64,000 nt of DNA, taken from IMG/VR virus record IMGVR_UViG_3300015607_004160, one strand, 5' to 3'. The translations under genes were made by a program, and so were the position numbers. This document shows positions 1-64,000 of this stretch, piece after piece. Each line of letters begins with the position of its first letter. The first letter of the stretch is position 1. Source of the stretch: a virus. Lineage: Duplodnaviria; Caudoviricetes. The notes below the pieces were generated by a model, which was not told where the DNA came from, did no database searches, and worked only from the letters and a program-made list of their open reading frames with translations.

Positions 1-84
1 GATGACAGATTTGATGAAAATGGTGAAAATGTAGAAGAAATTTTTGATAAAATTAGAAATACATATCCTGGATATTCTTTATAA
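1..84 (+). CDS. 3' end of a CDS truncated by the window edge
   Basis: Frame 1 is open (DDRFDENGENVEEIFDKIRNTYPGYSL) to TAA at 82-84. Confidence 0.5.
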   Translation, partial: DDRFDENGENVEEIFDKIRNTYPGYSL

Positions 85-96
85 ATATATACCTAT

Positions 97-1020
97 ATGA
101 AAATTAGAAATTTTTCTGAGTTTATTACAGAGGCATTAGGAATTGATAAGGACATCGAATCACAAGCACAAGAAATTTATAAGAAGATAAAGCATTCTAA
201 TAAAAATGAATTTAGTTTCATATTATATGAAACATCAGGAAATTACTTTTTTAAATTAATCATAGGTAAATTTGATAAAACTGCATCAGGTAGATTTATT
301 ATATCAGACGATAATAAGGAAATGACTGTTCTACTTAAAGATAGAAATGATTATTCCACATTACTTCATGAAATGAAGCATTTATCAAGGGCCATTAAAA
401 ATAAGGGTAGTCACTTTAATGATTTTATATACAAAACACATAAGTTAATTAGTAATATGGATCTTAAGGATAAGGATCCAATTAAGGCTCAAAAACAAAT
501 ATTTTATGTTTATGATAAAGATGAATTTGAAGCCAAATATCATGGGTATTATGTTGATCTTGATATTTATCTAAAGAAAATAGTCGATATAAAAAAACAA
601 TCACCTAATGACAAATCCGTATCAAAAGATTTCATTATAGATGTAATTAAAGGATTTTTAAATACCTGTGATGATATGACATACACTTGGTGGGTTGGAT
701 ATTTTAATGGGGAAAAAGTAAGTAAAGAGTTTAATTTTTCAAACTATTTAAAAGAAAGTGATATTAATCGTCTTTTTTATCTTATAACTAAAAAAGATTT
801 TAAACCAGGATATTCTTATACTGATATGTTTAAAGAGATATATTTTGACTTAAAAAACATTCTAAAAACTAAGATGAACATATATTCTAAAGAAGATAAA
901 GTGTTAATACAAAAATATAGAAAATCTTTTGAATTAGAAATAAATAAAAGAAAGAAGGTATTTTCTAAAAAGTTCTATCGTCTCTTCTCAATAATGGTTG
1001 ATAAATACGCAGATTCTTAA
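97..1020 (+). CDS. Putative zincin metallopeptidase-like protein with N-terminal CTS-like peptide
   Basis: HEMKH (HExxH) followed by DEFEA; starts MKIRNFSEFITE. Confidence 0.55.
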   Translation: MKIRNFSEFITEALGIDKDIESQAQEIYKKIKHSNKNEFSFILYETSGNYFFKLIIGKFDKTASGRFIISDDNKEMTVLLKDRNDYSTLLHEMKHLSRAIKNKGSHFNDFIYKTHKLISNMDLKDKDPIKAQKQIFYVYDKDEFEAKYHGYYVDLDIYLKKIVDIKKQSPNDKSVSKDFIIDVIKGFLNTCDDMTYTWWVGYFNGEKVSKEFNFSNYLKESDINRLFYLITKKDFKPGYSYTDMFKEIYFDLKNILKTKMNIYSKEDKVLIQKYRKSFELEINKRKKVFSKKFYRLFSIMVDKYADS

Positions 1021-1328
1021 GATAATATTTTTCCCAATTTAATATCTCTTAGTTGTGATAATAACAAATTTACTCTTGACATATCTATATCATCAAGTAT
1101 CTTCTTTTTGTTTTTAGAGATATATTCATAATCCAACACATAGTTTTCTTCATTGGTTTCAATGCATCCACTATCTAAAGTCAAGACAAATACTCTGATT
1201 AATTCATCAGTTCCTTCTTTATCAATCGTAGTATAATTTTTATTCCATCTATTTATAACCACAGTGTCATCATTCGGTATATAACTGACTTCTTTCCCTA
1301 TTAGTTCAGATAGTAAATTTAAACTCAT
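1017..1328 (-). CDS. Hypothetical protein with C-terminal RDxK-type motif
   Basis: 103 aa ORF ending RDIKLGKILS; TATATTTG just upstream. Confidence 0.7.
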   Translation of the reverse strand: MSLNLLSELIGKEVSYIPNDDTVVINRWNKNYTTIDKEGTDELIRVFVLTLDSGCIETNEENYVLDYEYISKNKKKILDDIDMSRVNLLLSQLRDIKLGKILS

Positions 1329-1332
1329 ATTA

Positions 1333-1340
1333 CAAATATA
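1333..1340 (-). promoter_or_regulatory. Bacteroidota-type -7 promoter element (TAnnTTTG)
   Basis: TATATTTG on the minus strand, 4 nt before the ATG at 1328; similar sites at 25568, 52531 and 53893. Confidence 0.55.
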
Positions 1341-1346
1341 AGAAAA

Positions 1347-2207
1347 TTAGTTGAATTTGATATTTAGCATACCATGTAATAATATGGGATTTGGATTCCT
1401 AACAGTATTTCTTATGATATTACCATCTTCATCTTCAATTTCACCATCATACCATTGACGGTAAGTATATGAATCGTGATAAGCAGATTCAACACTACAT
1501 GGATGTATATAACTAAATCTTCTTTTTATTCTATTTGATATTGAATCATCTACCCAATTTGCAGAAAACTGCTTTTGATTCCATCCATCCATTGTTAAGC
1601 AATATTCGGTATCATTTTCCCAATAAGTTGCATATTCTCTATGATAAATATCAATATTTACGAGAGGCTTCATTAATAAAAAATATTTAAAATAATTTGT
1701 AACATGAACTTTTCTGCTTCTTGGTTGTGATATCCAAAATTTGTTATTATTCTTTCTTTCCTCTCTTTGTTTATCCGCCAATCTATGTGACTCTTTGTTT
1801 ATTTTTTTAACAAATGATAGTAACGATGATAATAAATATTGTTGCTTATCATTAGCATTATCATAATTATCACCAAATAAAAAATTGGTATCAATATCTC
1901 CATGAACATATAAATAATAATGTTTCTTCGGTAAAAAGACTCCTATATTTATTTTATATGTATATTGGCTTGATTCAAAAAACTCAAGTAATATATCATC
2001 TATATAATCTTTTGAAAATCTATTATAGAAGCTATAAATTTCATCTACTTTACGATAAATTTGATCAACAATATCATGTATTCCTGTTAATTCACCAAGT
2101 TCCTTTTCGGTAGATCTGGAGATATAACCAGTATTCTCAATACGTTTACATATCTGATCAATCCTATTTTCAGAGTCAAACTCATTTAGTTCTAATAGAT
2201 ATCTCAT
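1347..2207 (-). CDS. Hypothetical protein, CTS-like N-terminus
   Basis: 286 aa, starts MRYLLELNEF; coupled to the upstream ORF by overlap. Confidence 0.7.
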   Translation of the reverse strand: MRYLLELNEFDSENRIDQICKRIENTGYISRSTEKELGELTGIHDIVDQIYRKVDEIYSFYNRFSKDYIDDILLEFFESSQYTYKINIGVFLPKKHYYLYVHGDIDTNFLFGDNYDNANDKQQYLLSSLLSFVKKINKESHRLADKQREERKNNNKFWISQPRSRKVHVTNYFKYFLLMKPLVNIDIYHREYATYWENDTEYCLTMDGWNQKQFSANWVDDSISNRIKRRFSYIHPCSVESAYHDSYTYRQWYDGEIEDEDGNIIRNTVRNPNPILLHGMLNIKFN

Positions 2208-2842
2208 TTTGAGTTTATAGCATTTTTTATTTGTATTTTACATCTTCTGATTATTTTTGAAACCTCCTCAGTCTCATTTTCAAAGTCCATATCATTAAGA
2301 CTCTCAATTTCTCTTAGTATATCTTCGTCTGACTTTGGGGTTTCCCCGGCATATCTACTAGTTTTTATTCTATTTTTCTCTACACCTGTTTCATTAACCC
2401 ATTCTAATATTTCAAATAATTTATTAGTTAAAAATTGAATTGTCTTTGTATCAATATCATTTATTTCGTTAATATTTTTATCATATATTTTCTTTTGATT
2501 ATCTAAAAATGAAACTAAAATTGCCTTATTTTCAGCTTGAAACATATAAAATTGTTTATAATCAGATACATCTTTATCTTCATATCCACCTCCTCTTTTT
2601 CGAATTCTTCTAGTCTTTCTGTTATAAAATACATAATTTTTATAATGAGCATACGTTCTTTCTATCCTATCTAGCATAATTCTAATTTCATTGAGATTTT
2701 TAGCACTATCACTATAATATACATTAATAAAAGCTAATATATCTTCATTGGGCTTATTCTTCTTCACCATATCTTTCAACGAATTCAACGCCTTTTGATA
2801 GTCCTCAATAGAATATGCTTCAAATATTTTTAAATATTTCAT
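2204..2842 (-). CDS. Hypothetical protein, CTS-like N-terminus
   Basis: 212 aa, starts MKYLKIFEAY. Confidence 0.75.
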   Translation of the reverse strand: MKYLKIFEAYSIEDYQKALNSLKDMVKKNKPNEDILAFINVYYSDSAKNLNEIRIMLDRIERTYAHYKNYVFYNRKTRRIRKRGGGYEDKDVSDYKQFYMFQAENKAILVSFLDNQKKIYDKNINEINDIDTKTIQFLTNKLFEILEWVNETGVEKNRIKTSRYAGETPKSDEDILREIESLNDMDFENETEEVSKIIRRCKIQIKNAINSK

Positions 2843-2846
2843 TATT

Positions 2847-2868
2847 TATATATTAAAATTAATATATA
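2847..2868. promoter_or_regulatory. Back-to-back putative late promoters (TTAATATATA on each strand)
   Basis: TATATATTAA-AA-TTAATATATA between the divergent ATGs at 2842 and 2874. Confidence 0.6.
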
Positions 2869-2873
2869 AATAT

Positions 2874-3686
2874 ATGGAAATAAAGAACTTTTTATCATTT
2901 ACTGAATCACTATACTCAATGGCGGCATCTATAGCACCTAGTAATTATAGCAAACCAGTTCGTAATGATGAATATATTGTTAAAGGAGTTGTAATAGAAT
3001 TTCCAGATACAACACAATTACTATTTGAAGTCGTCAGAGAAGATTACTTCTCAGATAAAATAAACTATACAATATCTACTCCGAGAAATGAAAATCCACT
3101 TTGGAGGGTAAGTAGAGACTATAAACTAACTCCACTAAATACGATACAGCAATTTTATATTGATGTATTCGGAGATTCGATACAGATGGAAAACTACCAA
3201 GAATTTGTATTTGTAAGATGCTGGAATACACCAGCTGATTTTGTAGAAAATAATTGGGAGGGATTTATTTTTAAATCCAATTCAGATAGTGGATTTTATG
3301 AAATAAGAATGAAATTTGTTATTATAAGTAATAGTTTAGATAGATCACAGTATCCTACATACACACCTGAATATTTTAGAAATTCATACTTAGATAAAAA
3401 TACAACAATGTGGGCAATAAGACACTTTCATCAAGAATTACCAAATGGAATAGCATATAGAGATTTAATGATATTAAAAAGAAAATTTGAGTCATATTTA
3501 ATAAATATAGATGAAACAAAATCAATAGTAAATCTTAGAGAAGCAAAAGTTGAAGGAATTAGTTTATTATCATTGATATATGCACTTAGTCTAAGAGATA
3601 ATAATATATTAAAAAATCTGAAATTAACTAGTAATAATATCAATCAGTGTCCTACTAATAAATTATTAGACACTTTATTTTTATAA
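2874..3686 (+). CDS. Hypothetical protein, CTS-like N-terminus
   Basis: 270 aa, starts MEIKNFLSFTES. Confidence 0.7.
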   Translation: MEIKNFLSFTESLYSMAASIAPSNYSKPVRNDEYIVKGVVIEFPDTTQLLFEVVREDYFSDKINYTISTPRNENPLWRVSRDYKLTPLNTIQQFYIDVFGDSIQMENYQEFVFVRCWNTPADFVENNWEGFIFKSNSDSGFYEIRMKFVIISNSLDRSQYPTYTPEYFRNSYLDKNTTMWAIRHFHQELPNGIAYRDLMILKRKFESYLINIDETKSIVNLREAKVEGISLLSLIYALSLRDNNILKNLKLTSNNINQCPTNKLLDTLFL

Positions 3687-4385
3687 ATTTTTTTCTAGAA
3701 TATTTTGAATATTATCTAAATCCCAATAAGGAATTCTTATCAAATTTATTTTATTATTAATACAATATTTATTTTTAATTTGATCATTTTTATTTATATA
3801 ATCAAGATTTCCTTCTCCAAAATATTTGTTTTCCTGATAATGGTGTTCTCCATCATACTCAATGCAAATATTTATATCTGGTAAGTAAAAATCAAATCTT
3901 AGTTTCCTAATTCTTATGCAATCATCAAATTGATAATTTCTAATAAAATTAATGCTATTGTTTTCTAAATAAGATTTAATAGCATCCTCTCCTCTTGACG
4001 ATGAGTTACATTCTGGACATCCATGGCCATACTCATGATAATATAAATATTGTTTAAAGACACCATGATAATCACAAGTAATATTTATAAATCCTCTATT
4101 AATAGATATATCATTATATAAATACTTGTTATTATGTATTTTCTTTAAATTTTTAATTCTTTCTGATGATAGCTCGGTTAAACGATGATTATCCCTCGCA
4201 CATTTATCACATCCTTGCTTCATGTGTAGGTGGTTACTCGCTTTTATTTCAATATCACCATGATTTGGACAAATTATTATAATTTTACTTCTAACATTCT
4301 TAAAAATAGTTTTAGAATAATTAAATTTATTATTATGTACTTTATTACACATTTCTATAAATTCAACATTTGTTAACCTTCTCAT
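3681..4385 (-). CDS. Putative homing endonuclease (Zn-binding repeats + DUF559/Vsr-like PD-(D/E)xK domain)
   Basis: CPNHG..GCDKC and CDYHG..GCPEC repeats; LRFDFYLPDINICIEYDGEHH. Confidence 0.75.
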   Translation of the reverse strand: MRRLTNVEFIEMCNKVHNNKFNYSKTIFKNVRSKIIIICPNHGDIEIKASNHLHMKQGCDKCARDNHRLTELSSERIKNLKKIHNNKYLYNDISINRGFINITCDYHGVFKQYLYYHEYGHGCPECNSSSRGEDAIKSYLENNSINFIRNYQFDDCIRIRKLRFDFYLPDINICIEYDGEHHYQENKYFGEGNLDYINKNDQIKNKYCINNKINLIRIPYWDLDNIQNILEKNL

Positions 4386-4515
4386 TCTTCAATATTTTTT
4401 TTCTTTCTCTCTGCCTATATTTTTTTTCATTTCTTTTACAATTTACACAGCAATATTCCTTATCAGATCTACCTCCGAATATAGTCTCATTACAATTTCT
4501 ATATTTACATTTCAT
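4363..4515 (-). CDS. Small zinc-finger protein (50 aa; not in ORF track)
   Basis: Translated by hand: MKCKYRNCNETIFGGRSDKEYCCVNCKRNEKKYRQRERKK...; TTAATATATA at 4521-4530 directly upstream. Confidence 0.55.
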   Translation of the reverse strand: MKCKYRNCNETIFGGRSDKEYCCVNCKRNEKKYRQRERKKILKNEKVNKC

Positions 4516-4678
4516 AATCTTATATATTAAAATAATTGTCCTCCCAATAATATATTTTTTTGAGTTTTTATATTAAATATATACAGTAATAAGAATTAGA
4601 ATATTTAATGGAGACAAAAGATATTTTAATATATAATTTAATAACTTAAACAAGTTAAAACAAAAATAATATAAAGAG

Positions 4679-5296
4679 ATGCCGCTTCCTCATTTTACTC
4701 AACTTTTAATGACTGGTTCACCTGGTGGCCCAGGAACCAAGCCACAAGAGCCTGTTTACTTAAATCTATTCGAAATAACATTCATATTACCTACTATTTT
4801 GCAAGCGCAAGGTAGAGATCCAATTTTAATGCTTCAACAAGCTAACAGTGTTACTTTAGATTTAACTAAAGACATTGATATCAAAGATCAGAGGTTTAAA
4901 TACTCAACCAGAGCGTTCTTAACAACTCCAGGTCAAACACACATAGAATTTGATATTAAGTTTAACGTAAACGTTAATGATCAAAACTCAATGGAAACTT
5001 GGAATGTTTTAAAAGCATGGTATGATTTAGTATGGAATTCTCAAAATGGTACTTTACATTATAAATCAGATATCATTGGTACAATCATTGTTAACCAACA
5101 CGATAAAAAAGGTGTTGTATTAAGAAGAGTTACTTTCCAAAATGCCCAATTAAGAGGTATTGATGCTCCATCATTAGCTTGGAACTCAAATGAAATTTGG
5201 AGTGATGTGGGTGCTAAATTTGTAGCAGACTACTGGATTGATGAGTACATTGACGGAAACTTTACAATTCAACCTCCTTTGGTTCCTGGATATTAA
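4679..5296 (+). CDS. Tail tube protein (T4 gp19-like)
   Basis: EPVYLNLFEITF, LKAWYDLVWN, YKSDIIGTIIVNQHDKKG, F-ADYW C-terminus typical of T4-like tubes; TTAATATATA at 4626-4635. Confidence 0.8.
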   Translation: MPLPHFTQLLMTGSPGGPGTKPQEPVYLNLFEITFILPTILQAQGRDPILMLQQANSVTLDLTKDIDIKDQRFKYSTRAFLTTPGQTHIEFDIKFNVNVNDQNSMETWNVLKAWYDLVWNSQNGTLHYKSDIIGTIIVNQHDKKGVVLRRVTFQNAQLRGIDAPSLAWNSNEIWSDVGAKFVADYWIDEYIDGNFTIQPPLVPGY

Positions 5297-5327
5297 ACAA
5301 TTTATATTTTTTAATATATAATCTAAT

Positions 5328-6902
5328 ATGGATTATATTAAAGAAATATTATCAAATAAAAATAAAAACAAGAGTGAAAAATGGATAAGTGAAAACTTTC
5401 CTGTTTTTCACTCTTTTATTAATAGCTTGTTCTCTGAGATTACATGGAAAGAGAAGTTATATCTACACATCAATTCACTAACAATTCCACCCGTTTGCTA
5501 CTGTGGGGGTAAATTAAAATTTAAAAGCATACAAAAAGGTTATACTACTTTTTGCTCTACTAAATGTTTATCTAATGATCCTACTATAAAAAATAAAAGG
5601 ATGCAATCCTGTATTAAAAAATATGGTGTTGACAATCCTATGAAAGATACATATATTAAAGAGAAATATAATGAATCTATAATGGAAAAATATGGTGTTA
5701 ATAACATTTCTACATTATCAAATATCAAAAGCAAAGTAAGGGAGAGTAATTTAAAAAAGTATGGATTTGAGTATATATCACAAAGTCCAGATGCTAGGAT
5801 CAATTTATCAAAATCAATGACTAATAAATCTGAAGTCCTAAATAATATCCAAAATGATAAATTAAAATTGTATTTATCTGAAAAGGTTAAGAAATATAAT
5901 ATTCAATTTATATCAATAGTTGATTCATCAATTTATAAATTAAGATGTCAAGAAAATCATGAATTTTCCATTCACAAAAATATGTTAAATGATAGGATAT
6001 CTAATTCTAATACAATATGTACTGTCTGTAATAAAATTAGCAATGAATCAGATTCTCAAAATCAATTATATAACTTCATAAAATCTATTTATAGTAATAT
6101 TATTATACCTAATGATCGATCTGCAATAGGAATGGAAATAGATATTTACTTACCAGATATAAAATTAGGAATTGAGTTTAATGGGATATTTTGGCATTCG
6201 GATAAATATAAATCTAAGAAATATCATTTGGATAAGACAAATATGGCTGAAGATAAAGGCATAAAACTTATTCATATCTGGGAGGATGACTGGAAATTTA
6301 AAAGGGAAATAGTTGAATCAAGAATACGTAACACAATTGGTAAATCGTCTAGAATATGGGCTAGACTTTGCGAAGTTAGAGAAATAAGTTATAAGGAATC
6401 TATTTCATTTTTAAACAAAAATCACATTCAGGGAAATTGTATTTCAAAATATAGAATTGCACTCTTTTATAAAAATGAGATTGTAAGTATAATGACCTTT
6501 GGTAATTTAAGAAAATCACTAGGACAAAAAAGTAAAGATGGATCTTATGAACTATTAAGATTTTGTAATCGATTAAATACAACAATTGTTGGTGGAGCAT
6601 CAAAGTTATTTTCATTCTTTATTCGAAAATATTCACCAATAGATATAATAAGTTATGCTGATAGATGCTGGTCAAATGGAAATTTGTACAAAAGATTAGG
6701 ATTTTCTATGGATAAATTTACTGAACCAAATTACTATTATGTTATTAATGGTATTAGAAAAAATAGATTTAATTATACCAAAAGTAAATTAGTTAAAAAT
6801 GGATTTGATCCTCAAAAATCAGAATCTCAAATAATGAAAGAATTAGGATATAATAAAATATATGATAGTGGGAATATTAAATTTGTCTATACAAAAAAGT
6901 GA
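5328..6902 (+). CDS. Hef-like/PD-(D/E)xK homing endonuclease with C-terminal GNAT-like domain
   Basis: KYGV repeats, EIDIYLPDIKLGIEFNGIFWHS, HIWEDDW; paralog of 29136..30620. Confidence 0.75.
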   Translation: MDYIKEILSNKNKNKSEKWISENFPVFHSFINSLFSEITWKEKLYLHINSLTIPPVCYCGGKLKFKSIQKGYTTFCSTKCLSNDPTIKNKRMQSCIKKYGVDNPMKDTYIKEKYNESIMEKYGVNNISTLSNIKSKVRESNLKKYGFEYISQSPDARINLSKSMTNKSEVLNNIQNDKLKLYLSEKVKKYNIQFISIVDSSIYKLRCQENHEFSIHKNMLNDRISNSNTICTVCNKISNESDSQNQLYNFIKSIYSNIIIPNDRSAIGMEIDIYLPDIKLGIEFNGIFWHSDKYKSKKYHLDKTNMAEDKGIKLIHIWEDDWKFKREIVESRIRNTIGKSSRIWARLCEVREISYKESISFLNKNHIQGNCISKYRIALFYKNEIVSIMTFGNLRKSLGQKSKDGSYELLRFCNRLNTTIVGGASKLFSFFIRKYSPIDIISYADRCWSNGNLYKRLGFSMDKFTEPNYYYVINGIRKNRFNYTKSKLVKNGFDPQKSESQIMKELGYNKIYDSGNIKFVYTKK

Positions 6903-6920
6903 GAATTCTTTCTCACTTTT
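6895..6920. terminator. Bidirectional intrinsic terminator
   Basis: AAAAGTGAGAA-TTCT-TTCTCACTTTT between convergent genes. Confidence 0.7.
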
Positions 6921-7551
6921 ATTTGTTTAAAACATAATCTAATTTAATATCTCTAACTGTGGATTTTATCCATTGATCCGATGGCTTTTCATTCTCACCA
7001 TCAACATCCAAATCCCAATGCTCACCAGGAGACATATATTTACAATCATATGAATTATATACCTCCTCAGAATAATAACTATCATACTCAACTTCACCAA
7101 ATACGTTAGCGTAACATCCTATATCAGAACCTTCAACTGTATAATTAGAATACCCGTAGTCTTGTATATAACATAGTTGGCATGATAAGCAAGTTTTAAA
7201 CTTAGTAAAATAGTCTCTTGCTAATGTAAGATCATCCTCAATTAGTTTTTTAATATCACGAGTTCTCTTTGGATCTCTTAACTTATCTAAAAATTTGATA
7301 TGGTATTCACTACCAACATTTACACTTATTCTACTATTATATCCTTTTATATTAATAATATGTGTTTCAATTCGATATTTGCCTTTATCTATTGATATCA
7401 ATGATACACCACTGCCAAGTTTTCCCAAAGTAGCATATAGCCCCTGTTCTAATCCACTTGGTAATTCATCTAATATAAAATTAATGGTAGGAAATTTCAT
7501 TTCCTCACCTTTACCAGCACCTTTAACTCTTTTGCTTTGTATTTCTATCAT
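6919..7551 (-). CDS. Riboflavin kinase-like domain fused to a Cys-rich domain
   Basis: GAGKG..FPTIN, GLY, IETHI, FLDKLR..LIEDD resemble the RibF kinase domain; CLSCQLC; ends RDIKLDYVLNK. Confidence 0.6.
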   Translation of the reverse strand: MIEIQSKRVKGAGKGEEMKFPTINFILDELPSGLEQGLYATLGKLGSGVSLISIDKGKYRIETHIINIKGYNSRISVNVGSEYHIKFLDKLRDPKRTRDIKKLIEDDLTLARDYFTKFKTCLSCQLCYIQDYGYSNYTVEGSDIGCYANVFGEVEYDSYYSEEVYNSYDCKYMSPGEHWDLDVDGENEKPSDQWIKSTVRDIKLDYVLNK

Positions 7552-8210
7552 AATTCTAATTTATCCTTTATAAGATTTAATTTACCCTGTAAATCATAAC
7601 TTTTGTTCCAATCTGATCCCGAAATTAAATGGATAAATAAATAATCCATTGTGGACATTAATAATTCATCTTGATACATATGTCTTTCTGCAATTTCCTT
7701 TATTTTAAGATTATTATTTCGAATGTAATAATGCATATTACCACCTGTATCACAATTAAATCCATCAATATTTCCAGGATCAAATGACATTTGATTTTTA
7801 TTTCTAATATTATTAAGTATAATTAAACCGGGCCATGGGTATATTACATGTCCTTTAATATGATTTAAGCAAACTACATCACAATTTTCGTAATAGCTTT
7901 CATAAATATAATCTATAGGGAATATATCATGATCCATAATCATAATACTATCGCCATCATTTATAATACTTAATAAATATCTTAAAGCATGTTGATGTGA
8001 GGATGACCCAACAGAAGGAGATGTATTATTACAATCATAATATTTTATACCTAAATTATTTGTAATATTAACTATTTCCTTTTTAATATTGATATCAATA
8101 GAATTGTCTATTACTATAAATTCATGTTCAAATTTAACATATTTATCTATTGATGATTTCTGTATCTCAATATATTCTGGCTTATTATAATGTATTGAAA
8201 ATATTTTCAT
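7548..8210 (-). CDS. Putative GT-A glycosyltransferase
   Basis: FIVIDNS, IMIMDHDIF (DxD). Confidence 0.55.
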   Translation of the reverse strand: MKIFSIHYNKPEYIEIQKSSIDKYVKFEHEFIVIDNSIDINIKKEIVNITNNLGIKYYDCNNTSPSVGSSSHQHALRYLLSIINDGDSIMIMDHDIFPIDYIYESYYENCDVVCLNHIKGHVIYPWPGLIILNNIRNKNQMSFDPGNIDGFNCDTGGNMHYYIRNNNLKIKEIAERHMYQDELLMSTMDYLFIHLISGSDWNKSYDLQGKLNLIKDKLEL

Positions 8211-8211
8211 C

Positions 8212-8769
8212 TTATTTCTTTATTGCATATGCGATTCTTGTAACATCTTTTCCAGTTGATGAGTAAATATATGGTGGATTCGTAACTTGATATAAATCAT
8301 ATTCTGGATTACTTCCAAATGCATCCATTATACCATTATAAACACCATCTAAATCAGCATCATGATAAATAATATATTTAGAACCAGCTTTAATAGCTTG
8401 TAATGTTTCTTTATTTGCATTTTCATATGTATGATCACCATCTATAAACCAACAATCAATTGGATAATGAATACTAAAGTCATAGTTTAGTGAATCTCCT
8501 ACTATTTTAACTACACCTTGAGGACACATTTCTCCACATTTTCTTATATCTAATGTTATTATTTCAGAATCAGGGGAAGCATTTTTCATTATTAAACAAC
8601 CCCTACCTGTATTTGTTCCTATTTCGAAAATTCTTTTTGGTTTCCATTCAGATATTAAACAATGTATAATCAAGTAATCCTCAGTAAATCCAATAAATTC
8701 ATCATTTATTAGGGCATTTCTAATTAGATCATTGCTTGTTATTATGTCAGTATATTTTATTTTATTCAT
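8212..8769 (-). CDS. Class I SAM-dependent methyltransferase (Methyltransf_24-like)
   Basis: IFEIGTNTG, GDS, FIDGDHTYE, IIYHD. Confidence 0.8.
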   Translation of the reverse strand: MNKIKYTDIITSNDLIRNALINDEFIGFTEDYLIIHCLISEWKPKRIFEIGTNTGRGCLIMKNASPDSEIITLDIRKCGEMCPQGVVKIVGDSLNYDFSIHYPIDCWFIDGDHTYENANKETLQAIKAGSKYIIYHDADLDGVYNGIMDAFGSNPEYDLYQVTNPPYIYSSTGKDVTRIAYAIKK

Positions 8770-9470
8770 AATTTATATTTTTTTAATTCATCTTTAAAAA
8801 TATTTCTAAAGTTAGATGACCAATAAGTTCCAGTCGTTTTCATATAATAAACTTCTTCTTCCGATAAAGTATCAGGAGTAATATACCATGGTAAATGCCT
8901 ACAAGAATATGGCTCAGGTGACCTAACTGCTTGAAAGAAATTGTTACTGGTCATATTTTCTGGTGTATCACTCATAAACCCATCCCATTCTCTATTTCTA
9001 TCATAGATTGCAAATGTTGTATCAAGCTCAGAAAAATAGAATCCATATTCATCTTGTGGTCTCTGCCAAAATTTTATCTCCCAATCATATATCATTTTTG
9101 TATAATCATTCTTTGGTAAATCATCTATCTTAAGCGAAAATCCACTCTTTATAATATTTACATTTTTAAATCCTTTCATTAAAAAATTCAAAAAATCATC
9201 AGGGACATCATATATATCCAAGTCAGGATCGGTTAGTATATAGTGCTGATCTTTATAATCATTTAAAATTCCAGATCTGTAAAGGCATTTATGCCCTAAA
9301 TTTTCTTTTAATCGATATACTTTATATGGACAGTCTTCATACCAATTCAATAATGGCTGATATGTGGAGTTATTATCTATAAATATAACATTTATATCAT
9401 GATCTGATAGAAATTCTGCCATCTTTTTTGGATTAGATAGCCTATTGTGCATTATTATAAAGCAATTCAT
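8766..9470 (-). CDS. Glycosyltransferase family 2-like
   Basis: IFIDNNSTYQPLL, NLGH, YILTDPDLD, DTTFA, HLPWY. Confidence 0.7.
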   Translation of the reverse strand: MNCFIIMHNRLSNPKKMAEFLSDHDINVIFIDNNSTYQPLLNWYEDCPYKVYRLKENLGHKCLYRSGILNDYKDQHYILTDPDLDIYDVPDDFLNFLMKGFKNVNIIKSGFSLKIDDLPKNDYTKMIYDWEIKFWQRPQDEYGFYFSELDTTFAIYDRNREWDGFMSDTPENMTSNNFFQAVRSPEPYSCRHLPWYITPDTLSEEEVYYMKTTGTYWSSNFRNIFKDELKKYKL

Positions 9471-9471
9471 A

Positions 9472-10254
9472 TTACATTTCGTGTTTTATCCAATAACTTG
9501 GTAGAAAGTCTTCTACTGTATAAAAGGATCTTTCTGGTAACCTTGGATATAAGTGATATTCTTTTCCAGGTTGATATATAGATTGTATCATATATAGTAA
9601 GGAAGTTGATACGGTACTAACCTTTCGAGCACCCTCTATTATACCACACCAATCTATCATAGTATAATCATCTATTTTGTTCATTTGTATTAAAGGTAAA
9701 TCACATTTAACAATTTCATCTAGTCCTAAATTTACATTTAAGCTATTTTGAAAAAATGGATTATAAAAGTCATATTCGGTTATATCATTTAATACAAGTT
9801 GTTTCAATTTTTCTTCTCTTTCATAGTTTCTTGTAAATTTAATACTTTCCCATTGTTCAACTGGTAGTCCTAAAACTCTATATTTATCACTCATCCAATA
9901 TCTTGAAGCGGATGAGTCATGTGGTCTTAAATCTCTAAATATTTGATCAGAAAATCTTGTTGGTAAGTATAGTGTATCTTCAATAATATTACCATTTAAT
10001 ATTAATAATCCATGTTCAAATCTTTCATAATCTATGTTATATTCAGACATTTTTTTAAAATGAACATAATTAATATGTTCTTGTATCCATATGTATCCAT
10101 CTTGAATTGGAGCTATAACTTCCAATCCTAAATCATGTAGATATCTATAAATAGGCTCAATAAAGAGTATATCACCAAGTCCAAAAAACTGATTGAGTAC
10201 AACTTTTTTAACATTTGGATTTTCTTCAAGAAATTGTTTTACATCTATTGTCAT
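9472..10254 (-). CDS. Putative GT-B (GT9-like) glycosyltransferase
   Basis: N-terminal GLGDILF, late IIEGA..VSTS; glycosylation-cluster context. Confidence 0.5.
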   Translation of the reverse strand: MTIDVKQFLEENPNVKKVVLNQFFGLGDILFIEPIYRYLHDLGLEVIAPIQDGYIWIQEHINYVHFKKMSEYNIDYERFEHGLLILNGNIIEDTLYLPTRFSDQIFRDLRPHDSSASRYWMSDKYRVLGLPVEQWESIKFTRNYEREEKLKQLVLNDITEYDFYNPFFQNSLNVNLGLDEIVKCDLPLIQMNKIDDYTMIDWCGIIEGARKVSTVSTSLLYMIQSIYQPGKEYHLYPRLPERSFYTVEDFLPSYWIKHEM

Positions 10255-10278
10255 ATAGATATATATAATTAAAATGAA

Positions 10279-10863
10279 TTAAAATCCCAATAATTTCAAC
10301 AATTTTTTAAATTCAATTGAATAAATGATAATAAAATTCCAAAGGAAGCTTAATATTATAAATGATATCTCTGAAATAGATTGTATTCTATGTAATAGAA
10401 ATACTATACTTATTAACATTAATATTGATATTAATATCGAGGATATTGCTATTCTAAAATCATTTTTAATCATTTGAATACCTGTAAAGAATATTGAAAT
10501 AGTATAAAATAAGAAAAAAATACCAGCTGATATATTATGTAAAGTTTTATTGTGGTCCATATTAATGAAAGCAACATTAAATAGTCCAAAAATTGCTATA
10601 TTAAATAATAATCTTGTTAATTTCTTATACTTCAAATTCCATTCCGATATTGTTGTAGAATTTATACATATGGATGTAATTATCAGTAATAATGATGATA
10701 TCCATATAAAATTTGTTTCTTTATAAGTTCCAAATCTTGAAAGAGCTTCGGATGTTATTGGTAAATTAATTTTAAATATACCATATATTAATGTGGAACA
10801 GAAGATAATAAATGAGATAATTGTATGATACTTTTTAATTAATCTTATCTTCTGAATATTCAT
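10279..10863 (-). CDS. Multi-pass membrane protein (DUF998-like)
   Basis: About 6 hydrophobic segments; LSRFG and LHNISA. Confidence 0.55.
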   Translation of the reverse strand: MNIQKIRLIKKYHTIISFIIFCSTLIYGIFKINLPITSEALSRFGTYKETNFIWISSLLLIITSICINSTTISEWNLKYKKLTRLLFNIAIFGLFNVAFINMDHNKTLHNISAGIFFLFYTISIFFTGIQMIKNDFRIAISSILISILMLISIVFLLHRIQSISEISFIILSFLWNFIIIYSIEFKKLLKLLGF

Positions 10864-10886
10864 ATCCTATATATAAAAAAGATAAA

Positions 10887-10918
10887 AAAAAAGTCGTATA
10901 TTTCTATACGACTTTTTT
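10887..10918. terminator. Intrinsic terminator hairpin
   Basis: AAAAAAGTCGTATA-TTTC-TATACGACTTTTTT. Confidence 0.75.
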
Positions 10919-10932
10919 ATTTCTCAAAAAAA

Positions 10933-11121
10933 TTAAGAAATAATTTTTTCAATTTTGGATTCTCTAACTTTAGATCTAACAATTGATTGATTATTTAAAT
11001 CTTCTGTTGTTATTTGACATTGATCCATTATAACCTTTAATAAATATTGTTTATTTTCCCATACTGGATCAATCTTTCCAGTCATTTCGGCGCTCATGTT
11101 TTTGCTACTAATTTCTGACAT
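10933..11121 (-). CDS. Small protein with C-terminal RExK-type motif
   Basis: 62 aa, ends VRESKIEKIIS; flanked by two hairpins. Confidence 0.6.
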   Translation of the reverse strand: MSEISSKNMSAEMTGKIDPVWENKQYLLKVIMDQCQITTEDLNNQSIVRSKVRESKIEKIIS

Positions 11122-11163
11122 AATTTTTTATTTATTTTATATAGCTTTCTTGGACAAATGTTT

Positions 11164-11198
11164 AAAAAAAAGTCGAACATTTCTGTTCGACTTTTTTT
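11164..11198 (-). terminator. Terminator downstream of tail sheath gene
   Basis: AAAAAAAGTCGAACA-TTTC-TGTTCGACTTTTTTT. Confidence 0.75.
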
Positions 11199-11212
11199 AT
11201 TTTATTCAATTA

Positions 11213-14200
11213 TTATGGGATTATAAAACCACCACTTTGAATAGCACCTGTTCTAAGGATTGTAATGTTATTAACAATTATACCCATACCTTTAATTGGT
11301 TCTACGTATGTGTCAAGAACACCGATTTGATTATCTATGATGTCATTTGTGTTATTTTCATCATCACATTTGTTGAAGTAGTTATATAAGCCATTCTTAC
11401 TAACGTATGTTTCACAAATAACGTCTGCTCTCAACTTAATTTCAGCTCTAGTTTCAGGTGTATTAAATCTCCATTGGAAATCTAGTAACATTCTAGAAAG
11501 TTCTCTTTCAAGTTCAATCAACACTTCTCTAACGTGTATGTAAGATAAAGCTGATTTATAAAGAGTTTGAGCTGTGTTTTCAGTTTCGATTACAAATCCT
11601 CTATTTCTCTTGTAAACGATTGGGTTCATTTGAGCTAAGTTAAGATTCTCAATATCTGTTAATGTAAAATCCATTTCAACATTATCGAATCCAGTAACTC
11701 TACCATTGTTAACACCCGCTGCAATTGTCCAAGGAACTATTGATGTTATATTTGAGTTATGTTTTCTCAAATATGTAGTTGCTGCGAACATTGCTGGTGG
11801 TAAATCAAGTGGTCTGCTATTATCATTTATTACCAAGTAAGGTAAGAAGTATCCAACACAAGTTGTACCTCTACCAGTACCGAATGAGTAGTAGAATGAC
11901 GGATTTGCTTCAGGATCACCACCATTAGCGATAAATGATGTGTCTAATACACCATCACTATTTGTGAATGATGGGTCAGATGAAGCCTTAAACTGTTTCA
12001 TTGAAGGCATATTTAAGAATCCAAGACAGTCTAATCTATCACCACATATATCTACTAATTGTTGTTTAGACCCCTCAATTAATCCTAATCCAAATGAGTC
12101 AACAACATATCTAAAATCAATTGCTTCTTTGTTTACTAAAGCGTTGAACATTGGTGTTCCTTTAGCAACAAGGTTTAAAATAGCTGTTTGTCTATCTTCA
12201 GTTCCATCAGGAATTGAAGCTTGTCTTACTTTAAATCCAGCTAATGTAATAGCCTTATAAGTAGTTACATAATCTTCGATAGTTGTGTATCTTGTTGTCT
12301 GCCAATCTGGACTAAGTGCTGTTCCATAATTTGAAACCGCAATTCTAGCATCGCAGGAAATTTCAACCAAAGTTGTATCAGCTGAGTAGAACTTCTTGCT
12401 TAAAATTCTGGTTAATTTTCTTGGAACTTCACCAGTTTCTAATAATGTATTATCTACATAAGCTTCTAAGAAATCACCAACTTTTACTTCGGTGTATCTT
12501 GATGCTGATACGAGAACCTTATTAGGAGATGTAGTATATCCAGTTGGATAAACTAGTTCCAATGTTTGTTTGTAATTTAGCTTATCAGAGAATAAATCAA
12601 ATCCAAATTTAGCATTTGCTAATTCGTCAATAGGTTGTGTATCTGCTGCATCTAAAGGAAGAGCATCACCGGCAGCATCAACAAATTCAACCTGAAGATT
12701 ATCAGAACTGTCAATATATATTTTAGTATAGTGTTTTAAATTTAATGCGTAAACACTTGTTACACTAAGTAAAGTTTCATCAACAACAGTCCCATTTACT
12801 ACAAATTTATATTCACCTGTAACTGGATTACCATGATTTGTATAGTCAGTTGCTATGGTTATAGTTCCTTTGTTTAATACTGAATCTGGAAATCTTAGTA
12901 AGTCACCTGACTGAATCATACCAACTGAAGGCCAACCACTTGTTGAAGTTCCAGTTGTTGTTTGTAAGGTAACATAGGCAGTTGCTCCAGATGTTGCAAA
13001 AGTAACATCAAATTCATCACCTTCAGTAATAAAGTTAGTGTAGAAATAATCACCACTATTAATAGTACCATTTGTATAATCTAAATAAAAGTCAGAATAT
13101 TTACCAGCAACACCTTCTGCGGTAGTTGCTACAGTTGATTTTGTAACAATTGTATCAGTACCAACAACAAACTCATCATCTACAGTATAGAACACTAAAA
13201 GACCATCTGTTACAATATCTGTGTATGTTGAAAGCCCAGATAGTGTAAATGACTTATTAGAAGTAGTTGATGTTACAATATTTGAAACTGTCACATCAGC
13301 TAAAGATAGTTTTTCTAATGTACTACCATTAACAATCATACTCATTTTAGCTTTAGCTACTGAATCTAATAAGCTAACAAGATTGTTAAAATATTTAATT
13401 CTTCTATATTGCTCATAATTTCTTAAACTTGGTGTAGCTGCGGTATCAGTGAAAGTAATCACTACACTGTTACTTGCTGTTGCTACAGTATAATCAGTAG
13501 TAAGAGCTAATTCATTAAATCCAGTAGATTTTGTACAAACATCAGTCCATGTTGGTGTACCAAATACACCACCAGCAGATATGTATGTTGTTGCATATCC
13601 AAGAACAAGGTCAGTTGCTTCAACTAATGGTTTAACATTTGTAGTTGTTCCATTAACCAATTCGATAATACCAGTATTCTTTAATACCAATGTTGATGTA
13701 TATGTCGCTCCTAAAGTAGTGAAGCTTGATGTTGCAACAGTAAATGTTGTTGTCGTTGTATCAACATCTACAGCCGCTCCACCAATTATAGCGTAAGGAG
13801 TGGCAGTGGTGAATGTTACATTCACACTAACACTTGATGCTGAATATGTTCCTAAAACAGTTTCAACACTATCAATATATCCCTCTGAGAAGTATGCAGT
13901 TCTACCTGGTGTGCCTGATGATCTAAAAGAAGAGAAGGTACCAATAATAGCCCATACATTACCAGTTTTATCAAGAGGAACATCACCAAATGCGGTAACT
14001 TCATTGATAGTATCATAATATGATAAGAAATCAATAGTTGCGTTTTCACTGCCAACTAAATTATTACCAATTAAATCAACCATACCTTTTGGATAATCAG
14101 TTTCAAATGAGTCAATATCAAATGCACAGAATACACCAGTTTTATCAGTGTCTCTGTTTATAATACTTTCGATAAATATATTTTTACCATTACCATCTCT

Positions 14201-14986
14201 AAAATATGGAATTAAAGATAGTCCTTCATAATATGCTAACAAATTAACATTTCTATCATTGGCAAAATCACTTATCATTGATTTCTTAAGACCAGTTGAA
14301 TCAAAGTATCTTGACCATCTAGGATCAACAGATAGAACTGAATAATTAGACCAATCACCACCTACAACAATAGCATCAACCATATATTCAGATGCGTAAT
14401 CATTTGTGTTTAAATATGGTGGAACTTTCTCTGCTGTACCATACCATTCAATTAAGGTTCTATCAAACCCTGTTAACTTAGTCTTAAACATAAATACACT
14501 CACAGGTCTATCTGAAAGGTTAGTTAAATTAAGAATAGTGTTACTTGTAGTACCTACTAGGTCAATAAAAGCATCAGTATCTCTTTTCCAGAAACCAGTT
14601 GTATTAAAGAACTTTCTATAAGAATCAGTTAATAATTCATCATTTGCTTTATCAGAAGCTGCTGATAATGATCTATATTCCATTTGGTCAAGTGTGTCAT
14701 CAGTTGCTAATAGATTAAGGGCGTATACCGGAGTAGATTCTAACATCTTAGCGATAGTTCTGTGAAAGAAAGATCCCTTTCTTTCTAATCCTCTATCAAT
14801 AGATCCGAATATGCTATCCAAGTCGTTTAGATTTGTTAAACGAACAGGGGTATTAATTGGTCCCTTCTTGGAAAACCCAACAACCAACGTATTAATTCCC
14901 TCAACAGTCGGGCTAGTAATTATTGAATTATCGTATTCTTCTATGAAGATACCTGGTCTTTTGTATTTACCAATTTGAATTGCCAT
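11213..14986 (-). CDS. Contractile tail sheath protein (T4 gp18-like), enlarged
   Basis: RPGIFIEEYD, GFSKKGPINTP, PWTIAAGVNNG, MNPI, LSYIHVREVL, FNTPETR, CDDENNT..IDN, YVEP; 1257 aa with a Thr/Ser-rich central insert. Confidence 0.92.
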   Translation of the reverse strand: MAIQIGKYKRPGIFIEEYDNSIITSPTVEGINTLVVGFSKKGPINTPVRLTNLNDLDSIFGSIDRGLERKGSFFHRTIAKMLESTPVYALNLLATDDTLDQMEYRSLSAASDKANDELLTDSYRKFFNTTGFWKRDTDAFIDLVGTTSNTILNLTNLSDRPVSVFMFKTKLTGFDRTLIEWYGTAEKVPPYLNTNDYASEYMVDAIVVGGDWSNYSVLSVDPRWSRYFDSTGLKKSMISDFANDRNVNLLAYYEGLSLIPYFRDGNGKNIFIESIINRDTDKTGVFCAFDIDSFETDYPKGMVDLIGNNLVGSENATIDFLSYYDTINEVTAFGDVPLDKTGNVWAIIGTFSSFRSSGTPGRTAYFSEGYIDSVETVLGTYSASSVSVNVTFTTATPYAIIGGAAVDVDTTTTTFTVATSSFTTLGATYTSTLVLKNTGIIELVNGTTTNVKPLVEATDLVLGYATTYISAGGVFGTPTWTDVCTKSTGFNELALTTDYTVATASNSVVITFTDTAATPSLRNYEQYRRIKYFNNLVSLLDSVAKAKMSMIVNGSTLEKLSLADVTVSNIVTSTTSNKSFTLSGLSTYTDIVTDGLLVFYTVDDEFVVGTDTIVTKSTVATTAEGVAGKYSDFYLDYTNGTINSGDYFYTNFITEGDEFDVTFATSGATAYVTLQTTTGTSTSGWPSVGMIQSGDLLRFPDSVLNKGTITIATDYTNHGNPVTGEYKFVVNGTVVDETLLSVTSVYALNLKHYTKIYIDSSDNLQVEFVDAAGDALPLDAADTQPIDELANAKFGFDLFSDKLNYKQTLELVYPTGYTTSPNKVLVSASRYTEVKVGDFLEAYVDNTLLETGEVPRKLTRILSKKFYSADTTLVEISCDARIAVSNYGTALSPDWQTTRYTTIEDYVTTYKAITLAGFKVRQASIPDGTEDRQTAILNLVAKGTPMFNALVNKEAIDFRYVVDSFGLGLIEGSKQQLVDICGDRLDCLGFLNMPSMKQFKASSDPSFTNSDGVLDTSFIANGGDPEANPSFYYSFGTGRGTTCVGYFLPYLVINDNSRPLDLPPAMFAATTYLRKHNSNITSIVPWTIAAGVNNGRVTGFDNVEMDFTLTDIENLNLAQMNPIVYKRNRGFVIETENTAQTLYKSALSYIHVREVLIELERELSRMLLDFQWRFNTPETRAEIKLRADVICETYVSKNGLYNYFNKCDDENNTNDIIDNQIGVLDTYVEPIKGMGIIVNNITILRTGAIQSGGFIIP

Positions 14987-15049
14987 ATTAAAAATTTTAT
15001 TTTTTGTTACATTATATATAAAAATAAAAAAACAGATTTTTTCTATTTC

Positions 15050-15616
15050 TTATTTGGTTTTGATAAAATAATCTAACTTTTTTTTGTTATTAGCTAGACC
15101 ATCTTTCATTTGTTTTAATTTGTCCCTTGTATTTCTCTCCAATGTTACTATCTCATTCTTTAATTTGGTGATTCTTGATTTAATATCAGATATCTTCCCT
15201 TGAGTATATGCAACATCATTTTGTAGAGAGTCAGTTGCGTCTGGGTTTGTACCTATTGCACTTTGTCTTTGAGACAAAGTATCTGTTTGAGTACCTAATT
15301 CATTTTCAAGAGATCTTAGTTCTCTTGATTTTTCAGCAGATAAAGCATATAATCCAATAAGTGGATTAGTAAATTTTATTTTCTTTTTATCAAATGTATT
15401 TACAGGAATGAATTTTTGAGCAGCTAATTTTTTTATTAGATCTTTCTCATCTGTATACGTCTTATAAATATTATCAATAGTTGTCTTCTTGGATAAAAAT
15501 TCCTTAATATCAGATTCCGATTCATTAAAATAGCTCTTATCAGATGCTAATTCAGTTGGATCATTCTGGTAAACATTAAATTTTTCCCTTACAAAATCAC
15601 TATACTTCTTTATCAT
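15050..15616 (-). CDS. Coiled-coil protein, CTS-like N-terminus
   Basis: Starts MIKKYSDFVRE; heptad-rich C-terminal half. Confidence 0.7.
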   Translation of the reverse strand: MIKKYSDFVREKFNVYQNDPTELASDKSYFNESESDIKEFLSKKTTIDNIYKTYTDEKDLIKKLAAQKFIPVNTFDKKKIKFTNPLIGLYALSAEKSRELRSLENELGTQTDTLSQRQSAIGTNPDATDSLQNDVAYTQGKISDIKSRITKLKNEIVTLERNTRDKLKQMKDGLANNKKKLDYFIKTK

Positions 15617-18600
15617 TTCTTATTTTTAAATTCTGCTATTATTTTATTAACCTTACCATCTAAATCCACATCATTTCTAGTCATTGTAAATCTAGCATCA
15701 ACTAATTTGTTTCTTTGCTTTACATCACCACTTTTTTTATTCTTTTCTGGTGTTGGAACAATTAGGTAATAGATATCAGATATCTCCATGATATAATCTT
15801 TAATACCATTAAAATTATTATTCTTAATATCCTCAACACTTATTGATTTAAATGGAAATTTACCGCCAATTAGAAATCCTTTAGTAGATGCAAATCCAAT
15901 GCTGATCCTAACATCATTTGAATAAGGAATACCATTATTTCTCACATCTTCAATATAATCTGTTTTATAGACCTCTTTATTTTCCGTTTTAGCAGTTTGC
16001 TTTCTGACGTAATCACTAGCAATTGATTGTTTAGGATTATTCTTACTACTCACTTGATATCTGAATAAAACATATGGATCTTTATCACTTCCAGCAGTAA
16101 TAGGATAAATAGTATAAACATTATCGTCTTTAGATACAACCTTTATAATATTTCCTTTTTTGTTTTTTAATCCAGTAGTAAATTGCTCACTAAAAAAAGG
16201 CATGTCTACTGCACCCTCATCATCCTTCGAAATGATTGGATCAAAAGTAGGCGAATCTGGTAGGTTGCCTTGTTGAGCTGTTCCGCCACCACTTCCTTCA
16301 GTATTAAAATATTTTTTAAATATAATAGCTCTATGCTTCTTAAAAGTACCATTATCATTATTTAACAAGTCATTTATAAATGTAAGTAATGTTTTTCCTG
16401 ATCCAGGTGATTTCATTGGAGTGTTTGTGCTAGATTCAGCATCAGAAACAAACTTAGCATTAGCTAATATTCTTCTTAATTGTTTATCTTCTAATATCTT
16501 AGTTATTCCATCTTGCCATTTATTATATGGAAGTTTAGCCGCCCATGGTCCAAAACCAGGAGTACCTTCTGCACTCCACTTAGGTTCACCTTGGCCAATG
16601 TGTTCATATTCTCTCATTGTTTTTAATGATATCTTACCATTAGGACGACCTGATGGAATATAATCAGTTGCATATAATTTATATGCTCTTCCAAAAATGT
16701 TTACAATTTTAATAATATGATCATCATCAGGATTCGATAATTTTATATCAGTTCCTTCTTTCTTTTCAATATCATCTCTTAATTGTTGATCCTCTTTGGT
16801 TACTTTCCATTCTTTTTCTTCATCTTTTTTAAAGAATTTGAACCAAGACTTTTTAACACGATCACTATTATCACTCTCATCTGGAACTTCAGTATTTTGT
16901 GATTCTACTGGCTGTCCTGCTGGTTGTTCTTCATCAGGTTTAGGTTCATCAAGCTTAATATTATCAGGAGCTTCGTCAGCTTCCTCTTTTATTAATATGA
17001 AAGAAGAATAATCTCTAACAATTGATTCTTTTTTAATTGATGGGTACACCTCTTTTATTTTATTAAATGAATTGATGAATAACTTAATATGATTTCCTGC
17101 ACCACCAGCATCACCTTCTGATTTATATGAATTGCCATAAGAACCTAAAAGTCCCATATCTTCAGAAAATGCTAACAAAACTCTACCAAATAATGATATA
17201 GACTTAGCAATATCTGATACAGAGGTTCCCTCAGCTTCAGATATTAGCTCATCCATAGAAATTGGCTTACCAACATTTTGATAGTTTATTACAACTTGTC
17301 TACCAATTTCAAGTATTTTTTTCTTAGCTTCTTTTAATTTATCAGCACCATTTACATCAATTATTGATTCAATATATGGGACGAATTTTGCAATTCCTGA
17401 TTTATTATAGGCATTAACCACTTTATTCCATGCAGATCTAGCTTGTGATTCTTGGTCTCTAAGATTTGCATCTACTTCCTCATTAATAACAGATTCGGTA
17501 GCCATTGGTTGACCATGCATTCTTTTAGTTTCTTCTTTGGCTCTTTTATCAGCATCTACATCATAATCTGGTCTTGTTTCAGTTGAAACCTTTCCAGGTG
17601 TTTTAGTAGCTTCTTTTCCTTTAACTCTATCTAGCTTTGCTTGATATGTTTTAATCTCATTATTATAAAAATTAATTCTTTCCTTATTACCTTTAGCAGT
17701 ATATACAGAAAGTCCTTTTTTAGCTAGTTCTATTTTGGTATTAATTTCCTGTGATGTATTAGTTCTTTGTTGTTGATATTTCTTATCATCAAAAAAAGTA
17801 GATGTTTTACTATCACTAGTTTTTTTAAGCATAGATGGATCAACTGCAACAGTAGATGCGGTATATTTACCGTCTGATCCCATAACAGCTACTGAAACTA
17901 ATCCTTTTTTAATAGGTTCCTTTTTAACATCATCTTTAGTTAAATATTCTTTATCATCACCAATATTAATAACATTATTTAATGATATAACTTTAACTCT
18001 ATTAGTTTTTCCTTCTTTATTAGTATAGGAATATTCATTACCAACTTTTATTTCATCACTAACACCTTTTTCAAATTTAACTGTGTTATTCTTAATATCT
18101 CTATGTATTTTACAAATTGATTGTAATAATAATTTTGAATTGTTATAAAAAATAACTGCTGGATTAGATTTAGCATCATCCGCATTTTCTTCTCCCTCTC
18201 CTTCACCTTCACCATCTATTCCTAATCCTTTTTGAATTTCTAATAAATCATTTTTAAATTTCTTTAGTTTTTCAAGAAGAACCTCCTTGTTTTCTAAATT
18301 AGCTTTTTCTACTTGTGAAATAACATTATCTACTAATCCGATATTTGAAGCATCACCTAAAAGAACTTTTAATTTCTCTTTAACATCTTTCTCACTAGAA
18401 ACTTCTTTATAAATCTCTTCTAACAACATTCTATATGATAAGTTGTTTAGCTTTTTCTTTTCATCATCATTTAAAGAGTAGTCTTCTAATAAAGAATATA
18501 ATTCTTGGTTAAATAATTTGACTAAGTTATTTATTTTAGTATAGTTATATCCAATCTTCATCTTCCTTAATGTTGAATTGATAAGCCTTCCTAATAAAGA

Positions 18601-18711
18601 TCCACCCCATGTTATGTCGTTCTCAAATGCCTCGCTTATCATTGTAGATGATTCAAAGTCAGTTTTAAGATTCTCCATTCTATATTCTTGATGATATTTT
18701 AAATATTTCAT
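15613..18711 (-). CDS. Large putative virion/internal protein, CTS-like N-terminus
   Basis: 1032 aa, starts MKYLKYHQEY; TTAATATATA at 18738-18747 on the minus strand. Confidence 0.7.
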   Translation of the reverse strand: MKYLKYHQEYRMENLKTDFESSTMISEAFENDITWGGSLLGRLINSTLRKMKIGYNYTKINNLVKLFNQELYSLLEDYSLNDDEKKKLNNLSYRMLLEEIYKEVSSEKDVKEKLKVLLGDASNIGLVDNVISQVEKANLENKEVLLEKLKKFKNDLLEIQKGLGIDGEGEGEGEENADDAKSNPAVIFYNNSKLLLQSICKIHRDIKNNTVKFEKGVSDEIKVGNEYSYTNKEGKTNRVKVISLNNVINIGDDKEYLTKDDVKKEPIKKGLVSVAVMGSDGKYTASTVAVDPSMLKKTSDSKTSTFFDDKKYQQQRTNTSQEINTKIELAKKGLSVYTAKGNKERINFYNNEIKTYQAKLDRVKGKEATKTPGKVSTETRPDYDVDADKRAKEETKRMHGQPMATESVINEEVDANLRDQESQARSAWNKVVNAYNKSGIAKFVPYIESIIDVNGADKLKEAKKKILEIGRQVVINYQNVGKPISMDELISEAEGTSVSDIAKSISLFGRVLLAFSEDMGLLGSYGNSYKSEGDAGGAGNHIKLFINSFNKIKEVYPSIKKESIVRDYSSFILIKEEADEAPDNIKLDEPKPDEEQPAGQPVESQNTEVPDESDNSDRVKKSWFKFFKKDEEKEWKVTKEDQQLRDDIEKKEGTDIKLSNPDDDHIIKIVNIFGRAYKLYATDYIPSGRPNGKISLKTMREYEHIGQGEPKWSAEGTPGFGPWAAKLPYNKWQDGITKILEDKQLRRILANAKFVSDAESSTNTPMKSPGSGKTLLTFINDLLNNDNGTFKKHRAIIFKKYFNTEGSGGGTAQQGNLPDSPTFDPIISKDDEGAVDMPFFSEQFTTGLKNKKGNIIKVVSKDDNVYTIYPITAGSDKDPYVLFRYQVSSKNNPKQSIASDYVRKQTAKTENKEVYKTDYIEDVRNNGIPYSNDVRISIGFASTKGFLIGGKFPFKSISVEDIKNNNFNGIKDYIMEISDIYYLIVPTPEKNKKSGDVKQRNKLVDARFTMTRNDVDLDGKVNKIIAEFKNKK

Positions 18712-18809
18712 TTTAAAAACTGTAGATTTATTTTGATTATATATTAAATTTATTAAGCATAAAATAAATAAACTGGATTTTAATATATATGTAAAATTGA
18801 GTAATCAAT

Positions 18810-19262
18810 ATGAATATAAAAAATTACAAATCTTTTAACGAGAGCCTGTTGGGTGGACTATCATCTAAAGTTAGTAAAGCATTTAATAAACTTAAAGTGA
18901 TTGGAGGATTTGGTGATGGTAATATTGTTAAATTAAAAAAATGGGGAATCTCAACAAAGAAAGTATCTGAAACTTATTACCAAATAATACATGATAATAA
19001 AATTATTGCTGAAGTAAGAGTTACTGGGGAAGGATATAAACCTATATTTAAATTATCAATTTATTTCTATGATAGTGAAATAGAGAATACAAAAAACCTT
19101 GAGCTAAATAAAAAATTTGATGGTCAAAAAGAACAACCCTATGGAAAAGCAAGTAAAGATTTCTATACCACAGAATCCGCAATTGATTTTCTGATCTCTT
19201 TTTGGTCCACTAAAACTAACTCTGGTAAATCTAAGAATCCTCAATTTAAGATTAATTTATAA
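18810..19262 (+). CDS. Hypothetical protein, CTS-like N-terminus
   Basis: Starts MNIKNYKSFNES; TTAATATATA at 18780-18789. Confidence 0.7.
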   Translation: MNIKNYKSFNESLLGGLSSKVSKAFNKLKVIGGFGDGNIVKLKKWGISTKKVSETYYQIIHDNKIIAEVRVTGEGYKPIFKLSIYFYDSEIENTKNLELNKKFDGQKEQPYGKASKDFYTTESAIDFLISFWSTKTNSGKSKNPQFKINL

Positions 19263-19280
19263 ATTTTTAAAAAAATCCAC

Positions 19281-19310
19281 TTCTTGTTTTTTACTATTAA
19301 AAAACAAGAA
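19281..19310. terminator. Intergenic hairpin (possible terminator or regulatory site)
   Basis: TTCTTGTTTTTT-ACTATT-AAAAAACAAGAA. Confidence 0.45.
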
Positions 19311-19335
19311 TATATAATTCAAGTTTACATTTATT

Positions 19336-19635
19336 ATGAAGTTTAAAGAAGTCGTTTATAACGGAACACCCGTTACTGAAGAACATAAAATAGTAAAAAT
19401 CCTACAAAAAGAAGGATTTTATTGGTTGATAGACTCTGAAACTGAAGATGCTTGCATTGAAATTATTCACAAAACAATAATATGGAATTCTGGTAACTTT
19501 TACTCAGGTAATTGGCATTACGGAATTTGGAAAAATGGTAATTTTTACGGAAGATGGGAAAATGGAATATTTGAAAATGGAACTTTTAAGGGGAAGTTCA
19601 TAAGTGGTATTGGCGACCCTTCCGTGAGAGTATAA
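19336..19635 (+). CDS. Hypothetical protein with W/F-x-x-G-x pentapeptide repeats
   Basis: WNSGNFYSGNWHYGIWKNGNFYGRWENGIFENGTFKG. Confidence 0.65.
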   Translation: MKFKEVVYNGTPVTEEHKIVKILQKEGFYWLIDSETEDACIEIIHKTIIWNSGNFYSGNWHYGIWKNGNFYGRWENGIFENGTFKGKFISGIGDPSVRV

Positions 19636-19645
19636 AAAACAACCC

Positions 19646-20089
19646 ATGGATATGAAAAAAAGAAGAGAGGTAACAGATAACACTCTTGTATTTGGTAGTA
19701 ATGTTGTTAAAATAACAAAAGAACCTACTAACGAACTATTCTTTGAAATTAAAAATGAGGTCACTACAGATTTAGCAGAGGCGGTATCAATTATGATGAA
19801 ATTAGACATCAAGGATGTTTGGAGCATAGAAGTAGAACATAACACAGCAATTGATCCTGAAAAATGTTTATATTGGTTAAGCGGTGGAAATAAAGAATGG
19901 TTTCTACTAGAACATTATAATAAGCCATGGGTAGAATGTTATTTAGACTTTCAAGAAGAATTTGGATTCATGGTAGTAGAAATAATCAAAAGATCAAAAA
20001 CCTTAGGAGATATCAGAAATGGGTTTAATAAATATTTAAATTTGCCAACTCTATATGATTTTGCTATTAGTAAAGGTCATGTAAAATAG
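19646..20089 (+). CDS. Hypothetical protein
   Basis: 147 aa ORF co-oriented with its neighbours. Confidence 0.65.
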   Translation: MDMKKRREVTDNTLVFGSNVVKITKEPTNELFFEIKNEVTTDLAEAVSIMMKLDIKDVWSIEVEHNTAIDPEKCLYWLSGGNKEWFLLEHYNKPWVECYLDFQEEFGFMVVEIIKRSKTLGDIRNGFNKYLNLPTLYDFAISKGHVK

Positions 20090-20117
20090 GCCGCATTTAT
20101 TTTTTAATATATAATCT

Positions 20118-20330
20118 ATGGATGTAAAAAAAGCAGTTTGTCAAAACCCATGGTGTAAAGCCACCTTTGAGTTCACAGAAGAAACCAAACCAACGGTTTG
20201 CCCAAAATGTAAAAGCTTTGATAAAGATTTATCTGGAGGGGTTACATGGACTGATAAAAAATATGAAGGATCTAGGTTTGACGGCATGCCTCATCACACA
20301 AAAATAGATGTTAAAAAATATTTAAGATGA
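20118..20330 (+). CDS. Small zinc-ribbon protein
   Basis: CQNPWC...CPKC; TTAATATATA at 20104-20113. Confidence 0.7.
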   Translation: MDVKKAVCQNPWCKATFEFTEETKPTVCPKCKSFDKDLSGGVTWTDKKYEGSRFDGMPHHTKIDVKKYLR

Positions 20331-21685
20331 TATCTCATTTTTTTGATATAGATACTTTGATAAAAATTAATAATATGGTATGGATTGTTGATAAAACAAA
20401 TCCTAATATTCCTATTATTAAAATATCAACATCAGATTTTAATTTAATAAAAAGTGGGGTTTATAAAAGTCAGGGAAATAAAGTTGATTATAATGGTCAA
20501 TCCTTTTGGCTTCCAATTGATATGTTTAATAAACTAAAGGTTAAACTAAAACTAAGCAATGGCAACCTTGGAAATATTGGAATATCAATGCAAGAATTCC
20601 TAAACAAAGATATTATTGACAATATTGATTTTAAAATCAATTTAAATAATATAACACATCTTAAAAACAAAACTGATGATATCTACATCATTTGCTCAAA
20701 ACAAAATAAAAAGAACTATGAGACAGTTTTAAATAAGTTAGAGAAAAAACTAAAAGAAGAAGGATTGAAAATTAAAAACTTCTATTATATTTCTGAAACT
20801 TTTTATAATCAAAATGATGACGACATTAGATATAATAAAATAAAACTCTTACTACAGCATTTAGTTGGATATAGAACATTTATTAATAAGTTCACTGATG
20901 AAGAAATAACCAGATATGATACAGTTCATCTATATGATAATCAATATGATACAATAAAAATTGTTGATGAAGCTAATCAAGTTTTAAAGTCAATACTGAA
21001 AAAAACTGATGATGGGTTAAAATCTGTTATTAAAGAAGATATATCGGAGTACAAACCAGCTTTAGTTGTTAATCAAATAACTGATAATGATTTAAATAAA
21101 AAGATAACTAAAAAGGTTATCATAGATTATTCTAATTTAATTAAGACTTTTGAATCATTTAAAATATTTGAAAATAATAGTTACGAAGAAATTCCCCCGA
21201 ATTTTTATGAATTTATAAAAAATTGCTGTGTATTCAATCTGTATGGAGATAAATCCGAATCAGAAATAGATATGGAGGTAAAGAAAATATTTAAATCATT
21301 TAAATATGAAGAGTTAGAAAAATGGACGAAGGCTTTTGAGGATATTCAAGATATACTAACCGAAATATCTGATAAATTAGGGTCAAGTAATATTTATTAT
21401 GATTTTCAATCATATAGTGCCTACAAAGGAAAAAAAATTGATGCTCTAAGTGTAAGAATTGATGCTGAGAAAAATAAGGGATTTAAAGGTAAAATTTCCA
21501 AATCATACTTTGAAAACCTAATTAAAAGAAGACTTCCTAATATGATAATTGATGATTATGAATATTCAGAAAATAGTGAGGACACAAGTGAATATGAGGA
21601 TATAAATGATATTCCATCAGAAGTAAAAAATAATAAAATTTGGTCCTCGACCTTTTTGCTTCTATTTAAAAGTGATATTCATTAA
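20327..21685 (+). CDS. Degenerate HAD-like protein fused to a CTS-family module
   Basis: N-terminal FFDIDTL and YDN; internal LIKTFESFKIFENN followed by EDIQDILTEISD. Confidence 0.55.
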   Translation: MISHFFDIDTLIKINNMVWIVDKTNPNIPIIKISTSDFNLIKSGVYKSQGNKVDYNGQSFWLPIDMFNKLKVKLKLSNGNLGNIGISMQEFLNKDIIDNIDFKINLNNITHLKNKTDDIYIICSKQNKKNYETVLNKLEKKLKEEGLKIKNFYYISETFYNQNDDDIRYNKIKLLLQHLVGYRTFINKFTDEEITRYDTVHLYDNQYDTIKIVDEANQVLKSILKKTDDGLKSVIKEDISEYKPALVVNQITDNDLNKKITKKVIIDYSNLIKTFESFKIFENNSYEEIPPNFYEFIKNCCVFNLYGDKSESEIDMEVKKIFKSFKYEELEKWTKAFEDIQDILTEISDKLGSSNIYYDFQSYSAYKGKKIDALSVRIDAEKNKGFKGKISKSYFENLIKRRLPNMIIDDYEYSENSEDTSEYEDINDIPSEVKNNKIWSSTFLLLFKSDIH

Positions 21686-22293
21686 CCCTTGTTTTTTAAA
21701 TATTTATCAATCATATCATTCATACTTCTAGTATCCATAATCTTTGCGCTTTCTGCTTCTTCAGCTTCTTCAGCAGAAGCTTCTGTTGTAATTTCATTTA
21801 ATCCTAAATCTTTACGAATTTCCTTATAGAACTTTTCTAACTCGGTTCTCTGAGTTGATGAAAATTTTGAATTATCTCTAATTTGGCCTACTGTCTGATT
21901 AATAACCTCATGCATTCTGGCTGAATTATCACCGTTATCAACTTGTCTTAATTGTGTTAAAAAGTTCTTTCTAGTCATCTTAGATAAGAATATAGTTTCA
22001 GCATAAACCATTGCATCTTCTTTTAACTTATTCCTAATATAGGGATGTTCAAGAATCTTCTTAGAATCACCCAAATATAAGTCAACAAGACTTTCTAGTA
22101 GATCCATTGCTTTTTCTGTGGATTCGGTTAAATCCGCATCATAGTCATATATTTGAATCTCACCTAAATCAGGAAGATCATCTTTCTTTGCAAGGTATTT
22201 AGATATATCTAGGTCTTTGTTATTCTCCTGAATTCTTTCAAATTCATCTTTCAATTCAGTTGCCTTTTGTTCCTTTTTCTCTTGAGCACTCAT
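21682..22293 (-). CDS. Helical protein, candidate terminase small subunit
   Basis: Divergent from terL; helical, ARMHEVINQ, C-terminal MDTRSMNDMI; assignment mainly positional. Confidence 0.4.
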   Translation of the reverse strand: MSAQEKKEQKATELKDEFERIQENNKDLDISKYLAKKDDLPDLGEIQIYDYDADLTESTEKAMDLLESLVDLYLGDSKKILEHPYIRNKLKEDAMVYAETIFLSKMTRKNFLTQLRQVDNGDNSARMHEVINQTVGQIRDNSKFSSTQRTELEKFYKEIRKDLGLNEITTEASAEEAEEAESAKIMDTRSMNDMIDKYLKNKG

Positions 22294-22342
22294 GTGGGAA
22301 ATTTGATTTTACAATATATATTTAAAATAGGAATATTCCTTT

Positions 22343-24499
22343 ATGGCAGTTAAAGAGGTTCAAGAGAAAAAATTTATCTTCAATAGTAAAGTAGTTGAAG
22401 AAATAACTAATAAAATAAATGATGGATTTGTAATCAAAAGGTTTCAAAACCCATGGTTTAAAAATGAAGTTGGTGTTAGAAGAGCCGGCATTACATTTGC
22501 GATAACAGATGCTGAGTTTCAAGAGTATATCAGATGTAAGGTTGATATACATTATTTTGCCGAAAAATATTGTCGAGTTAAAACTGAAGACGGTAGTGTT
22601 GGTAATATTACACTAAGGGATTACCAAAGAGATATATTAGATTTATACTATGGTGGTAGATTTAGTATTCTTTGTGGTTCAAGACAGATAGGTAAGACCA
22701 TATCGGCCGCAATCACAATGCTACACTTTATTACATTTAATAATGATAAAAATATCATGATTGTTGCGAATATTGCTAATACAGCAATAGAAATTATTGA
22801 TAAGATAAAATCTATTTATGTTCAACTACCATTCTTTTTAAAAGTAGGAATCAAAAACTGGAACCAAAGATCTGTTATATTTGATAATGGATGTAGAATT
22901 AAAAGCTCTGCTAGAACAAAGACACCAGCGATTGGTTTTACAATTGACTTCTTATATATGGACGAATTTGCACACATTCCACCAAATATTATTGAGGCAT
23001 ACTATACAGCAGCTTTTCCAACGGTGTCTGCCATTGAAAACTCTAAGATCATTATTACATCAACCCCGAACGGTATGAACCTATTCTATAAGCTATTAAC
23101 AGATGCAGAAAGACCTGGTGGAGATCCACAGAAAAATAACTATAGAGCGATGCGTGTTTATTGGTATCAAGTACCTGGTAGATTTGTAACGTATTATAGA
23201 CTGAATCAATTTAAAATGGCTGAACTTGGTATAACAAAAGATGATATTTATAATCAAGTTATAAGCGAGTTTGGTGACCTAACTAAAATAGATGTTAAAT
23301 TCAATCCCGATTTACAAAAAGACATTATATCTGTTTTTAATAATGATGTTTGTACAGATGCTATGGCAAAATCATTTCAGTTTATAGATGCAAAAGGATT
23401 ACAAATACCAATTCAAATGCTAGCAGAAGTAACAACATGGAAAGAAGAAGCTATCAAAGATATTGGTGGTGAGGATGCATTTAATCAAGAATATGGATTG
23501 AGATTTATTAATTCAAGTAGGTCGTTATTAACTGAGAGTACTATTGAACATTTATTAACTGGTAAGAAAAATTATAAATTTGAAGAGATATATGAATTTG
23601 ATAGAAAATTAAGATTCTCTTATTCTGATTTAAAATGGGTAGATGATGATAATTTGTTTATGCCAATTCAAAGAAAGCAGATTAAAGGTATAATGACGGT
23701 TGATATATCAGAAGGACTGGGTCAGGACTATTCAGTTATTAATATTTTTAAAATTGCTCCTAAGGCACGAGAAATAATAGAGATGCAAAAGCATACTTAT
23801 AGTACAATGAGTGATTTCTTTTGCTTAGTTCAAATAGGAATGTTTAGGTCAAATCTTGTATCAGTAAAACAACTAGCTGAACTATTCTATATGATTGCGT
23901 TTGAATACTTTCATTACGATAATTTTAAAGTTGTATTAGAAATAAATAGTTACGGAAATGAATTTTTAGCACATTTACCACATGTCTTTGAGGGGAATAA
24001 TAACTATGGATCTTCTATATTTTTTAGATATAAACATAAAGCAGACGCAGAAGAGGAAAAAATAGGACTAAAAGTTGGTGACAATAAAAATATGTTGGTC
24101 AAAGATTATCAAGATGCTATGGATAAGAAAAGATTTGTTATCAACAATGAAGATAATGTTAGAGAAATAACAACCTTTGTTAAACATATTACACCAGCTG
24201 GTAATGTTAGATATGCCGCAGATATTGGAAATGATGATACAGTAATGACATTAGTTGATACTTCTAGTATATTCAATAAGTATGAATATAAACAAATGGT
24301 TGAAGATTATGCACCATCTATTTTAGATGCTGAATCACTTAGCTATTTTAATGCAATATTAAAAGATGTTGAATATAAAGAAACCGCTGATTATTCATCT
24401 ATTATAAACGTCAATAGGCAAAGAAGGATGATGTCTCAATATCAAAATCGAGTTTATAACAGTGGTAATGAATTTTTTGGTGGAAATTATAAACTATAA
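22343..24499 (+). CDS. terL: Terminase large subunit (T4 gp17-like)
   Basis: LRDYQ, Walker A SRQIGKT, Walker B YMDEFAH, ITSTPNG, FNQEY, nuclease VDISEGLGQDYS and NDDTVM. Confidence 0.95.
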   Translation: MAVKEVQEKKFIFNSKVVEEITNKINDGFVIKRFQNPWFKNEVGVRRAGITFAITDAEFQEYIRCKVDIHYFAEKYCRVKTEDGSVGNITLRDYQRDILDLYYGGRFSILCGSRQIGKTISAAITMLHFITFNNDKNIMIVANIANTAIEIIDKIKSIYVQLPFFLKVGIKNWNQRSVIFDNGCRIKSSARTKTPAIGFTIDFLYMDEFAHIPPNIIEAYYTAAFPTVSAIENSKIIITSTPNGMNLFYKLLTDAERPGGDPQKNNYRAMRVYWYQVPGRFVTYYRLNQFKMAELGITKDDIYNQVISEFGDLTKIDVKFNPDLQKDIISVFNNDVCTDAMAKSFQFIDAKGLQIPIQMLAEVTTWKEEAIKDIGGEDAFNQEYGLRFINSSRSLLTESTIEHLLTGKKNYKFEEIYEFDRKLRFSYSDLKWVDDDNLFMPIQRKQIKGIMTVDISEGLGQDYSVINIFKIAPKAREIIEMQKHTYSTMSDFFCLVQIGMFRSNLVSVKQLAELFYMIAFEYFHYDNFKVVLEINSYGNEFLAHLPHVFEGNNNYGSSIFFRYKHKADAEEEKIGLKVGDNKNMLVKDYQDAMDKKRFVINNEDNVREITTFVKHITPAGNVRYAADIGNDDTVMTLVDTSSIFNKYEYKQMVEDYAPSILDAESLSYFNAILKDVEYKETADYSSIINVNRQRRMMSQYQNRVYNSGNEFFGGNYKL

Positions 24500-24500
24500 A

Positions 24501-24782
24501 TTACGCAAGTTCCATTGTGGCACTAAGGTTAGCACCTTTTAATTTCTTATACATTTCAGAAATTGTTTCCTTATCACCTCTTTTAACATCACATTTACCG
24601 ACAAAATGGACAAGGTGAGCACATTGTGAAGCTTGTTCATACTCATGACCACATATCTTCATTAGGCATTCAATTACCCAATCAAATGTGTTGAAATCGT
24701 CATTATGTAGAATAAGTAAGTAAGGTTGACCCAACTTTTCTTCTAGCTCAGTAGAAACTTGTTCTTTTGTTATTGTTGCCAT
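24501..24782 (-). CDS. clpS: Clp protease adaptor ClpS
   Basis: LILHNDDFNTFDWVIECL, EQASQCAHLVHFVGKCDVK. Confidence 0.88.
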   Translation of the reverse strand: MATITKEQVSTELEEKLGQPYLLILHNDDFNTFDWVIECLMKICGHEYEQASQCAHLVHFVGKCDVKRGDKETISEMYKKLKGANLSATMELA

Positions 24783-24787
24783 AATTA

Positions 24788-25015
24788 CTATTTATTAAAT
24801 TTTTTTTTCATTTTTTGATATCCTAATACCTGTTCTATAAAATAAGAAGCTTCAACTAATTCCAATTCTTTAGACTCCCTAAATTCCTTAGCACAAGCAG
24901 AGCATTCTTCTGACTTCATATCCACTTTAGTATTGTGATGTCCATATTTTTGTCCACACCCAGGACAACTGATTTCCTCAATAGGGATCATATAATCTTT
25001 GTCAATACTATACAT
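24788..25015 (-). CDS. Small zinc-finger protein
   Basis: CPGC...CSAC. Confidence 0.6.
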   Translation of the reverse strand: MYSIDKDYMIPIEEISCPGCGQKYGHHNTKVDMKSEECSACAKEFRESKELELVEASYFIEQVLGYQKMKKKFNK

Positions 25016-25515
25016 TACATTGTTACTTTATTAATAACATCAATAATAGTCACTTTAATTGGCTGTTTCTTTGCCCATTCAACAAATTTGTGTAAATGTT
25101 CATGCCTATCGTCAAACATGATAAGTTCATCAGCATGTGGGTTGGCCTTGATTAAGGTTTCGAATAAATGACATTTAAAGTAAAAGGTATCTCCACCAGT
25201 GTTACAATATAAGTCACACTTAATATCATGTAAGTCTAAAACCTTTCTTACCTGTCTTTCAAGTCTATGTAATCTACCTGTTGCAATAAAAACATAATTA
25301 CTATCATCGGCTTGATATTTTTCAAACTGATTGTAAACCCACTGATTAACAGGTGGGTAAAAAACATTTGTATTAAGAGATTCTGCATTTCCCCACCAGC
25401 CTCTTCCGGCCCATGAAAGCCCTGTTTTTTTCTCCCATTCATGCTTACCTGATTCAGGAGTAGGGGTATGGATTAATGTTCCATCAAAGTCAAACGATAC
25501 TATTTTCTTAATCAT
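25015..25515 (-). CDS. HAD-family phosphatase (RNA-repair Swiss-Army-knife HAD-like)
   Basis: FDFDGTL, WW, ATGR, FK, MFDDR; likely start MIKKIVS at 25515. Confidence 0.8.
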   Translation of the reverse strand: MIKKIVSFDFDGTLIHTPTPESGKHEWEKKTGLSWAGRGWWGNAESLNTNVFYPPVNQWVYNQFEKYQADDSNYVFIATGRLHRLERQVRKVLDLHDIKCDLYCNTGGDTFYFKCHLFETLIKANPHADELIMFDDRHEHLHKFVEWAKKQPIKVTIIDVINKVTM

Positions 25516-25567
25516 GTCTATTTTTTCTAAAATTTTAAAGGTAGATGATACTACTGAATATATATTA

Positions 25568-25575
25568 CAAATATA
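25568..25575 (-). promoter_or_regulatory. Bacteroidota-type -7 promoter element
   Basis: TATATTTG upstream of the HAD-Zn finger-clpS operon. Confidence 0.5.
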
Positions 25576-25612
25576 GTTAAAGTTTTTCAAAAAATAAAAA
25601 TTATTATATTAT

Positions 25613-26272
25613 ATGGCATTAAGTAAAAAATCAAATACAGGTAAGGATCCTGTTAAAAAAACAACTAAAAAGCCTGCCAATCCCAGGCCTAAAATAGTCA
25701 AACCAAAAGAAGAAATCACATCAACGGTGGTTATTCCAGAAGATAAACCTACTCCTACATCAACAAAAATGATAACTGAGGGTGGATCACCATCTTCTAA
25801 AACAGGAATTGCTTCATTTTTGGGATCTCTTTTATCAAAAGGAAAATCAGTAGTGGTATCACTATTAAAAGGCATTAAGCCAATATATCTACTTTTGGGA
25901 TGTGTTGTATTATCAGTTATAGTTTATTTTTGGTTCTCAAAACCTGATACATATAAGCAAGAAAATAAAAGGCTAAAAAATGAGATAATTCAAATACAAA
26001 AACAAAGAGACAAAATAGCAGATAGTATTAAAATATTAAAATATGAGTATACTAAGCTAGAAGATTCTGCAAATGTAAAATTACAATTACTTGATGAAAT
26101 CAATCAAAGAATGGTATTAATTGAACAAAGAGTATCTACTTCCTTTGATGAATTATCTAAAATAAAGAATGGGGTTAATGGTTTAAATGCACAAATCAAA
26201 AGTGCTACCGAAAAACCAATAAAAAGAGTTGGTGATGATTTAATAAATTCACTTAAAAATAAAATAAATTAA
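25613..26272 (+). CDS. Membrane-anchored coiled-coil protein (i-spanin-like)
   Basis: Single TM (IYLLLGCVVLSVIVYFWF) followed by a long coiled coil. Confidence 0.5.
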   Translation: MALSKKSNTGKDPVKKTTKKPANPRPKIVKPKEEITSTVVIPEDKPTPTSTKMITEGGSPSSKTGIASFLGSLLSKGKSVVVSLLKGIKPIYLLLGCVVLSVIVYFWFSKPDTYKQENKRLKNEIIQIQKQRDKIADSIKILKYEYTKLEDSANVKLQLLDEINQRMVLIEQRVSTSFDELSKIKNGVNGLNAQIKSATEKPIKRVGDDLINSLKNKIN

Positions 26273-26273
26273 T

Positions 26274-26777
26274 ATGAAAAAAATACTATTTCTATTATTC
26301 GGATTATTTGCTCTCGTAACATTAGAAGCACAAGTCAAACAAGAATATCCACAATCTTATATTAAAGATGGAAAAACATATGTTGTCTTTACTTTAGAAC
26401 AAGCTCAAAAAATTGATAACGACTATGATCTATTATATTTATTAAGGCAATCGAAAGCACAATATGAAAAATTAGATAGTGCGAATATTATAGTTGTCAA
26501 TAATTTAGGTATACAGATAGCTGAGTTAAAACTAAAAATAAATACCTTAAACGGGGTTATACAAGATCGAGAAGATCAGATACTCAATCTAAAAGCACAA
26601 ATAACGAAATATGAAAGTGATAAAATATTAGCAGATAAACAGTCTAAGGATAAAGATATTATCATTTCGAACAATGGTAAACAAATCAAAAAACTAAAAA
26701 GGCAAAAGTTTTTAGGATTCACTGTTGGTGGTGGTGGGTTAGTATCAGTAATTGTATTGCTGCTTCTAAAAAAGTAA
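26274..26777 (+). CDS. Exported coiled-coil protein with C-terminal TM (spanin-like partner)
   Basis: Signal peptide MKKILFLLFGLFALVTLEA, coiled coil, hydrophobic C-terminus. Confidence 0.45.
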   Translation: MKKILFLLFGLFALVTLEAQVKQEYPQSYIKDGKTYVVFTLEQAQKIDNDYDLLYLLRQSKAQYEKLDSANIIVVNNLGIQIAELKLKINTLNGVIQDREDQILNLKAQITKYESDKILADKQSKDKDIIISNNGKQIKKLKRQKFLGFTVGGGGLVSVIVLLLLKK

Positions 26778-26831
26778 AAAAACGCTTTTTAATTATAATA
26801 TATAGATTATATAAAAAATTATTTCTTAAAA

Positions 26832-27458
26832 ATGAAACACATAAGAAAATTTGAATCTTATTCTAACAAAAGAAAGCTACAGGAAATCATTAAGGAAAGT
26901 GTAATGATTGTTGATGATATATACAGAGTCAATGTTACTGCTGATATTCCTCAATCTTTATTAAACGCTTATATTAAAAAGGTTAAAGACTCATTAGATA
27001 AAAATGCTAGACAATTCTACTCAGATGTTCAATTAGCTGAAGAAATTACAAAATACGTACTTCAACAAGGATTAAATATCGATAAAATAGATCCATCTGC
27101 CTTATTTGGTGGTCAACCACAAGGTCAAGCACAGGGTCAACCACAAGTTCAAGTTCAAGGTCAACCTGTTCAAGGTCAACCTGTTCAAGGTCAAGCACAA
27201 GCTCAACCTGTTCAAGGTCAAGCACAACCTCAAGCACAAGCTCAACCTGTTCAAGGTCAAGCAGTTCAAGGTCAAGCACAAGCCCAACCTCAAGCCCAAC
27301 CTCAAGCACAAGCTCAACCTCAAGCACAAGCTCAACCTCAAGCACAAGCTCAACCTGTTCAAGGTCAAGCAGTTCAAGGTCAAGCACAAGGTCAAGCACA
27401 AGGTCAAGGTGAATTTGAGGAAGTAGAAGATGAAGATGAAGAAGAATTACCACTTTAA
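26832..27458 (+). CDS. CTS-bearing protein with Gln-rich low-complexity tail
   Basis: MKHIRKFESY; QGQ/QAQ/QPV repeats; acidic end. Confidence 0.75.
   Translation: MKHIRKFESYSNKRKLQEIIKESVMIVDDIYRVNVTADIPQSLLNAYIKKVKDSLDKNARQFYSDVQLAEEITKYVLQQGLNIDKIDPSALFGGQPQGQAQGQPQVQVQGQPVQGQPVQGQAQAQPVQGQAQPQAQAQPVQGQAVQGQAQAQPQAQPQAQAQPQAQAQPQAQAQPVQGQAVQGQAQGQAQGQGEFEEVEDEDEEELPL
27111..27410 (+). repeat. Coding low-complexity repeat (CAAGGT/CAAGCA/CAACCT units)
   Basis: Mosaic of short tandem units encoding the Q-rich tract. Confidence 0.85.
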
Positions 27459-27474
27459 TTAAATTTTTTAAAAT

Positions 27475-27506
27475 AAAAAAAGCACTATAATTATAGTGCT
27501 TTTTTT
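27475..27506. terminator. Palindromic terminator
   Basis: AAAAAAGCACTATAATTATAGTGCTTTTTT. Confidence 0.7.
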
Positions 27507-27518
27507 AATATATATTCT

Positions 27519-27623
27519 ATGAGATATCTCAAAATTTTTGATTACAAAATAATTAGCCTTGGGTCAGAGTTATCTAGATCAGAAGTATTTGAATTTGTTT
27601 TTTTTATTGATCCCACAAAATAA
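27519..27623 (+). CDS. 34-aa CTS-like mini-ORF or gene remnant (not in ORF track)
   Basis: MRYLKIFDYKIISLGSELSRSEVFEFVFFIDPTK; TTAATATATA at 27505-27514. Confidence 0.4.
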   Translation: MRYLKIFDYKIISLGSELSRSEVFEFVFFIDPTK

Positions 27624-27648
27624 ATTTATTTACTTTAATATATACATT

Positions 27649-28083
27649 ATGAAATATCTTAATCTTTTTAATAATTTTAAATATTTATTTGAAAGCTTTA
27701 ATAGCATAGAAGAAATAGAAGACTATTTTCTCGAATTAAGTGATCATAAAAATGATGATCTACCTATTAAAGTAGAAGTTACTAATCATAATGTAAATAA
27801 ATCTGTTAAGAATATTAAAGGATTTAATAAATCTTCTAAATTTAAATCGATTAAAGGATATAAAATTACTATCTTATTTGATCACTATGATCAATTATAT
27901 GTTAAGAAAAAAGTTGAAACCGCAATAAATAGATTAAAAAGTAGTTATAATATTCACTATAATCAAATATCTAAAAAAGGAAATGGAAACACCTATAGAG
28001 AAGTTCCCATTAATGGCACTAATAGGGTAGCTTATGTATCTGATCCACTATGGAAACAAATAATAACTATTTCTCCTAAATAA
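27649..28083 (+). CDS. Hypothetical protein, CTS-like N-terminus, IEDYxxELSD family
   Basis: Start reassigned to MKYLNLFNNFKYLFES, after TTAATATATA at 27635-27644. Confidence 0.7.
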   Translation: MKYLNLFNNFKYLFESFNSIEEIEDYFLELSDHKNDDLPIKVEVTNHNVNKSVKNIKGFNKSSKFKSIKGYKITILFDHYDQLYVKKKVETAINRLKSSYNIHYNQISKKGNGNTYREVPINGTNRVAYVSDPLWKQIITISPK

Positions 28084-28093
28084 TATATAGATT

Positions 28094-28711
28094 ATGATAT
28101 ACATAAAGACATACGAGGAAATAAATAATGGATCTATATTAATTATAGTAGATGTTCAAAAGTCATTCAAAAAATTCTTCACTGATAATTATTTAAAGCA
28201 ATTAAATGAGTATTGTAAAAAATTTGAAACTGTTTATCAAATATTTGATAACCATGTAGAGGGGAAGAATGTAGATACTGATTATCTATATGATAAAAAT
28301 CCAGATAAACCAAATAATAATGACTTATATGTATTTAATAATCAAAAAGATATTATAGAAAAAAGATATAACTATAATGTAGATGCTGACTTTTATAAAA
28401 AAATATTATCACCAGATATATATCAAGATGTTAAAAATAAAGAAAGTAAGGGTTTATTAAGAAGAGGAAATTACTTTTTAACAAATGAAGGAACAATCAT
28501 TGTTTATATCGGAAACAAACATGTTTGGTATCATTGTCCTAAAAAACTCTATGATTTATTTTTAAGACTAAGAAATAAAGAAGTCATAATGGTTGGCGGA
28601 TCTGACCAAGAGTGCTTTTTAGATGTTGAAACAACTGCTAAAGCATTGGGTGTATCAATTAAAAGAAATTTTGATTATATCTATAGTGCAACAAATTGTC
28701 CTATTAAATGA
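28094..28711 (+). CDS. Isochorismatase/nicotinamidase-like cysteine hydrolase, CTS-like N-terminus
   Basis: LIIVDVQKSF, D-x-H, EK, MVGG..QECFLDV; starts MIYIKTYEE. Confidence 0.65.
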   Translation: MIYIKTYEEINNGSILIIVDVQKSFKKFFTDNYLKQLNEYCKKFETVYQIFDNHVEGKNVDTDYLYDKNPDKPNNNDLYVFNNQKDIIEKRYNYNVDADFYKKILSPDIYQDVKNKESKGLLRRGNYFLTNEGTIIVYIGNKHVWYHCPKKLYDLFLRLRNKEVIMVGGSDQECFLDVETTAKALGVSIKRNFDYIYSATNCPIK

Positions 28712-28847
28712 AATATTTAAAATTATTTGAAGCCAAATATTATAAGATTCATGTGAATCAACTACCAAGCTGTCTCCAAAGTTACACAGACCTGTCCAAT
28801 TTGAAGGTGTATTACAATTTTTAAAAGACTATGTGATTTTTAAATAG
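28708..28847 (+). pseudogene. Remnant of a CTS/CDQ-family gene
   Basis: MKYLKLFEAKYYKI (38-aa ORF, 28708-28824); another frame reads VQFEGVLQFLKD, like the CDQ-family C-terminus. Confidence 0.45.
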
Positions 28848-29154
28848 TAAATCCGGTTCTTGACTTATCCAAATTATTCACTAACTCAACTAACACATCA
28901 CCATGACAAGTTTTTGGTTTACACCAACATCCTAGAGTTTTACCTTTTAATTCATGTAAATCATTTAATAGATATTTACCTTCACCATTGGTAATCCATT
29001 CACGATAAGCTTCAATTGCTTCTTTTCTAGTTGGTAAAATATATGTCGCCCTTGTTCCTTCTCTATATGAAAAAGGGCAACCCCATTTTGTTGTTCTATC
29101 AATTAAAACATCGTAGTCTTCTTTTTTGTGGTGAACTACTTTACACTTTTCCAT
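28840..29154 (-). CDS. DUF4326 family protein
   Basis: DVLIDRTTKWGCPF, ELKGKTLGCWCKPKTCHGDVL. Confidence 0.8.
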   Translation of the reverse strand: MEKCKVVHHKKEDYDVLIDRTTKWGCPFSYREGTRATYILPTRKEAIEAYREWITNGEGKYLLNDLHELKGKTLGCWCKPKTCHGDVLVELVNNLDKSRTGFTI

Positions 29155-30620
29155 ATCCATTTTTGCATTCCGCAATCAAAAATTTTATAGTATCCTTGTT
29201 CTGACATTATTTGAATTTCTGTTTTATTTGGGTCAAATCCATCTTTAATTAGTCTATCTTTTCTATAGTTAAATCTATGCTTTCTAATTCCATTAACAAC
29301 ATAATAGTAATTAGGACGAGACGTGTGTGATAATTTAAATCCCAACTTTAAGTACATATCACCATTAGATCTACTCAAATCAGAATAACTTATAATTTCT
29401 TTTGATGGATAGTTATTTAAAAAATATTTAAAAAGTTTAGAAGACCCTCCAACAACACTTGTATTTAACTTATTACAAAATCTTAGTAACTCATATGATC
29501 CATCTTTACTTTTTTGCCCTAATGATTTCCTAAGATTCCCAAATGTCATTAGACTAACCAACTCCTCCTTGAAAAATAATCCGATTTTATACTTTGATCC
29601 AATGAACCCCTGAATGTGATTTTTTGTTAGAAACTCTCTAACTATTTTATTATCAACTACCTCTCTAATATCACATTTTCTAGCAAATATTTTGTTATTA
29701 GTTTTACCAATTTTATTTAATATCATAGACTTCACAATATCTTGTTTATATATCCAATCATCCTCCCATATATGAAATATATTTATACCATTCTTTGCAA
29801 ATAATAGTGTTTTATTTAGATGGTAGTTTTTTTCCTTAAATACTTCAGAATGCCAATATAATCCATTAAATTCAAATCCGATTTTTTTATCAGGTAGATA
29901 AATATCAAGTTCTCTATTTCCAATTTTATAATTAGATATGAAATCTATGCCAGCATCGGATATAATTTTAGAAATGTTTTTTTCCAAATGTGAACTTTTA
30001 AGATTATTTAACTGATTACAATTTATACAAATATCATGTTCATTCTTTATTCTAAGTAAATATGTTGTATAATTTATTTCATATACATTATTACACTTAT
30101 CACATAGTATACTCATTACTCTATTTTCATCTATGCTTATTAGATTTATAGATTTGTTATTATACTCAATAATAGTTTTTTGCTTTTTTGTGTTTGATAT
30201 TTTATCTTTTATGTATGATAATTTTGATATATTATCTATATTATATTTTTCACTTAATGTGTTTTTTATTTTATTTTTGATAGATAACATATCAAATGTA
30301 TATTTGACACCATATTTAGACATCATACTTTTTTCTCTTAATATAGATGTCTTATCAATAAATTCTTGATCCGAATTTTTACATTTATTAGAACAGTAAA
30401 TTGAATATGTGTTATTGAAAAATCCAACCTTATTTTTACAAGCTTTACAAGTTGGTATAGAATCAATATTATGCAAATAGTTATATACCTTTTGCTTAAA
30501 TGGAACTAAATCCTTAGTATAATTTATTATTTGATTATAAAGGTCTGGATATCTTTTTGATATTATATTCTCCCTTCTATTGGCAAAATTTAAAGACTCA
30601 AGTAAAATGTGATAATCCAT
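29136..30620 (-). CDS. Hef-like/PD-(D/E)xK homing endonuclease with C-terminal GNAT-like domain
   Basis: ELDIYLPDKKIGFEFNGLYWHS, HIWEDDW; paralog of 5328..6902. Confidence 0.75.
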   Translation of the reverse strand: MDYHILLESLNFANRRENIISKRYPDLYNQIINYTKDLVPFKQKVYNYLHNIDSIPTCKACKNKVGFFNNTYSIYCSNKCKNSDQEFIDKTSILREKSMMSKYGVKYTFDMLSIKNKIKNTLSEKYNIDNISKLSYIKDKISNTKKQKTIIEYNNKSINLISIDENRVMSILCDKCNNVYEINYTTYLLRIKNEHDICINCNQLNNLKSSHLEKNISKIISDAGIDFISNYKIGNRELDIYLPDKKIGFEFNGLYWHSEVFKEKNYHLNKTLLFAKNGINIFHIWEDDWIYKQDIVKSMILNKIGKTNNKIFARKCDIREVVDNKIVREFLTKNHIQGFIGSKYKIGLFFKEELVSLMTFGNLRKSLGQKSKDGSYELLRFCNKLNTSVVGGSSKLFKYFLNNYPSKEIISYSDLSRSNGDMYLKLGFKLSHTSRPNYYYVVNGIRKHRFNYRKDRLIKDGFDPNKTEIQIMSEQGYYKIFDCGMQKWIWKSVK

Positions 30621-30631
30621 ATCACTATATA

Positions 30632-30997
30632 TTATAAAGAGTGTAGTCCCTGTCCATCATTTGACGATTCAATACTAATAACCTTAATTAAATTCTCGTT
30701 ATCTCCTTTCTTTTTATAAATTTCATTAAAACCCTTTGCTAGTCCACGTTTAAAAACCTCAGTAAAGTATGCGAAGGCGTTATCACTTTTTTCTTCATTG
30801 AAGTTATACCAGTTACCGAACATATCTAGTAAACCACTTTGGTAGCAATCCATTTTATCATCATTATTCCAATATCTCATTTTTTTGATGGTTCTCTTGG
30901 CTAAGATTTCTAACATTAATTTAGATTTATTTGTTAGTTTGCCTTGTGCTTTTGATACGACAATTTCTGCGTATAAATCCCGATTGTGAAGATACAT
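30632..30997 (-). CDS. Late-transcription sigma factor (T4 gp55-like), short
   Basis: YLHNRDLY, DDKMDC, NFNEEKSDNAFAYFTEVFKRG. Confidence 0.8.
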   Translation of the reverse strand: MYLHNRDLYAEIVVSKAQGKLTNKSKLMLEILAKRTIKKMRYWNNDDKMDCYQSGLLDMFGNWYNFNEEKSDNAFAYFTEVFKRGLAKGFNEIYKKKGDNENLIKVISIESSNDGQGLHSL

Positions 30998-31058
30998 TTA
31001 CATAATATTATTTTTAGAGTGTTTTAATTATATTTTATATTTATATAATTAAATAAGT

Positions 31059-31505
31059 TTAGTTTATTACTAAAATATGCCATCGATAAACAGATATCCA
31101 AATATCTACTCGGTATTTAGAATCTCCATTTTCAAAATATCCCTCATGTTCATATGTCCAATTAACTTTAAACTCATATCCAAGTTTATTTAATCTAGAG
31201 TGATTTATTCTATTAGTTAGTTCATTTACCTGATCATCAAAGAATTCTCCTTTTCGTATCACATTCGTCAAGAAATTGGTATTTTTCCTAAATAAATATT
31301 TGGTTTTTTTTGGTTCTAACTTAAAAGTATATTTACTAATTGAACGGGTGTCATGCTTGGATGAACTTGGTGAGACGATGTATTCTTTTTCTAATAAATT
31401 CCATTCATCAAATATACCTTCTATTATAAGAGCATCTTCAATTTCTTCTTTTTCTTCTTCCTCGGACTTTTCTTGATAATTTTCAAATAACTTCAGATAT
31501 TTCAT
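31059..31505 (-). CDS. Hypothetical protein, CTS-like N-terminus
   Basis: MKYLKLFENY; TTAATATATA at 31510-31519 on the minus strand. Confidence 0.7.
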   Translation of the reverse strand: MKYLKLFENYQEKSEEEEKEEIEDALIIEGIFDEWNLLEKEYIVSPSSSKHDTRSISKYTFKLEPKKTKYLFRKNTNFLTNVIRKGEFFDDQVNELTNRINHSRLNKLGYEFKVNWTYEHEGYFENGDSKYRVDIWISVYRWHILVIN

Positions 31506-31531
31506 AATTTATATATTAACTTCCTGAAAAC

Positions 31532-31557
31532 AAAAAACCCCTCAATATGAGGGGTTT
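31532..31557 (-). terminator. Intrinsic terminator
   Basis: AAAAAACCCCTCA-ATA-TGAGGGGTTT downstream of the 31575 gene. Confidence 0.75.
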
Positions 31558-31574
31558 AAATTTATTAATTTAAT

Positions 31575-32858
31575 TTATGCTTTAACTCTTTCTTTGTATT
31601 GTGATTCTTTAACTGATTGTAAGTCATTTTCTAATACTTCTTTTCTCTTCTGTAGATTTTCTAAAGCAACATTTAAAACATTTGATTCGCCGATATATTC
31701 TAAGGATGTTTTAACTTTTGAAATGTTAAATTTAACATCTTCTAATTTTAAAGAAATTTCTCTTTCTTTATCTTCTAATTTCTTTTTACTAATTAATTCC
31801 ACGTCTAATTTATTTTCAAAAAAATATGTTAAATCATAGTTTAATTCATTTCTAACTTCATTTACTAGCTCAATTGCTGAATCATATTTGAAAAATGAAT
31901 GTCCGTATCTTTCATCACATCTGTAAAGATATGTAGCATTTTTATAATTGAATGCATAAATTTCAAGGTAAGGATTTACTAAATTAGAAATTTTCTTAAC
32001 AACATCTAATTCAACAAACTTATCTAAATTAGACGAAGTTTCTAAAATAACCGGATAGAAATTTTTATTAACAATTGGAATGATTGGAGAACTAAATAAA
32101 CTTTCTAAGGTCGTTTCCTTATTTAATTCATCATCATTTATATAAATAACACCATTTTTAGAAACAGATAATCCAACAGTTAGATTTTCAGAAATTCTAA
32201 AATTAACTCTATCTTCAGATATATCTGCATATTTCATAGCAGTTTCTAGTGTTCTTAAAACTCTTAATTTTTCATTATCAGTAACGTGAGTTTCGAGAGC
32301 CGTTTTTTCAATATTATTTTCAGATAATAAGAACCATGATTCTCTTAATAAACAAAGATATCCATCTTCTACTTGCTCAACAATTGTGAAAATGGATTCG
32401 CCTTTACCACCTGATAATAAATTAGCTCTTTGTTCTGGAGACTTTGTTAAGTTGTGAACAAAAAGTTTAATTTCAGGAACCCAATCATAAATAGCTAACT
32501 CATTAAGAACTTTTGATAATCTATCTTGATCATTTTCAAGATTGATGGTTTGCAAAAGCACGTTAATAGGTTGTCTATATAATTCTCCTTGATTTTTACC
32601 ATTTAAAACATTATACAAATGTTTTAACTCATAAACAAGTTGATACTCTTTCATATCAAGATTAAGTGTTTCAAGAAGTGACTTAACCTCTTTATCAAAA
32701 GTATATGTTTTTAGTCTTTCATTTAAGGCAGTAACAATTTGTTTTTCTGATAATTCATTACACATATCAATATATGATTCAATTATCATGGAAACTTCTT
32801 CTTGCTCAATACCTAATTTTTTTCTGAAATTAAATAGTTCTAATTTAATATTCTTCAT
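31575..32858 (-). CDS. Hypothetical protein with C-terminal coiled coil
   Basis: 427 aa ORF downstream of the gp15-like gene. Confidence 0.7.
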   Translation of the reverse strand: MKNIKLELFNFRKKLGIEQEEVSMIIESYIDMCNELSEKQIVTALNERLKTYTFDKEVKSLLETLNLDMKEYQLVYELKHLYNVLNGKNQGELYRQPINVLLQTINLENDQDRLSKVLNELAIYDWVPEIKLFVHNLTKSPEQRANLLSGGKGESIFTIVEQVEDGYLCLLRESWFLLSENNIEKTALETHVTDNEKLRVLRTLETAMKYADISEDRVNFRISENLTVGLSVSKNGVIYINDDELNKETTLESLFSSPIIPIVNKNFYPVILETSSNLDKFVELDVVKKISNLVNPYLEIYAFNYKNATYLYRCDERYGHSFFKYDSAIELVNEVRNELNYDLTYFFENKLDVELISKKKLEDKEREISLKLEDVKFNISKVKTSLEYIGESNVLNVALENLQKRKEVLENDLQSVKESQYKERVKA

Positions 32859-32931
32859 AGTAAATTTTGTTTTTTATTTTATCTTAATCTATATATTATA
32901 AACAAAAAGTCATTTTTTTCACTTTTATTTA

Positions 32932-33678
32932 TTAAGGATTATTATTTATATTATTATCTAAAACAAATGGAACTCCGGCTCGTCTAGATTCAATTAAATT
33001 CAAATACCATCTGGTTTTCTTTGGATTTATTACACCAGTTGTTCCATCACCACTTCGAAATGCTGGGTAATAAGTATGAACTTCAAAAGATACTGTCAAT
33101 TTGATAGTATTGTCAGTTGTAAGGTTCTTCTCTCTTGAAATTTCAACCTGATTTGCATCCGGAAGTATCATGACCGCATCTATATTCATATAGTTGTGTT
33201 CAAAATACATAAACCTATACAACCATAGGGTATTAATTATTGCCTGACTGCATTTAAAAGAATCTATTTCACTTGCTAATAAAATTGATAAGTCGTATTT
33301 AACCGATATCGGAACTGCTCTAACTTTCGTTAAAACTTTTTTAATTTCTGTTTTGTTCTCAACAACAGTTCTTAGCCAAACATTTGGATTAGCAAATTCA
33401 TCTGATTTAATATCAAATCCAGTCATTGTTAAATGACCTCTTGGTATAATATCAGTGTTTAACTCTACATATCTGTTATCAGAAACGACATCATCAGCAA
33501 AAGAATCTAAGAGAAATCTTTCATCTCCTGTCATGGAATAATAAAAAGGAACCTTAACTTCTATGTCTCCTGATGAAAATCGATTCGTCCACCAAACTTC
33601 ACCTTCTAATGTATCCAAAACACAAACTGTTAAGTCACGAAAAAACACATCTTCAAAATTAAATCTTTCTCCAATCAT
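32932..33678 (-). CDS. Tail sheath stabilizer/terminator (T4 gp15-like)
   Basis: VPFYY, IPRG, AVP..VKYDLSI, LTVSFEVHTYYP. Confidence 0.7.
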   Translation of the reverse strand: MIGERFNFEDVFFRDLTVCVLDTLEGEVWWTNRFSSGDIEVKVPFYYSMTGDERFLLDSFADDVVSDNRYVELNTDIIPRGHLTMTGFDIKSDEFANPNVWLRTVVENKTEIKKVLTKVRAVPISVKYDLSILLASEIDSFKCSQAIINTLWLYRFMYFEHNYMNIDAVMILPDANQVEISREKNLTTDNTIKLTVSFEVHTYYPAFRSGDGTTGVINPKKTRWYLNLIESRRAGVPFVLDNNINNNP

Positions 33679-33693
33679 AGATTTATATATAAA
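33667..33693 (+). repeat. 27-bp direct repeat, copy 1
   Basis: TTCTCCAATCATAGATTTATATATAAA, identical to 34689-34715. Confidence 0.85.
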
Positions 33694-33724
33694 ATATATA
33701 ATCTCCTATTTTAATATATAAAAT

Positions 33725-34680
33725 ATGATCGATAATTTTAAACTATTTGAAAATACACAACTAGCCAGATCAATTTTGCGAAAGTTTGGGGTGGGTGAAA
33801 ATAGCAAAACATATAATGACATAAAGGAGTTAACTAAAGATCATAATGGATATTTAGGATTCTTTGTTAAAATGTGGCTAGAACAAGATGTTAGCTTTGA
33901 ATCACTTAATTAAGACTCTATAAAAAAGTATTACCACAATATACAACAATGAATTATGCACTAAATACTATAAAACAATGGGTTGTAAAGATTGATAGAA
34001 ATAAAAGAGATATAGATGCTCAGACAATAGTTGAATATTTCTATCCTAAATTAAAAAATGAGTCATTCTCACTTGGTAGATATGATGGTCTAGGGTTTAC
34101 ACCAACCCTTTATATGATTGCTAGTTTAGTTAAAACTGATAATATTAATTTAATGGACAGTCTAAAAATTAGTTTTAGTAAAGATCAAATGAAATACTTA
34201 ATAAGAATTTTATTTAACATGGAGTCATATAATCAAACACCTTATTTAAGAGAGGATTTTAGATTGAATGATAGCGAGAGAGAGAAACTATGTGACTGGT
34301 TGGTCAAAAATAGAACAAAGGTCAGAAAGAACTATAGTAATCAAATAGTTCCTAATATGGATATATATCAACACGAATCGGTTTCTCTAATTTATTACTA
34401 TTTTAATTGGGGGTTCCAAAACTATTTTAATTTAGTTAAAAGAACTAGAAATCAAGCTGATAAGTGGTCAAAAATAGATGGACAGGATTTTCATCAACAA
34501 GGAAGAAATCATGTAGATTATTTCAGTGAGATATTTAATTATCTAAGCCACACCAAAAAGAAAGAAGAATTGGATGAACTTGTTGATAAGATAAAATCAA
34601 ACATAGTGCTTAATCAAGGGGAAATGAAGATGATTCAAGGTATATCATCAGGAAATTCAAGATTCTATATTAGTATCTAA
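33725..34680 (+). pseudogene. CTS-bearing gene apparently split by a frameshift near 33908
   Basis: MIDNFKLFEN.. ORF stops at 33913; the downstream frame is open from 33910 (LRLYKKVLPQYTT-MNY) to 34680. Confidence 0.5.
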
Positions 34681-34688
34681 TCCAGAAA

Positions 34689-34715
34689 TTCTCCAATCAT
34701 AGATTTATATATAAA
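34689..34715 (+). repeat. 27-bp direct repeat, copy 2
   Basis: Duplicates the start and promoter of the gp15-like gene (MIGE). Confidence 0.85.
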
Positions 34716-34728
34716 TAAAATATGTATT

Positions 34729-35052
34729 ATGAAAATAAAATTATTTAAGGAGTATATTACTGAAAAGTTGCATACAATAGATGATGCGAATAAAGCATTG
34801 TCTTTATTACAAAAAAATATATCAAAAAATGCATCACTCATTGGTGGATTTGGGAAAGGAAAAGTTACATCCGAACACGATATTGATATATTAATACCAG
34901 ATATAGAATTCAATGATGAAGTAAAAGAACAAATATTCAAGCTATTGAATGCTGAATCTGTTGAAGATACAGATTGGGGAGGATGGTATTTCAATAATAC
35001 CGATTATGGTGATGTTGATATTTTTTACACTGATGAAGACTTTGACTATTGA
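34729..35052 (+). CDS. Minimal Pol-beta-superfamily nucleotidyltransferase, CTS-like N-terminus
   Basis: LIGGFGKG..SEHDIDILI and VDIF; starts MKIKLFKEYITE. Confidence 0.7.
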   Translation: MKIKLFKEYITEKLHTIDDANKALSLLQKNISKNASLIGGFGKGKVTSEHDIDILIPDIEFNDEVKEQIFKLLNAESVEDTDWGGWYFNNTDYGDVDIFYTDEDFDY

Positions 35053-35534
35053 GAATAATTATCCCTTTTATCTAAAAATTTAAAATCATCAGTTGTTAAT
35101 TGAAATCCATCAAAGTTGTTTAAGAAGGCAATAAAGGCTTCTAATGATTCATCCTCAAAGGCAAAAATAGTATTACTTGGATCAAATTTAGAATGATAAG
35201 ATGTATATTGAATAACACTAACTTTATGTGGTGCCTCTATACTAAATTCGGAAACAACCAAATCACCATATGTAATATCAACATTTAATTTTAATTGGTT
35301 ATTTATATTAATCATATAAATATCTATTTCCATTTCATCAGGATCACCATATACAATACTATCTGCTACGTAGTTTATTTGTACTAAATCACCAATACAA
35401 TCGGTATTCTCCCGATGATATTTTCTTATTTCTTTATCTTTAATTATCGTAAGTTCATTTGGAGCTTGATCTTTCCATTTTTCTCCATACATTGTGAACT
35501 GACTAAATCCTTCAAACTTTTTTAGATGTTTCAT
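35046..35534 (-). CDS. Hypothetical protein, CTS-like N-terminus
   Basis: Start reassigned to MKHLKKFEGF at 35534. Confidence 0.7.
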   Translation of the reverse strand: MKHLKKFEGFSQFTMYGEKWKDQAPNELTIIKDKEIRKYHRENTDCIGDLVQINYVADSIVYGDPDEMEIDIYMININNQLKLNVDITYGDLVVSEFSIEAPHKVSVIQYTSYHSKFDPSNTIFAFEDESLEAFIAFLNNFDGFQLTTDDFKFLDKRDNYSQ

Positions 35535-35552
35535 TTTAATATATATTATAAT
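35535..35552. promoter_or_regulatory. 18-bp bidirectional promoter candidate
   Basis: Palindromic AATATATATT (35538-35547) between two divergent ATGAAACATCTAAAA starts. Confidence 0.55.
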
Positions 35553-35996
35553 ATGAAACATCTAAAATTATTTGAATCTTATTATGAAGACCTAACTCCA
35601 TATGCATATGGTCGTATACATGGTAAAGAATGCCTAAATGTCGGATGGATCGGGAGTGAAGAAAACTTTACGACTGGTGAGGTTTCTGAAGAATTTATTA
35701 AAAAGCTAGAAGCAGTAGAACGTTCAGATGAGTATACTTCAGAAAGACATAAAGGGTTTCACCGGTGCGAATTATGTGGTGTTCTTATGGGATCACAAGT
35801 TAAAAAAATTGAATATAATGGGAAATGTTATAAATTCCCAAGTAAAGTATCACACTATGTACGAGATCATAAGTATAAACCACCTCAAGAATTTATAGAT
35901 GCTATTATGAGCTTAGAAATAAAGGATCCAATTAGTAAGTCATATGGTGGTAGTGGATTTATTGGGGGTAGATATCGTGGATCACGATTTAAATAA
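35553..35996 (+). CDS. Putative Zn-binding protein, CTS-like N-terminus
   Basis: MKHLKLFESY; VGW, GFHRCELC, HYVRDHKYKPPQEFIDA. Confidence 0.7.
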   Translation: MKHLKLFESYYEDLTPYAYGRIHGKECLNVGWIGSEENFTTGEVSEEFIKKLEAVERSDEYTSERHKGFHRCELCGVLMGSQVKKIEYNGKCYKFPSKVSHYVRDHKYKPPQEFIDAIMSLEIKDPISKSYGGSGFIGGRYRGSRFK

Positions 35997-36006
35997 ACTT
36001 TCAAAC

Positions 36007-36038
36007 TATATCAATTTATAATTATATCAATTTATAAT
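36007..36038 (+). repeat. 16-bp tandem duplication upstream of clamp loader
   Basis: TATATCAATTTATAAT x2. Confidence 0.7.
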
Positions 36039-36039
36039 T

Positions 36040-37014
36040 ATGAAAGAACTGTTACTAAGCGAAAAATGGAGACCTAAAAAGTTTGAAGATGTTATTCTTC
36101 TACCAAGAATTCAAAAAATATTTGAGGATGGAATTAAGAAAAATGTTATTTTATACGGACATTATGGAACCGGCAAAACAACATTAGCCAGAATACTCAT
36201 TGGTAGATATTCAAAAGATAAAGCTTTCTTAGAAATAAATAGCTCCTTCTATACCTCAATTGATGTTCTAAGGACCAAAATTGATGACTTCTGTTCTAAA
36301 GTTTATATGGGGTTAGACTTAGACTACATGATCGATCAAGATTCTATGAAATATGTTTTCTTAGATGAATTTGAAAGAACATCTCCGCAATATCAAGATG
36401 CTTTAAAGGCATACATAGATGAATATTCTAGTCGAAATGTTCGATTTATATTTAATACAAATCACATTAATAAGATATCTGATGGTATTAAATCAAGATC
36501 AACACAAATTAACTTTGACTGCATTAATGCTGATGAAGAAAAATTTCTTAAAACATCCATCTATAAAAGAATAATGGATGTAATTGCTCCAGAAGAAAAG
36601 ATAGATATTAAAAAGGATGATTTAATAAAAATTATTAATAAAAATTTCCCAGATTTTCGTTCAGTGATGAATGAGCTTCAACATTTTAAAGAAACTGGAG
36701 AAGGATCCTCTAATTCAAATATAAATCTCAAATTGAGAAATGATCTATATGCAATTATTTATGACAAATCTAAAAATTATGAAGATATATATCATTTTTT
36801 AATGAACAACTTTGGTCCAGATAAAATAGATGAAATGATTAGCCTATTTGGAAAACATTTTATTCAATGGTCATTTTCTGAAAAAAGAGAAAACATTGAT
36901 AAATTGTTTCGGGTAAATTATATTATTGCAGAACATACAAAATTATTAGAAACAAATACAGATCCGATTGTATTAGGGATGACGGTTATAGGAAGATTAA
37001 GAGAATTGTTCTAA
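36040..37014 (+). CDS. Sliding clamp loader AAA+ subunit (T4 gp44/RFC-like)
   Basis: EKWRP, GHYGTGKTT, LEINSS, FLDEFE, FPDFR. Confidence 0.9.
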   Translation: MKELLLSEKWRPKKFEDVILLPRIQKIFEDGIKKNVILYGHYGTGKTTLARILIGRYSKDKAFLEINSSFYTSIDVLRTKIDDFCSKVYMGLDLDYMIDQDSMKYVFLDEFERTSPQYQDALKAYIDEYSSRNVRFIFNTNHINKISDGIKSRSTQINFDCINADEEKFLKTSIYKRIMDVIAPEEKIDIKKDDLIKIINKNFPDFRSVMNELQHFKETGEGSSNSNINLKLRNDLYAIIYDKSKNYEDIYHFLMNNFGPDKIDEMISLFGKHFIQWSFSEKRENIDKLFRVNYIIAEHTKLLETNTDPIVLGMTVIGRLRELF

Positions 37015-37437
37015 CTCGTCAAACAACTTAAATAACCCTTCTAATTGGTCACATTTGTATATACCACAAATATCTGCTTCTCGCAAATTGATATATCGCC
37101 ATTTATTCGACCCATTATCATGTAGAGTTCCAAAGTCTAATTGCACATAAAACCATTCATCTGTGGTCATTTTTATTCTACCTGATACAAAATTAGATTC
37201 CTCGTTTTTTCGATTCACAACTATAATCACGTCTACTGGATGTAATAATCTATTAGATAATGGTATATTTACCTTACTAACATTGAATTTTTTCTCTGAT
37301 AATTTTACTTTTATTTTATTAAATATATCGTCGGATATTTCAGTATACTGGTCAGGTGCAATACCTATACTGTCATAATCACTCCCAATTTTTTTATAGT
37401 AATTGGAATATTCCTCAAATAGTTGAATATGATTCAT
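36997..37437 (-). CDS. CTS-bearing DEW..CDQ family protein
   Basis: MNHIQLFEEY; DEWFYV...YKCDQLEGL. Confidence 0.7.
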   Translation of the reverse strand: MNHIQLFEEYSNYYKKIGSDYDSIGIAPDQYTEISDDIFNKIKVKLSEKKFNVSKVNIPLSNRLLHPVDVIIVVNRKNEESNFVSGRIKMTTDEWFYVQLDFGTLHDNGSNKWRYINLREADICGIYKCDQLEGLFKLFDELEQFS

Positions 37438-37454
37438 AATTATGATTTATATAT

Positions 37455-38021
37455 TTAGATATTATCTAGTAAAATATTATAAGATGTGTGTCCAATTTTT
37501 TCCATAGTTGAATTTTCTTTAACAACTTTTAATTGGTATTTTTTACATATTTCAGAGATAACATATTTGAACTTATCCAAAAAATGTAAATTATCACCCA
37601 TACTTGTTGATGGATTTTTTTCATTAATAAAAAGAACACTAATAAATTTATTAGTTATATCATTTTTGTCTATTGGGTATCCACAATATGTTAATCCATA
37701 TTCAAACCGACTCTCATACATTGTTCTTCGATGTATAAGTTCAGTTTGATAAATATTATTTTTTATTGATCCGCTATTTTTTACTATATCAAAATTTCTA
37801 TTTTGTGGATATTTATCTCTGTTTTTAAAATTAATTATGAATTTAATATCAATATCAACACCACTATCCTCAATATGAATGAACTCATCTATAAAATCGA
37901 ATACATTTATATTAAAATTATCTTCAATATTTTTTAAAATAGATTGCTTATATCTATCAAAAAACAAGATACGGTCGGCATCATTGGTAGTGTTTTCAAA
38001 CACTCGTTTAAGATACTTCAT
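37455..38021 (-). CDS. Hypothetical protein, CTS-like N-terminus
   Basis: MKYLKRVFEN. Confidence 0.7.
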   Translation of the reverse strand: MKYLKRVFENTTNDADRILFFDRYKQSILKNIEDNFNINVFDFIDEFIHIEDSGVDIDIKFIINFKNRDKYPQNRNFDIVKNSGSIKNNIYQTELIHRRTMYESRFEYGLTYCGYPIDKNDITNKFISVLFINEKNPSTSMGDNLHFLDKFKYVISEICKKYQLKVVKENSTMEKIGHTSYNILLDNI

Positions 38022-38055
38022 AATATGTATATATTATTATTTAATATATATTTAT

Positions 38056-38454
38056 ATGAACTCGATAGACTTTAAAGATTTTTACATAAGATATCAAGGA
38101 CACCCTAAGTATAAAAGTGGTCAATTGATAGAGGATGATATTATAAATGTCATTATTCAAAAATATGAAATGGTCTTATTTACAAATAAAGGTGAAGTAT
38201 TAGGTGAGCCAGATTTAGGTGCCGATCTAGTATTACTTTTGTATGAAACTAGAGTTTCCGCATCATTTGTTGAAGAAATAATCAGGCAACAAATATCTAC
38301 ATTTATACCTGAATTAGACAGTATGAATTATGGATTAAAAGTTGTATTCGCCCAAGATGTTGAAAATTATCAGGATATGATGTTTATTTACTTCCAAATA
38401 GCAGATTATGAGGTATATGCTGAAGTTGGAACTAGATATGGCGGTGGATTTTAA
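38056..38454 (+). CDS. Baseplate wedge subunit (T4 gp25-like)
   Basis: LFTNKGEVLGEPDLGADL..LLYE, IRQQISTFIP; start reassigned after TTAATATATA at 38041-38050. Confidence 0.75.
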   Translation: MNSIDFKDFYIRYQGHPKYKSGQLIEDDIINVIIQKYEMVLFTNKGEVLGEPDLGADLVLLLYETRVSASFVEEIIRQQISTFIPELDSMNYGLKVVFAQDVENYQDMMFIYFQIADYEVYAEVGTRYGGGF

Positions 38455-38496
38455 AACTTTATTTATTCTTTTAAATAGAATATTTAAATAGAGTAT

Positions 38497-38799
38497 ATGA
38501 ATAAGGTTTTATTACAATTCTGGGAAGAATCAGAAAGAGGATGGGGAGTTAGACCAGATGGTGCATCACTACATATTAATGTAGAATCGTATAGAAAATA
38601 TCTTAATAATATTTATGATAGTAGAAGAGATATACAAGATGTTCCAAATGAGTATGCCAGAGTCGTTGGGTCAGTTATAGAAACAGTAGTAAGTGATGAT
38701 ATTTATAATATGCTATTATCAGAAAAAAATATAAGATTACCACAATATCAGTTGAACAATCTAATAAAATTAAAAGATATCATAGTAGATGCTAGCTAA
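38497..38799 (+). CDS. Hypothetical phage protein
   Basis: WEESERGWGVRPDGASLH motif. Confidence 0.7.
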   Translation: MNKVLLQFWEESERGWGVRPDGASLHINVESYRKYLNNIYDSRRDIQDVPNEYARVVGSVIETVVSDDIYNMLLSEKNIRLPQYQLNNLIKLKDIIVDAS

Positions 38800-39157
38800 C
38801 TTTATACATACTCTTTTTTATTTATTTCCCATATTATTTATATGGGCAGAAATTTATCACTTAAGGTTTAAGGATAGACTTTATGTTAAATTTAATCAAA
38901 AACATCTATCAACATCAAAATTAACAGATTATATATTTTATGTAACCAAAGTCTTTTACTTAATATGGCTAATAATAGGATTATTTTCTAGCCTCTCATA
39001 TTATTTCTTATTAATAATAATAGTTTCTTCTATTAAATTTTTAGTACTATTTTTCAAATCAAGAAAATTCAATGACATATATGATATGATTTCTAGCTTA
39101 GTTTGTATAGGATTGCTATCATATCTATTCCTTAAGGGAATACATTTAATTCTTTGA
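38789..39157 (+). CDS. Membrane protein
   Basis: About 4 hydrophobic segments. Confidence 0.6.
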   Translation: MLANFIHTLFYLFPILFIWAEIYHLRFKDRLYVKFNQKHLSTSKLTDYIFYVTKVFYLIWLIIGLFSSLSYYFLLIIIVSSIKFLVLFFKSRKFNDIYDMISSLVCIGLLSYLFLKGIHLIL

Positions 39158-39655
39158 TAGGTGTTTTTCAGTTATTATTATAAACTCAAATCCCTTTCTC
39201 TCACAATATTCTATCATATATTTCCACTTCGATAAGTTTTTATTCCACATTTTCAAAGCATATTCAAAATTTTTCAATTGTTTAGCAGTTGGTTTAATTG
39301 GTAATTTTGGTTCTACCGTTTCATTAGAAGCTTTTACTTCAGCAACAACTCTTGACACCGATCCATCTGATCTAGTTAATTCATAATAAAAATCTGGATA
39401 ATATCCATGTGATGTGGTTTCCATTTCTTTGGTCTTACTATTGTATTCAGTTTTTTCATATGGTATTCTTAAGTGTTCAGCTCCCCACACTTTAACACTT
39501 TCATTTGAATCCAAATATATCATCATCTTATGTTCTAAACCAGATCGGTAGAAAACCCCACCATATGAATTAGCTTTAATGAGTTTTTCTTTATTCTTTG
39601 GAGTGTAAAGACCTTGTTTATATTTACCTGGTTGTCTGGGTGCACTATTTAGCAT
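39146..39655 (-). CDS. Head completion nuclease (T4 gp4-like, TnsA-type fold)
   Basis: YKQGLY.PKN, YRSGLE, WGAE..IPY, YYPDFY, EVK, N..KW, FIIITE. Confidence 0.88.
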   Translation of the reverse strand: MLNSAPRQPGKYKQGLYTPKNKEKLIKANSYGGVFYRSGLEHKMMIYLDSNESVKVWGAEHLRIPYEKTEYNSKTKEMETTSHGYYPDFYYELTRSDGSVSRVVAEVKASNETVEPKLPIKPTAKQLKNFEYALKMWNKNLSKWKYMIEYCERKGFEFIIITEKHLSKN

Positions 39656-39686
39656 ACCACTTAAATTTTTTAATATATATTATATT

Positions 39687-40112
39687 ATGAAGTATCTCAA
39701 AAAATTTAATGAGTCAATTTCTATTATCGAAAGGGAAAAGTTCCAAAAGACATTTAAAGTTAATATAGAGGATATTGAAGATTATTTAACAGAGTTAAGT
39801 GATGACTATGATGTGTTTGTTTGTTCAATGAACAACCATCCAGTAACAAGAGCTCGAATTGTATCTTTTATCCCGGTTACCATCGATCCTTATTCATTTT
39901 CCATAATAATACAGGCTAAGTCGGAAGACGAATCATTTACTAAAGATTCAAGTAATTTTAATACTAATGCCGTTATGAAGATAATGTTGAGTTTTATAAA
40001 TAGAATTACTCATATATACCCACATATTAAATTTGATAAATATGAGTCCAAAGAATATAAAAGTGGTTTAAAATTAGTAGAATACATATTTAAAAGAAAT
40101 ATATTTACTTAA
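39687..40112 (+). CDS. CTS-bearing IEDYxxELSD family protein
   Basis: MKYLKKFNES; IEDIEDYLTELSD; TTAATATATA at 39670-39679. Confidence 0.7.
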   Translation: MKYLKKFNESISIIEREKFQKTFKVNIEDIEDYLTELSDDYDVFVCSMNNHPVTRARIVSFIPVTIDPYSFSIIIQAKSEDESFTKDSSNFNTNAVMKIMLSFINRITHIYPHIKFDKYESKEYKSGLKLVEYIFKRNIFT

Positions 40113-40804
40113 TGGCAGAATTGTTAGAAAGAATAAAATTAAGCAATTTAGTCCACGGTGATGGAATAGTAGAGAATTTTAAAAACAATTCTTTGTTCTT
40201 TTATAATGCCTATTCCAAATCAGATGAAAATATAATGAATATACCAATTGGTAAAATTCAATTGGGTGGATTTTATTTTCTACATTATATGGATGATTCT
40301 AATTGGATGAAATATTCTCCAATATTTACTATTGATTTTAAAAAGTTTGAAAACCTAATTATCATACATGGTGTTAATTTTAATTTCATACCATTAGAAA
40401 TAAGAGCTGCCATTTTTGATAAATTTATCTTAGAAGAAGATTTTGAAAATGATAGATTACTTAAAGTAACATATGAGGGTATGTATCGTGAATTACTAAA
40501 ATATGGATTTGAATATGCTATTGTTGAATATAATATGGCTCAAGTCAAAGCCGTACATAAAATATCCATGAGTATGGTCCCTAGATTTCTATACTCACAA
40601 CATCCTATAAATAAATATGATCCTAAAAAGTTATATGAAATATGGGAGGCAAAGATAGGTCAACAAGGGAAAAGACATCAAGAAATGTCTAAATCATTAG
40701 TAGACGAATTTTTTACTGCATCAGATGATATATTAGATAACTATAAATTATTAAAAAATCATATATTGAGAATACAAAAAAGTCTTGATAAATACGGGCA
40801 ATAA
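40112..40804 (+). CDS. DNA end protector-like protein (T4 gp2-like)
   Basis: GGFYFLHY, SPIF, GVNFNFIPLEIR; lies between gp4-like and portal genes. Confidence 0.6.
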   Translation: MAELLERIKLSNLVHGDGIVENFKNNSLFFYNAYSKSDENIMNIPIGKIQLGGFYFLHYMDDSNWMKYSPIFTIDFKKFENLIIIHGVNFNFIPLEIRAAIFDKFILEEDFENDRLLKVTYEGMYRELLKYGFEYAIVEYNMAQVKAVHKISMSMVPRFLYSQHPINKYDPKKLYEIWEAKIGQQGKRHQEMSKSLVDEFFTASDDILDNYKLLKNHILRIQKSLDKYGQ

Positions 40805-40875
40805 ACTTATTAATATATTAGAATATAAACAATATACTATTTTTTAATATATATGAAAAAATATTTAAAATTTAA

Positions 40876-42624
40876 ATGGCTTCATACAACTCACTGAACC
40901 AGTTACAACAACCTACTAATATTGCTTCCTCAGTAGAAAATAAAGGTTTATTTAATAGGTTACTAAGAAATCTTAGTTCATTTGGTATGAAATATGATGA
41001 CATGATCATCCGAAATACGGTGGGGGTTGGTATGAATGAGGATCCATACTCACAGAAAGGAAACTCAATGTATGACTTTTTTAGTCAAAAGGCAGTAGCT
41101 CAAGTTTTAAATAAAAAATCGATTCCGTATTTAGATAGGGCATATTCAGATAAAAGAAGGATTTTAAGGGAGTATTCAATTAAAGATGAAATAAGAGATT
41201 TTATATCAACTGTTGCTGATGAATCAATTGTTTATAATGATGATAGAGACTTTTGCTTTTTAAAGCCATTATCTAATGATTATTCACAAGATGTTAAAGA
41301 TAAATATACTGAATATTTTGAAAAAATTTATAACAAATTTGGATTCTCTGATGGTATAACATCTTGGAATATGATGAAAGATTTTCTAATTGATGGATAT
41401 GTTGCATTAGAAATTGTATGGGATGATAAGAAAAAGAATATTATTCATTTTAATAGAATGAGGCCAGAAACGCTAGTTCCTGCTTATGAGCCATCTATTG
41501 GTAATCTTTGGATTCAATATCCAGAAGACCCACAATTAAGAAGAATATTTTTAGATTCACAAATTGTATTTATATCATATTCTACACAACATGATTATTC
41601 TGAAACATCTTATGTTGAAGGATTAATCAAACCATACAATCAATTAAAGATAATTGAACAAACTAGAATTATGTTCAACGTTATTAATGCCACAGTTTAT
41701 CAAAAATTTACTATACCGATTAAAGGTTTACCTAGACAAAGAGCTGAAGAGCAAGTTGGACAATTAATATCTGATTACTCTGAAGAAGTAGAATGGGATG
41801 ACTCATTAGGAACATTGACTATAAATGGTACAAAACATCTTCCTTATAATAAACAAATATGGTTTCCTGAAGGTGAAGCTGGTACACCAAATATGGAGTT
41901 AGTATCACCAGAAGGTCATAATTTGAATGAGAGTGATATGCTAACTTGGTTTTATAACGCATTAAAAAGAGCCTCTAAAATACCATTCTCAAGATTTGAA
42001 AAAGAAAATGGTGGTGGTAATATCTTTTCAGACGCATCTGAGATGACTAGAGATGAGGTTAAATTTTCAAACTTTATTAATAGAATTAGATCCAATTTTA
42101 AAGAGCTTATTGTTAAATCACTTAGGCTTCAAATGTGTATGGAATTTCCTGAATTAAAAGATGATGAGATATTCCTAAATCAAATTGATATTTCATTTAA
42201 CTCAAATCAAATATTTGAAGAATGGAAAAAATTAGCTAATATGGAAAAAAGATCATCTATACTATCAAGTCTTTTAGGAATTCAAACTGCAGAAGGTCAG
42301 CCTTATTTCCATATCGAATATTTAATTGATAAGGTTATGAAATTAACACCAGAAGAAAAAGAAGAAAATAAAGCCTACTGGATTAAATCTAAAGGAGCTG
42401 GAAGTGCCCAAGGCGGTGAAGGCGGTGGAGAATTTGGTGGCGGTGAAGGAGGTGGAGAATTTGGTGGCGATGAAGGAGGAGAATTTGGTGGAGAGGGCGG
42501 TGGTGAATTTGGTGGACCTCAAGGCGGCGAATTTGGTGGGGAAGGCGGTGGTGAAACTCCTCCAGCACAAGGTGGCGGTGAAACTCCTCCTCCAGCACAA
42601 GGTGGTGGTGAGTTTGAATTCTAA
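40876..42624 (+). CDS. Portal protein (T4 gp20-like)
   Basis: FLIDG, SYVE..IKPYNQLKIIE, GLPRQRAEE, WFP, ASKIPFSRF, TRDEVKFSNFINRIR. Confidence 0.93.
   Translation: MASYNSLNQLQQPTNIASSVENKGLFNRLLRNLSSFGMKYDDMIIRNTVGVGMNEDPYSQKGNSMYDFFSQKAVAQVLNKKSIPYLDRAYSDKRRILREYSIKDEIRDFISTVADESIVYNDDRDFCFLKPLSNDYSQDVKDKYTEYFEKIYNKFGFSDGITSWNMMKDFLIDGYVALEIVWDDKKKNIIHFNRMRPETLVPAYEPSIGNLWIQYPEDPQLRRIFLDSQIVFISYSTQHDYSETSYVEGLIKPYNQLKIIEQTRIMFNVINATVYQKFTIPIKGLPRQRAEEQVGQLISDYSEEVEWDDSLGTLTINGTKHLPYNKQIWFPEGEAGTPNMELVSPEGHNLNESDMLTWFYNALKRASKIPFSRFEKENGGGNIFSDASEMTRDEVKFSNFINRIRSNFKELIVKSLRLQMCMEFPELKDDEIFLNQIDISFNSNQIFEEWKKLANMEKRSSILSSLLGIQTAEGQPYFHIEYLIDKVMKLTPEEKEENKAYWIKSKGAGSAQGGEGGGEFGGGEGGGEFGGDEGGEFGGEGGGEFGGPQGGEFGGEGGGETPPAQGGGETPPPAQGGGEFEF
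42412..42621 (+). repeat. Coding Gly/Glu repeat (GGEF/GGEG) in portal C-terminal tail
   Basis: Locally GC-rich GGTGGAGAATTT-like units. Confidence 0.8.
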
Positions 42625-43026
42625 TTACCTATATTTTTTGTTTAGAAGTTCTTTAGACTTAGATGGGTTGTCAACTCCCCATTTTTCTATCATGGTTTTT
42701 TGTATCTTTTTCTTGATCTCCTTGCTTTGAATTGGATAATCAACCCCATAGTTAAGGCTCAGTGATTTCTTTCTTTTATGTTCGGAACATTTTCGACAAT
42801 AGTATTCACCCCATTTATTACCATATTTAACGTAATTTTTAAAAATTACATCTTTAATAGTTCCACACTTATCACATTGGCAACTTATTTTTTGATGACT
42901 GCCTGTTGATAACAGTTCAATTGGTATTGTTAATTTATCACCAATTGATACATCGTATCCTAACTCTTCATAATAAGAATAGTTGGACTCGTTTATCTTT
43001 ATGGAAGCTTCTCTTGTTAATATCAT
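42625..43026 (-). CDS. Zn-finger/KYGV-repeat DNA-binding protein (endonuclease-derived, no nuclease domain)
   Basis: CDKC..CRKC, NYGVDYP, KWGVDNP. Confidence 0.6.
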   Translation of the reverse strand: MILTREASIKINESNYSYYEELGYDVSIGDKLTIPIELLSTGSHQKISCQCDKCGTIKDVIFKNYVKYGNKWGEYYCRKCSEHKRKKSLSLNYGVDYPIQSKEIKKKIQKTMIEKWGVDNPSKSKELLNKKYR

Positions 43027-43254
43027 TTTTTTAGTTTTTAAATTGTTCCTGTAAAAAAGTATCTATTTATAAAATAATTTAATAAATATTAAAATCACCA
43101 TTTTTTACGAAAATTTCAAGCTTAATTACATTATTAATGATTATTATAGGATTCAAATTTGGTAAAGTTTTTCCTTTGTCTATAAATAATCCACCTTTAA
43201 AATTTTGAGGTTTTTAGAGATGAATATATACTTTACAAAAATAAATTCAAATAA

Positions 43255-45435
43255 ATGAAACCAGTATTAATTGTTGAAAACAATACAACCCCACTTAGTA
43301 TGAATGAAAACGCTGAAGGCGCTAGTAAGAAAGACTATGTGTTAGGTGGTATATTTACTGAGTTTGGTGTTAAAAACAGAAATGAAAGAATTTACACTGC
43401 AGACAAATTTATTCCATGTTTAGATGAATTAAACGAAAGAATAAATACTATGGGTGTAGTTTATGGTGAATTCGATCATCCTGATGTATTTGATACTTCA
43501 TTATCAAGATCTTCTCACCTTATTCAAAAAGCATTTTATGTTAAGGAGAGCAATAGGGTTGATGGTCAAATTAGATTATTAAATACTTATTGGGGTAAAG
43601 AAGCAAAAGCATTAGTAGATGATGGTTGTCCAATGTTCGTTTCATCAAGAGCTGCTGGTATTACAGAAGCTAATGGAACAGTTACATTGAAGAAGTTATT
43701 CACTTACGACATTGTAGCTGACCCAGGTTTTGCTTCTGCTAGATTGACATCAGTAAATGAGTCATTTGGTTACACAGACAACGCTAACTTTAGGATATAT
43801 GAAATGTCCGACGAGTCAAAAATTAACGAACTATTCAACATGAACAAAAATGAATTCGTTACCAAAGATCAATTGACAGATTATTCTAAGTATATAATCA
43901 ATGAGATTGCATCTACTAAAAAGGAAGTTAAATCTGCCTTAAAAACTGGTAACTTAAATCCGAAAAAATTAGAGCAACTTTTAGAGTACTACGAAGAGTT
44001 AAACAAAACTAACGAGCAAGTTGTTAAGTATTTAGATTACTTAGCAGAAAAAGTTCAAGTTGTAGTTAATGAAAACAAATCATTAAAATCAACTACTGAA
44101 AAATTAGTAAGTCACAATGACTACTTAGCTGAAAATTTAGAAAAAGCTATTAATTATTCTGAATACTTAGCTGAAAGCTTAGATAAGAACATTACTTACT
44201 CTGAATACTTAGCTGAAAATATCGACAAAAACATTACTTATTCTGAATATTTAGCTGAAAATATCGACAAAAACATTACTTATTCTGAATATTTAGCTGA
44301 GAATCTTGATAAGAATATTGCTTATTCTGAATATATCGCTGAAAACTTGGATAAGAACATTGCATACTCTGAGTATATCGCTGAAAATCTTGATAAGAAT
44401 ATTTCTTATTCTGAATATTTAGCTGAACACTTAGATAACTCAATTGCTTATTCTGAATATTTAGCAGAGCATGTAGAAGGAAATATCGCATATTCCGAAT
44501 ACATTGCAGAACATTTAGATGATAACATTGCTTATTCTGAATATATCGCTGAAAACTTAGACAAAACTGTAACTTATGCAGGCATGATTTCTGAGAAATT
44601 AAACGGTGGTAAAGTATTCGAAAATAGTGGTGAATCATTCCCAACACTTAACGAAGCAGGATTTGAATTGCTTCCTGAAGAAGAAGAAGAAGACGAATAT
44701 GATGAAGAATTTCCTTTGGATGATGAATATACTTCCGAAGTAGGATTACCTGGTGAAGAAGAATTTGTTGAAGAAGAAGGATTACCTAGTTCTGAATTAC
44801 CTGGTGAAGAAGTTTTACCTGGTCAATTAGATAATCAGGAAGATTGTGATGAATGTGGTAATGAAGAAGTTGGTGAAGAAGAAAGAGTATTTGGTGAAAA
44901 TACTGAATATAATGGAGAATCAGATAGCGACCTATCTTTACAAATAGACAAACTAATCGAAGAAGCTAAAAAACGTAAAGTTTCTGAGTCAAACGATTTA
45001 AATTTCTTAAAATTCTTAAACAAGTCTCAAGTTGATAGTTATTATGAACTTTCTAACGATGAGCAAGAACAAGTTAAACTTTACATAAACGAAAAGAGTT
45101 ATTACTCAAGTTCTGATGTTTTAAAATTAATCTCTGAAGCACTTTCAGTTAAGAATGAATCAATTGAAGAAAAATTAGTCAGATTGATGCCTGAAAACAT
45201 TAAGCCAATCTGGAGTCAGCTAAATGAAGCATCTAGAAAATCTATCTTATCTCAAGCTAGATTATACCCAGAATTAAATACTGAATCAAAAGTAGAACAT
45301 TTCTGGTTAACTAGAAATCTCAAGAAAAATGAATCTGTAACTAAGAAGTTAGTCGCTCACGAAAGCCTAATACAAGAAGATAGACTTTCAGACAGTGAAG
45401 TTAACGCAATTATGGAAAGATTCAGAAGCATTTAA
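43255..45435 (+). CDS. Prohead protease (gp21-like) fused to a scaffold/core-like domain
   Basis: KNRNERIY, YGEFDHP, VSSRAAG, TYDIVADPGF; then coiled coil, 14-aa repeats and an acidic region; precedes the capsid gene. Confidence 0.9.
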   Translation: MKPVLIVENNTTPLSMNENAEGASKKDYVLGGIFTEFGVKNRNERIYTADKFIPCLDELNERINTMGVVYGEFDHPDVFDTSLSRSSHLIQKAFYVKESNRVDGQIRLLNTYWGKEAKALVDDGCPMFVSSRAAGITEANGTVTLKKLFTYDIVADPGFASARLTSVNESFGYTDNANFRIYEMSDESKINELFNMNKNEFVTKDQLTDYSKYIINEIASTKKEVKSALKTGNLNPKKLEQLLEYYEELNKTNEQVVKYLDYLAEKVQVVVNENKSLKSTTEKLVSHNDYLAENLEKAINYSEYLAESLDKNITYSEYLAENIDKNITYSEYLAENIDKNITYSEYLAENLDKNIAYSEYIAENLDKNIAYSEYIAENLDKNISYSEYLAEHLDNSIAYSEYLAEHVEGNIAYSEYIAEHLDDNIAYSEYIAENLDKTVTYAGMISEKLNGGKVFENSGESFPTLNEAGFELLPEEEEEDEYDEEFPLDDEYTSEVGLPGEEEFVEEEGLPSSELPGEEVLPGQLDNQEDCDECGNEEVGEEERVFGENTEYNGESDSDLSLQIDKLIEEAKKRKVSESNDLNFLKFLNKSQVDSYYELSNDEQEQVKLYINEKSYYSSSDVLKLISEALSVKNESIEEKLVRLMPENIKPIWSQLNEASRKSILSQARLYPELNTESKVEHFWLTRNLKKNESVTKKLVAHESLIQEDRLSDSEVNAIMERFRSI
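44113..44574 (+). repeat. 42-bp coding tandem repeat (YSEY[LI]AEx[LIV]DxN[IV]x), 10 units plus 1 degenerate unit
   Basis: Units run 44155-44574 with a degenerate unit at 44113-44154. Confidence 0.9.
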
Positions 45436-45479
45436 TCTATGAAAATAGACTAAAAAAAAACTAATCTACGAAAGTAGAC
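45433..45479 (+). promoter_or_regulatory. Tandem GAAA-tetraloop hairpins in the capsid gene leader
   Basis: TAATCTATGAAAATAGAC and TAATCTACGAAAGTAGAC, differing by a compensatory T-A/C-G pair. Confidence 0.55.
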
Positions 45480-45498
45480 AAAAAAACAAACAAAAAAA

Positions 45499-47184
45499 AT
45501 GTCACACATTAGAATAGACAAACAAAAAGCTTTCAAGAAATGGGCTCCTGTATTGGAGAACATGGGTGTTGTTAGCGAAGAAAAATTAGACTGGTTATCA
45601 GAATATGCTGAGTACCACTCTATCAATGAAAATGCATACCTTAACGCAGGTATCGCAGGTATGGGTTCAATAACCGCTCCTCAGCCTTCAACTTGGGCAG
45701 GTAGTACTATCGGTACTAACTGGTCTAGCCATGGTGGTCAAGTCGGTTCTGGTGATTTAGGTCAAAACCTTTTACCAGTAGCTATGAAAATTGCAGCTCA
45801 AACAATTGGTCTTGACCTTGTTGCTGTAAAACCTACTCCTGGTCCAAAAATCGACTTACTTTACATCGACTTCCAGTATGATGATAGTAATCTTGATAAC
45901 AATGAAAGACCTCAGGTTTTCAAAGTTAACGTTACTAGCACTAGTGAAGCTGCTGCTGTTGTTGCAGGTTTAACTGCTGCTTTAGTAAGTGCTTCAATCA
46001 CTCAAACTCAGGGTGGTTTAGCTGGTGGTAGATTATTCCAGAACATCAACACTGGTTCAACATCAACAACTGACCCAGCAACTAGTGGTGTTTCTAAACA
46101 ATATTGGACAGAATTCTTAGGATTCTCTCGTATTGATGGTTACCCAATGTTTAAGGCTTACAGACAAGCTAACGCTTTCGGTGCTGTAACTCCTAGCAGT
46201 GTAACTGGTCCTGCTCCTTGGGCATTTGACCAAACTAAAAACACTTTCAACCCAACTGCCTCTATGGTGGCTCAAATCACTTTACTTGGTGGTACTGCAG
46301 TTTCTGCATGTACAGTTGAATTAGTGTCTGCTCTTGAAGATCACATTCCTGGATTCGTATCTAACTGGACTAACGGTGGTACTTATCCAATGTCTCGTCA
46401 AGATGATGATAACAGCTACGCTGGTGTTATCGGACCTAAAGTTTCTTCTAAATCTATCGCAGTTGGTACTATTGAAGTATCTTCAGCTCTTAGAAGAAGT
46501 GAAATTGAAGATATCAAAGCTAACACTGGTATGGACATCGTTCAAAAGATGGAGTCTATCCTTGTTAATGAGTTATCTCAAACAATTTCTAAGCAAATCA
46601 TTGCTAAAATCTTCGAATTAGGTGCATTAAACAGAACATCTGCTCCTACGAGAGGTGGTAGTCCTTTATTTGACTTAGACACATCTTATGTTGGTACTTC
46701 TGGCCCAGGTGGTGAAACTACACACGCTGTACAAAGAAAACTTATCACTAAGTTAGTACACGCTTCTAACTTCATCGCAACTGAAGGTCGTGTTGGTCCT
46801 GCACAATTTGCAGTTACTAACGGAGGTCTTGCAGCAGCTTTCATGGATGTAGCTGGTTACACAATTAACCCTGCTAAATCTAAGATCAATGGTTCAGGTC
46901 AATTATACCCTGTAGGTCAAATCGGTGATATCACTGTTTATGTTGATCCTTACATGAAGTATAACGACAACAGAATCGTTCTTGGTAGAAAGAACAACCC
47001 TGATCAACCTGGTGTTATCTTTGTTCCATACTTAATGGCACAATCTATCAGCATCATTTCTGAAGCTACATTCGCTCCTAGAATGTTATTACGTTCAAGA
47101 TATGCAGTAGCTGAAGTTGGTTGGTTCCCACAAAAACAGTATATGCAACTTAACGTTACAGACGCTGGTGGATTCCTTAACTAA
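45499..47184 (+). CDS. Major capsid protein (T4 gp23-like)
   Basis: KKWAPVLE, IGLDLVAVKP, LVNELSQTISKQI, VYVDPY, GVIFVPY, TFAPRMLLRSRYA; strongly biased codon use. Confidence 0.95.
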   Translation: MSHIRIDKQKAFKKWAPVLENMGVVSEEKLDWLSEYAEYHSINENAYLNAGIAGMGSITAPQPSTWAGSTIGTNWSSHGGQVGSGDLGQNLLPVAMKIAAQTIGLDLVAVKPTPGPKIDLLYIDFQYDDSNLDNNERPQVFKVNVTSTSEAAAVVAGLTAALVSASITQTQGGLAGGRLFQNINTGSTSTTDPATSGVSKQYWTEFLGFSRIDGYPMFKAYRQANAFGAVTPSSVTGPAPWAFDQTKNTFNPTASMVAQITLLGGTAVSACTVELVSALEDHIPGFVSNWTNGGTYPMSRQDDDNSYAGVIGPKVSSKSIAVGTIEVSSALRRSEIEDIKANTGMDIVQKMESILVNELSQTISKQIIAKIFELGALNRTSAPTRGGSPLFDLDTSYVGTSGPGGETTHAVQRKLITKLVHASNFIATEGRVGPAQFAVTNGGLAAAFMDVAGYTINPAKSKINGSGQLYPVGQIGDITVYVDPYMKYNDNRIVLGRKNNPDQPGVIFVPYLMAQSISIISEATFAPRMLLRSRYAVAEVGWFPQKQYMQLNVTDAGGFLN

Positions 47185-47200
47185 TCCTCAGATTAGAAAT

Positions 47201-47229
47201 AAAAAACCCTCTCAATTGAGAGGGTTTTT
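47201..47229 (+). terminator. Terminator after capsid gene
   Basis: AAAAAACCCTCTCAATTGAGAGGGTTTTT. Confidence 0.8.
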
Positions 47230-47284
47230 TATTTAGTTAGATAAATAGTTGAAGGGTATCTCTATTAATTTAATATATACTAAT

Positions 47285-48046
47285 ATGATTACGGGAATTT
47301 ATAAAATCACATGTATTCCAAATAATAGAATATATATTGGATCGGCAAAAAATATAAAGATAAGATGGAATAGACATATTAATGATCTTAACTTAGATAA
47401 ACATATAAATATATATATGCAAAGATCATTCAATAAATATGGAATAGATAATTTTAAATTTGAGATAGTTGAAAAGTGTGATACAAATATTTTATTGATA
47501 CGAGAGCAATACTATTTGGATTTATATAAACCATATATAAATGGATTTAATATAGGAATTTCATCTTCCGGTGGTGATAATCTATCATACAATCCAAATA
47601 AAAAGGAAATATGTGATAAAATTAGTAAATCACTAATTTTAACTTTTTCCAATATGACTAAAGAAGAAAAAATTATTAAATTTTCAAAACCAATGGAGAA
47701 AAATCCGAATTGGCAAAATGGAAAATCAAAGATTGTTTATTATTGCGAATGTGGAAGAACTAAAAAGCAAAATACCAATAAATGCATTAAATGTTTTGAT
47801 AAATCTGGTGATAAAAATCCATTTTTTGGCAAGAAACACTCTAAAGAATCAATAGAAAAGATGTCAAAAAGTGCATTAACTAGAGGGTATAAAGGATCAC
47901 AGAACACACCTGTAATAATAAATGAAATTGAATATTCATCATTAGGAGAGGCTTCAAATCAACTAAACATACCAATAACAACAATAAGATGGAGAATTTT
48001 AAGTAAAAATAAAAAATACAAGGAGTATAAATATAAATCTATATAG
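47285..48046 (+). CDS. GIY-YIG homing endonuclease (Seg-like) with NUMOD3-type motif
   Basis: GIYKITC..IYIGSA..R, REQYYLD, NPFFGKKHSKES; start after TTAATATATA at 47270-47279. Confidence 0.9.
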   Translation: MITGIYKITCIPNNRIYIGSAKNIKIRWNRHINDLNLDKHINIYMQRSFNKYGIDNFKFEIVEKCDTNILLIREQYYLDLYKPYINGFNIGISSSGGDNLSYNPNKKEICDKISKSLILTFSNMTKEEKIIKFSKPMEKNPNWQNGKSKIVYYCECGRTKKQNTNKCIKCFDKSGDKNPFFGKKHSKESIEKMSKSALTRGYKGSQNTPVIINEIEYSSLGEASNQLNIPITTIRWRILSKNKKYKEYKYKSI

Positions 48047-48869
48047 CAATTTCTATATCTGATGATAACTTTTTTATTCCATTCACATTCTTAATATAGA
48101 AATCGTCAATACTAAAGTCATAAAAATCTTTCTTTGATTTCAGTTCAATATATGGGCAATCATTAATCGGCGATCTACTTAATATCTCTAATGCTGCATC
48201 ATAATGTCTATCATATATATGTAGGTTCTGAACAAAATGACAGAATTTGCCAACTTTATACCCCAGGTGTGAGGCAAACATCATTTGTAAAGAAACATAT
48301 TGTATTTTATTTATATATCCCGCCATTATATAATCGTTAGACCTCTGATTTAAAGTTAGATCTAAAAGTAAGTCATCATTTTTTTTTCTAACACTCCAAA
48401 TAGTCTCATAAGCACATGGATATAAACCTTTCGTTTCTCTTAGGTCATTTTCTTGATACAGATTTATGATATGTCTCCTAGAAAATGGATCATTTTTAAG
48501 ATTTTTTAGGATATTATTAACAAAATCATATTTTCTGATAGTTGCACCATATCGTTGTCCGATTGTTTTATCACCAATGTCCCATTCATTCCACCAATTA
48601 ATTCCCATATCCATAGCATCTTTTAAAGAGTTTGACTGCTTTTGATATATCCAAAGTATTTCCTTTATACCAGTTTTAATGGCAGTATTCCTCAATGTTG
48701 TTATTGGGAACTCTGCCTTGGAAATATCATATTCTTCAAAAACTTGTGTTATAAATTTACTATGTGCTGGTGTCCCATCTTTATATTTTGGTCGAGGATT
48801 AGAATCCAATGACCCCTCATTTATAATTTTTTTTAAATTTTCCTTATAGTAAAAATCTGCCTTATTCAT
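48039..48869 (-). CDS. thyA: Thymidylate synthase
   Basis: EILW, PFSRRH, LYPC, QRSND, N..QY, NLHIYDRH. Confidence 0.92.
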   Translation of the reverse strand: MNKADFYYKENLKKIINEGSLDSNPRPKYKDGTPAHSKFITQVFEEYDISKAEFPITTLRNTAIKTGIKEILWIYQKQSNSLKDAMDMGINWWNEWDIGDKTIGQRYGATIRKYDFVNNILKNLKNDPFSRRHIINLYQENDLRETKGLYPCAYETIWSVRKKNDDLLLDLTLNQRSNDYIMAGYINKIQYVSLQMMFASHLGYKVGKFCHFVQNLHIYDRHYDAALEILSRSPINDCPYIELKSKKDFYDFSIDDFYIKNVNGIKKLSSDIEIAI

Positions 48870-49129
48870 ATTAAATCATTTATTTTTTCGTTCCTAGCAT
48901 CAGAGATAGATCTATTATAATTACATTTATGACAATGTTCTATTTTTTCTGAATAGAAATTGATTTTATTAAATTCATGTGAACATTTAATTTGTAAAAA
49001 CATGGATTTATGATAATCATATATACTTTTCTTTTCAGATATTGAAAGATCAGACCACCAATCTTCTATATCCTTTGATAAAGATATGTTGTATTCCCTT
49101 GATTGATCCTCAGTTAGTGTTTGCATCAT
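48866..49129 (-). CDS. Small protein with C-terminal RNEK-type motif
   Basis: CSH..CHKC; ends RNEKINDLI; likely start MMQTL. Confidence 0.6.
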   Translation of the reverse strand: MMQTLTEDQSREYNISLSKDIEDWWSDLSISEKKSIYDYHKSMFLQIKCSHEFNKINFYSEKIEHCHKCNYNRSISDARNEKINDLI

Positions 49130-49130
49130 A

Positions 49131-49913
49131 TTATTTTTTATATTTTTTCCACTTTGGATCAAACCAAAATGTTCTTTTATTTGAATCTTTCATAGAGTCA
49201 CCTTTTTGATAATAAACCCAATCTATAAATGACTGTGAATCGGTATCAAATGGATTTTTCCAATCTCTTAGTTGGCCACCATTTAATTGATATGATTTTA
49301 TAGGAATATCCTTACACAAATCAAGTATTTCTGGTCTATTTTTAATTATATCCCTAGCACTTTGAAATGGATTTTCATCTAAATAATAAAGAATAGTAGA
49401 CCTAAGATAGTTTCCTATACCATTGAAATATTTTTGATTCAATAATGCTTCATAAATTGGTTTATTAAAATCTTTTTTATCTAAGTTGGATATGATATTT
49501 TTCTTAAAATTTTCAAAATCTTTCATCGGATCTGGTCCTCGTTTTGTTCCACTAAATGGTTTATTAATATTATACTTCGGACCCATATATCCACCATGTA
49601 ATAATAAAGAGTGTCCAGTTTCATCATCGAGTCTTAAGCGAACATATTTGGTATCATTCCACTCATTTGTTTTAACATATTTCCAATTACCACTCATTCC
49701 CATAAAAACAAAAATATTAATAGGATCCCTATCTCTAAAAGATAAGTTAAGATTAAGTTCTTTCCCATTATTGGTAGAATGTATTACAAACTTAGAATTT
49801 AAATATTCATTTGGAATATTTCCCTTTTCAACATTGTAGATTTTAACATACCTGTTATTGCTATGTTGATTAATATATTCAGACATTATTTTACACTCAG
49901 GTAATTCTGGCAT
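49131..49913 (-). CDS. Fpg/Nei family DNA glycosylase
   Basis: N-terminal MPELPE, GMSG, GPDP, LLNQKYFNGIGNYLR (H2TH). Confidence 0.88.
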   Translation of the reverse strand: MPELPECKIMSEYINQHSNNRYVKIYNVEKGNIPNEYLNSKFVIHSTNNGKELNLNLSFRDRDPINIFVFMGMSGNWKYVKTNEWNDTKYVRLRLDDETGHSLLLHGGYMGPKYNINKPFSGTKRGPDPMKDFENFKKNIISNLDKKDFNKPIYEALLNQKYFNGIGNYLRSTILYYLDENPFQSARDIIKNRPEILDLCKDIPIKSYQLNGGQLRDWKNPFDTDSQSFIDWVYYQKGDSMKDSNKRTFWFDPKWKKYKK

Positions 49914-49983
49914 ACTTACATTATTTTTACTACAGAGATTATATAATCTAATATATATTTTATATAAAATATATAAAAAGTTT

Positions 49984-50970
49984 ATGAAAAGTAGAAGTGC
50001 ATTTATTCAATATGTAAATGAGATAGAACTTTGTAAAAATAAAGTAGAATTAAAAATTACACTTTTGAAGATAAGAGAAGAAATTAAAAATAATAGATCA
50101 TTTTCATTTTTTTTAATTAAAAATAAAAGTGTTTCACAGAAAGTTAAAAGTATTTATTTATATAATAATTCAATAAAAGAATCTGTTTTTAGAATATTAA
50201 ATGATATTGATCATGATGTAATTTGTCAGTGTGGAGGACTGTGTAGATTTTTAGATAATAATAGAGGATATCAATCCTCATGTGGATCACATAGGTGTAT
50301 ATTTGTAAATAAAAAAAGGAATGAAAGTTCAAATAAAACATTTTTATTAAAATATGGAACACATCCTATGAAAACAGAAGCAACAAAAAATAAATTAAGA
50401 AAATCAATTATTGATAAATATAGTGTAGATAGTCCAATGAAGGTTGAAGAAGTTAAACAGAAAGTTAAAAAGACTAACCTTAAAAAATATGGAGTGGAAC
50501 ACGCAATACAATCTGATATAATAAAAGATAGAGTAAGGAAGGCAAATTTTGAAAAATATGGAGGACACCCAATGCAAAAAGAAGAAAACTTTCTAAATAA
50601 TTTAAGGTCGAGAGTAAAATTTAAAAATTATACATTACCATCAGGTAAAATAATCAAAATTCAAGGATATGAAAATATAGCCTTGGATATTTTACTCTTG
50701 AAATATAAAGAAGATGATATTTTGTACACAGTCAAGGATATAAATAAGGTCACTGGGGTAATCTATTACATGGATGATAAAAATATCAGAAGAAGATACT
50801 ACCCAGATTTTTATATAAAATCCATAAATAAGATTTATGAGGCTAAATCAATATGGACATATCAGTCTAAAATAGAAAAAAACAAGAAAAAAATGGAAGC
50901 CTGTCATAGAATGGGTATGTACTTTGAATTTATAATATGTGACTATAAAGGCAATAGGATTTTTTTATAA
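49984..50970 (+). CDS. Putative homing endonuclease (KYG repeats + PD-(D/E)xK)
   Basis: KYGT/KYGV/KYGG repeats; QGYE, YYPDFYI, YEAKS. Confidence 0.7.
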   Translation: MKSRSAFIQYVNEIELCKNKVELKITLLKIREEIKNNRSFSFFLIKNKSVSQKVKSIYLYNNSIKESVFRILNDIDHDVICQCGGLCRFLDNNRGYQSSCGSHRCIFVNKKRNESSNKTFLLKYGTHPMKTEATKNKLRKSIIDKYSVDSPMKVEEVKQKVKKTNLKKYGVEHAIQSDIIKDRVRKANFEKYGGHPMQKEENFLNNLRSRVKFKNYTLPSGKIIKIQGYENIALDILLLKYKEDDILYTVKDINKVTGVIYYMDDKNIRRRYYPDFYIKSINKIYEAKSIWTYQSKIEKNKKKMEACHRMGMYFEFIICDYKGNRIFL

Positions 50971-50984
50971 TTAAATCTTTTTGT

Positions 50985-51290
50985 TTAGATTGCCTCTAGT
51001 ATCGTATCTAAGTTATAATCTCTTAGGTTCATTTTCTGAATAGTAGCTTCAATTTTCTTGTGTTTTATTTTGTGTATTTTTATCACTTTGAAAACTGTAT
51101 ACATTGATCGATAGGTTCGTCCATATGTATCATTCATTAAAACTTTGAATACTCTTTGTCCGTTATTTATAAAATTTCTCATTTTACTAACACTTTCAAA
51201 CTCTATTCCGACTTCGGCTTCCTCACCATCTTCATAGCTTCTGTATCTATCAGAAAAAGATAATTTTAGTTCTACTTGATTGTACATCAT
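50985..51290 (-). CDS. Hypothetical protein with C-terminal RD-type motif
   Basis: Ends RDYNLDTILEAI. Confidence 0.65.
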   Translation of the reverse strand: MMYNQVELKLSFSDRYRSYEDGEEAEVGIEFESVSKMRNFINNGQRVFKVLMNDTYGRTYRSMYTVFKVIKIHKIKHKKIEATIQKMNLRDYNLDTILEAI

Positions 51291-51712
51291 ACTAATTCGC
51301 TTAATCTTTTGTCCCTTATTAATGATAACAATTTTGGATCATTATAGGGTACATTTTCTGTGTGAAAAATAATTTTTGTATTATACCTATCCTTTATTTC
51401 ACATTCAAGATATATAGCATATTCTTTTTTATCTTTTAAATCACCAAATGAAATGAGTGATACTTTATTTGGAAGATTAAGAAATTCACTAAATTCATCA
51501 TTACCAAGATAAGACGATTTAAAATTTTCAATTGTAATAAATAAATTAACGTATTCAGATATTAACGGAAGTTTATCATTCATTTCCGTGGAAAAGGTAT
51601 CTGATTTTACTACACTATGAATCATATACCTTTCGAGACGATAACGCATTTGAATATAAAATCTTCTCCAAAATGAAGGAACTGATTTATCACGCTTTTT
51701 AAAAATATTCAT
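51287..51712 (-). CDS. Hypothetical protein with C-terminal RD-type motif
   Basis: Ends RDKRLSELV. Confidence 0.65.
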   Translation of the reverse strand: MNIFKKRDKSVPSFWRRFYIQMRYRLERYMIHSVVKSDTFSTEMNDKLPLISEYVNLFITIENFKSSYLGNDEFSEFLNLPNKVSLISFGDLKDKKEYAIYLECEIKDRYNTKIIFHTENVPYNDPKLLSLIRDKRLSELV

Positions 51713-52011
51713 ATTATTTCGTTTATTTTATAATTTCTAACAAAAGGTATCAAAACCGGATTTTTATGAGGGAATTCAGTATCAATCGCCATGTATTTAT
51801 TATACATACCATCAGCATAAAGGCAATATCCAAGCGATTCAAAATTTGATGATGGGAACGGGAATAATGGAACTACAAAAAATGTATTAGAAACAATTTT
51901 TGATTGATTATTACATATTTCTATAATATCCTCAATATTATCTGTTGATGATAGTAATTTAGAATTGTGTATATTACCTTTATTATCTGATATATCGTAA
52001 ACCAAATACAT
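51709..52011 (-). CDS. Hypothetical protein with C-terminal RNxK-type motif
   Basis: Ends RNYKINEII. Confidence 0.65.
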   Translation of the reverse strand: MYLVYDISDNKGNIHNSKLLSSTDNIEDIIEICNNQSKIVSNTFFVVPLFPFPSSNFESLGYCLYADGMYNKYMAIDTEFPHKNPVLIPFVRNYKINEII

Positions 52012-52526
52012 TACTTAAAAATTTCATATGTATCTAATGGTTGTCTTGGTTCAGAACTTAAAAGTTCAAACCTTTTACAACATTCTAAAATATATTTAGA
52101 GTGATCAATGTTCTTTTCATTGGCGGTACCTAAAGTTAAGTGTAATCCAAAATAAGGATCTCTTGCCAAACCAAGAGCTTCTCTGATATCTTCTGCTTCA
52201 GGAGACCATACTCTCAACCACCAGTGTTGACCATTGGAACGAGGCATATTTTGGTAGTAGAAAGTAATTTCTTTACCATTGAAAACATTAGATGCTTCCA
52301 TAAATAATTCTCTATCCATTCTATCAGAAATGAAGGTAACGTGAGTTCCTCTAAGTGGTTTATTTAAAATCAAGTTAAACCTTGTTTTTAAAAACCAAGC
52401 ATAGTAATCCGCTATGTCGCAATTTGTTTTAATCATTGCGACACATTTCCAAGAGGATTGATTTTTGTGCTTTTTAGTCACATCCTGAGGAGTAAAGTCT
52501 AATATGCCTTTTATCTTAAATAACAT
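52011..52526 (-). CDS. 2H phosphoesterase family protein
   Basis: Two HxT motifs: THVTFI and LHLTLG. Confidence 0.65.
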   Translation of the reverse strand: MLFKIKGILDFTPQDVTKKHKNQSSWKCVAMIKTNCDIADYYAWFLKTRFNLILNKPLRGTHVTFISDRMDRELFMEASNVFNGKEITFYYQNMPRSNGQHWWLRVWSPEAEDIREALGLARDPYFGLHLTLGTANEKNIDHSKYILECCKRFELLSSEPRQPLDTYEIFK

Positions 52527-52530
52527 AGTA

Positions 52531-52538
52531 CAAAGATA
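52531..52538 (-). promoter_or_regulatory. Bacteroidota-type -7 promoter element
   Basis: TATCTTTG 4 nt before the ATG at 52526. Confidence 0.55.
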
Positions 52539-52576
52539 CGATTTTTAGAGGAAATAACCAAATTAATATATACACT

Positions 52577-52735
52577 ATGAAAAAGCGTAAAAAATTGGAT
52601 ACCAAGTTGTTAATAGAGAAATTTATTAATGATTATTGCAAACAAAAAGGCTGGAATCCAAAAAGTTTGTCTCCCAGCCAATTAATAGAAATTGTTGAAC
52701 AAAAGGAGTATAAAACTCCTAAAAATTATCTTTAA
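52577..52735 (+). CDS. 52-aa protein (not in ORF track)
   Basis: MKKRKKLDTKLLIEKFINDYCKQKGWNPKSLSPSQLIEIVEQKEYKTPKNYL; TTAATATATA at 52563-52572. Confidence 0.6.
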   Translation: MKKRKKLDTKLLIEKFINDYCKQKGWNPKSLSPSQLIEIVEQKEYKTPKNYL

Positions 52736-53874
52736 GATACAAATACCAAATCGTATTTCAAATGAGCCACCGGAATTGTTCCAAAATGGTCAATAAACTC
52801 AACCAAATCACTTCTGTTACCAACAAATTCATTTGTAGTTTCGCCTAAATCCCTAGCCCAGCAAGATGTACCATCCCAACGTAGTTCATCAATAATACGG
52901 CCTTGTTTTTTAAACATATCCATTATTAATAGCTTCTCATGGTTAATCCATGTTTGTGAAATATAAGCTTTTGTTCTTATACCATCCCTCAGAACGAATG
53001 CGTATAAGTCAGATGAATAATCAGCAAATTCACTTGGTTGTCCAGCAGAGCAAATACTCTTATCAATTGGTGAATCATCCCATCCATAGCCATCCCAATC
53101 ACCCCATCCACAATATCCACCACTACTATACTTAACTGGATCTCTGGTTACTGGAAGCGATTCCCAATCTACTTTTTCAATAGACTTACAAAGTTTATAG
53201 AGGTGATCAATATCTTGTCTTTCCTTATGAGTATGCTCATCATAGTATCCAACAGAAATGTTTGTACATTCTGGAATAATACCCATAAATTGCGCCGAAT
53301 CAGTTAAAACACCAGTATCATCGGGTCTCATTTGTAAAAGACCACTTGTATTTAACTGTGAACAAAGTTCTTTAGCAAATTCATCTGAACAGCAAACTCC
53401 GTAAAATTGTTCTGTAATAACCGAATTCGTACTTCGTCTATCAAACGAAACAACTTTTTTAATATTTTTTAGTTCTGCTGGCACATCACCGTCTTTTTCA
53501 AGCTCATCAGCTAAGTCAGAAGAACCTATACAACCAGTTTCTTCACCAATAAAAAAGTAATAAAGTCCAGGAATTTTCTTTTCTATCATATATAAAACAA
53601 CAACCATACCCGCCTTATCATCAGCACCTAAAATGGTTGTTCCATCCGTCATTACATAACTACCACAAAATTTGTGAGTAACCTTTTCCATCTTACTACA
53701 AGATGTATCTAAGTGACAGGTAAACATTGTCGTGTAGTTATCACCAACAGAAAGATAATAGTTTCCGAACTTATCCATCTGAGTACCATCAGGCAGGAAA
53801 GATTCCAGAAACTTCTCAGTTCCATAGGGATATGTCATTCTCGTCAATTGTAAAAACTTCTTACGTATCTTCAT
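52732..53874 (-). CDS. M28/M20-family zinc peptidase
   Basis: CHLDT, LGADDKAG, GEETG, SFDRR, TDS, NISVGYYDEH. Confidence 0.85.
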   Translation of the reverse strand: MKIRKKFLQLTRMTYPYGTEKFLESFLPDGTQMDKFGNYYLSVGDNYTTMFTCHLDTSCSKMEKVTHKFCGSYVMTDGTTILGADDKAGMVVVLYMIEKKIPGLYYFFIGEETGCIGSSDLADELEKDGDVPAELKNIKKVVSFDRRSTNSVITEQFYGVCCSDEFAKELCSQLNTSGLLQMRPDDTGVLTDSAQFMGIIPECTNISVGYYDEHTHKERQDIDHLYKLCKSIEKVDWESLPVTRDPVKYSSGGYCGWGDWDGYGWDDSPIDKSICSAGQPSEFADYSSDLYAFVLRDGIRTKAYISQTWINHEKLLIMDMFKKQGRIIDELRWDGTSCWARDLGETTNEFVGNRSDLVEFIDHFGTIPVAHLKYDLVFVS

Positions 53875-53892
53875 TTCACACTATTATTTTTA

Positions 53893-53900
53893 CAAATATA
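53893..53900 (-). promoter_or_regulatory. Bacteroidota-type -7 promoter element
   Basis: TATATTTG upstream of the peptidase gene. Confidence 0.5.
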
Positions 53901-53987
53901 AAAATATTTTAATAAATAACCAAATTTTATATTTACTTAGAAACAAACAAATTAAAATAGAATATAAACTAAAAATAAACAATTATA

Positions 53988-54734
53988 ATGAGAGTAACAT
54001 ATGTTATCGGATACCGTCACAGAATGGATAGAATAATCAATCTAAGGAAGGTATTGGAATGGCTGGCAAGCTTCAATAATGTTGATGTAATCATCGTAGA
54101 ACAAGATAAATATTCCAAAATTTCACATCTAAATCTAAGAGCTACTCACGTATTTATAAAAAGTGATAAGCCTTACAATAGATCATGGGCATTTAATGTT
54201 GCCTTAAAAAGAAATAAAAATCCTGTAATTATTTTCGGAGACTGTGATATCGTTATGGATCCTCAAGAACTCGTTAATTCTATTAACGAATTAAATAACT
54301 TCGATGTGGTTAGTCCATATTCTTCTGTATTAGATTTAACTCCAGAGGAAACCAATTATCCATTTAATATGCTTCCACAAATACAAAGAGCTGGACGTGG
54401 TGAAAATGATAATCAAAAAATTAATCTTTGTGGTGGTATTGTTATTTTCAAAGCTGAATCAATTGTTAAAATTGGTGGATGGAATGAAGACTTCATTGGT
54501 TGGGGCGGCGAAGATGACTTTCAAACAATTAAAGTTAAGAAATTAGGGTTAACCTACAAAGAAATGCCATATAGATGTTATCATTTTTGGCATAATAGAG
54601 ATGAGGCTGATATGTCCAACTATCAAAGAACTATGAATCTATTACAACAAATGTCAACATTAGACGCATCAAAGTTACAAATGCACGTTAATGCTACGGT
54701 TGGAAAAATTGGAACCCTAAACAAATATGCTTAA
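53988..54734 (+). CDS. Glycosyltransferase (GT2/GT7 galactosyltransferase-like)
   Basis: IIVEQD, YNRSWAFN, FGDCD, GGWNEDFIGWGGEDDF. Confidence 0.85.
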   Translation: MRVTYVIGYRHRMDRIINLRKVLEWLASFNNVDVIIVEQDKYSKISHLNLRATHVFIKSDKPYNRSWAFNVALKRNKNPVIIFGDCDIVMDPQELVNSINELNNFDVVSPYSSVLDLTPEETNYPFNMLPQIQRAGRGENDNQKINLCGGIVIFKAESIVKIGGWNEDFIGWGGEDDFQTIKVKKLGLTYKEMPYRCYHFWHNRDEADMSNYQRTMNLLQQMSTLDASKLQMHVNATVGKIGTLNKYA

Positions 54735-54760
54735 TAAGCAATAAAAAAATAGTTTTTATA

Positions 54761-55447
54761 ATGAAAAACAACTACACACACGTTGCTATTTTAATTGACA
54801 GATCTGGTTCAATGAATAGTATCAAATCTGATGTTATTGGTGGTTTTAACCAACTAATTGAGGATCAAAAAAATGTACCAGGTGATTTAACTGTTACTTT
54901 AGTTCAATTTGATGAGAATATGGGATTACAATTTGAAACAATTAATGATTTTTCCCCACTTAATGAGGTTAAGTTATTAAACGAATCTAACTATACCCCA
55001 AGAGGATCTACTCCCCTAAATGATTCATTAGCTAGGTTAATCAATGAGACAGGTGCTAGATTAGCAGCAAAAGATGAATCCGAAAGGCCAGAAAAAGTTC
55101 TTATTGTGTCTATTACTGATGGGCGTGAAAATGCTTCAAAAGAGCATACAAAACAAAGCGTTAAAACACTTATTGAACATCAAGAAAAGAATTACAATTG
55201 GAAGTTTATGTATATTGGTGCCAACCAAGATTCATTTGCAGAAGGATCATCTAGGGGTATCGGAGCTTCTTATAACTTTGCAGCAGATTCAAAAGGAACT
55301 AAGAAAATGAGTAAAGTATTCAGCGCTACATTAGCGTCTTATAGAAGTGCTGGTGTTTCTGCAAAAGAGTGTGATTTATCTCAAGTATTAGCTGAAGAGG
55401 CTAAAAAAGCTGACTTAGAAGAAGCAGCTGAAGATTCTAAAAAATAA
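54761..55447 (+). CDS. von Willebrand factor A domain protein
   Basis: MIDAS DRSGSM, GSTPLND, ITDGREN, WKFMYIGAN. Confidence 0.88.
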   Translation: MKNNYTHVAILIDRSGSMNSIKSDVIGGFNQLIEDQKNVPGDLTVTLVQFDENMGLQFETINDFSPLNEVKLLNESNYTPRGSTPLNDSLARLINETGARLAAKDESERPEKVLIVSITDGRENASKEHTKQSVKTLIEHQEKNYNWKFMYIGANQDSFAEGSSRGIGASYNFAADSKGTKKMSKVFSATLASYRSAGVSAKECDLSQVLAEEAKKADLEEAAEDSKK

Positions 55448-55524
55448 AAAATAGTTGGAAGTATTGATGTGGAATATCTTTCTATATAAAGAATCATATA
55501 GTGGTGGAGTAATTCATTATTACT

Positions 55525-55737
55525 ATGACATATTTAAAGTCGGTGGTTTATTATGCAACGAGTAAACAAGAGGATCCAGACACAAGTAAACAAGGAAAGT
55601 TTTTTGATTCAAATCTAATTGATATTTTACAAGGATATTTATCAGTATTGAGAAGAGTATCACCATCAAATAATAAAGAATACTTTCGTGTATTATCTTT
55701 GTACCGTGATATGCAAATTGATAGTATAAATAGCTAA
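55525..55737 (+). CDS. Small protein with C-terminal RD-type motif
   Basis: Ends YRDMQIDSINS. Confidence 0.5.
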   Translation: MTYLKSVVYYATSKQEDPDTSKQGKFFDSNLIDILQGYLSVLRRVSPSNNKEYFRVLSLYRDMQIDSINS

Positions 55738-55739
55738 TT

Positions 55740-56312
55740 TTATTCCATACAAACTCTAAGTTTGTTATATTTAATTAATAATTTATATAGTCTTTCATAT
55801 TCCACATCAATATTTTCAACTACCTTTTCAATCCATTGATCATTATTATAAAATTCAACAATCATTCCCTTTTTCAATTGTTCTTTTCCAGTTAAAAAAT
55901 GATATCTTTTTTGCTCTAAGAATGAGAAGGATATTCCATTATATAAGTATGTTTTATTTGTAGTATTAGAATCGTAAATTGCTACACTTAATAGCTTCTC
56001 AGATCCATTATTTAGAATTTTCTTAGCTTGTTCTTCTCCTTTATATTTTGCTATAATAGAATCCTGATCAAACTCTTCCATTAGGAAAAAAGCGTCTTTT
56101 CTTAAAATATCGTTACCATCACCACAAACAGCTATAAAAGATCTTTCATAACTTCCTTCATAGTGACCAGTTACGGGTAATATTGTATATCCTTTAGAGT
56201 AAAGAATATTACACAACTTATCACATAAGAACTTATTATCTATTTGCGTATTTGATTCCTTCTCAGGTGAGACTATAATATATGATATATTCCTATCAGT
56301 TAAATTGAACAT
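55740..56312 (-). CDS. Hypothetical protein (possible SAM-lyase/DUF3293-like fold)
   Basis: GHYEGSYERSF...FDQDSII; TTAATATATA at 56317-56326. Confidence 0.4.
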   Translation of the reverse strand: MFNLTDRNISYIIVSPEKESNTQIDNKFLCDKLCNILYSKGYTILPVTGHYEGSYERSFIAVCGDGNDILRKDAFFLMEEFDQDSIIAKYKGEEQAKKILNNGSEKLLSVAIYDSNTTNKTYLYNGISFSFLEQKRYHFLTGKEQLKKGMIVEFYNNDQWIEKVVENIDVEYERLYKLLIKYNKLRVCME

Positions 56313-56340
56313 AAATTATATATTAAATTAATCAACTGAC

Positions 56341-57564
56341 TTAATAATCAAACTCATCTTTTAATAGTGTATTGAATACTATTTCAACTGCTTCCTTGTG
56401 TTTTCTAGCACAAATAATACTATCATGAACAGTTATCAGTTTAATATTGGGATCTAACTCCATTATCGTCTTAATAATTCTATTAAAGATTAAGTTAGAT
56501 TCGGCCCTTTGTAGATTATAAGACAACATTCTATAATCACCCATTTCTTTTTTATAAGATTTTATAAATGTATGAATAGTCGGAAACAATTTCTTAAATA
56601 GATTATCTGCATTATTTTTGTAATTACGTCCGAATAAAACCTTATAAACAACCTCTTTAATTTCCTTTCTACTCATTTGTGATCCACAATTATCAAGTAA
56701 ATATTGATAGAATTTACCACTAGCAGTTAGTATCCTAAATAATTCCAACTCTTCATCTTTAACGATAAATATATCATTATCTTTAATGAGTTTATATAGA
56801 AACAGTGGTTGACTATTCGGTATATCTATTTCGCAAGTTTCTTCACCATCTATGAGTAGGCAATTTTTTCGAATAAATGATTTTAAGATGGTAAAGTTTG
56901 TATGCATCCTTCCATAATCATCAAAGTGATAAAATATGTGATTATCTTTAATGCATTCTACGCTATACTTATTTTTATTATAAATATCATTATCTTGATT
57001 TGTACTATCTAAGAAAAATATAGATTTTACATAATCTATATTAATTGAGAATAGATCATTAACTAATTTCTTTTTTACTTCAGTTAGTATGCCTTTTCCG
57101 TAATGAGGGCTATCAACAATTGAAATAGCATTTCGATATTTCTTTAATAAAACATTATCTTGATTCTTATACCGTTTTATCTCACCTTTTATAATCTTTT
57201 CGTTGAGCTTATATATTCGAGAATTTTTACCCTTTTGATGTTTTCTGACAAGAATAATGAATTCATTCTTGACTAGATAATCCATATAGTAATTGTATAT
57301 GTGGCCATATTTTTCTTTCAAGATGGTAGCAGATAAATTAAATGAGTTATCTTTTTTAAAATAATATTTTAGTAATAAATTATGTACAATATCTATAATA
57401 TAGGAGGTTTTTAATTCTACTCCGCCATATGATATTTTTTTTACTTTAGACAGTTCTTCAAGTGAGGCTGGTAAAAATTGCAAGCTATGTTTCTTTTTAT
57501 CAATAGTTCTTAAATAGTCTTTCTCTTTAAATTCGACAACTTTATTCATAGAAATTATACTCAT
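56341..57564 (-). CDS. Compact family-A-like (PolA/T7 RNAP superfamily) polymerase
   Basis: GRMHT, motif A EIDIPNSQP, motif B RKEIK..YKVLFG, LQRAES, motif C TVHDS. Confidence 0.6.
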   Translation of the reverse strand: MSIISMNKVVEFKEKDYLRTIDKKKHSLQFLPASLEELSKVKKISYGGVELKTSYIIDIVHNLLLKYYFKKDNSFNLSATILKEKYGHIYNYYMDYLVKNEFIILVRKHQKGKNSRIYKLNEKIIKGEIKRYKNQDNVLLKKYRNAISIVDSPHYGKGILTEVKKKLVNDLFSINIDYVKSIFFLDSTNQDNDIYNKNKYSVECIKDNHIFYHFDDYGRMHTNFTILKSFIRKNCLLIDGEETCEIDIPNSQPLFLYKLIKDNDIFIVKDEELELFRILTASGKFYQYLLDNCGSQMSRKEIKEVVYKVLFGRNYKNNADNLFKKLFPTIHTFIKSYKKEMGDYRMLSYNLQRAESNLIFNRIIKTIMELDPNIKLITVHDSIICARKHKEAVEIVFNTLLKDEFDY

Positions 57565-57604
57565 GAGTATATGTTTGTTTATGAAAAAACTTTATTTTTA
57601 CCGA

Positions 57605-58150
57605 TTAAAATATCCTAATAGGAGCAGATCTATTATTGCTAGACGGCCTATTGTTATTGTTAGCTGGCCTATTGTTAGCTGGCCTATTGTTATTGTTAGC
57701 TGGCCTATAAGTATTAAGATTAACTACTCTTGGTGTATTAACTCTTCGATTATTATTACTACTATATTGTGCTCTGTAATATGTATAGACAGGACGATAT
57801 GAGAGGTATGGATTATACCAATTATGATGATACAAATTATTATAATTTAAATATCTCCAATTGTAAGTATATCCAAAAGTAATATATCCTCGATTAGTAT
57901 ATCTATTCTGATAATACCAGTCATCATAGTCAAGTAGTCTGAATCTATAATCATACATCTGATGTCTTAAACGTATATCTTCAATTGTATAGTTATTTGT
58001 AGTCTGCTGAACATATCTATTCAATTGTGGAGAATAGTACATATCATCAGGTGTTTGTCCAGTTTTATAAATTGTGCAAGATGTAAGACTAAAAATTGTA
58101 ATTAAAACTAATGTTAGCTTACTTAGTAGGTTGAATGTTATTTTTTTCAT
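57605..58150 (-). CDS. Lipoprotein with Asn/Arg-rich repeat tail
   Basis: Start reassigned to MKKITF; lipobox LTSC; TGQTPDDMYYSP; RPANNN repeats (57645-57707). Confidence 0.7.
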   Translation of the reverse strand: MKKITFNLLSKLTLVLITIFSLTSCTIYKTGQTPDDMYYSPQLNRYVQQTTNNYTIEDIRLRHQMYDYRFRLLDYDDWYYQNRYTNRGYITFGYTYNWRYLNYNNLYHHNWYNPYLSYRPVYTYYRAQYSSNNNRRVNTPRVVNLNTYRPANNNNRPANNRPANNNNRPSSNNRSAPIRIF

Positions 58151-59450
58151 CTGATATAACTGATTTTTTGGAGCCTTTTTTGCCTTTTTTCTGTTCACCA
58201 CCAGATTCTATTTCATCCCATACACTAGGGTAAACTTGACCCTCACCGTCTTTATCATATTTAATATCAAACCATTGTGAGAAGTCAACTAATCCTTTTT
58301 TAACAAATTCGGTTTCACTTTTTTTGTTAAGATACTCATCAATTTTCTTACTAATAAAATCAACAAATCTATTAAAAATGTTAATTGTATTTTCTGTAAA
58401 TACCCCTATTGGTTTTTTTCGTTTCTTATTAAATGATCCTAGAATCACTTTTAAAATATATTCTAATTTTCTATTTTCTTCAATATACTCTTTTGTTAAT
58501 TTATTGTCTATTAATTCAGTATTAATTCTAAATTTATCCTTATCAAAAAATTCTGGAACTACAAAATCAAAATTTAATAAGTCTTCTTTTACTTCAGATA
58601 CATACATATTATATAATTTACACATTAGGTAAATATAAACTTCTTCTCTTCTGCCACCTTTTAATTTAATTGAATTAAAATCAATAGATTGGCAGAAATT
58701 AAGAAAATTCACTAATATAAGACTATAAACTTCTACAAATTCTGTAGAATTGGAACTACTAATTCTTTTATATAAGGGATTTAATAATTCAAATGATACA
58801 TCTTTACCATTGACACGAATAATAAGTTTTTCAATGTTTTTTTGAAAATCATCATTCATTAAAAAAGAATTATTTATTTGTGGGTTTAAAATCTTATAGA
58901 AGAAAAATGTAAATGATTTATCTCCAAAAACATATTCCAAATCTGAATCTGAGGTGTTTAAAAAATACTTAATTGCCTCAGCTGCTTTTTCACTTAATTT
59001 ACCTTTAAATACAACAGGTATAGAATCCACATCAAATAAACGAGCATATTCCTCTATTTCATCAATAGTATAGGTGAATTTGCTTCCTTTGGCAATGGAT
59101 ACCAATACCAAATTATTTTTCGGAACTCTATTATATTCAATATTAGCTGGCTGGTTATCTGCAAAATATTCAAAGCAAAACCACCATCCTCTATTTAGTA
59201 ATCCTTTAACCCTATTATCAAGTGAATTAAAATAGTTAATTGCGTGATTATAATAGTTTTGCATAGCTAAATCTATCATGTTAATAGGATCAGAAGATAG
59301 TGATTTTGATTTTATTATAAACTCTCTTCCATTCCAGTTAACGTAGATTTTGCTTCCTTGAACATCTTCAAATATGACTATTTCGTTATCAAATAATTCA
59401 TTGAGTAATTGTTCATCCGTCATTTCGTTTAATGTTATTAACTTTGACAT
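58119..59450 (-). CDS. RNA ligase-like protein, degenerate motif I
   Basis: FEDVQGS where EKxDG is expected; FEYF, P.VFKGKL, IEKLIIR; TTAATATATA at 59458-59467. Confidence 0.5.
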   Translation of the reverse strand: MSKLITLNEMTDEQLLNELFDNEIVIFEDVQGSKIYVNWNGREFIIKSKSLSSDPINMIDLAMQNYYNHAINYFNSLDNRVKGLLNRGWWFCFEYFADNQPANIEYNRVPKNNLVLVSIAKGSKFTYTIDEIEEYARLFDVDSIPVVFKGKLSEKAAEAIKYFLNTSDSDLEYVFGDKSFTFFFYKILNPQINNSFLMNDDFQKNIEKLIIRVNGKDVSFELLNPLYKRISSSNSTEFVEVYSLILVNFLNFCQSIDFNSIKLKGGRREEVYIYLMCKLYNMYVSEVKEDLLNFDFVVPEFFDKDKFRINTELIDNKLTKEYIEENRKLEYILKVILGSFNKKRKKPIGVFTENTINIFNRFVDFISKKIDEYLNKKSETEFVKKGLVDFSQWFDIKYDKDGEGQVYPSVWDEIESGGEQKKGKKGSKKSVISDEKNNIQPTK

Positions 59451-59501
59451 ATTAAGTTATATATTAAAATTTTACTACTTGTTTATTTTAATATATAATT
59501 T

Positions 59502-59837
59502 ATGAATAAAATCAAAAAGTACGACGAATTATCCTCAGATATTGAGAATAAAGACTTAGATCCAGAAATACAAAAACTTAAAGGTGAGTATCAAATCGAA
59601 GAAATCTTAGATATATTTACCGACCCGAAAGATATACCTGTTACTGAAGGTGCTATTGGCATAAATACGGATTTATCAGTCAAAGAGGTTAAAAGAGGTG
59701 ATTATATTTGGATAACAGCTTTACTTAGAAAGCAAGGGCATAGCTTTACATCACCTGCCGTACAAGGTGTTATTAAATTAAGAGTTGTTGATATATTCTA
59801 TGGATTGCAATACCTAAATAAAGTTATAAATAAATGA
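59502..59837 (+). CDS. Hypothetical protein, CTS-like N-terminus
   Basis: MNKIKKYDEL; TTAATATATA at 59488-59497. Confidence 0.65.
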   Translation: MNKIKKYDELSSDIENKDLDPEIQKLKGEYQIEEILDIFTDPKDIPVTEGAIGINTDLSVKEVKRGDYIWITALLRKQGHSFTSPAVQGVIKLRVVDIFYGLQYLNKVINK

Positions 59838-60865
59838 AATATTTAAAAATATTTGAAAAATTTAATACATTTTATTATAAGCTAACGCAGAATGAGTTTG
59901 ATGAAATGATACAGAGTCCTGATATATACACATTTACTCAACGTGATATGTCAGTAATATCTGATTTTGCAAAAAGAAAAAAATATATCTATCAAACTAA
60001 TAGTGTTGATATAATAAAGTTTGACTCCAGAGAATGGTCATTATCTGATGATTGGGACTTAGATAAGTGGATATCATCATCCGAAATTAGAATACACGAA
60101 GAAAACAATATTACAACATATAAAGCTAATCAAGATATTTCTAAGGGAACTCATTACTGTGGGACAATAGGACAAAAGGAAGAATATCTTAAAGTAGAAA
60201 ACTTCACAATTAGACTTAAAAAGTATATGATTAAATATCCAAATAGTAGATTTGGGGGATCGTTACCACTACCACAAAAGCATATGCTAAACATAGATAT
60301 AATGAAATGTAGTGATGAGTGGTTTTTAGTTGTATTTGACAATAATATTATGTATAAATGTGATCAATTAGATGGGCTAATAGAATTCATGTCGAATATA
60401 AATACATTGGAAGCATTTAGAGATGAATACCATTCTCTATATGATATAGAAAAAAATAGAGAGGAATATTGGAATGGATATCTTAAGAAATTAAAAGCTG
60501 ATCAGGATGAACTACAAAAAGAGATGGAAGAGGATCCACACTATTTTACAATGATTAGCCAGGATGAGGTAGATGAACTTTATGATAACTTGGTCAGCTT
60601 CAAAGATGATGAGATTGAAAAAATAAAAGAATTATTTAGCGATAAATATTTAGTATATAAAAAGACATGGAAAAAATATGACTCTGATAATACCGAAATC
60701 TTTATAGAGGCAATTAGACCAAATTGCATAATTAGAATTTGGAAATTAGAAGATGAATGGTATATAGTTTCAACAAGTGATGCAAACGATAGAGGAAGAG
60801 TGAATGATAAATGTGATCAATTTGATGGACTAAAGAGATTATTAAATAAAATATTAATAAAATGA
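59834..60865 (+). CDS. CTS-bearing protein with two DEW..CDQ domains
   Basis: MKYLKIFEKF; DEWFLV..YKCDQLDGL and DEWYIV..KCDQFDGL. Confidence 0.7.
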   Translation: MKYLKIFEKFNTFYYKLTQNEFDEMIQSPDIYTFTQRDMSVISDFAKRKKYIYQTNSVDIIKFDSREWSLSDDWDLDKWISSSEIRIHEENNITTYKANQDISKGTHYCGTIGQKEEYLKVENFTIRLKKYMIKYPNSRFGGSLPLPQKHMLNIDIMKCSDEWFLVVFDNNIMYKCDQLDGLIEFMSNINTLEAFRDEYHSLYDIEKNREEYWNGYLKKLKADQDELQKEMEEDPHYFTMISQDEVDELYDNLVSFKDDEIEKIKELFSDKYLVYKKTWKKYDSDNTEIFIEAIRPNCIIRIWKLEDEWYIVSTSDANDRGRVNDKCDQFDGLKRLLNKILIK

Positions 60866-62760
60866 TACGTATTAAATTATTTGAAGAATTAAATAAAAGT
60901 AAGCCTAAGGTAATTATTTTTCAAGGATCGCCAAGGGATAAAGATACTTGTCCAAATATGGACAGTAAAACACATACAATAGTTGAATACATCATTGAAA
61001 AATATTCTGATGTATATGATTTTGATATAATTGATTTATCAGTAAACCAGTCTAAAAAGTCAATCATACAACCATGTAAAGGATGTGTATCAACTGCTGG
61101 GGGATATCATTGTATTGCAAAAGGTGAAAGAGTAGAAACAAAGTATGGATTTAAGAAAATTGAAGATATTCAAATTGGAGATGAACTATCTACTGGAGTA
61201 GTTGAAAATGCTTGGATGTCAGGAAAAGACTCTGATGTATTTGAAGTGATAGTTTCGGATGGTAGAAAAATAAAACTTACCGACAATCACCCAATAAAAA
61301 TAATAAATCCAATATATAAAAATGGTAATAAGAGAAAATTAATTGGATATGAAGAAAAGTGGAAAAATGTAAAAGATATCAAAATTGGTGATAGACTTCC
61401 ATTTAATTTTAATGAAAATTTTATTAACGATGATAATAACATTAATGTTTATCATATTGCTGGTATGATATGGGGAGATGGATCATATAAGAGTGGAAAA
61501 TTAAGATTGTGTTATGATATAAGAGATGAAAAACTTTTTAATTTTATATCATCTAATTTTGAAATTTCAGTTTCACAAGGTCCAATATCAAAAAATACTA
61601 CTACCAACTGGATATCTTTTAAAGATAGAAATATAAACATCTCGCTAAACACTTTAATTAAATCAGAAAAGATTAAAAATATTCACAGTAGAAGAATACC
61701 AGATATAATAATGAATTCTTCTAAAATACAAATATCTAAATTTTTAAATGGATGGTTTGCTACTGATGGATCTGTTATATTAAGAAATAATAATGGAAAT
61801 AAATATTATGAGATAAATTTAACAAGTGTTAGTAAAGATTCTCTAAGAGATTGTCAAATGTTATTATCAAAGTTTGGAATAAAATCATCAATATCATATC
61901 TAGATCATATAGAAACTTTTAGATTTAATAAATTTATTAAAAGGTCTTCTATGTTGATTATAAGCGGTAAAAATGCCAATATATTCATGCGAGAAATCGG
62001 TATAATTAACAAAGACTACAAATTTGAATATATTAAATATAGAAATTCTAAAAAGCATACATCCTTCGGAAAAATTGAAAGCATAGAAAGCATTGAAACA
62101 TCGGATGTCTATGATATATCTGTTAGTGATTCTCACAAATTTATATGTGAAGGTATTGAGGTACATAATTGTCATTGGTACTGCACATGTTATAAAAAGA
62201 ATGATGAAAAAAAGCCAGACTTTATGTATGACGGAGACATATATACCAAGCTTGAAAAGTGTGATGCTTTTTTAGTATTTAGTCCAATACATTGGTACTC
62301 TGTTAGTAGTCAAGTAAAAGCTTTATTTGATAGATTAGTTTGTGCTAGTCAAACATTACACTATGATGACGCTATTAAAGTATTGGGAAAAGGAAATTTG
62401 AAAAATTCAGAAATAACCGGTAAATTTGCACAATCCGGTGAATATAACGATTTGTTAAAGAATCACTTAGAGGGTAAAGTAGCAGGATTTTATGTACATG
62501 GTGATGATGGAGCAAACGATTATGATGATAAAGAATTGCCAGAATCATTTAAAGACGAAAAATTCACACCTAAGCAAGCAATAACGCCGATAGTAAATCA
62601 ATGTAGATACTCTGGTATAAACGTCCCTAATGACCTTATAGAGGCATTCTATATAAATAAAGATAAGGATTATTATACAGCAAATTTAGATTTAGAAAAT
62701 CTATCAAAACCATTTGATAATGCTGATAGATTATTAAAAAATTTAAAGAAATACATATGA
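60862..62760 (+). CDS. Flavodoxin-fold (iron-sulfur flavoprotein/FMN reductase-like) protein with intein, CTS-like N-terminus
   Basis: FQGSPR, PCKGC..CHW.C.C, SPIHWYSVSSQVKALFDRL, GKVAG. Confidence 0.85.
   Translation: MIRIKLFEELNKSKPKVIIFQGSPRDKDTCPNMDSKTHTIVEYIIEKYSDVYDFDIIDLSVNQSKKSIIQPCKGCVSTAGGYHCIAKGERVETKYGFKKIEDIQIGDELSTGVVENAWMSGKDSDVFEVIVSDGRKIKLTDNHPIKIINPIYKNGNKRKLIGYEEKWKNVKDIKIGDRLPFNFNENFINDDNNINVYHIAGMIWGDGSYKSGKLRLCYDIRDEKLFNFISSNFEISVSQGPISKNTTTNWISFKDRNINISLNTLIKSEKIKNIHSRRIPDIIMNSSKIQISKFLNGWFATDGSVILRNNNGNKYYEINLTSVSKDSLRDCQMLLSKFGIKSSISYLDHIETFRFNKFIKRSSMLIISGKNANIFMREIGIINKDYKFEYIKYRNSKKHTSFGKIESIESIETSDVYDISVSDSHKFICEGIEVHNCHWYCTCYKKNDEKKPDFMYDGDIYTKLEKCDAFLVFSPIHWYSVSSQVKALFDRLVCASQTLHYDDAIKVLGKGNLKNSEITGKFAQSGEYNDLLKNHLEGKVAGFYVHGDDGANDYDDKELPESFKDEKFTPKQAITPIVNQCRYSGINVPNDLIEAFYINKDKDYYTANLDLENLSKPFDNADRLLKNLKKYI
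61111..62169 (+). mobile_element. Intein with LAGLIDADG homing endonuclease (353 aa)
   Basis: Starts CIAKGERV, block B LTDNHP, IAGMIWGDGS and FLNGWFATDGS, ends VYDISV..VHN followed by Cys. Confidence 0.92.
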
Positions 62761-62784
62761 AATATTTAAAAAGAATACAAGATA

Positions 62785-63171
62785 ATGAAATATTTAAAAA
62801 CATTTGAATCAAAAAAATCAGGTCCTAATTTCAAAAAAATTATAATTGATGATTTTGTTATATATCAAGGAAAAGATGCTGAGGCAAATGATTATGTTAC
62901 ATTAGAAGTAGCAAATGATAATGATATGTGGTTTCATGCAAAAGGTGTTCCCGGTAGTCACGTCGTAATGAAAATAAAAGACAAACTACCAACACAAGAG
63001 ACAATTAAAAAGGTGGCTTTAATAGCTGCTAAGAATTGTAAATCAAAAGATAATAGTATTAAAGTACTTTATTGTAAGAAAAAATTCGTTAAAAAAGAAA
63101 AAGGAATGAATCCCGGACAAGTTAAAGTAGATTATAATAACGCTGATGAAATAATCATTGAAAAAAAATAA
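62785..63171 (+). CDS. Stand-alone NFACT-R RNA-binding domain protein (RqcH C-terminal-like), CTS-like N-terminus
   Basis: GKDAEANDYVT, DMWFHAKGVPGSHVV, VKK..GMNPGQV; starts MKYLKTFES. Confidence 0.85.
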   Translation: MKYLKTFESKKSGPNFKKIIIDDFVIYQGKDAEANDYVTLEVANDNDMWFHAKGVPGSHVVMKIKDKLPTQETIKKVALIAAKNCKSKDNSIKVLYCKKKFVKKEKGMNPGQVKVDYNNADEIIIEKK

Positions 63172-63328
63172 TATATACCTATATGACAGGAGTTTATTTA
63201 ACAAAAGGAGCAAGTGATATCTTTGACTCTATGGAAAAATAATCATTGAAAAAAAATAATATATACCTATATGACAGGAGTTTATTTAACAAAAGGAGCA
63301 AGTGATATCTTTGACTCTATGGAAAAAT
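63153..63328 (+). repeat. Exact 88-bp tandem duplication of a promoter and gene start
   Basis: 63153-63240 is identical to 63241-63328. Confidence 0.9.
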
Positions 63329-64000
63329 TAGGAATAAAAAAAGTCAATAGGCTTATTAATGATCTGAAAGCTATTAATTCAAATGCACCTAACTATACAG
63401 AAAAAATTACTATTGGTAAGGATAGTCTTACTATGAAGGTACTTGAAGAGGTTTTAGGATATACTAAATACAACAAGAAAGAGTTTGAGGAATTTTTAAA
63501 GGTTTTTAAAAACATATCAAATAAAAACATGGGAAGCGGCAAAAAACAAATTGATAAAGAGAGTATCCAAATTAAATTTACGGATGACTTCGCAATGATG
63601 TTAGATAAAATAGATGATCAAATTTGTTGGGCACTGCTTGACATTGAGCAAAATCCCGAAATAAAAAATAAATTTGGCATTGAGAAATTAGATGTTTCTG
63701 ATACAGATTTCAGCTTTGATGTTTACTACCCAAATGGAAGAAGAGGATTAATTAAAATAGCGGAATTCATAAGAACATTTTTTGGAAATAAATTTGACAA
63801 AGGAACAATATATAACTTTGTAAGGGATTATAATAAAATTAAAAATAGGGCACTCAATAAATCTGATGATGAGATTCAAGTGCCTGAATTCAAATTCAAT
63901 CCTAAAGATGTTAGATCCACTTTTATATCATTAACAACCGAAACATATCCACATGGTCATGAAGAAGGTGTTTACAAATATTTACCAGAGGGATTACAAA
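63271..64000 (+). CDS. N-terminally extended M28 peptidase paralog (truncated by window edge)
   Basis: Open from MTGVYLTK to the window end; last residues VRSTFISLTTETYPHGHEEGVYKYLPEG align with IRKKFLQLTRMTYPYGTEKFLESFLPDG of 52732..53874. Confidence 0.65.
   Translation, partial: MTGVYLTKGASDIFDSMEKLGIKKVNRLINDLKAINSNAPNYTEKITIGKDSLTMKVLEEVLGYTKYNKKEFEEFLKVFKNISNKNMGSGKKQIDKESIQIKFTDDFAMMLDKIDDQICWALLDIEQNPEIKNKFGIEKLDVSDTDFSFDVYYPNGRRGLIKIAEFIRTFFGNKFDKGTIYNFVRDYNKIKNRALNKSDDEIQVPEFKFNPKDVRSTFISLTTETYPHGHEEGVYKYLPEGLQ

Follow-up and report, generated by a model that had tools for sequence, protein, structure and literature searches.

A short N-terminal leader peptide is carried by about one quarter of the genes in the window, a 64,000-nucleotide piece of an uncultivated huge phage, and in its equally uncultivated relatives of 460-735 kb between 7 and 16% of the genes start with such a leader of 8-14 residues. 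With a probability a little short of even, this leader may be a T4-type capsid targeting sequence (CTS) used on a very large scale. This is the best supported reading, owing to the T4-type head module, to a leader that is similar both to the T4 CTS and to the repeats of the scaffold, and to the overwhelmingly N-terminal position of the best matches in a scan with the T4 core. If it is a packaging tag, the leader may address over a hundred proteins per phage to the capsid. No paper describing the leader was found in a literature search.

The class-1 leader, MK[YH][LI]Kx[FY]..E (profile score of at least 8 bits, the profile being trained on the 642-kb relative LR756502 only), was identified at 13 of 81 N-termini in the window and at none of 325 internal Met sites (Fisher p = 3e-10). 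The enrichment for which the first-pass annotation had proposed a profile is thus real, and the 25 tagged starts it listed were all present at the positions given, as 13 strong class-1 leaders, 8 short-form leaders, 1 weak leader and 3 stubs. The short form, M-x-I-K-K-[FY]-x-[ED]-F-x-x-E, begins about 8-9 further window proteins. A strict regular expression gave 11 matches among the 2471 ATGs in the six frames of the window, nine of which begin genes of 128-343 aa, while the other two are a 38-aa stub and a 144-aa gene.

Six of the strong leaders lie on the minus strand. They begin an orphan of 212 aa (2204..2842, MKYLKIFEAY, profile score 14.9), an orphan of 1032 aa upstream of the sheath gene (15613..18711, MKYLKYHQEY), whose LR756502 orthologue starts MRYLKQREEF, a 148-aa protein with an acidic linker after the leader (31059..31505, MKYLKLFENY), and proteins of 162 aa (35046..35534, MKHLKKFEGF), 146 aa (36997..37437, MNHIQLFEEY) and 188 aa (37455..38021, MKYLKRVFEN, with a one-residue insertion). 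On the plus strand, MKHIRKFESY begins a 208-aa protein (26832..27458; MKHIRQFESY in its LR756502 orthologue) and MIYIKTYEE one of 205 aa (28094..28711; MKYIKTYEN in LR756502). Two members of a virus-only paralogous family, named DDGF here, are found at 27649..28083 (MKYLNLFNNF, 144 aa) and at 39687..40112 (MKYLKKFNES, 141 aa), the latter two genes 5' of the portal gene. The others are MKHLKLFE joined to a DUF7919 domain (35553..35996, 147 aa), MKYLKIFEKF on a 343-aa protein (59834..60865), which is operon-internal without a promoter box in front, and the 13-aa leader MKYLKTFESKKSG followed by a domain (62785..63171, 128 aa). The divergent genes starting at 35534(-) and 35553(+) are separated by an 18-bp AT palindrome which contains both of their promoter boxes.

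Short-form leaders begin the plus-strand genes 97..1020 (MKIRNFSEFITE followed by A, 307 aa), 2874..3686 (MEIKNFLSFTES, 270 aa, weaker), 18810..19262 (MNIKNYKSFNES, 150 aa), 33725..33913 (MIDNFKLFEN, 62 aa), 34729..35052 (MKIKLFKEYITE, 107 aa) and 59502..59837 (MNKIKKYDEL, 111 aa, weak at 7.3 bits), and on the minus strand 15050..15616 (MIKKYSDFVRE, 188 aa), flanked by the tagged gene of 1032 aa and the sheath gene. The eighth, MIRIKLFEEL at 60862..62760 (+), is a form common in the 735-kb phage, and precedes an FMN-reductase/flavodoxin-like enzyme that a LAGLIDADG intein interrupts (632 aa in all). MRYLLELNEF (1347..2207, minus strand, 286 aa, 5.6 bits) is weak and a doubtful member.

Inside the leader, synonymous codons are as mixed as they are genome-wide (Leu4, for example, is TTA, CTA, CTT or TTG), so AT-rich start context fails to explain it; the leader is kept as a peptide rather than as DNA, and selection acts on the peptide. 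AAA at codon 2 is the exception (84% versus 61%), and it speaks for a different explanation, in which the leader would be an expression device, with its first codons kept for initiation or early elongation and the peptide without a role. The promoter region bears on this explanation too. A TAATATATA box is enriched five-fold before tagged genes; in LR756502 it lies at most 60 nt upstream of 42% of tagged and 12% of untagged genes (p = 2e-14), and in the window of 64% and 25%, respectively. The first-pass observation that many tagged genes sit directly behind TTAATATATA was reproduced, with TAATATATA at most 60 nt upstream of 14 of 22 and 4-8 nt before the ATG in 11 of those. The portal, protease, capsid and sheath genes are all preceded by the box, and tagged genes are thus associated with a promoter box common to head genes.

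A spacing of 4-8 nt from TAATATATA to ATG, found in 48 of 131 tagged LR756502 genes, would make the mRNAs leaderless or nearly so. Translation starts in Bacteroidetes depend little on Shine-Dalgarno pairing. The predicted hosts of these phages are Bacteroidetes (PMC7162821), which also favours an expression device. Nevertheless, synonymous codon choice at codons 3-12 matches that of the whole genome while conservation of the amino acids extends to residue 10-12, the short spacing occurs in 45 untagged genes as well, the exact box is absent from 76 of the 131 tagged genes, and many tagged genes are operon-internal with overlapping stop and start (e.g. 59834). An expression device would leave unexplained why the leader resembles the T4 CTS and the scaffold repeats, and this explanation is judged improbable.

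The window contains a T4-type head module with a gp21-like protease. It encodes a gp20-type portal protein (40876..42624, plus strand, Pfam E = 2e-60), a gp23-type major capsid protein (45499..47184, plus strand, Pfam E = 2e-27), and T4-type terminase and sheath. Between portal and capsid, a gp21-type prohead protease is fused to the scaffold (43255..45435, plus strand); this fusion protein is the candidate reader and processor of the leader. The protease occupies residues 1 to about 190 (head maturation protease, PHROG 207, E = 5e-30; the Pfam S77 match is slightly below cut-off), and is followed by a long helix, a disordered linker of acidic character and a C-domain that is helical. Inside the scaffold helix lie ten tandem 14-aa repeats, NI(A/T)YSEY(L/I)AEN(L/I)DK (44146..44565, plus strand), each with [LI]-A-E and resembling T4 YQEFIAE. 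The N-terminal propeptide region of the capsid protein contains WLSEYAEY (aa 32-39).

The leader resembles the T4 CTS and also the scaffold repeats of the phage itself. When the T4 core YQEFIAE was run against 2,696 proteins from the window plus four relatives, 64 of 136 matches scoring at least 20 fell within the first 10 residues (baseline 4.7%), as did all six scoring at least 26, with 5 of 104 in the reversed control. One shuffle of the heptad with the same composition was likewise enriched for N-termini, so the likeness is partly compositional. MKYIKEYEEFLLEA (462-kb phage), MVKRYKQFINEG (735-kb phage) and MKIRNFSEFITEA (window position 97) align to KTYQEFIAEA without gaps, and no other leader in the window comes as close to T4 YQEFIAE and the scaffold repeat YSEYIAE as the one at 97. 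At 17 N-termini, where about 1-2.5 were expected, the heptad [FYW]x[ED][FY][ILVFM]x[ED] was observed, and half of its internal matches are the scaffold repeats. A position matrix made solely from these repeats did not retrieve the leaders. Clean co-variation of leader and scaffold is absent, since the 735-kb phage pairs scaffold repeats unchanged in kind with a differently built leader.

Hydrophobic-x-Glu could be found in residues 5-16 of 81% of leaders and 26% of untagged N-termini, with residue 8, 9 or 11 as the first Glu, followed by Ser in 40%. The strict [LI]-x-E of gp21 sites is present in only 47% of leaders, and the common MKHLKKFES and MKHLKKYNES have K or Y at P3.

The leader is a modular add-on ahead of domain boundaries. 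In 11 phage homologues of the DUF7919 protein, MK[HY][LI]K[LT]F(..IN)E directly precedes the domain, two distant homologues begin at the domain, and residues 1-23 have pLDDT below 50 in an AlphaFold2 model. The domain of the 62785 product corresponds in LR756502 to the C-terminal half of a 229-aa protein that has no tag. The bodies are mostly unrelated, as the first-pass annotation had it, with 95 of 146 being BLAST singletons; about 30% belong to the virus-only paralogous family with a DILLELxDDGF-like motif downstream, which includes 27649 and 39687. The tagged genes are mostly orphans with fast turnover, resembling T4 internal-protein loci: an LR756502 homologue was found for 6 of 23 tagged and 41 of 58 untagged window genes (p = 4e-4). 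The nameable core genes carry no tag, as had been claimed before; these are thymidylate synthase, clamp loader, terminase, portal, capsid, sheath, gp15 and homing endonucleases.

The large paralogous family would also fit an evolutionary legacy, a cassette of promoter and first codons with little or no present function, spread by duplication and recombination at a short conserved sequence within a multigene family whose bodies diverged or were swapped. Tagged genes (131-152 of 959 in LR756502) form tandem arrays there at 10-82 kb and 418-426 kb. Leader DNA duplicates and decays, as seen from a stub of promoter box, MRYLKIFD and a 34-aa ORF (27519..27623, plus strand), a stub of MKYLKLFEA and a 38-aa ORF (28708..28824, plus strand) adjoining a homing-endonuclease gene (29136-30620, minus strand), and the 16-aa relic MKYLKRI (62757..62807, plus strand), 28 nt 5' of the 62785 leader and in a different frame. 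However, the domains behind the leader include FMN reductase, lysozyme, RNA ligase 1, SET, GNAT, HNH, NUDIX, C39 peptidase and ART-PolyVal ADP-ribosyltransferase, and the flavodoxin-like, lysozyme, RNA ligase, SET, GNAT, NUDIX and ADP-ribosyltransferase folds have no common ancestry. The leader is retained in 5 of the 6 LR756502 homologues with bodies only 29-76% identical, and its consensus persists, despite varying codons, among phages that share only 35-52% identity in the protease-scaffold protein. A functionless peptide would not remain so conserved, and such a legacy is very unlikely.

The bodies of the tagged proteins are acidic, with a median pI of 5.1 against 5.8 for untagged ones. 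A transmembrane segment occurs in 3% of tagged and 8.7% of untagged proteins, a scarcity that favours the capsid-cargo reading; the few membrane-type tagged proteins have transmembrane segments, a PQ-loop domain or a lipoprotein-like segment. One tagged protein resembles an ordinary endolysin. The acidic bodies, membrane segments and tagged endolysin are points against a capsid cargo, and so is a scale without precedent.

The leader could instead be a protein-protein handle recognised by some phage component distinct from the prohead core, for instance a chaperone, a membrane-targeting factor, a system for timed proteolysis, or a compartment for assembly or replication, by which accessory proteins are sorted or regulated in the cell and stay unpackaged. 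Peptide-level conservation and modularity suit a handle equally, as do the very large number of tagged genes, the acidic and sometimes membrane-bound bodies, unlike T4 internal proteins, and the tagged endolysin and RNA ligase, whose T4 counterparts act in the cytoplasm. Such a handle has no known candidate reader, whereas the leader heptad recurs in the scaffold repeats and in the capsid propeptide; the likeness to the T4 CTS would be coincidence, and the Glu-small ending suits a gp21-type site in most leaders. A handle of this kind is rather unlikely, although the strongest of the three alternatives.

For the T4-like CTS interpretation of the first-pass annotation, the sequence-level predictions on protease, likeness, modularity, hydrophobic-x-Glu and promoter held wholly or in part, and the tagged proteins differ from T4 internal proteins in the acidic bodies, the mere 47% of strict sites and the few membrane proteins. 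As a targeting sequence, the leader would be an amphipathic N-terminal peptide of 8-14 residues, M-(K-H/Y)-[LI]-K-x-[YF]-x-x-[F]-..-E, with hydrophobics at i, i+3 and i+6 and Glu then a small residue, placed ahead of unrelated, mostly orphan, presumably late-expressed accessory proteins. It is proposed to imitate one scaffold-repeat unit, YSEY[IL]AE, and could therefore dock cargo onto the prohead core that the protease-scaffold fusion builds, while the gp23-type shell is still open. Cleavage after the leader Glu by the gp21-type protease would follow, and the cargo, free inside the head, would enter the host together with the DNA. Dozens of tagged proteins might be loaded in this way; we infer docking to the core, cleavage, packaging and injection, and also that all tagged proteins take this route.

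The closest known system is that of T4, in which the CTS of IPII and IPIII and the N-terminal propeptides of IPI, Alt and gp24 are removed by the gp21 prohead protease. The T4 CTS, MKTYQEFIAE, is removed from internal proteins and is sufficient for packaging foreign proteins (PMC8442874; PMC5694885). A motif search of T4 found ipII, ipIII and gp61.1, and T4 ipII was translated. Like the T4 CTS, the leader is N-terminal, of about 10 residues, with K, aromatic, aromatic, [IL] and Glu equally spaced, ends in hydrophobic-x-Glu, and is borne by unrelated, fast-evolving, non-essential-looking proteins of a phage whose head genes are of gp20/gp21/gp23 type. The tagged proteins include an ADP-ribosyltransferase; T4 Alt is such an enzyme too, and is packaged via an N-terminal propeptide (PMC5694885). 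In contrast to the handful of CTS proteins in T4, about 130-150 genes per genome are tagged here; most leaders have an extra MK[HY] prefix, with Glu often 1-2 residues earlier; the bodies are acidic, whereas T4 IPI-III are highly basic (PMC8442874); and protease and scaffold, with its CTS-like repeats, form a single polypeptide. For the tagged proteins, cleavage and packaging are putative.

In phiKZ-like giants (SPN3US gp47 and gp53/54; phiKZ; 201phi2-1), long propeptides on head and ejection proteins are thought to target the prohead, and are cleaved after x-x-Glu by a gp21-related protease; in one ejection protein a transmembrane helix directly follows the propeptide (PMC5694885). These phages have many internal head proteins, with about 50 different proteins in the SPN3US head. 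Their propeptides are mostly of 80-160 residues with no single shared short peptide, their capsid and portal sequences are not T4-type, and the propeptides are proven by mass spectrometry. Encapsulin cargo-loading peptides are also short and portable, and address unrelated enzymes inside an HK97-fold shell; unlike the leader they are usually C-terminal and serve few cargo types per system, and, contrary to what is proposed for the leader, they bind the shell directly and stay uncleaved. The candidate terminal tags of other huge-phage clades, MNWYK..., MNRYDIALGKKP... and RVAxRY..., differ from the leader in sequence.

The leader, a shared N-terminal peptide of 8-14 residues, was found at all of the gene starts where the first-pass annotation had placed it (25/25); the start at 2207(-) is a doubtful member, and three of the starts belong to stubs of 16-38 codons. 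The strict expression ^MK[YH][LI][KRN]x(1-2)F[END], run on the six-frame ATGs of the window, matched 11 of 2,471, all 11 opening an ORF and none lying inside genes. The proposed enrichment at starts was borne out by a profile of the first 12 residues, trained only on the large-phage relative LR756502 and used at a threshold of >=8 bits, which retrieved 13 of the 81 N-termini in the window but none of its 325 internal Met sites (p = 3e-10), and 131 of 959 ORFs against 4 of 3,779 internal Met sites in LR756502. A short-form relative, M-x-[IV]-[KR]-[KN]-[FYW]-x-[ED]-F-x-x-E, was present at eight more window starts (97, 2874, 15616(-), 18810, 33725, 34729, 59502 and 60862).

The genome-scale tests covered the entire LR756502 (642,428 bp) together with the initial 400 kb of each of three others, LR756501 (735 kb), LR756504 (636 kb) and LR756500 (462 kb). 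With a looser pattern spanning both the class-1 leader (MK[YH][LI]Kx[FY]..E) and the short form, the share of N-termini counted per source was 21% in the window, 16% in LR756502, 9% in LR756501, 8% in LR756504 and 7% in LR756500, compared with 1.3-1.9% at internal Met sites in all sources. The leader took the form MKYLKxFE in the window, MKHLKKYNES or MKHLKTYKIFES in LR756502, MIKK[FY]xxF(E/INE) in the 735-kb phage LR756501 and MKYI[KL]EYEEF[IL]xE in the 462-kb phage LR756500; the leader types include MKYLKLFESY, MKHLKKYNES and MKIRNFSEFITEAL. The class-1 pattern was not found in Lak-A1.

The window has a G+C content of 25-34%, and its sheath gene shares ~73% DNA identity with the uncultured phages LR745206 and LR756502 (634-642 kb), which belong to the 'Mahaphage' clade with Bacteroidetes as predicted hosts (PMC7162821). 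A T4-type morphogenesis set was identified, composed of tail sheath (11213-14986, -), large terminase (22343-24499), gp20-type portal (40876-42624, +; Portal_T4 E = 2e-60), gp21-type prohead protease (43255-45435, +; PHROG 207, E = 4.6e-30) and gp23-type capsid protein (45499-47184, +; Gp23 E = 2e-27). The protease scored 22.5 bits against Pfam S77, under the cut-off of 27, and the protease-scaffold profile found no match among solved-structure sequences. The head genes were absent from the nearest relative record, a 20.8-kb fragment. The portal carried a Gly/Glu-rich low-complexity C-terminal tail with GGEGGGEF-like repeats (aa ~508-582; window 42400-42621, +). Two paralogous homing endonucleases (DUF7487 + MTES_1575; PHROG 3339; 5328-6902, + and 29136-30620, -) and a GIY-YIG endonuclease (47285-48046, +) were also encoded, and the one at 29136-30620 adjoins a truncated tagged stub (28708-28824), as if an insertion had cut a tagged gene.

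Within the leader, the codons for L, I, K5, F, E and S were used in the genome-wide synonymous proportions, and codon 2 was the sole biased one, towards AAA. Since the synonymous codons are genome-typical, the motif is not produced by an AT-rich start context, which the controls with internal Met sites and codon use excluded. A signal peptide was also excluded: the leader is amphipathic, is followed by charged residues and lacks the 10-20-residue hydrophobic core of a Sec or lipoprotein signal, and a transmembrane-like segment, placed after the leader, occurred in just 4 of 131 tagged proteins. A homologue of ClpS, the N-degron adaptor, is encoded at 24501-24782 (-; Pfam E = 7e-17). A ClpS N-degron was rejected as a reading of the leader, as Met-Lys would not be trimmed to expose a bulky residue.

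Many tagged genes had been noticed directly behind the putative promoter box TAATATATA, and this held: in the window the box was within 60 nt upstream of 64% of tagged and 25% of untagged genes, and in LR756502 of 42% and 12%, respectively (p = 2e-14). The gap between box and ATG in tagged genes is usually 4-8 nt, so near-leaderless mRNAs would be expected. The portal, protease, capsid and sheath genes carry the same box 20-27 nt upstream, an arrangement that fits co-expression of tagged and head genes, the timing being presumed. That the peptide itself is an expression device is improbable, because amino-acid conservation reaches residue 12, tagged genes are found within operons too, and many untagged genes share the short box-ATG spacing. 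Divergent gene pairs are separated by very short AT-palindromic intergenic regions (35535-35552, 2843-2873, 18712-18809, 33679-33724 and 59451-59501 in the window) with one TAATATATA box per strand ending 4-8 nt before each ATG, so that these late-type transcripts would have little or no 5' leader.

The bodies behind the leader had been taken as unrelated. By BLAST, 95 of 146 tagged bodies were singletons, but profile search joined 44 of the 146 in a single virus-only family marked by a DILLELxDDGF-like motif, so the description is good for about 70% only. Atlas look-up placed this family in virus-only, unnamed clusters, and gave no usable match for the tagged 1032-aa window protein. Long tandem arrays of tagged genes occupy 10-82 kb and 418-426 kb of LR756502 (loci L003-L007 and L023-L024); many have a stop overlapping the next start, and many belong to the virus-only family, with the motif 25-40 residues in and a fold unlike anything named.

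When 20 tagged window proteins were scanned against Pfam, two had a significant family, one being DUF7919 and the other an FMN-reductase-like enzyme that a LAGLIDADG intein interrupts, and tagged proteins are mostly orphans; the untagged window proteins (n=57) matched 30 families, including thymidylate synthase, clamp loader, ClpS, Fpg, gp15, terminase, portal, capsid and homing endonucleases. The FMN-reductase/flavodoxin-like gene lies at 60862-62760 (+; Pfam Intein_splicing, LAGLIDADG_3), its host protein being tagged, and had no match among solved-structure sequences. Tagged bodies in the relatives included lysozyme, T4-type RNA ligase 1, SET, GNAT, HNH, NUDIX, GATase, methyltransferase, C39 peptidase, thioesterase, PQ-loop membrane proteins and an ART-PolyVal ADP-ribosyltransferase.

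The leader is an extra segment placed before domains. Eleven phage DUF7919 proteins begin with MK[HY][LI]K[LT]F(..IN)E followed by the domain (SYYxDL...), while two distant homologues on short contigs start at the domain without it, and residues 1-23 of the DUF7919 protein were unstructured in its AlphaFold2 model. The gene at window 62785 likewise consists of a 13-residue leader and a domain found inside an untagged LR756502 protein. Tagged genes turn over fast: a homologue in LR756502 existed for 6 of 23 tagged window genes against 41 of 58 untagged ones (p = 4e-4), with the leader kept in five of the six. An evolutionary legacy would be a very improbable account of the leader, which is conserved across phages whose protease-scaffold proteins are 35-52% identical and stands on unrelated folds.

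The tagged bodies were acidic, with a median pI of 5.1 against 5.8 for untagged ones and 63% of them below 5.5, and a membrane segment was found in 3% of tagged and 8.7% of untagged proteins. In a few LR756502 proteins (580926-581384, 56658-57272, 95990-96634 and 544849-545472) the leader is immediately followed by a Gly/Ala-rich hydrophobic segment, that is, a leader plus membrane anchor, and one of them has a lipobox-like LLATAC.

The protease gene product has four parts, a protease domain, a ~250-residue helix, a disordered acidic stretch and a helical C-domain, and the helix contains ten 14-residue repeats, NI(A/T)YSEY(L/I)AEN(L/I)DK. The same architecture and repeats were present in LR756501, LR756502 and LR756504, with degenerate repeats in LR756500, and neither was found in Lak-A1. 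The repeat core YSEYIAE is near-identical to YQEFIAE of the T4 capsid targeting sequence (CTS; PMC8442874; T4 ipII was also translated here), and the capsid propeptide region contains WLSEYAEY. The heptad [FYW]x[ED][FY][ILVFM]x[ED] occurred at 17 N-termini against 1-2.5 expected, and half of its 44 internal occurrences were scaffold repeats of two phages.

A BLOSUM62 scan was made with T4 YQEFIAE, a query from the literature and not from these data, on 2,696 proteins of the window and four relatives. Of 136 matches scoring >=20, 64 (47%) fell in residues 1-10, where the baseline is 4.7%, as did all six scoring >=26; the reversed heptad gave 5 of 104. Two same-composition shuffles differed, one being unenriched at N-termini and another enriched, and because the latter retains a Y-E-[I]-Y-E pattern the signal is partly compositional. 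Some leaders could be aligned to the T4 CTS without gaps. As a positive control, a DNA pattern for [FY]x[ED][FY]IxE recovered in T4 the N-termini of ipII, ipIII and gp61.1 and one internal gp61 site. T4 gene 61.1 (L101:667-831, -) encodes an uncharacterised 54-aa protein starting MKTFKEFIKE, a near-copy of the IPII/IPIII CTS at equal offset.

A hydrophobic-x-Glu ([LIVMFY]-x-E) within residues 5-16 was found in 81% of leaders and 26% of untagged N-termini, and strict [LI]-x-E in 47% and 16%, respectively. Most leaders may end like a site for gp21, the T4 prohead protease, just 47% having the strict form. In frequent leader forms P3 is K or Y, and the residue after the leader Glu is most often Ser.

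A matrix from the scaffold repeats alone gave four matches >=8 bits, none N-terminal; it was replaced by the BLOSUM scans because repeats this uniform do not make a useful matrix. Complex prediction for two copies of the repeats (aa 255-450; alignment of 29 rows) and residues 1-60 of the window 97 protein gave an ipSAE of 0.00, in a design without control runs, and counts neither for nor against docking. Across the phages, leader and scaffold repeat were not found to co-vary: LR756501 has the same repeats and a shorter leader, and LR756500 has degenerate repeats and the most T4-like leader. The leader may instead be a docking handle for a reader other than the prohead core, which we regard as unlikely.

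Among the readings, a CTS-type capsid address explains the largest number of facts, and from these comparisons we give it somewhat less than an even chance. The capsid address is favoured by the T4-type head genes, by the resemblance of the leader to the T4 CTS, the scaffold repeats and the capsid propeptide, by its Glu-small ending, modularity and fast turnover, by a promoter common to head genes and the scarcity of membrane proteins, and by the tagged ADP-ribosyltransferase, which recalls T4 Alt. Against it stand the unprecedented number of tagged genes, the acidic bodies, the many leaders off the strict site, the tagging of PQ-loop proteins and an endolysin, and the missing co-variation with the scaffold. 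A bolder proposal holds that in the largest known phages a single T4-like leader, mimicking a scaffold repeat, brings roughly a hundred different proteins or more, the products of about one in seven genes, into the capsid for injection with the DNA; it is tentative and rather doubtful.

Huge phages (>450 kb) consist mostly of orphan genes. If the capsid address is true, a sequence rule would give 7-16% of genes a location, the virion interior, and an action time, the first moments of infection, and yield a great many candidate proteins for counter-defence and host takeover; the T4 head plan would be scaled up, with repeats of the protease-scaffold fusion doubling as docking motif. Mass loading, if true, would mean a virion-borne effector arsenal about an order of magnitude more diverse than that of any studied phage, and the proteins injected by thousands of uncultivated phages could be read from sequence. 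The leader might find use as a portable tag for packaging as well. Should the capsid-address reading be wrong, a widespread phage clade still carries in this leader a strongly selected, undescribed signal for sorting or expression; the breadth of the clade is indicated by >3,300 metagenomic proteins matching the scaffold part of the protease-scaffold and by at least 118 stretches of IMG/VR contigs matching one exact leader variant.

Full-text literature search found no paper with MKYLK/MKHLK-type leaders in phages and none linking huge phages to capsid targeting. The CTS concept itself is established in T4; what is new is the scale, the fusion of protease and scaffold with its CTS-like repeats, and the spread through a widespread clade of the largest phages. 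The T4 CTS is a short (~10-aa) extreme N-terminal peptide on unrelated bodies, and the same is seen in the tagged proteins, whereas the T4 internal proteins IPI-III are small, DNA-associated and, as described in PMC8442874, highly basic, and the tagged bodies are acidic. A leader followed by a transmembrane helix has a precedent, since the SPN3US ejection protein gp47 has such a helix right after its propeptide (PMC5694885). Protease and scaffold are separate genes in T4, while in the window phage they form one fused polypeptide.

Follow-up and report, generated by a model that had tools for sequence, protein, structure and literature searches.

Why should proteins as different as an isochorismatase-like hydrolase, a flavoprotein and a stand-alone NFACT-R domain begin with the same few residues in a single phage, and what might these residues do? 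The question is raised by a window of 64,000 nucleotides (the whole stretch of DNA analysed here) from an uncultured, huge, T4-like phage of the Mahaphage clade with AT-rich DNA. The window has 77 per cent nucleotide identity to LR745206/LR756502, and all relatives of the phage are uncultured metagenomic phages. Features are collected in Table 1, and ORFs are named by their first position.

The shared tag is 8–12 residues long and stands at the start of about 21 of the 78 ORFs in the window, far above chance, as M-K-[YH]-[LI]-K-x-[FY]-E or as a variant with a one-residue indel. An ungapped PSSM made from eight seeds and applied to 422 Met positions scored above 21 at thirteen ORF starts; the remaining positions scored below 11, bar one internal site (nt 3468, 19.6). 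All six starts named in the original prediction do carry the tag. Four of them score highly (29.2 for 35553, 25.9 for 62785, 22.7 for 60862 and 21.6 for 28094), and ORFs 97 (MKIRNFSEFITE) and 34729 (MKIKLFKEYITE) have a dialect that is one residue shorter. The proteins behind the tag are unrelated, with no BLASTP match between any two tagged window proteins once the first twelve residues were masked. Leu/Ile at tag position 4 is encoded by seven different codons, so the constraint acts on the protein; throughout the tag, synonymous codons vary freely and the residues are kept. A Glu is retained at position 8 or 9 (over 90 per cent in one alignment column), and three residues ahead of Glu8 there is mostly K, T or R, with F/Y there in the Y-N-E form. 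When tag ends were checked against the T4 gp21 motif, (L/I)-x-E, the rule was not obeyed; the tags of ORFs 97 and 34729 (the ITE dialect) alone fit, so any cleavage site is a guess. We also looked for a bias towards basic cargo and found none (median pI 6.8 in tagged versus 6.4 in untagged proteins, Mann-Whitney p = 0.96).

Table 1. Tagged ORFs, head genes and associated features of the window.
Feature	Position	Strand	Basis or remark
Tagged 307-aa protein, HExxH (aa 91–95) and DEFEAKYH	97..1020	+	Motifs invariant in 7 orthologs
Three tagged ORFs, no assigned function	1347-2207; 2204-2842; 2874-3686	-; -; +	
Largest tagged protein, 1032 aa, MKYLKYHQEY	15613..18711	-	Adjoins tail sheath gene; no known domain
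ClpS	24501-24782		PF02617 7e-17
Two tagged ORFs, starts 26832 and 27649	26832..28083	+	Directly 5' of isochorismatase-like gene
Tagged 205-aa protein, isochorismatase/nicotinamidase-like fold	28094..28711	+	AF2 fold comparison
Tagged 107-aa protein, G-G-x9-D-x-D motif of Pol-beta-type nucleotidyltransferases	34729..35052	+	Motif
Tagged 162-aa acidic protein, MKHLKKFEGFS	35046..35534	-	Divergent from 35553; shared AT-palindromic promoter-like element
Tagged DUF7919 protein, predicted Zn site	35553..35996	+	DUF7919 2e-28; tag MKHLKLFE directly before family's native N-terminus
Tagged ORFs, no assigned function	36997-37437; 37455-38021; 39687-40112	-; -; +	
T4 gp20-type portal protein, untagged	40876..42624	+	PF07230 2e-60; behind late-type promoter motif
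Head maturation protease (N-terminal part) with long C-terminal extension	43255..45435	+	phrog_207 5e-30, residues 2-400
T4 gp23-type major capsid protein, untagged	45499..47184	+	PF07068 2e-27
Tagged 343-aa protein, no assigned fold	59834..60865	+	End overlaps next gene's start (ATGA)
Tagged FMN_red/flavodoxin-like flavoprotein, Cys-rich loop, intein-split	60862..62760	+	PF03358
Intein with LAGLIDADG homing endonuclease	61111..62169	+	PF14890 8e-12, PF14528 6e-15
Tagged stand-alone NFACT-R protein, 128 aa	62785..63171	+	PF05670 4e-13

Comparison with cell-type relatives places the tag outside the domains that it precedes. About 125 of the 150 best DUF7919 representatives begin M-x-Y-F-x-D-L-T-P-Y, aligning to residues 9/10 onward of the phage protein, and copies in bacterial genomes (Kitasatospora, Taibaiella, Lachnospiraceae and cyanobacteria) have the same start. 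The bacterial genes have a stop codon a few codons upstream of this start, which falls exactly at the end of the phage tag; cleavage behind Glu8 would therefore restore the native N-terminus minus its Met. If the tag does load heads, DUF7919 would provide an example of effector recruitment, with the tag joined precisely to the own start of a bacterial-type domain. The other boundaries agree: NFACT-R lies within RqcH at residues 459-551, the FMN_red profile begins at residue 13 of an intein-less ortholog of the flavoprotein, and solved nicotinamidase chains begin at residue 12–13 of the 28094 AF2 model. These results support the gain of the tag by cell-type domains, as originally claimed. The check proposed for it, a search for the same N-terminus on cellular homologs, did not refute it, the bacterial DUF7919 genes starting where the tag ends. 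The tag is thus a protein-level feature added onto otherwise complete domains.

The domain assignments themselves held to differing degrees, those of the nucleotidyltransferase and the peptidase being the two weak ones among the six. For the 28094 protein, predicted to be a cysteine hydrolase of the isochorismatase/nicotinamidase type, no sequence match was found in Pfam, NCBIfam or the PDB (the last by single sequence and profile; the PF00857 family was unmatched). Its AF2 model (pLDDT 85, residues 1-12 disordered) was compared with 48,161 chains, and the top 28 all belonged to the isochorismatase/nicotinamidase superfamily (Z 7.3–8.9 over 118–139 aligned residues), the next score being 5.9; Foldseek on the same model was weak (E 0.05). 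There are more than 1000 homologs, each of about 205 aa, and the tag is present on 107 of 120 among the matches listed; an ortholog in a 735-kb phage (31 per cent identity) has a dialect tag. D20, K90 and C174 are invariant in twenty-two sequences. In the model, D20 is at the end of strand 1 and C174 at the start of the helix after a strand, and the three residues are candidates for an Asp-Lys-Cys triad placed as in the family. The fold was therefore predicted well, while a match at the sequence level is missing and nicotinamidase specifics are conjectural. For the minimal nucleotidyltransferase at 34729, we sought the Pol-beta-type motif G-[GS]-x9-13-D-x-[DE], which is present, and the call rests on it. 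The profile match to NTP_transf_2 (PF01909) is sub-threshold (E 0.0034, 18.2 bits, cut-off 21), the GGFGKGKVTSEHDIDILI stretch aligns weakly to the TdT catalytic motif (E 0.3), Atlas placed the protein at 0.88 to NTP_transf_2 clusters, and no homolog was found in the phage collection.

The protein called Zn-binding (35553) is firmly DUF7919, and H70, C72, H101 and H106 are invariant, with C75 nearly so; from these residues, Zn binding is plausible. The predicted HExxH peptidase (97) is tagged and keeps its motif, and the peptidase call comes from that motif. Profile searches gave no family match, a fold search with the AF2 model (a sheet, then a helix at 86-101; poor, at pLDDT 56) returned no zincin among its matches, and Atlas offered weak leads to M76/SprT/M78 (TM <0.5); the protein is a possible zincin. 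The NFACT-R assignment (62785) was confirmed outright. The protein scores 50.3 bits against PF05670 (curated cut-off 29.8), and residues 24-117 align to Bacillus subtilis RqcH 459-551 (E 1e-15) and also to a solo NFACT-R protein, CCDC25 (E 5e-4). In contrast to RqcH/NEMF, it lacks NFACT-N, HhH and the coiled-coil and bears the phage tag instead; as these parts are required for Ala-tailing, it cannot itself be a ribosome-rescue factor.

The supposed Fe-S flavoprotein (60862) is an FMN_red flavoprotein (39.4 bits against PF03358, curated cut-off 24), and the intein with its LAGLIDADG endonuclease had been overlooked. The intein comprises aa 84-436 and is inserted at a Cys in the Cys-rich loop, with C84 at its start and the junction HN436/C437 at its end. 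The intein-less ortholog (L025:2264-3109), which scores 41.9 bits over residues 13-137, reads through the same extein junction. Isf-type iron-sulfur flavoproteins have a compact C-x2-C-x2-C-x4-7-C cluster motif. The spliced loop here reads C-x2-C-x8-C-x3-C-x-C, the protein had no match to solved Isf structures, and Fe-S binding is no more than possible. Since the gene upstream (59834) overlaps 60862 at ATGA, it would share one late-type operon with the genes for the flavoprotein and the NFACT-R protein.

When would these genes be expressed? A promoter-like motif of the TAATATATA type lies within 40 nt upstream of 16 of the 21 tagged genes versus 19 of the 57 untagged genes (p = 9e-4) and occurs in 2 per cent of random 40-mers; the portal and sheath genes are also preceded by it. 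The motif ends 5–15 nt before the ATG, and untagged genes have the same promoter and spacing, so the late transcripts of this phage would carry very short leaders. Late-type promoters before tagged genes also fit any other late function. The window includes a T4-type prohead module with a gp20 portal, a gp23-type capsid protein, TerL and, between the portal and capsid genes, a maturation protease whose Peptidase_S77 match (the T4 protease family in Pfam) is below cut-off at 9e-5. Neither these core structural proteins and TerL nor ThyA, the clamp loader, Fpg, ClpS and the glycosyltransferases carry the tag.

The tag is also widespread in the complete relative LR756502.1, where 102 of 917 ORFs have it versus one of 2703 internal Met controls. 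Tagged proteins there include SET, GNAT, HNH, Toprim and a second lysozyme; the latter has a 110-aa N-terminal extension and coexists with an untagged endolysin, a pair that recalls T4 gpe and the virion lysozyme. Tagged genes are dispersed through the window and through 640 kb of the relative, and no particular enzyme regularly adjoins them. Only five of the twenty-one tagged window proteins have a homolog in LR756502.1 versus thirty-eight of the fifty-seven untagged ones (p = 9e-4), and the tagged repertoire, judged from such sequence comparison, turns over fast.

We favour, at a probability of roughly 0.55, the reading that the tag is this lineage's capsid-targeting sequence (CTS) in a greatly expanded T4-type system, because the tag is highly non-random on unrelated bodies, and because housekeeping enzymes and core structural proteins lack it. 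Tagged proteins would be produced late in infection along with head and tail proteins and docked by the tag onto the prohead scaffolding core. The 43255 protease, a candidate enzyme for tag removal, would then clip the tag, probably past the conserved Glu 8 or 9. The protein bodies would be kept in the filled head and delivered with the DNA into the next host, where they could act ahead of any phage gene transcription. The lineage would reuse this portable tag on a large and quickly changing set of proteins, including stand-alone domains of cellular type, such as the diverged cysteine hydrolase with its isochorismatase-like fold, the FMN-dependent reductase, the NFACT-R binder of RNA or ribosomes, the metal-binding DUF7919 and the minimal nucleotidyltransferase. 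We infer docking, cleavage, capsid retention, ejection and every host target. Action at injection, part of the original prediction, is drawn from the likeness to the T4 CTS, the late-type promoters and the T4-type head module, and the suggested anti-defence roles and targets (NAD, nucleotide signalling, redox state and stalled ribosomes) are guesses.

In T4, the CTS (MKTYQEFIAE) is cut once and is enough to load foreign proteins (PMC8442874; PMC5694885), and it is removed by the prohead protease gp21 (Mullaney and Black 1996; PMC8442874, PMC5694885, PMC3012670). There too, a short N-terminal M-K-x-aromatic...F...E is common to unrelated proteins (IPI, IPII, IPIII and the Alt propeptide), and the likeness is closer in the dialects MKIRNFSEFITE and MKTFNQFINE (P0260). 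Both systems combine a gp20/gp23-type head and a maturation protease with late genes (here, late-type promoters), a variable repertoire and a portable tag. T-even phages have hyperplastic internal-protein loci (PMC3012670), and the match of our homolog counts to this pattern supports head loading. However, T4 has its tag on only a few proteins, small and basic ones, whereas here there are about 21 per 64 kb, and about a ninth of the relative's ORFs, without a charge bias; the bodies include cell-type enzyme domains, the gp21 rule is not followed, and packaging and cleavage are proposals here.

Other giant phages offer a looser parallel, although we found no published account of similar tags in jumbo phages. 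The accounts of phiKZ, 201phi2-1 and SPN3US describe ejection (inner-body) proteins processed by a T4-related prohead protease (PMC5694885, PMC7411985). These phages too are giants. Their heads contain many non-structural proteins, enzymes among them (the virion RNA polymerase), and the proteins are cut behind Glu and leave with the DNA, as is proposed for the window phage. Unlike it, they have propeptides mostly of more than 100 residues, no single short tag, an (S/A/G)-x-E motif, and another lineage and head-gene set. Against head loading, more than 100 cargo species would be about twice the roughly fifty head proteins reported for SPN3US (PMC7411985), and flavin or metal enzymes would need to come through the tail intact. 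Enzymes packaged in heads are an established theme (Alt, MuF fusions and polyvalent proteins; PMC9503650), above all in myoviruses (Iyer, Burroughs, Anantharaman, and Aravind 2022, PMC9503650). Examples are T4 Alt, polyvalent proteins, and ART, Macro or Nudix domains fused to MuF or portal proteins, all loaded into the head and used at entry against host defence and physiology, the same idea as is proposed here. These examples are, however, covalently fused to structural domains or are giant multi-domain proteins, whereas ours are separate small proteins with a short detachable tag and belong to other families (isochorismatase-like, FMN_red, NFACT-R, DUF7919, SET and GNAT).

The departure from the T4 cutting rule, the sheer size of the tagged set and the lack of a T4-like charge bias could also mean that the tag addresses late proteins to a reader or site other than the head, such as an assembly factory or compartment, a phage chaperone, or the tail or baseplate. 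The enzymes would then work in the producing cell late in infection and not in the next host, and an FMN reductase or a Toprim domain is not obviously useful at entry. We consider this unlikely, though it is the rival that deserves most attention: the closest precedent with the same head module is a capsid targeting sequence, enzymes that act late in the cytoplasm are untagged, as are core structural proteins, the lysozyme pair fits virion delivery, and no candidate alternative reader was found.

It is considerably less probable that the tag is a removable pro-peptide or degron, which would keep late proteins inactive or time their destruction (by a protease or the phage ClpS) with no role in targeting. 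The phage does encode ClpS, the tag is disordered in the 28094 model, and its Y3, L4 and F7 would be N-degrons once exposed. Under the N-end rule, however, a Met-Lys start as made is no ClpS substrate, and the tag begins in just this way; no enzyme is apparent whose processing would uncover Y, L or F, and quick repertoire turnover and the T4-like sequence fit cargo better. We give least credence to a leader for a modifying enzyme or an mRNA or translation-start feature of late transcripts. Very short leaders would suit the latter, but untagged genes share the promoter and spacing, and it is the residues, not the codons, that are conserved; against a modification leader, the tagged genes are scattered and have no constant enzyme neighbour.

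Returning to head loading, we suggest tentatively, and at less than even odds, that Mahaphage-type huge phages carry cargo on the scale of a proteome. About one-ninth of their genes (over 100 proteins) would be tagged, with domains recruited by an eight-residue graft into a fast-evolving enzyme arsenal that disarms or reprogrammes the host before transcription. Such an arsenal would comprise a cysteine hydrolase, a flavin reductase, an NFACT-R binder, SET/GNAT modifiers, HNH nucleases and a lysozyme. Ideas such as NAD salvage to counter NAD-depleting defences, or interference with ribosome rescue, become testable, and a loading tag that is short, portable and suited to very large capsids is a possible protein-delivery tool, as the T4 CTS already is. 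Should the tag indeed direct head loading, sequence alone would reveal the proteome that uncultured giant phages inject, and candidate first-minute effectors could be listed, the majority of unassigned fold.

Among the N-termini of all ORFs in the window, the start M-K-[YH]-[LI]-K-x-[FY]-E-x-[FY] recurs; we call it the tag. We iterated a position matrix from eight seeds over all 422 Met positions that are followed by 50 or more residues. The matrix gave 13 matches (scores 21.6–29.2), all of which coincide with or lie close to an ORF's first Met, with the background below 11 except for a single internal site at nt 3468. One-residue-indel variants, or dialects, begin about eight more ORFs, e.g. 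MKIRNFSEFITE (ORF 97; ORFs are named by their start), MKIKLFKEYITE (34729), and MKYLKRVFEN (38021). The tag is real. With the first 12 residues masked, BLASTP among the tagged proteins found zero matches to one another, which rules out paralogy as the origin of the common N-terminus. The sole paralogs inside the window are untagged, dispersed homing-endonuclease-like ORFs, one of which sits between the portal and protease genes. Also untagged are thymidylate synthase, an Fpg-type glycosylase, the clamp loader, ClpS, glycosyltransferases, the terminase, and the core structural proteins. The tag is therefore specific to one class of proteins and is no general mark of late or abundant ones.

A promoter-like TAATATATA-type motif lies within 40 nt upstream of 16 of the 21 tagged genes versus 19 of the 57 untagged ones (p = 9e-4), with a rate of 2% in random 40-mers. 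The portal and sheath genes also have it. ORF 60862 has no motif of its own, and its start codon shares bases with the stop codon of tagged gene 59834 (ATGA); in the operon 59502-59834-60862-62785, the motif precedes the first gene. The starts of four divergent pairs, 35534(-)/35553(+), 2842(-)/2874(+), 59450(-)/59502(+), and 39655(-)/39687(+), are 18–50 nt apart. Each pair has one common AT-palindromic TAATATATA-type element ending 5–15 nt before each ATG, and none of these starts has a Shine-Dalgarno sequence. The element is apparently a two-way late promoter.

Tag-like peptides also occur inside proteins. The site at nt 3468 (+) encodes MILKRKFESYL, 222 residues into tagged ORF 2874-3686. 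In LR756502.1, a complete relative, the NFACT-R ortholog (229253-229942) continues in-frame behind an N-terminal part of ~100 aa; where the two meet lies KIIKFDKFNEG, a tag remnant that lacks the Met. Such internal peptides may be polyprotein joints or cases of start-codon loss. P0245, an ortholog of the HExxH protein at 97-1020, has an extra module of ~100 residues between its first tag (MRIKTFKVFES) and the start of the conserved body (...ESLGID...), which suggests modular shuffling directly behind the tag.

The window has a G+C content of 25–34%, and its virion and replication genes are T4-type (see table). Between the portal and capsid genes is a 726-aa ORF whose residues 1-400 match PHROG 207 ‘head maturation protease’ (5e-30); the T4 prohead protease family gives a weak Pfam match below the cut-off (9e-5). 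At the DNA level, the head genes share 77% identity with LR745206.1 (634 kb) and LR756502.1 (642 kb). Al-Shayeb et al. 2020 give 634, 636, 642, and 735 kb as the sizes of their largest curated genomes and place those >634 kb in the Mahaphage clade, for which Bacteroidetes are the predicted hosts (PMC7162821). Our searches for relatives found no cultured one. The phage-encoded ClpS deserves mention as part of a genome with so many proteins sharing an N-terminal peptide.

Features of the window and of the complete relative LR756502.1, with coordinates, strand, and supporting match where available
Feature	Location	Strand	Match or remark
gp20-type portal	40876-42624		PF07230 2e-60
726-aa ORF, protease	43255-45435	+	
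gp23-type major capsid protein	45499-47184		
T4-type large terminase	22343-24499		
Sheath-like protein, 1257 aa	window		
gp15-type sheath stabiliser	window		
gp44-type clamp loader	window		
ClpS, N-end-rule adaptor of ClpAP	24501-24782	-	PF02617 7e-17
HAD domain, ‘Swiss Army Knife’ RNA-repair type	25015-25590	-	untagged accessory
M28-like peptidase	52732-53874	-	untagged accessory
VWA-domain protein	54761-55447	+	untagged accessory
Homing-endonuclease-like ORF	3681-4385	-	untagged
Homing-endonuclease-like ORF	5328-6902	+	untagged
Homing-endonuclease-like ORF	29136-30620	-	untagged
Homing-endonuclease-like ORF	42625-43026	-	untagged
Homing-endonuclease-like ORF	49984-50970	+	untagged
SET-domain protein	LR756502.1 208299-208742		tagged; adjoins isochorismatase-like ortholog
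Stand-alone Toprim piece, 189 aa	LR756502.1 385200-385769		tagged; ‘primase’ match
Second lysozyme, 253 aa	LR756502.1 489926-490687		tagged; 110-residue N-terminal extension
Endolysin, 153 aa	LR756502.1 153839-154300		untagged

We rebuilt LR756502.1 from 13 pieces and, with a minimum length of 60 aa, called 917 ORFs. The tag begins 102 of these, many in tandem runs, at a threshold that just one internal Met in 2703 reaches. Pfam domains were found in only about nine of the 101 tagged proteins scanned: GNAT acetyltransferase (two), HNH nuclease (two), DUF6576 (two), SET, lysozyme, and Toprim (one each). The untagged endolysin and the tagged lysozyme recall the soluble and virion lysozymes of T4. 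Homologs in this genome exist for just 5 of the window's 21 tagged proteins, versus 38 of its 57 untagged ones (p = 9e-4); the conserved five include the isochorismatase-like and NFACT-R proteins.

The original prediction held that the tag had been added to cellular-type domains for action at injection, and ORF 35553 gives a direct view of such an addition. Predicted to be a Zn-binding protein, it belongs to DUF7919 (2e-28). Across 36 diverse members H70, C72, H101, and H106 never vary, and C75 hardly does; a metal site is likely. For its role, a PDB profile search returned nothing usable, a cluster look-up no names, and the surroundings of one untagged member were phage-like and uninformative. 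A full HMMER search with the 35553 protein against 1.84 billion representatives gave 2215 matches. Among the best 150, about 125 start M-x-Y-[FY]-x-D-L-[TS]-P-Y, their own residue 2 aligning with phage residue 9 or 10, while nine have a strong tag and about eight have dialects (e.g. MKTFNQFINE-TYYADLTPF). Copies from bacterial assemblies, including large isolate contigs (Kitasatospora, Taibaiella soli) and MAGs (Lachnospiraceae, cyanobacteria, Planctomycetota, and others), begin at the domain, and only a few codons separate their start from a preceding in-frame stop. MKHLKLFE has therefore been grafted directly onto the native start, so that a cut after Glu8 would restore the natural des-Met N-terminus.

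Solved nicotinamidases align with the model of ORF 28094 from residue 12-13 onward, the FMN_red profile sets in at residue 13 of an intein-less ortholog of 60862, right behind MKVKKLQEYNTK, and in RqcH the NFACT-R domain is internal, in the C-terminal part. The N-terminus of the phage proteins is thus not that of their cellular counterparts (the DUF7919 copies, RqcH, the FMN_red profile, and the nicotinamidases), in line with the prediction. Among phage orthologs, a tag score >15 is reached by 107 of 120 in the 28094 family and by 77 of 120 for NFACT-R, most others being dialects.

How well each enzyme name holds varies. For 28094, predicted to be of the isochorismatase/nicotinamidase type, the fold agrees but a sequence match is absent: Pfam, NCBIfam, PHROGs, and the PDB (by phmmer/hmmsearch) gave no family. 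The family comprises >1000 metagenomic proteins of ~205 aa, some from contigs of 620–770 kb; the ortholog in the 735-kb phage LR756501.1 is 31% identical and starts MKVIKFSDYLKE. An AF2 model from 22 members (pLDDT 85, residues 1-12 disordered) was searched against 48,161 chains. The best 28 were all isochorismatase/nicotinamidase-type cysteine hydrolases (Z 7.3–8.9, alignments of 118–139 residues), after which the scores fell to Z 5.9; this search is the sole link to isochorismatases. D20 (end of strand 1), K90 (strand 84-92), and C174 (start of helix 174-184) are invariant and are candidates for the Asp-Lys-Cys triad, which isochorismatases have at these places. On the model, we call it a diverged isochorismatase-like hydrolase, with nicotinamidase one possibility of several.

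ORF 60862, the predicted Fe-S flavoprotein, is FMN_red/flavodoxin-like, but neither extein nor the intein-less ortholog matched a solved iron-sulfur flavoprotein (Isf). Its aa 84-436 are an intein that contains a LAGLIDADG endonuclease. LR756501.1 encodes the intein-free 281-aa ortholog (L025:2264-3109), continuous across the junction (...GG-A/Y-H|C-H...), which places the intein at nt 61111-62169 (+) within 60862-62760. The insertion point is a Cys of a Cys-rich loop that reads C-x2-C-x8-C-x3-C-x-C after splicing.

The stand-alone NFACT-R domain of 62785 was confirmed: PF05670 scores 50 bits against a cut-off of 29.8, and residues 24-117 align to B. subtilis RqcH 459-551 (1e-15) and to CCDC25 (5e-4). 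The ‘minimal nucleotidyltransferase’ at 34729 has the signature G-G-x9-D-x-D, which aligns weakly to the TdT active site (E 0.3), but its NTP_transf_2 match is sub-threshold (E 0.0034); it is a probable nucleotidyltransferase. In the presumed peptidase at 97, HExxH and DEFEAKYH are invariant across seven orthologs, but no family matched. Its AF2 model from the seven orthologs is poor (pLDDT 56), and a wide fold search with it returned helical noise (Z 6 or less) and no zincin; Atlas leads (M76, SprT, M78) had TM <0.5. Calling it a peptidase is a guess at the level of the motif.

By analogy, the tag is most likely a capsid targeting sequence (CTS) of the T4 type. The T4 CTS, MKTYQEFIAE, is the target of one cut by the prohead protease and suffices for packaging foreign proteins in the head (PMC8442874, PMC5694885), and the T-even internal proteins that carry it are a diverse, fast-changing anti-defence set with only the CTS in common (PMC3012670). 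The tag is of the same build (Met-Lys, hydrophobic/aromatic residues, then Phe/Tyr-Glu), and the window phage has the same head module. Packaging, clipping, and ejection of the tagged proteins are proposed on this likeness. The tag keeps Glu 8/9 but, unlike the T4 sequence, does not follow the (L/I)-x-E rule: the residue three before Glu is usually K, T, or R, or F/Y where the tag reads Y-N-E. The rule holds for the ITE dialect alone, and the window protease would therefore need another specificity. T4 internal proteins are basic, whereas the tagged proteins show no such charge bias. The putative cargo, at least 100 species, is also about twice the ~50 different head proteins reported for SPN3US (PMC7411985), though a rough volume argument would allow tens of copies per species.

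Less probably, the tag is an address read elsewhere or directing late proteins to a different destination, a pro-peptide or degron (the phage has its own ClpS), or a leader that a modifying enzyme recognises. A feature of the mRNA is unlikely: Leu/Ile at tag position 4 uses seven different codons and Lys both AAA and AAG, and the constraint is therefore on the peptide.

As for possible roles, nicotinamide or another amide could be the substrate of the isochorismatase-like hydrolase, and the flavin reductase could act on redox state or quinones. The solo NFACT-R of 62785 lacks the parts that RqcH needs for Ala-tailing; this phage protein could only bind the same RNA/ribosome surface, or DNA as CCDC25 does, perhaps in competition with host rescue. 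The T4 CTS is already known, as are head-packaged enzymes such as Alt, MuF fusions, and polyvalent proteins (PMC9503650). A literature search for the tag string gave no match, and we found no published case of a single short tag that heads ~11% of the proteins of a giant phage and has been joined to stand-alone domains of cellular type. What is added here is the enzyme content of the tagged set and a direct test of the grafting of the tag.
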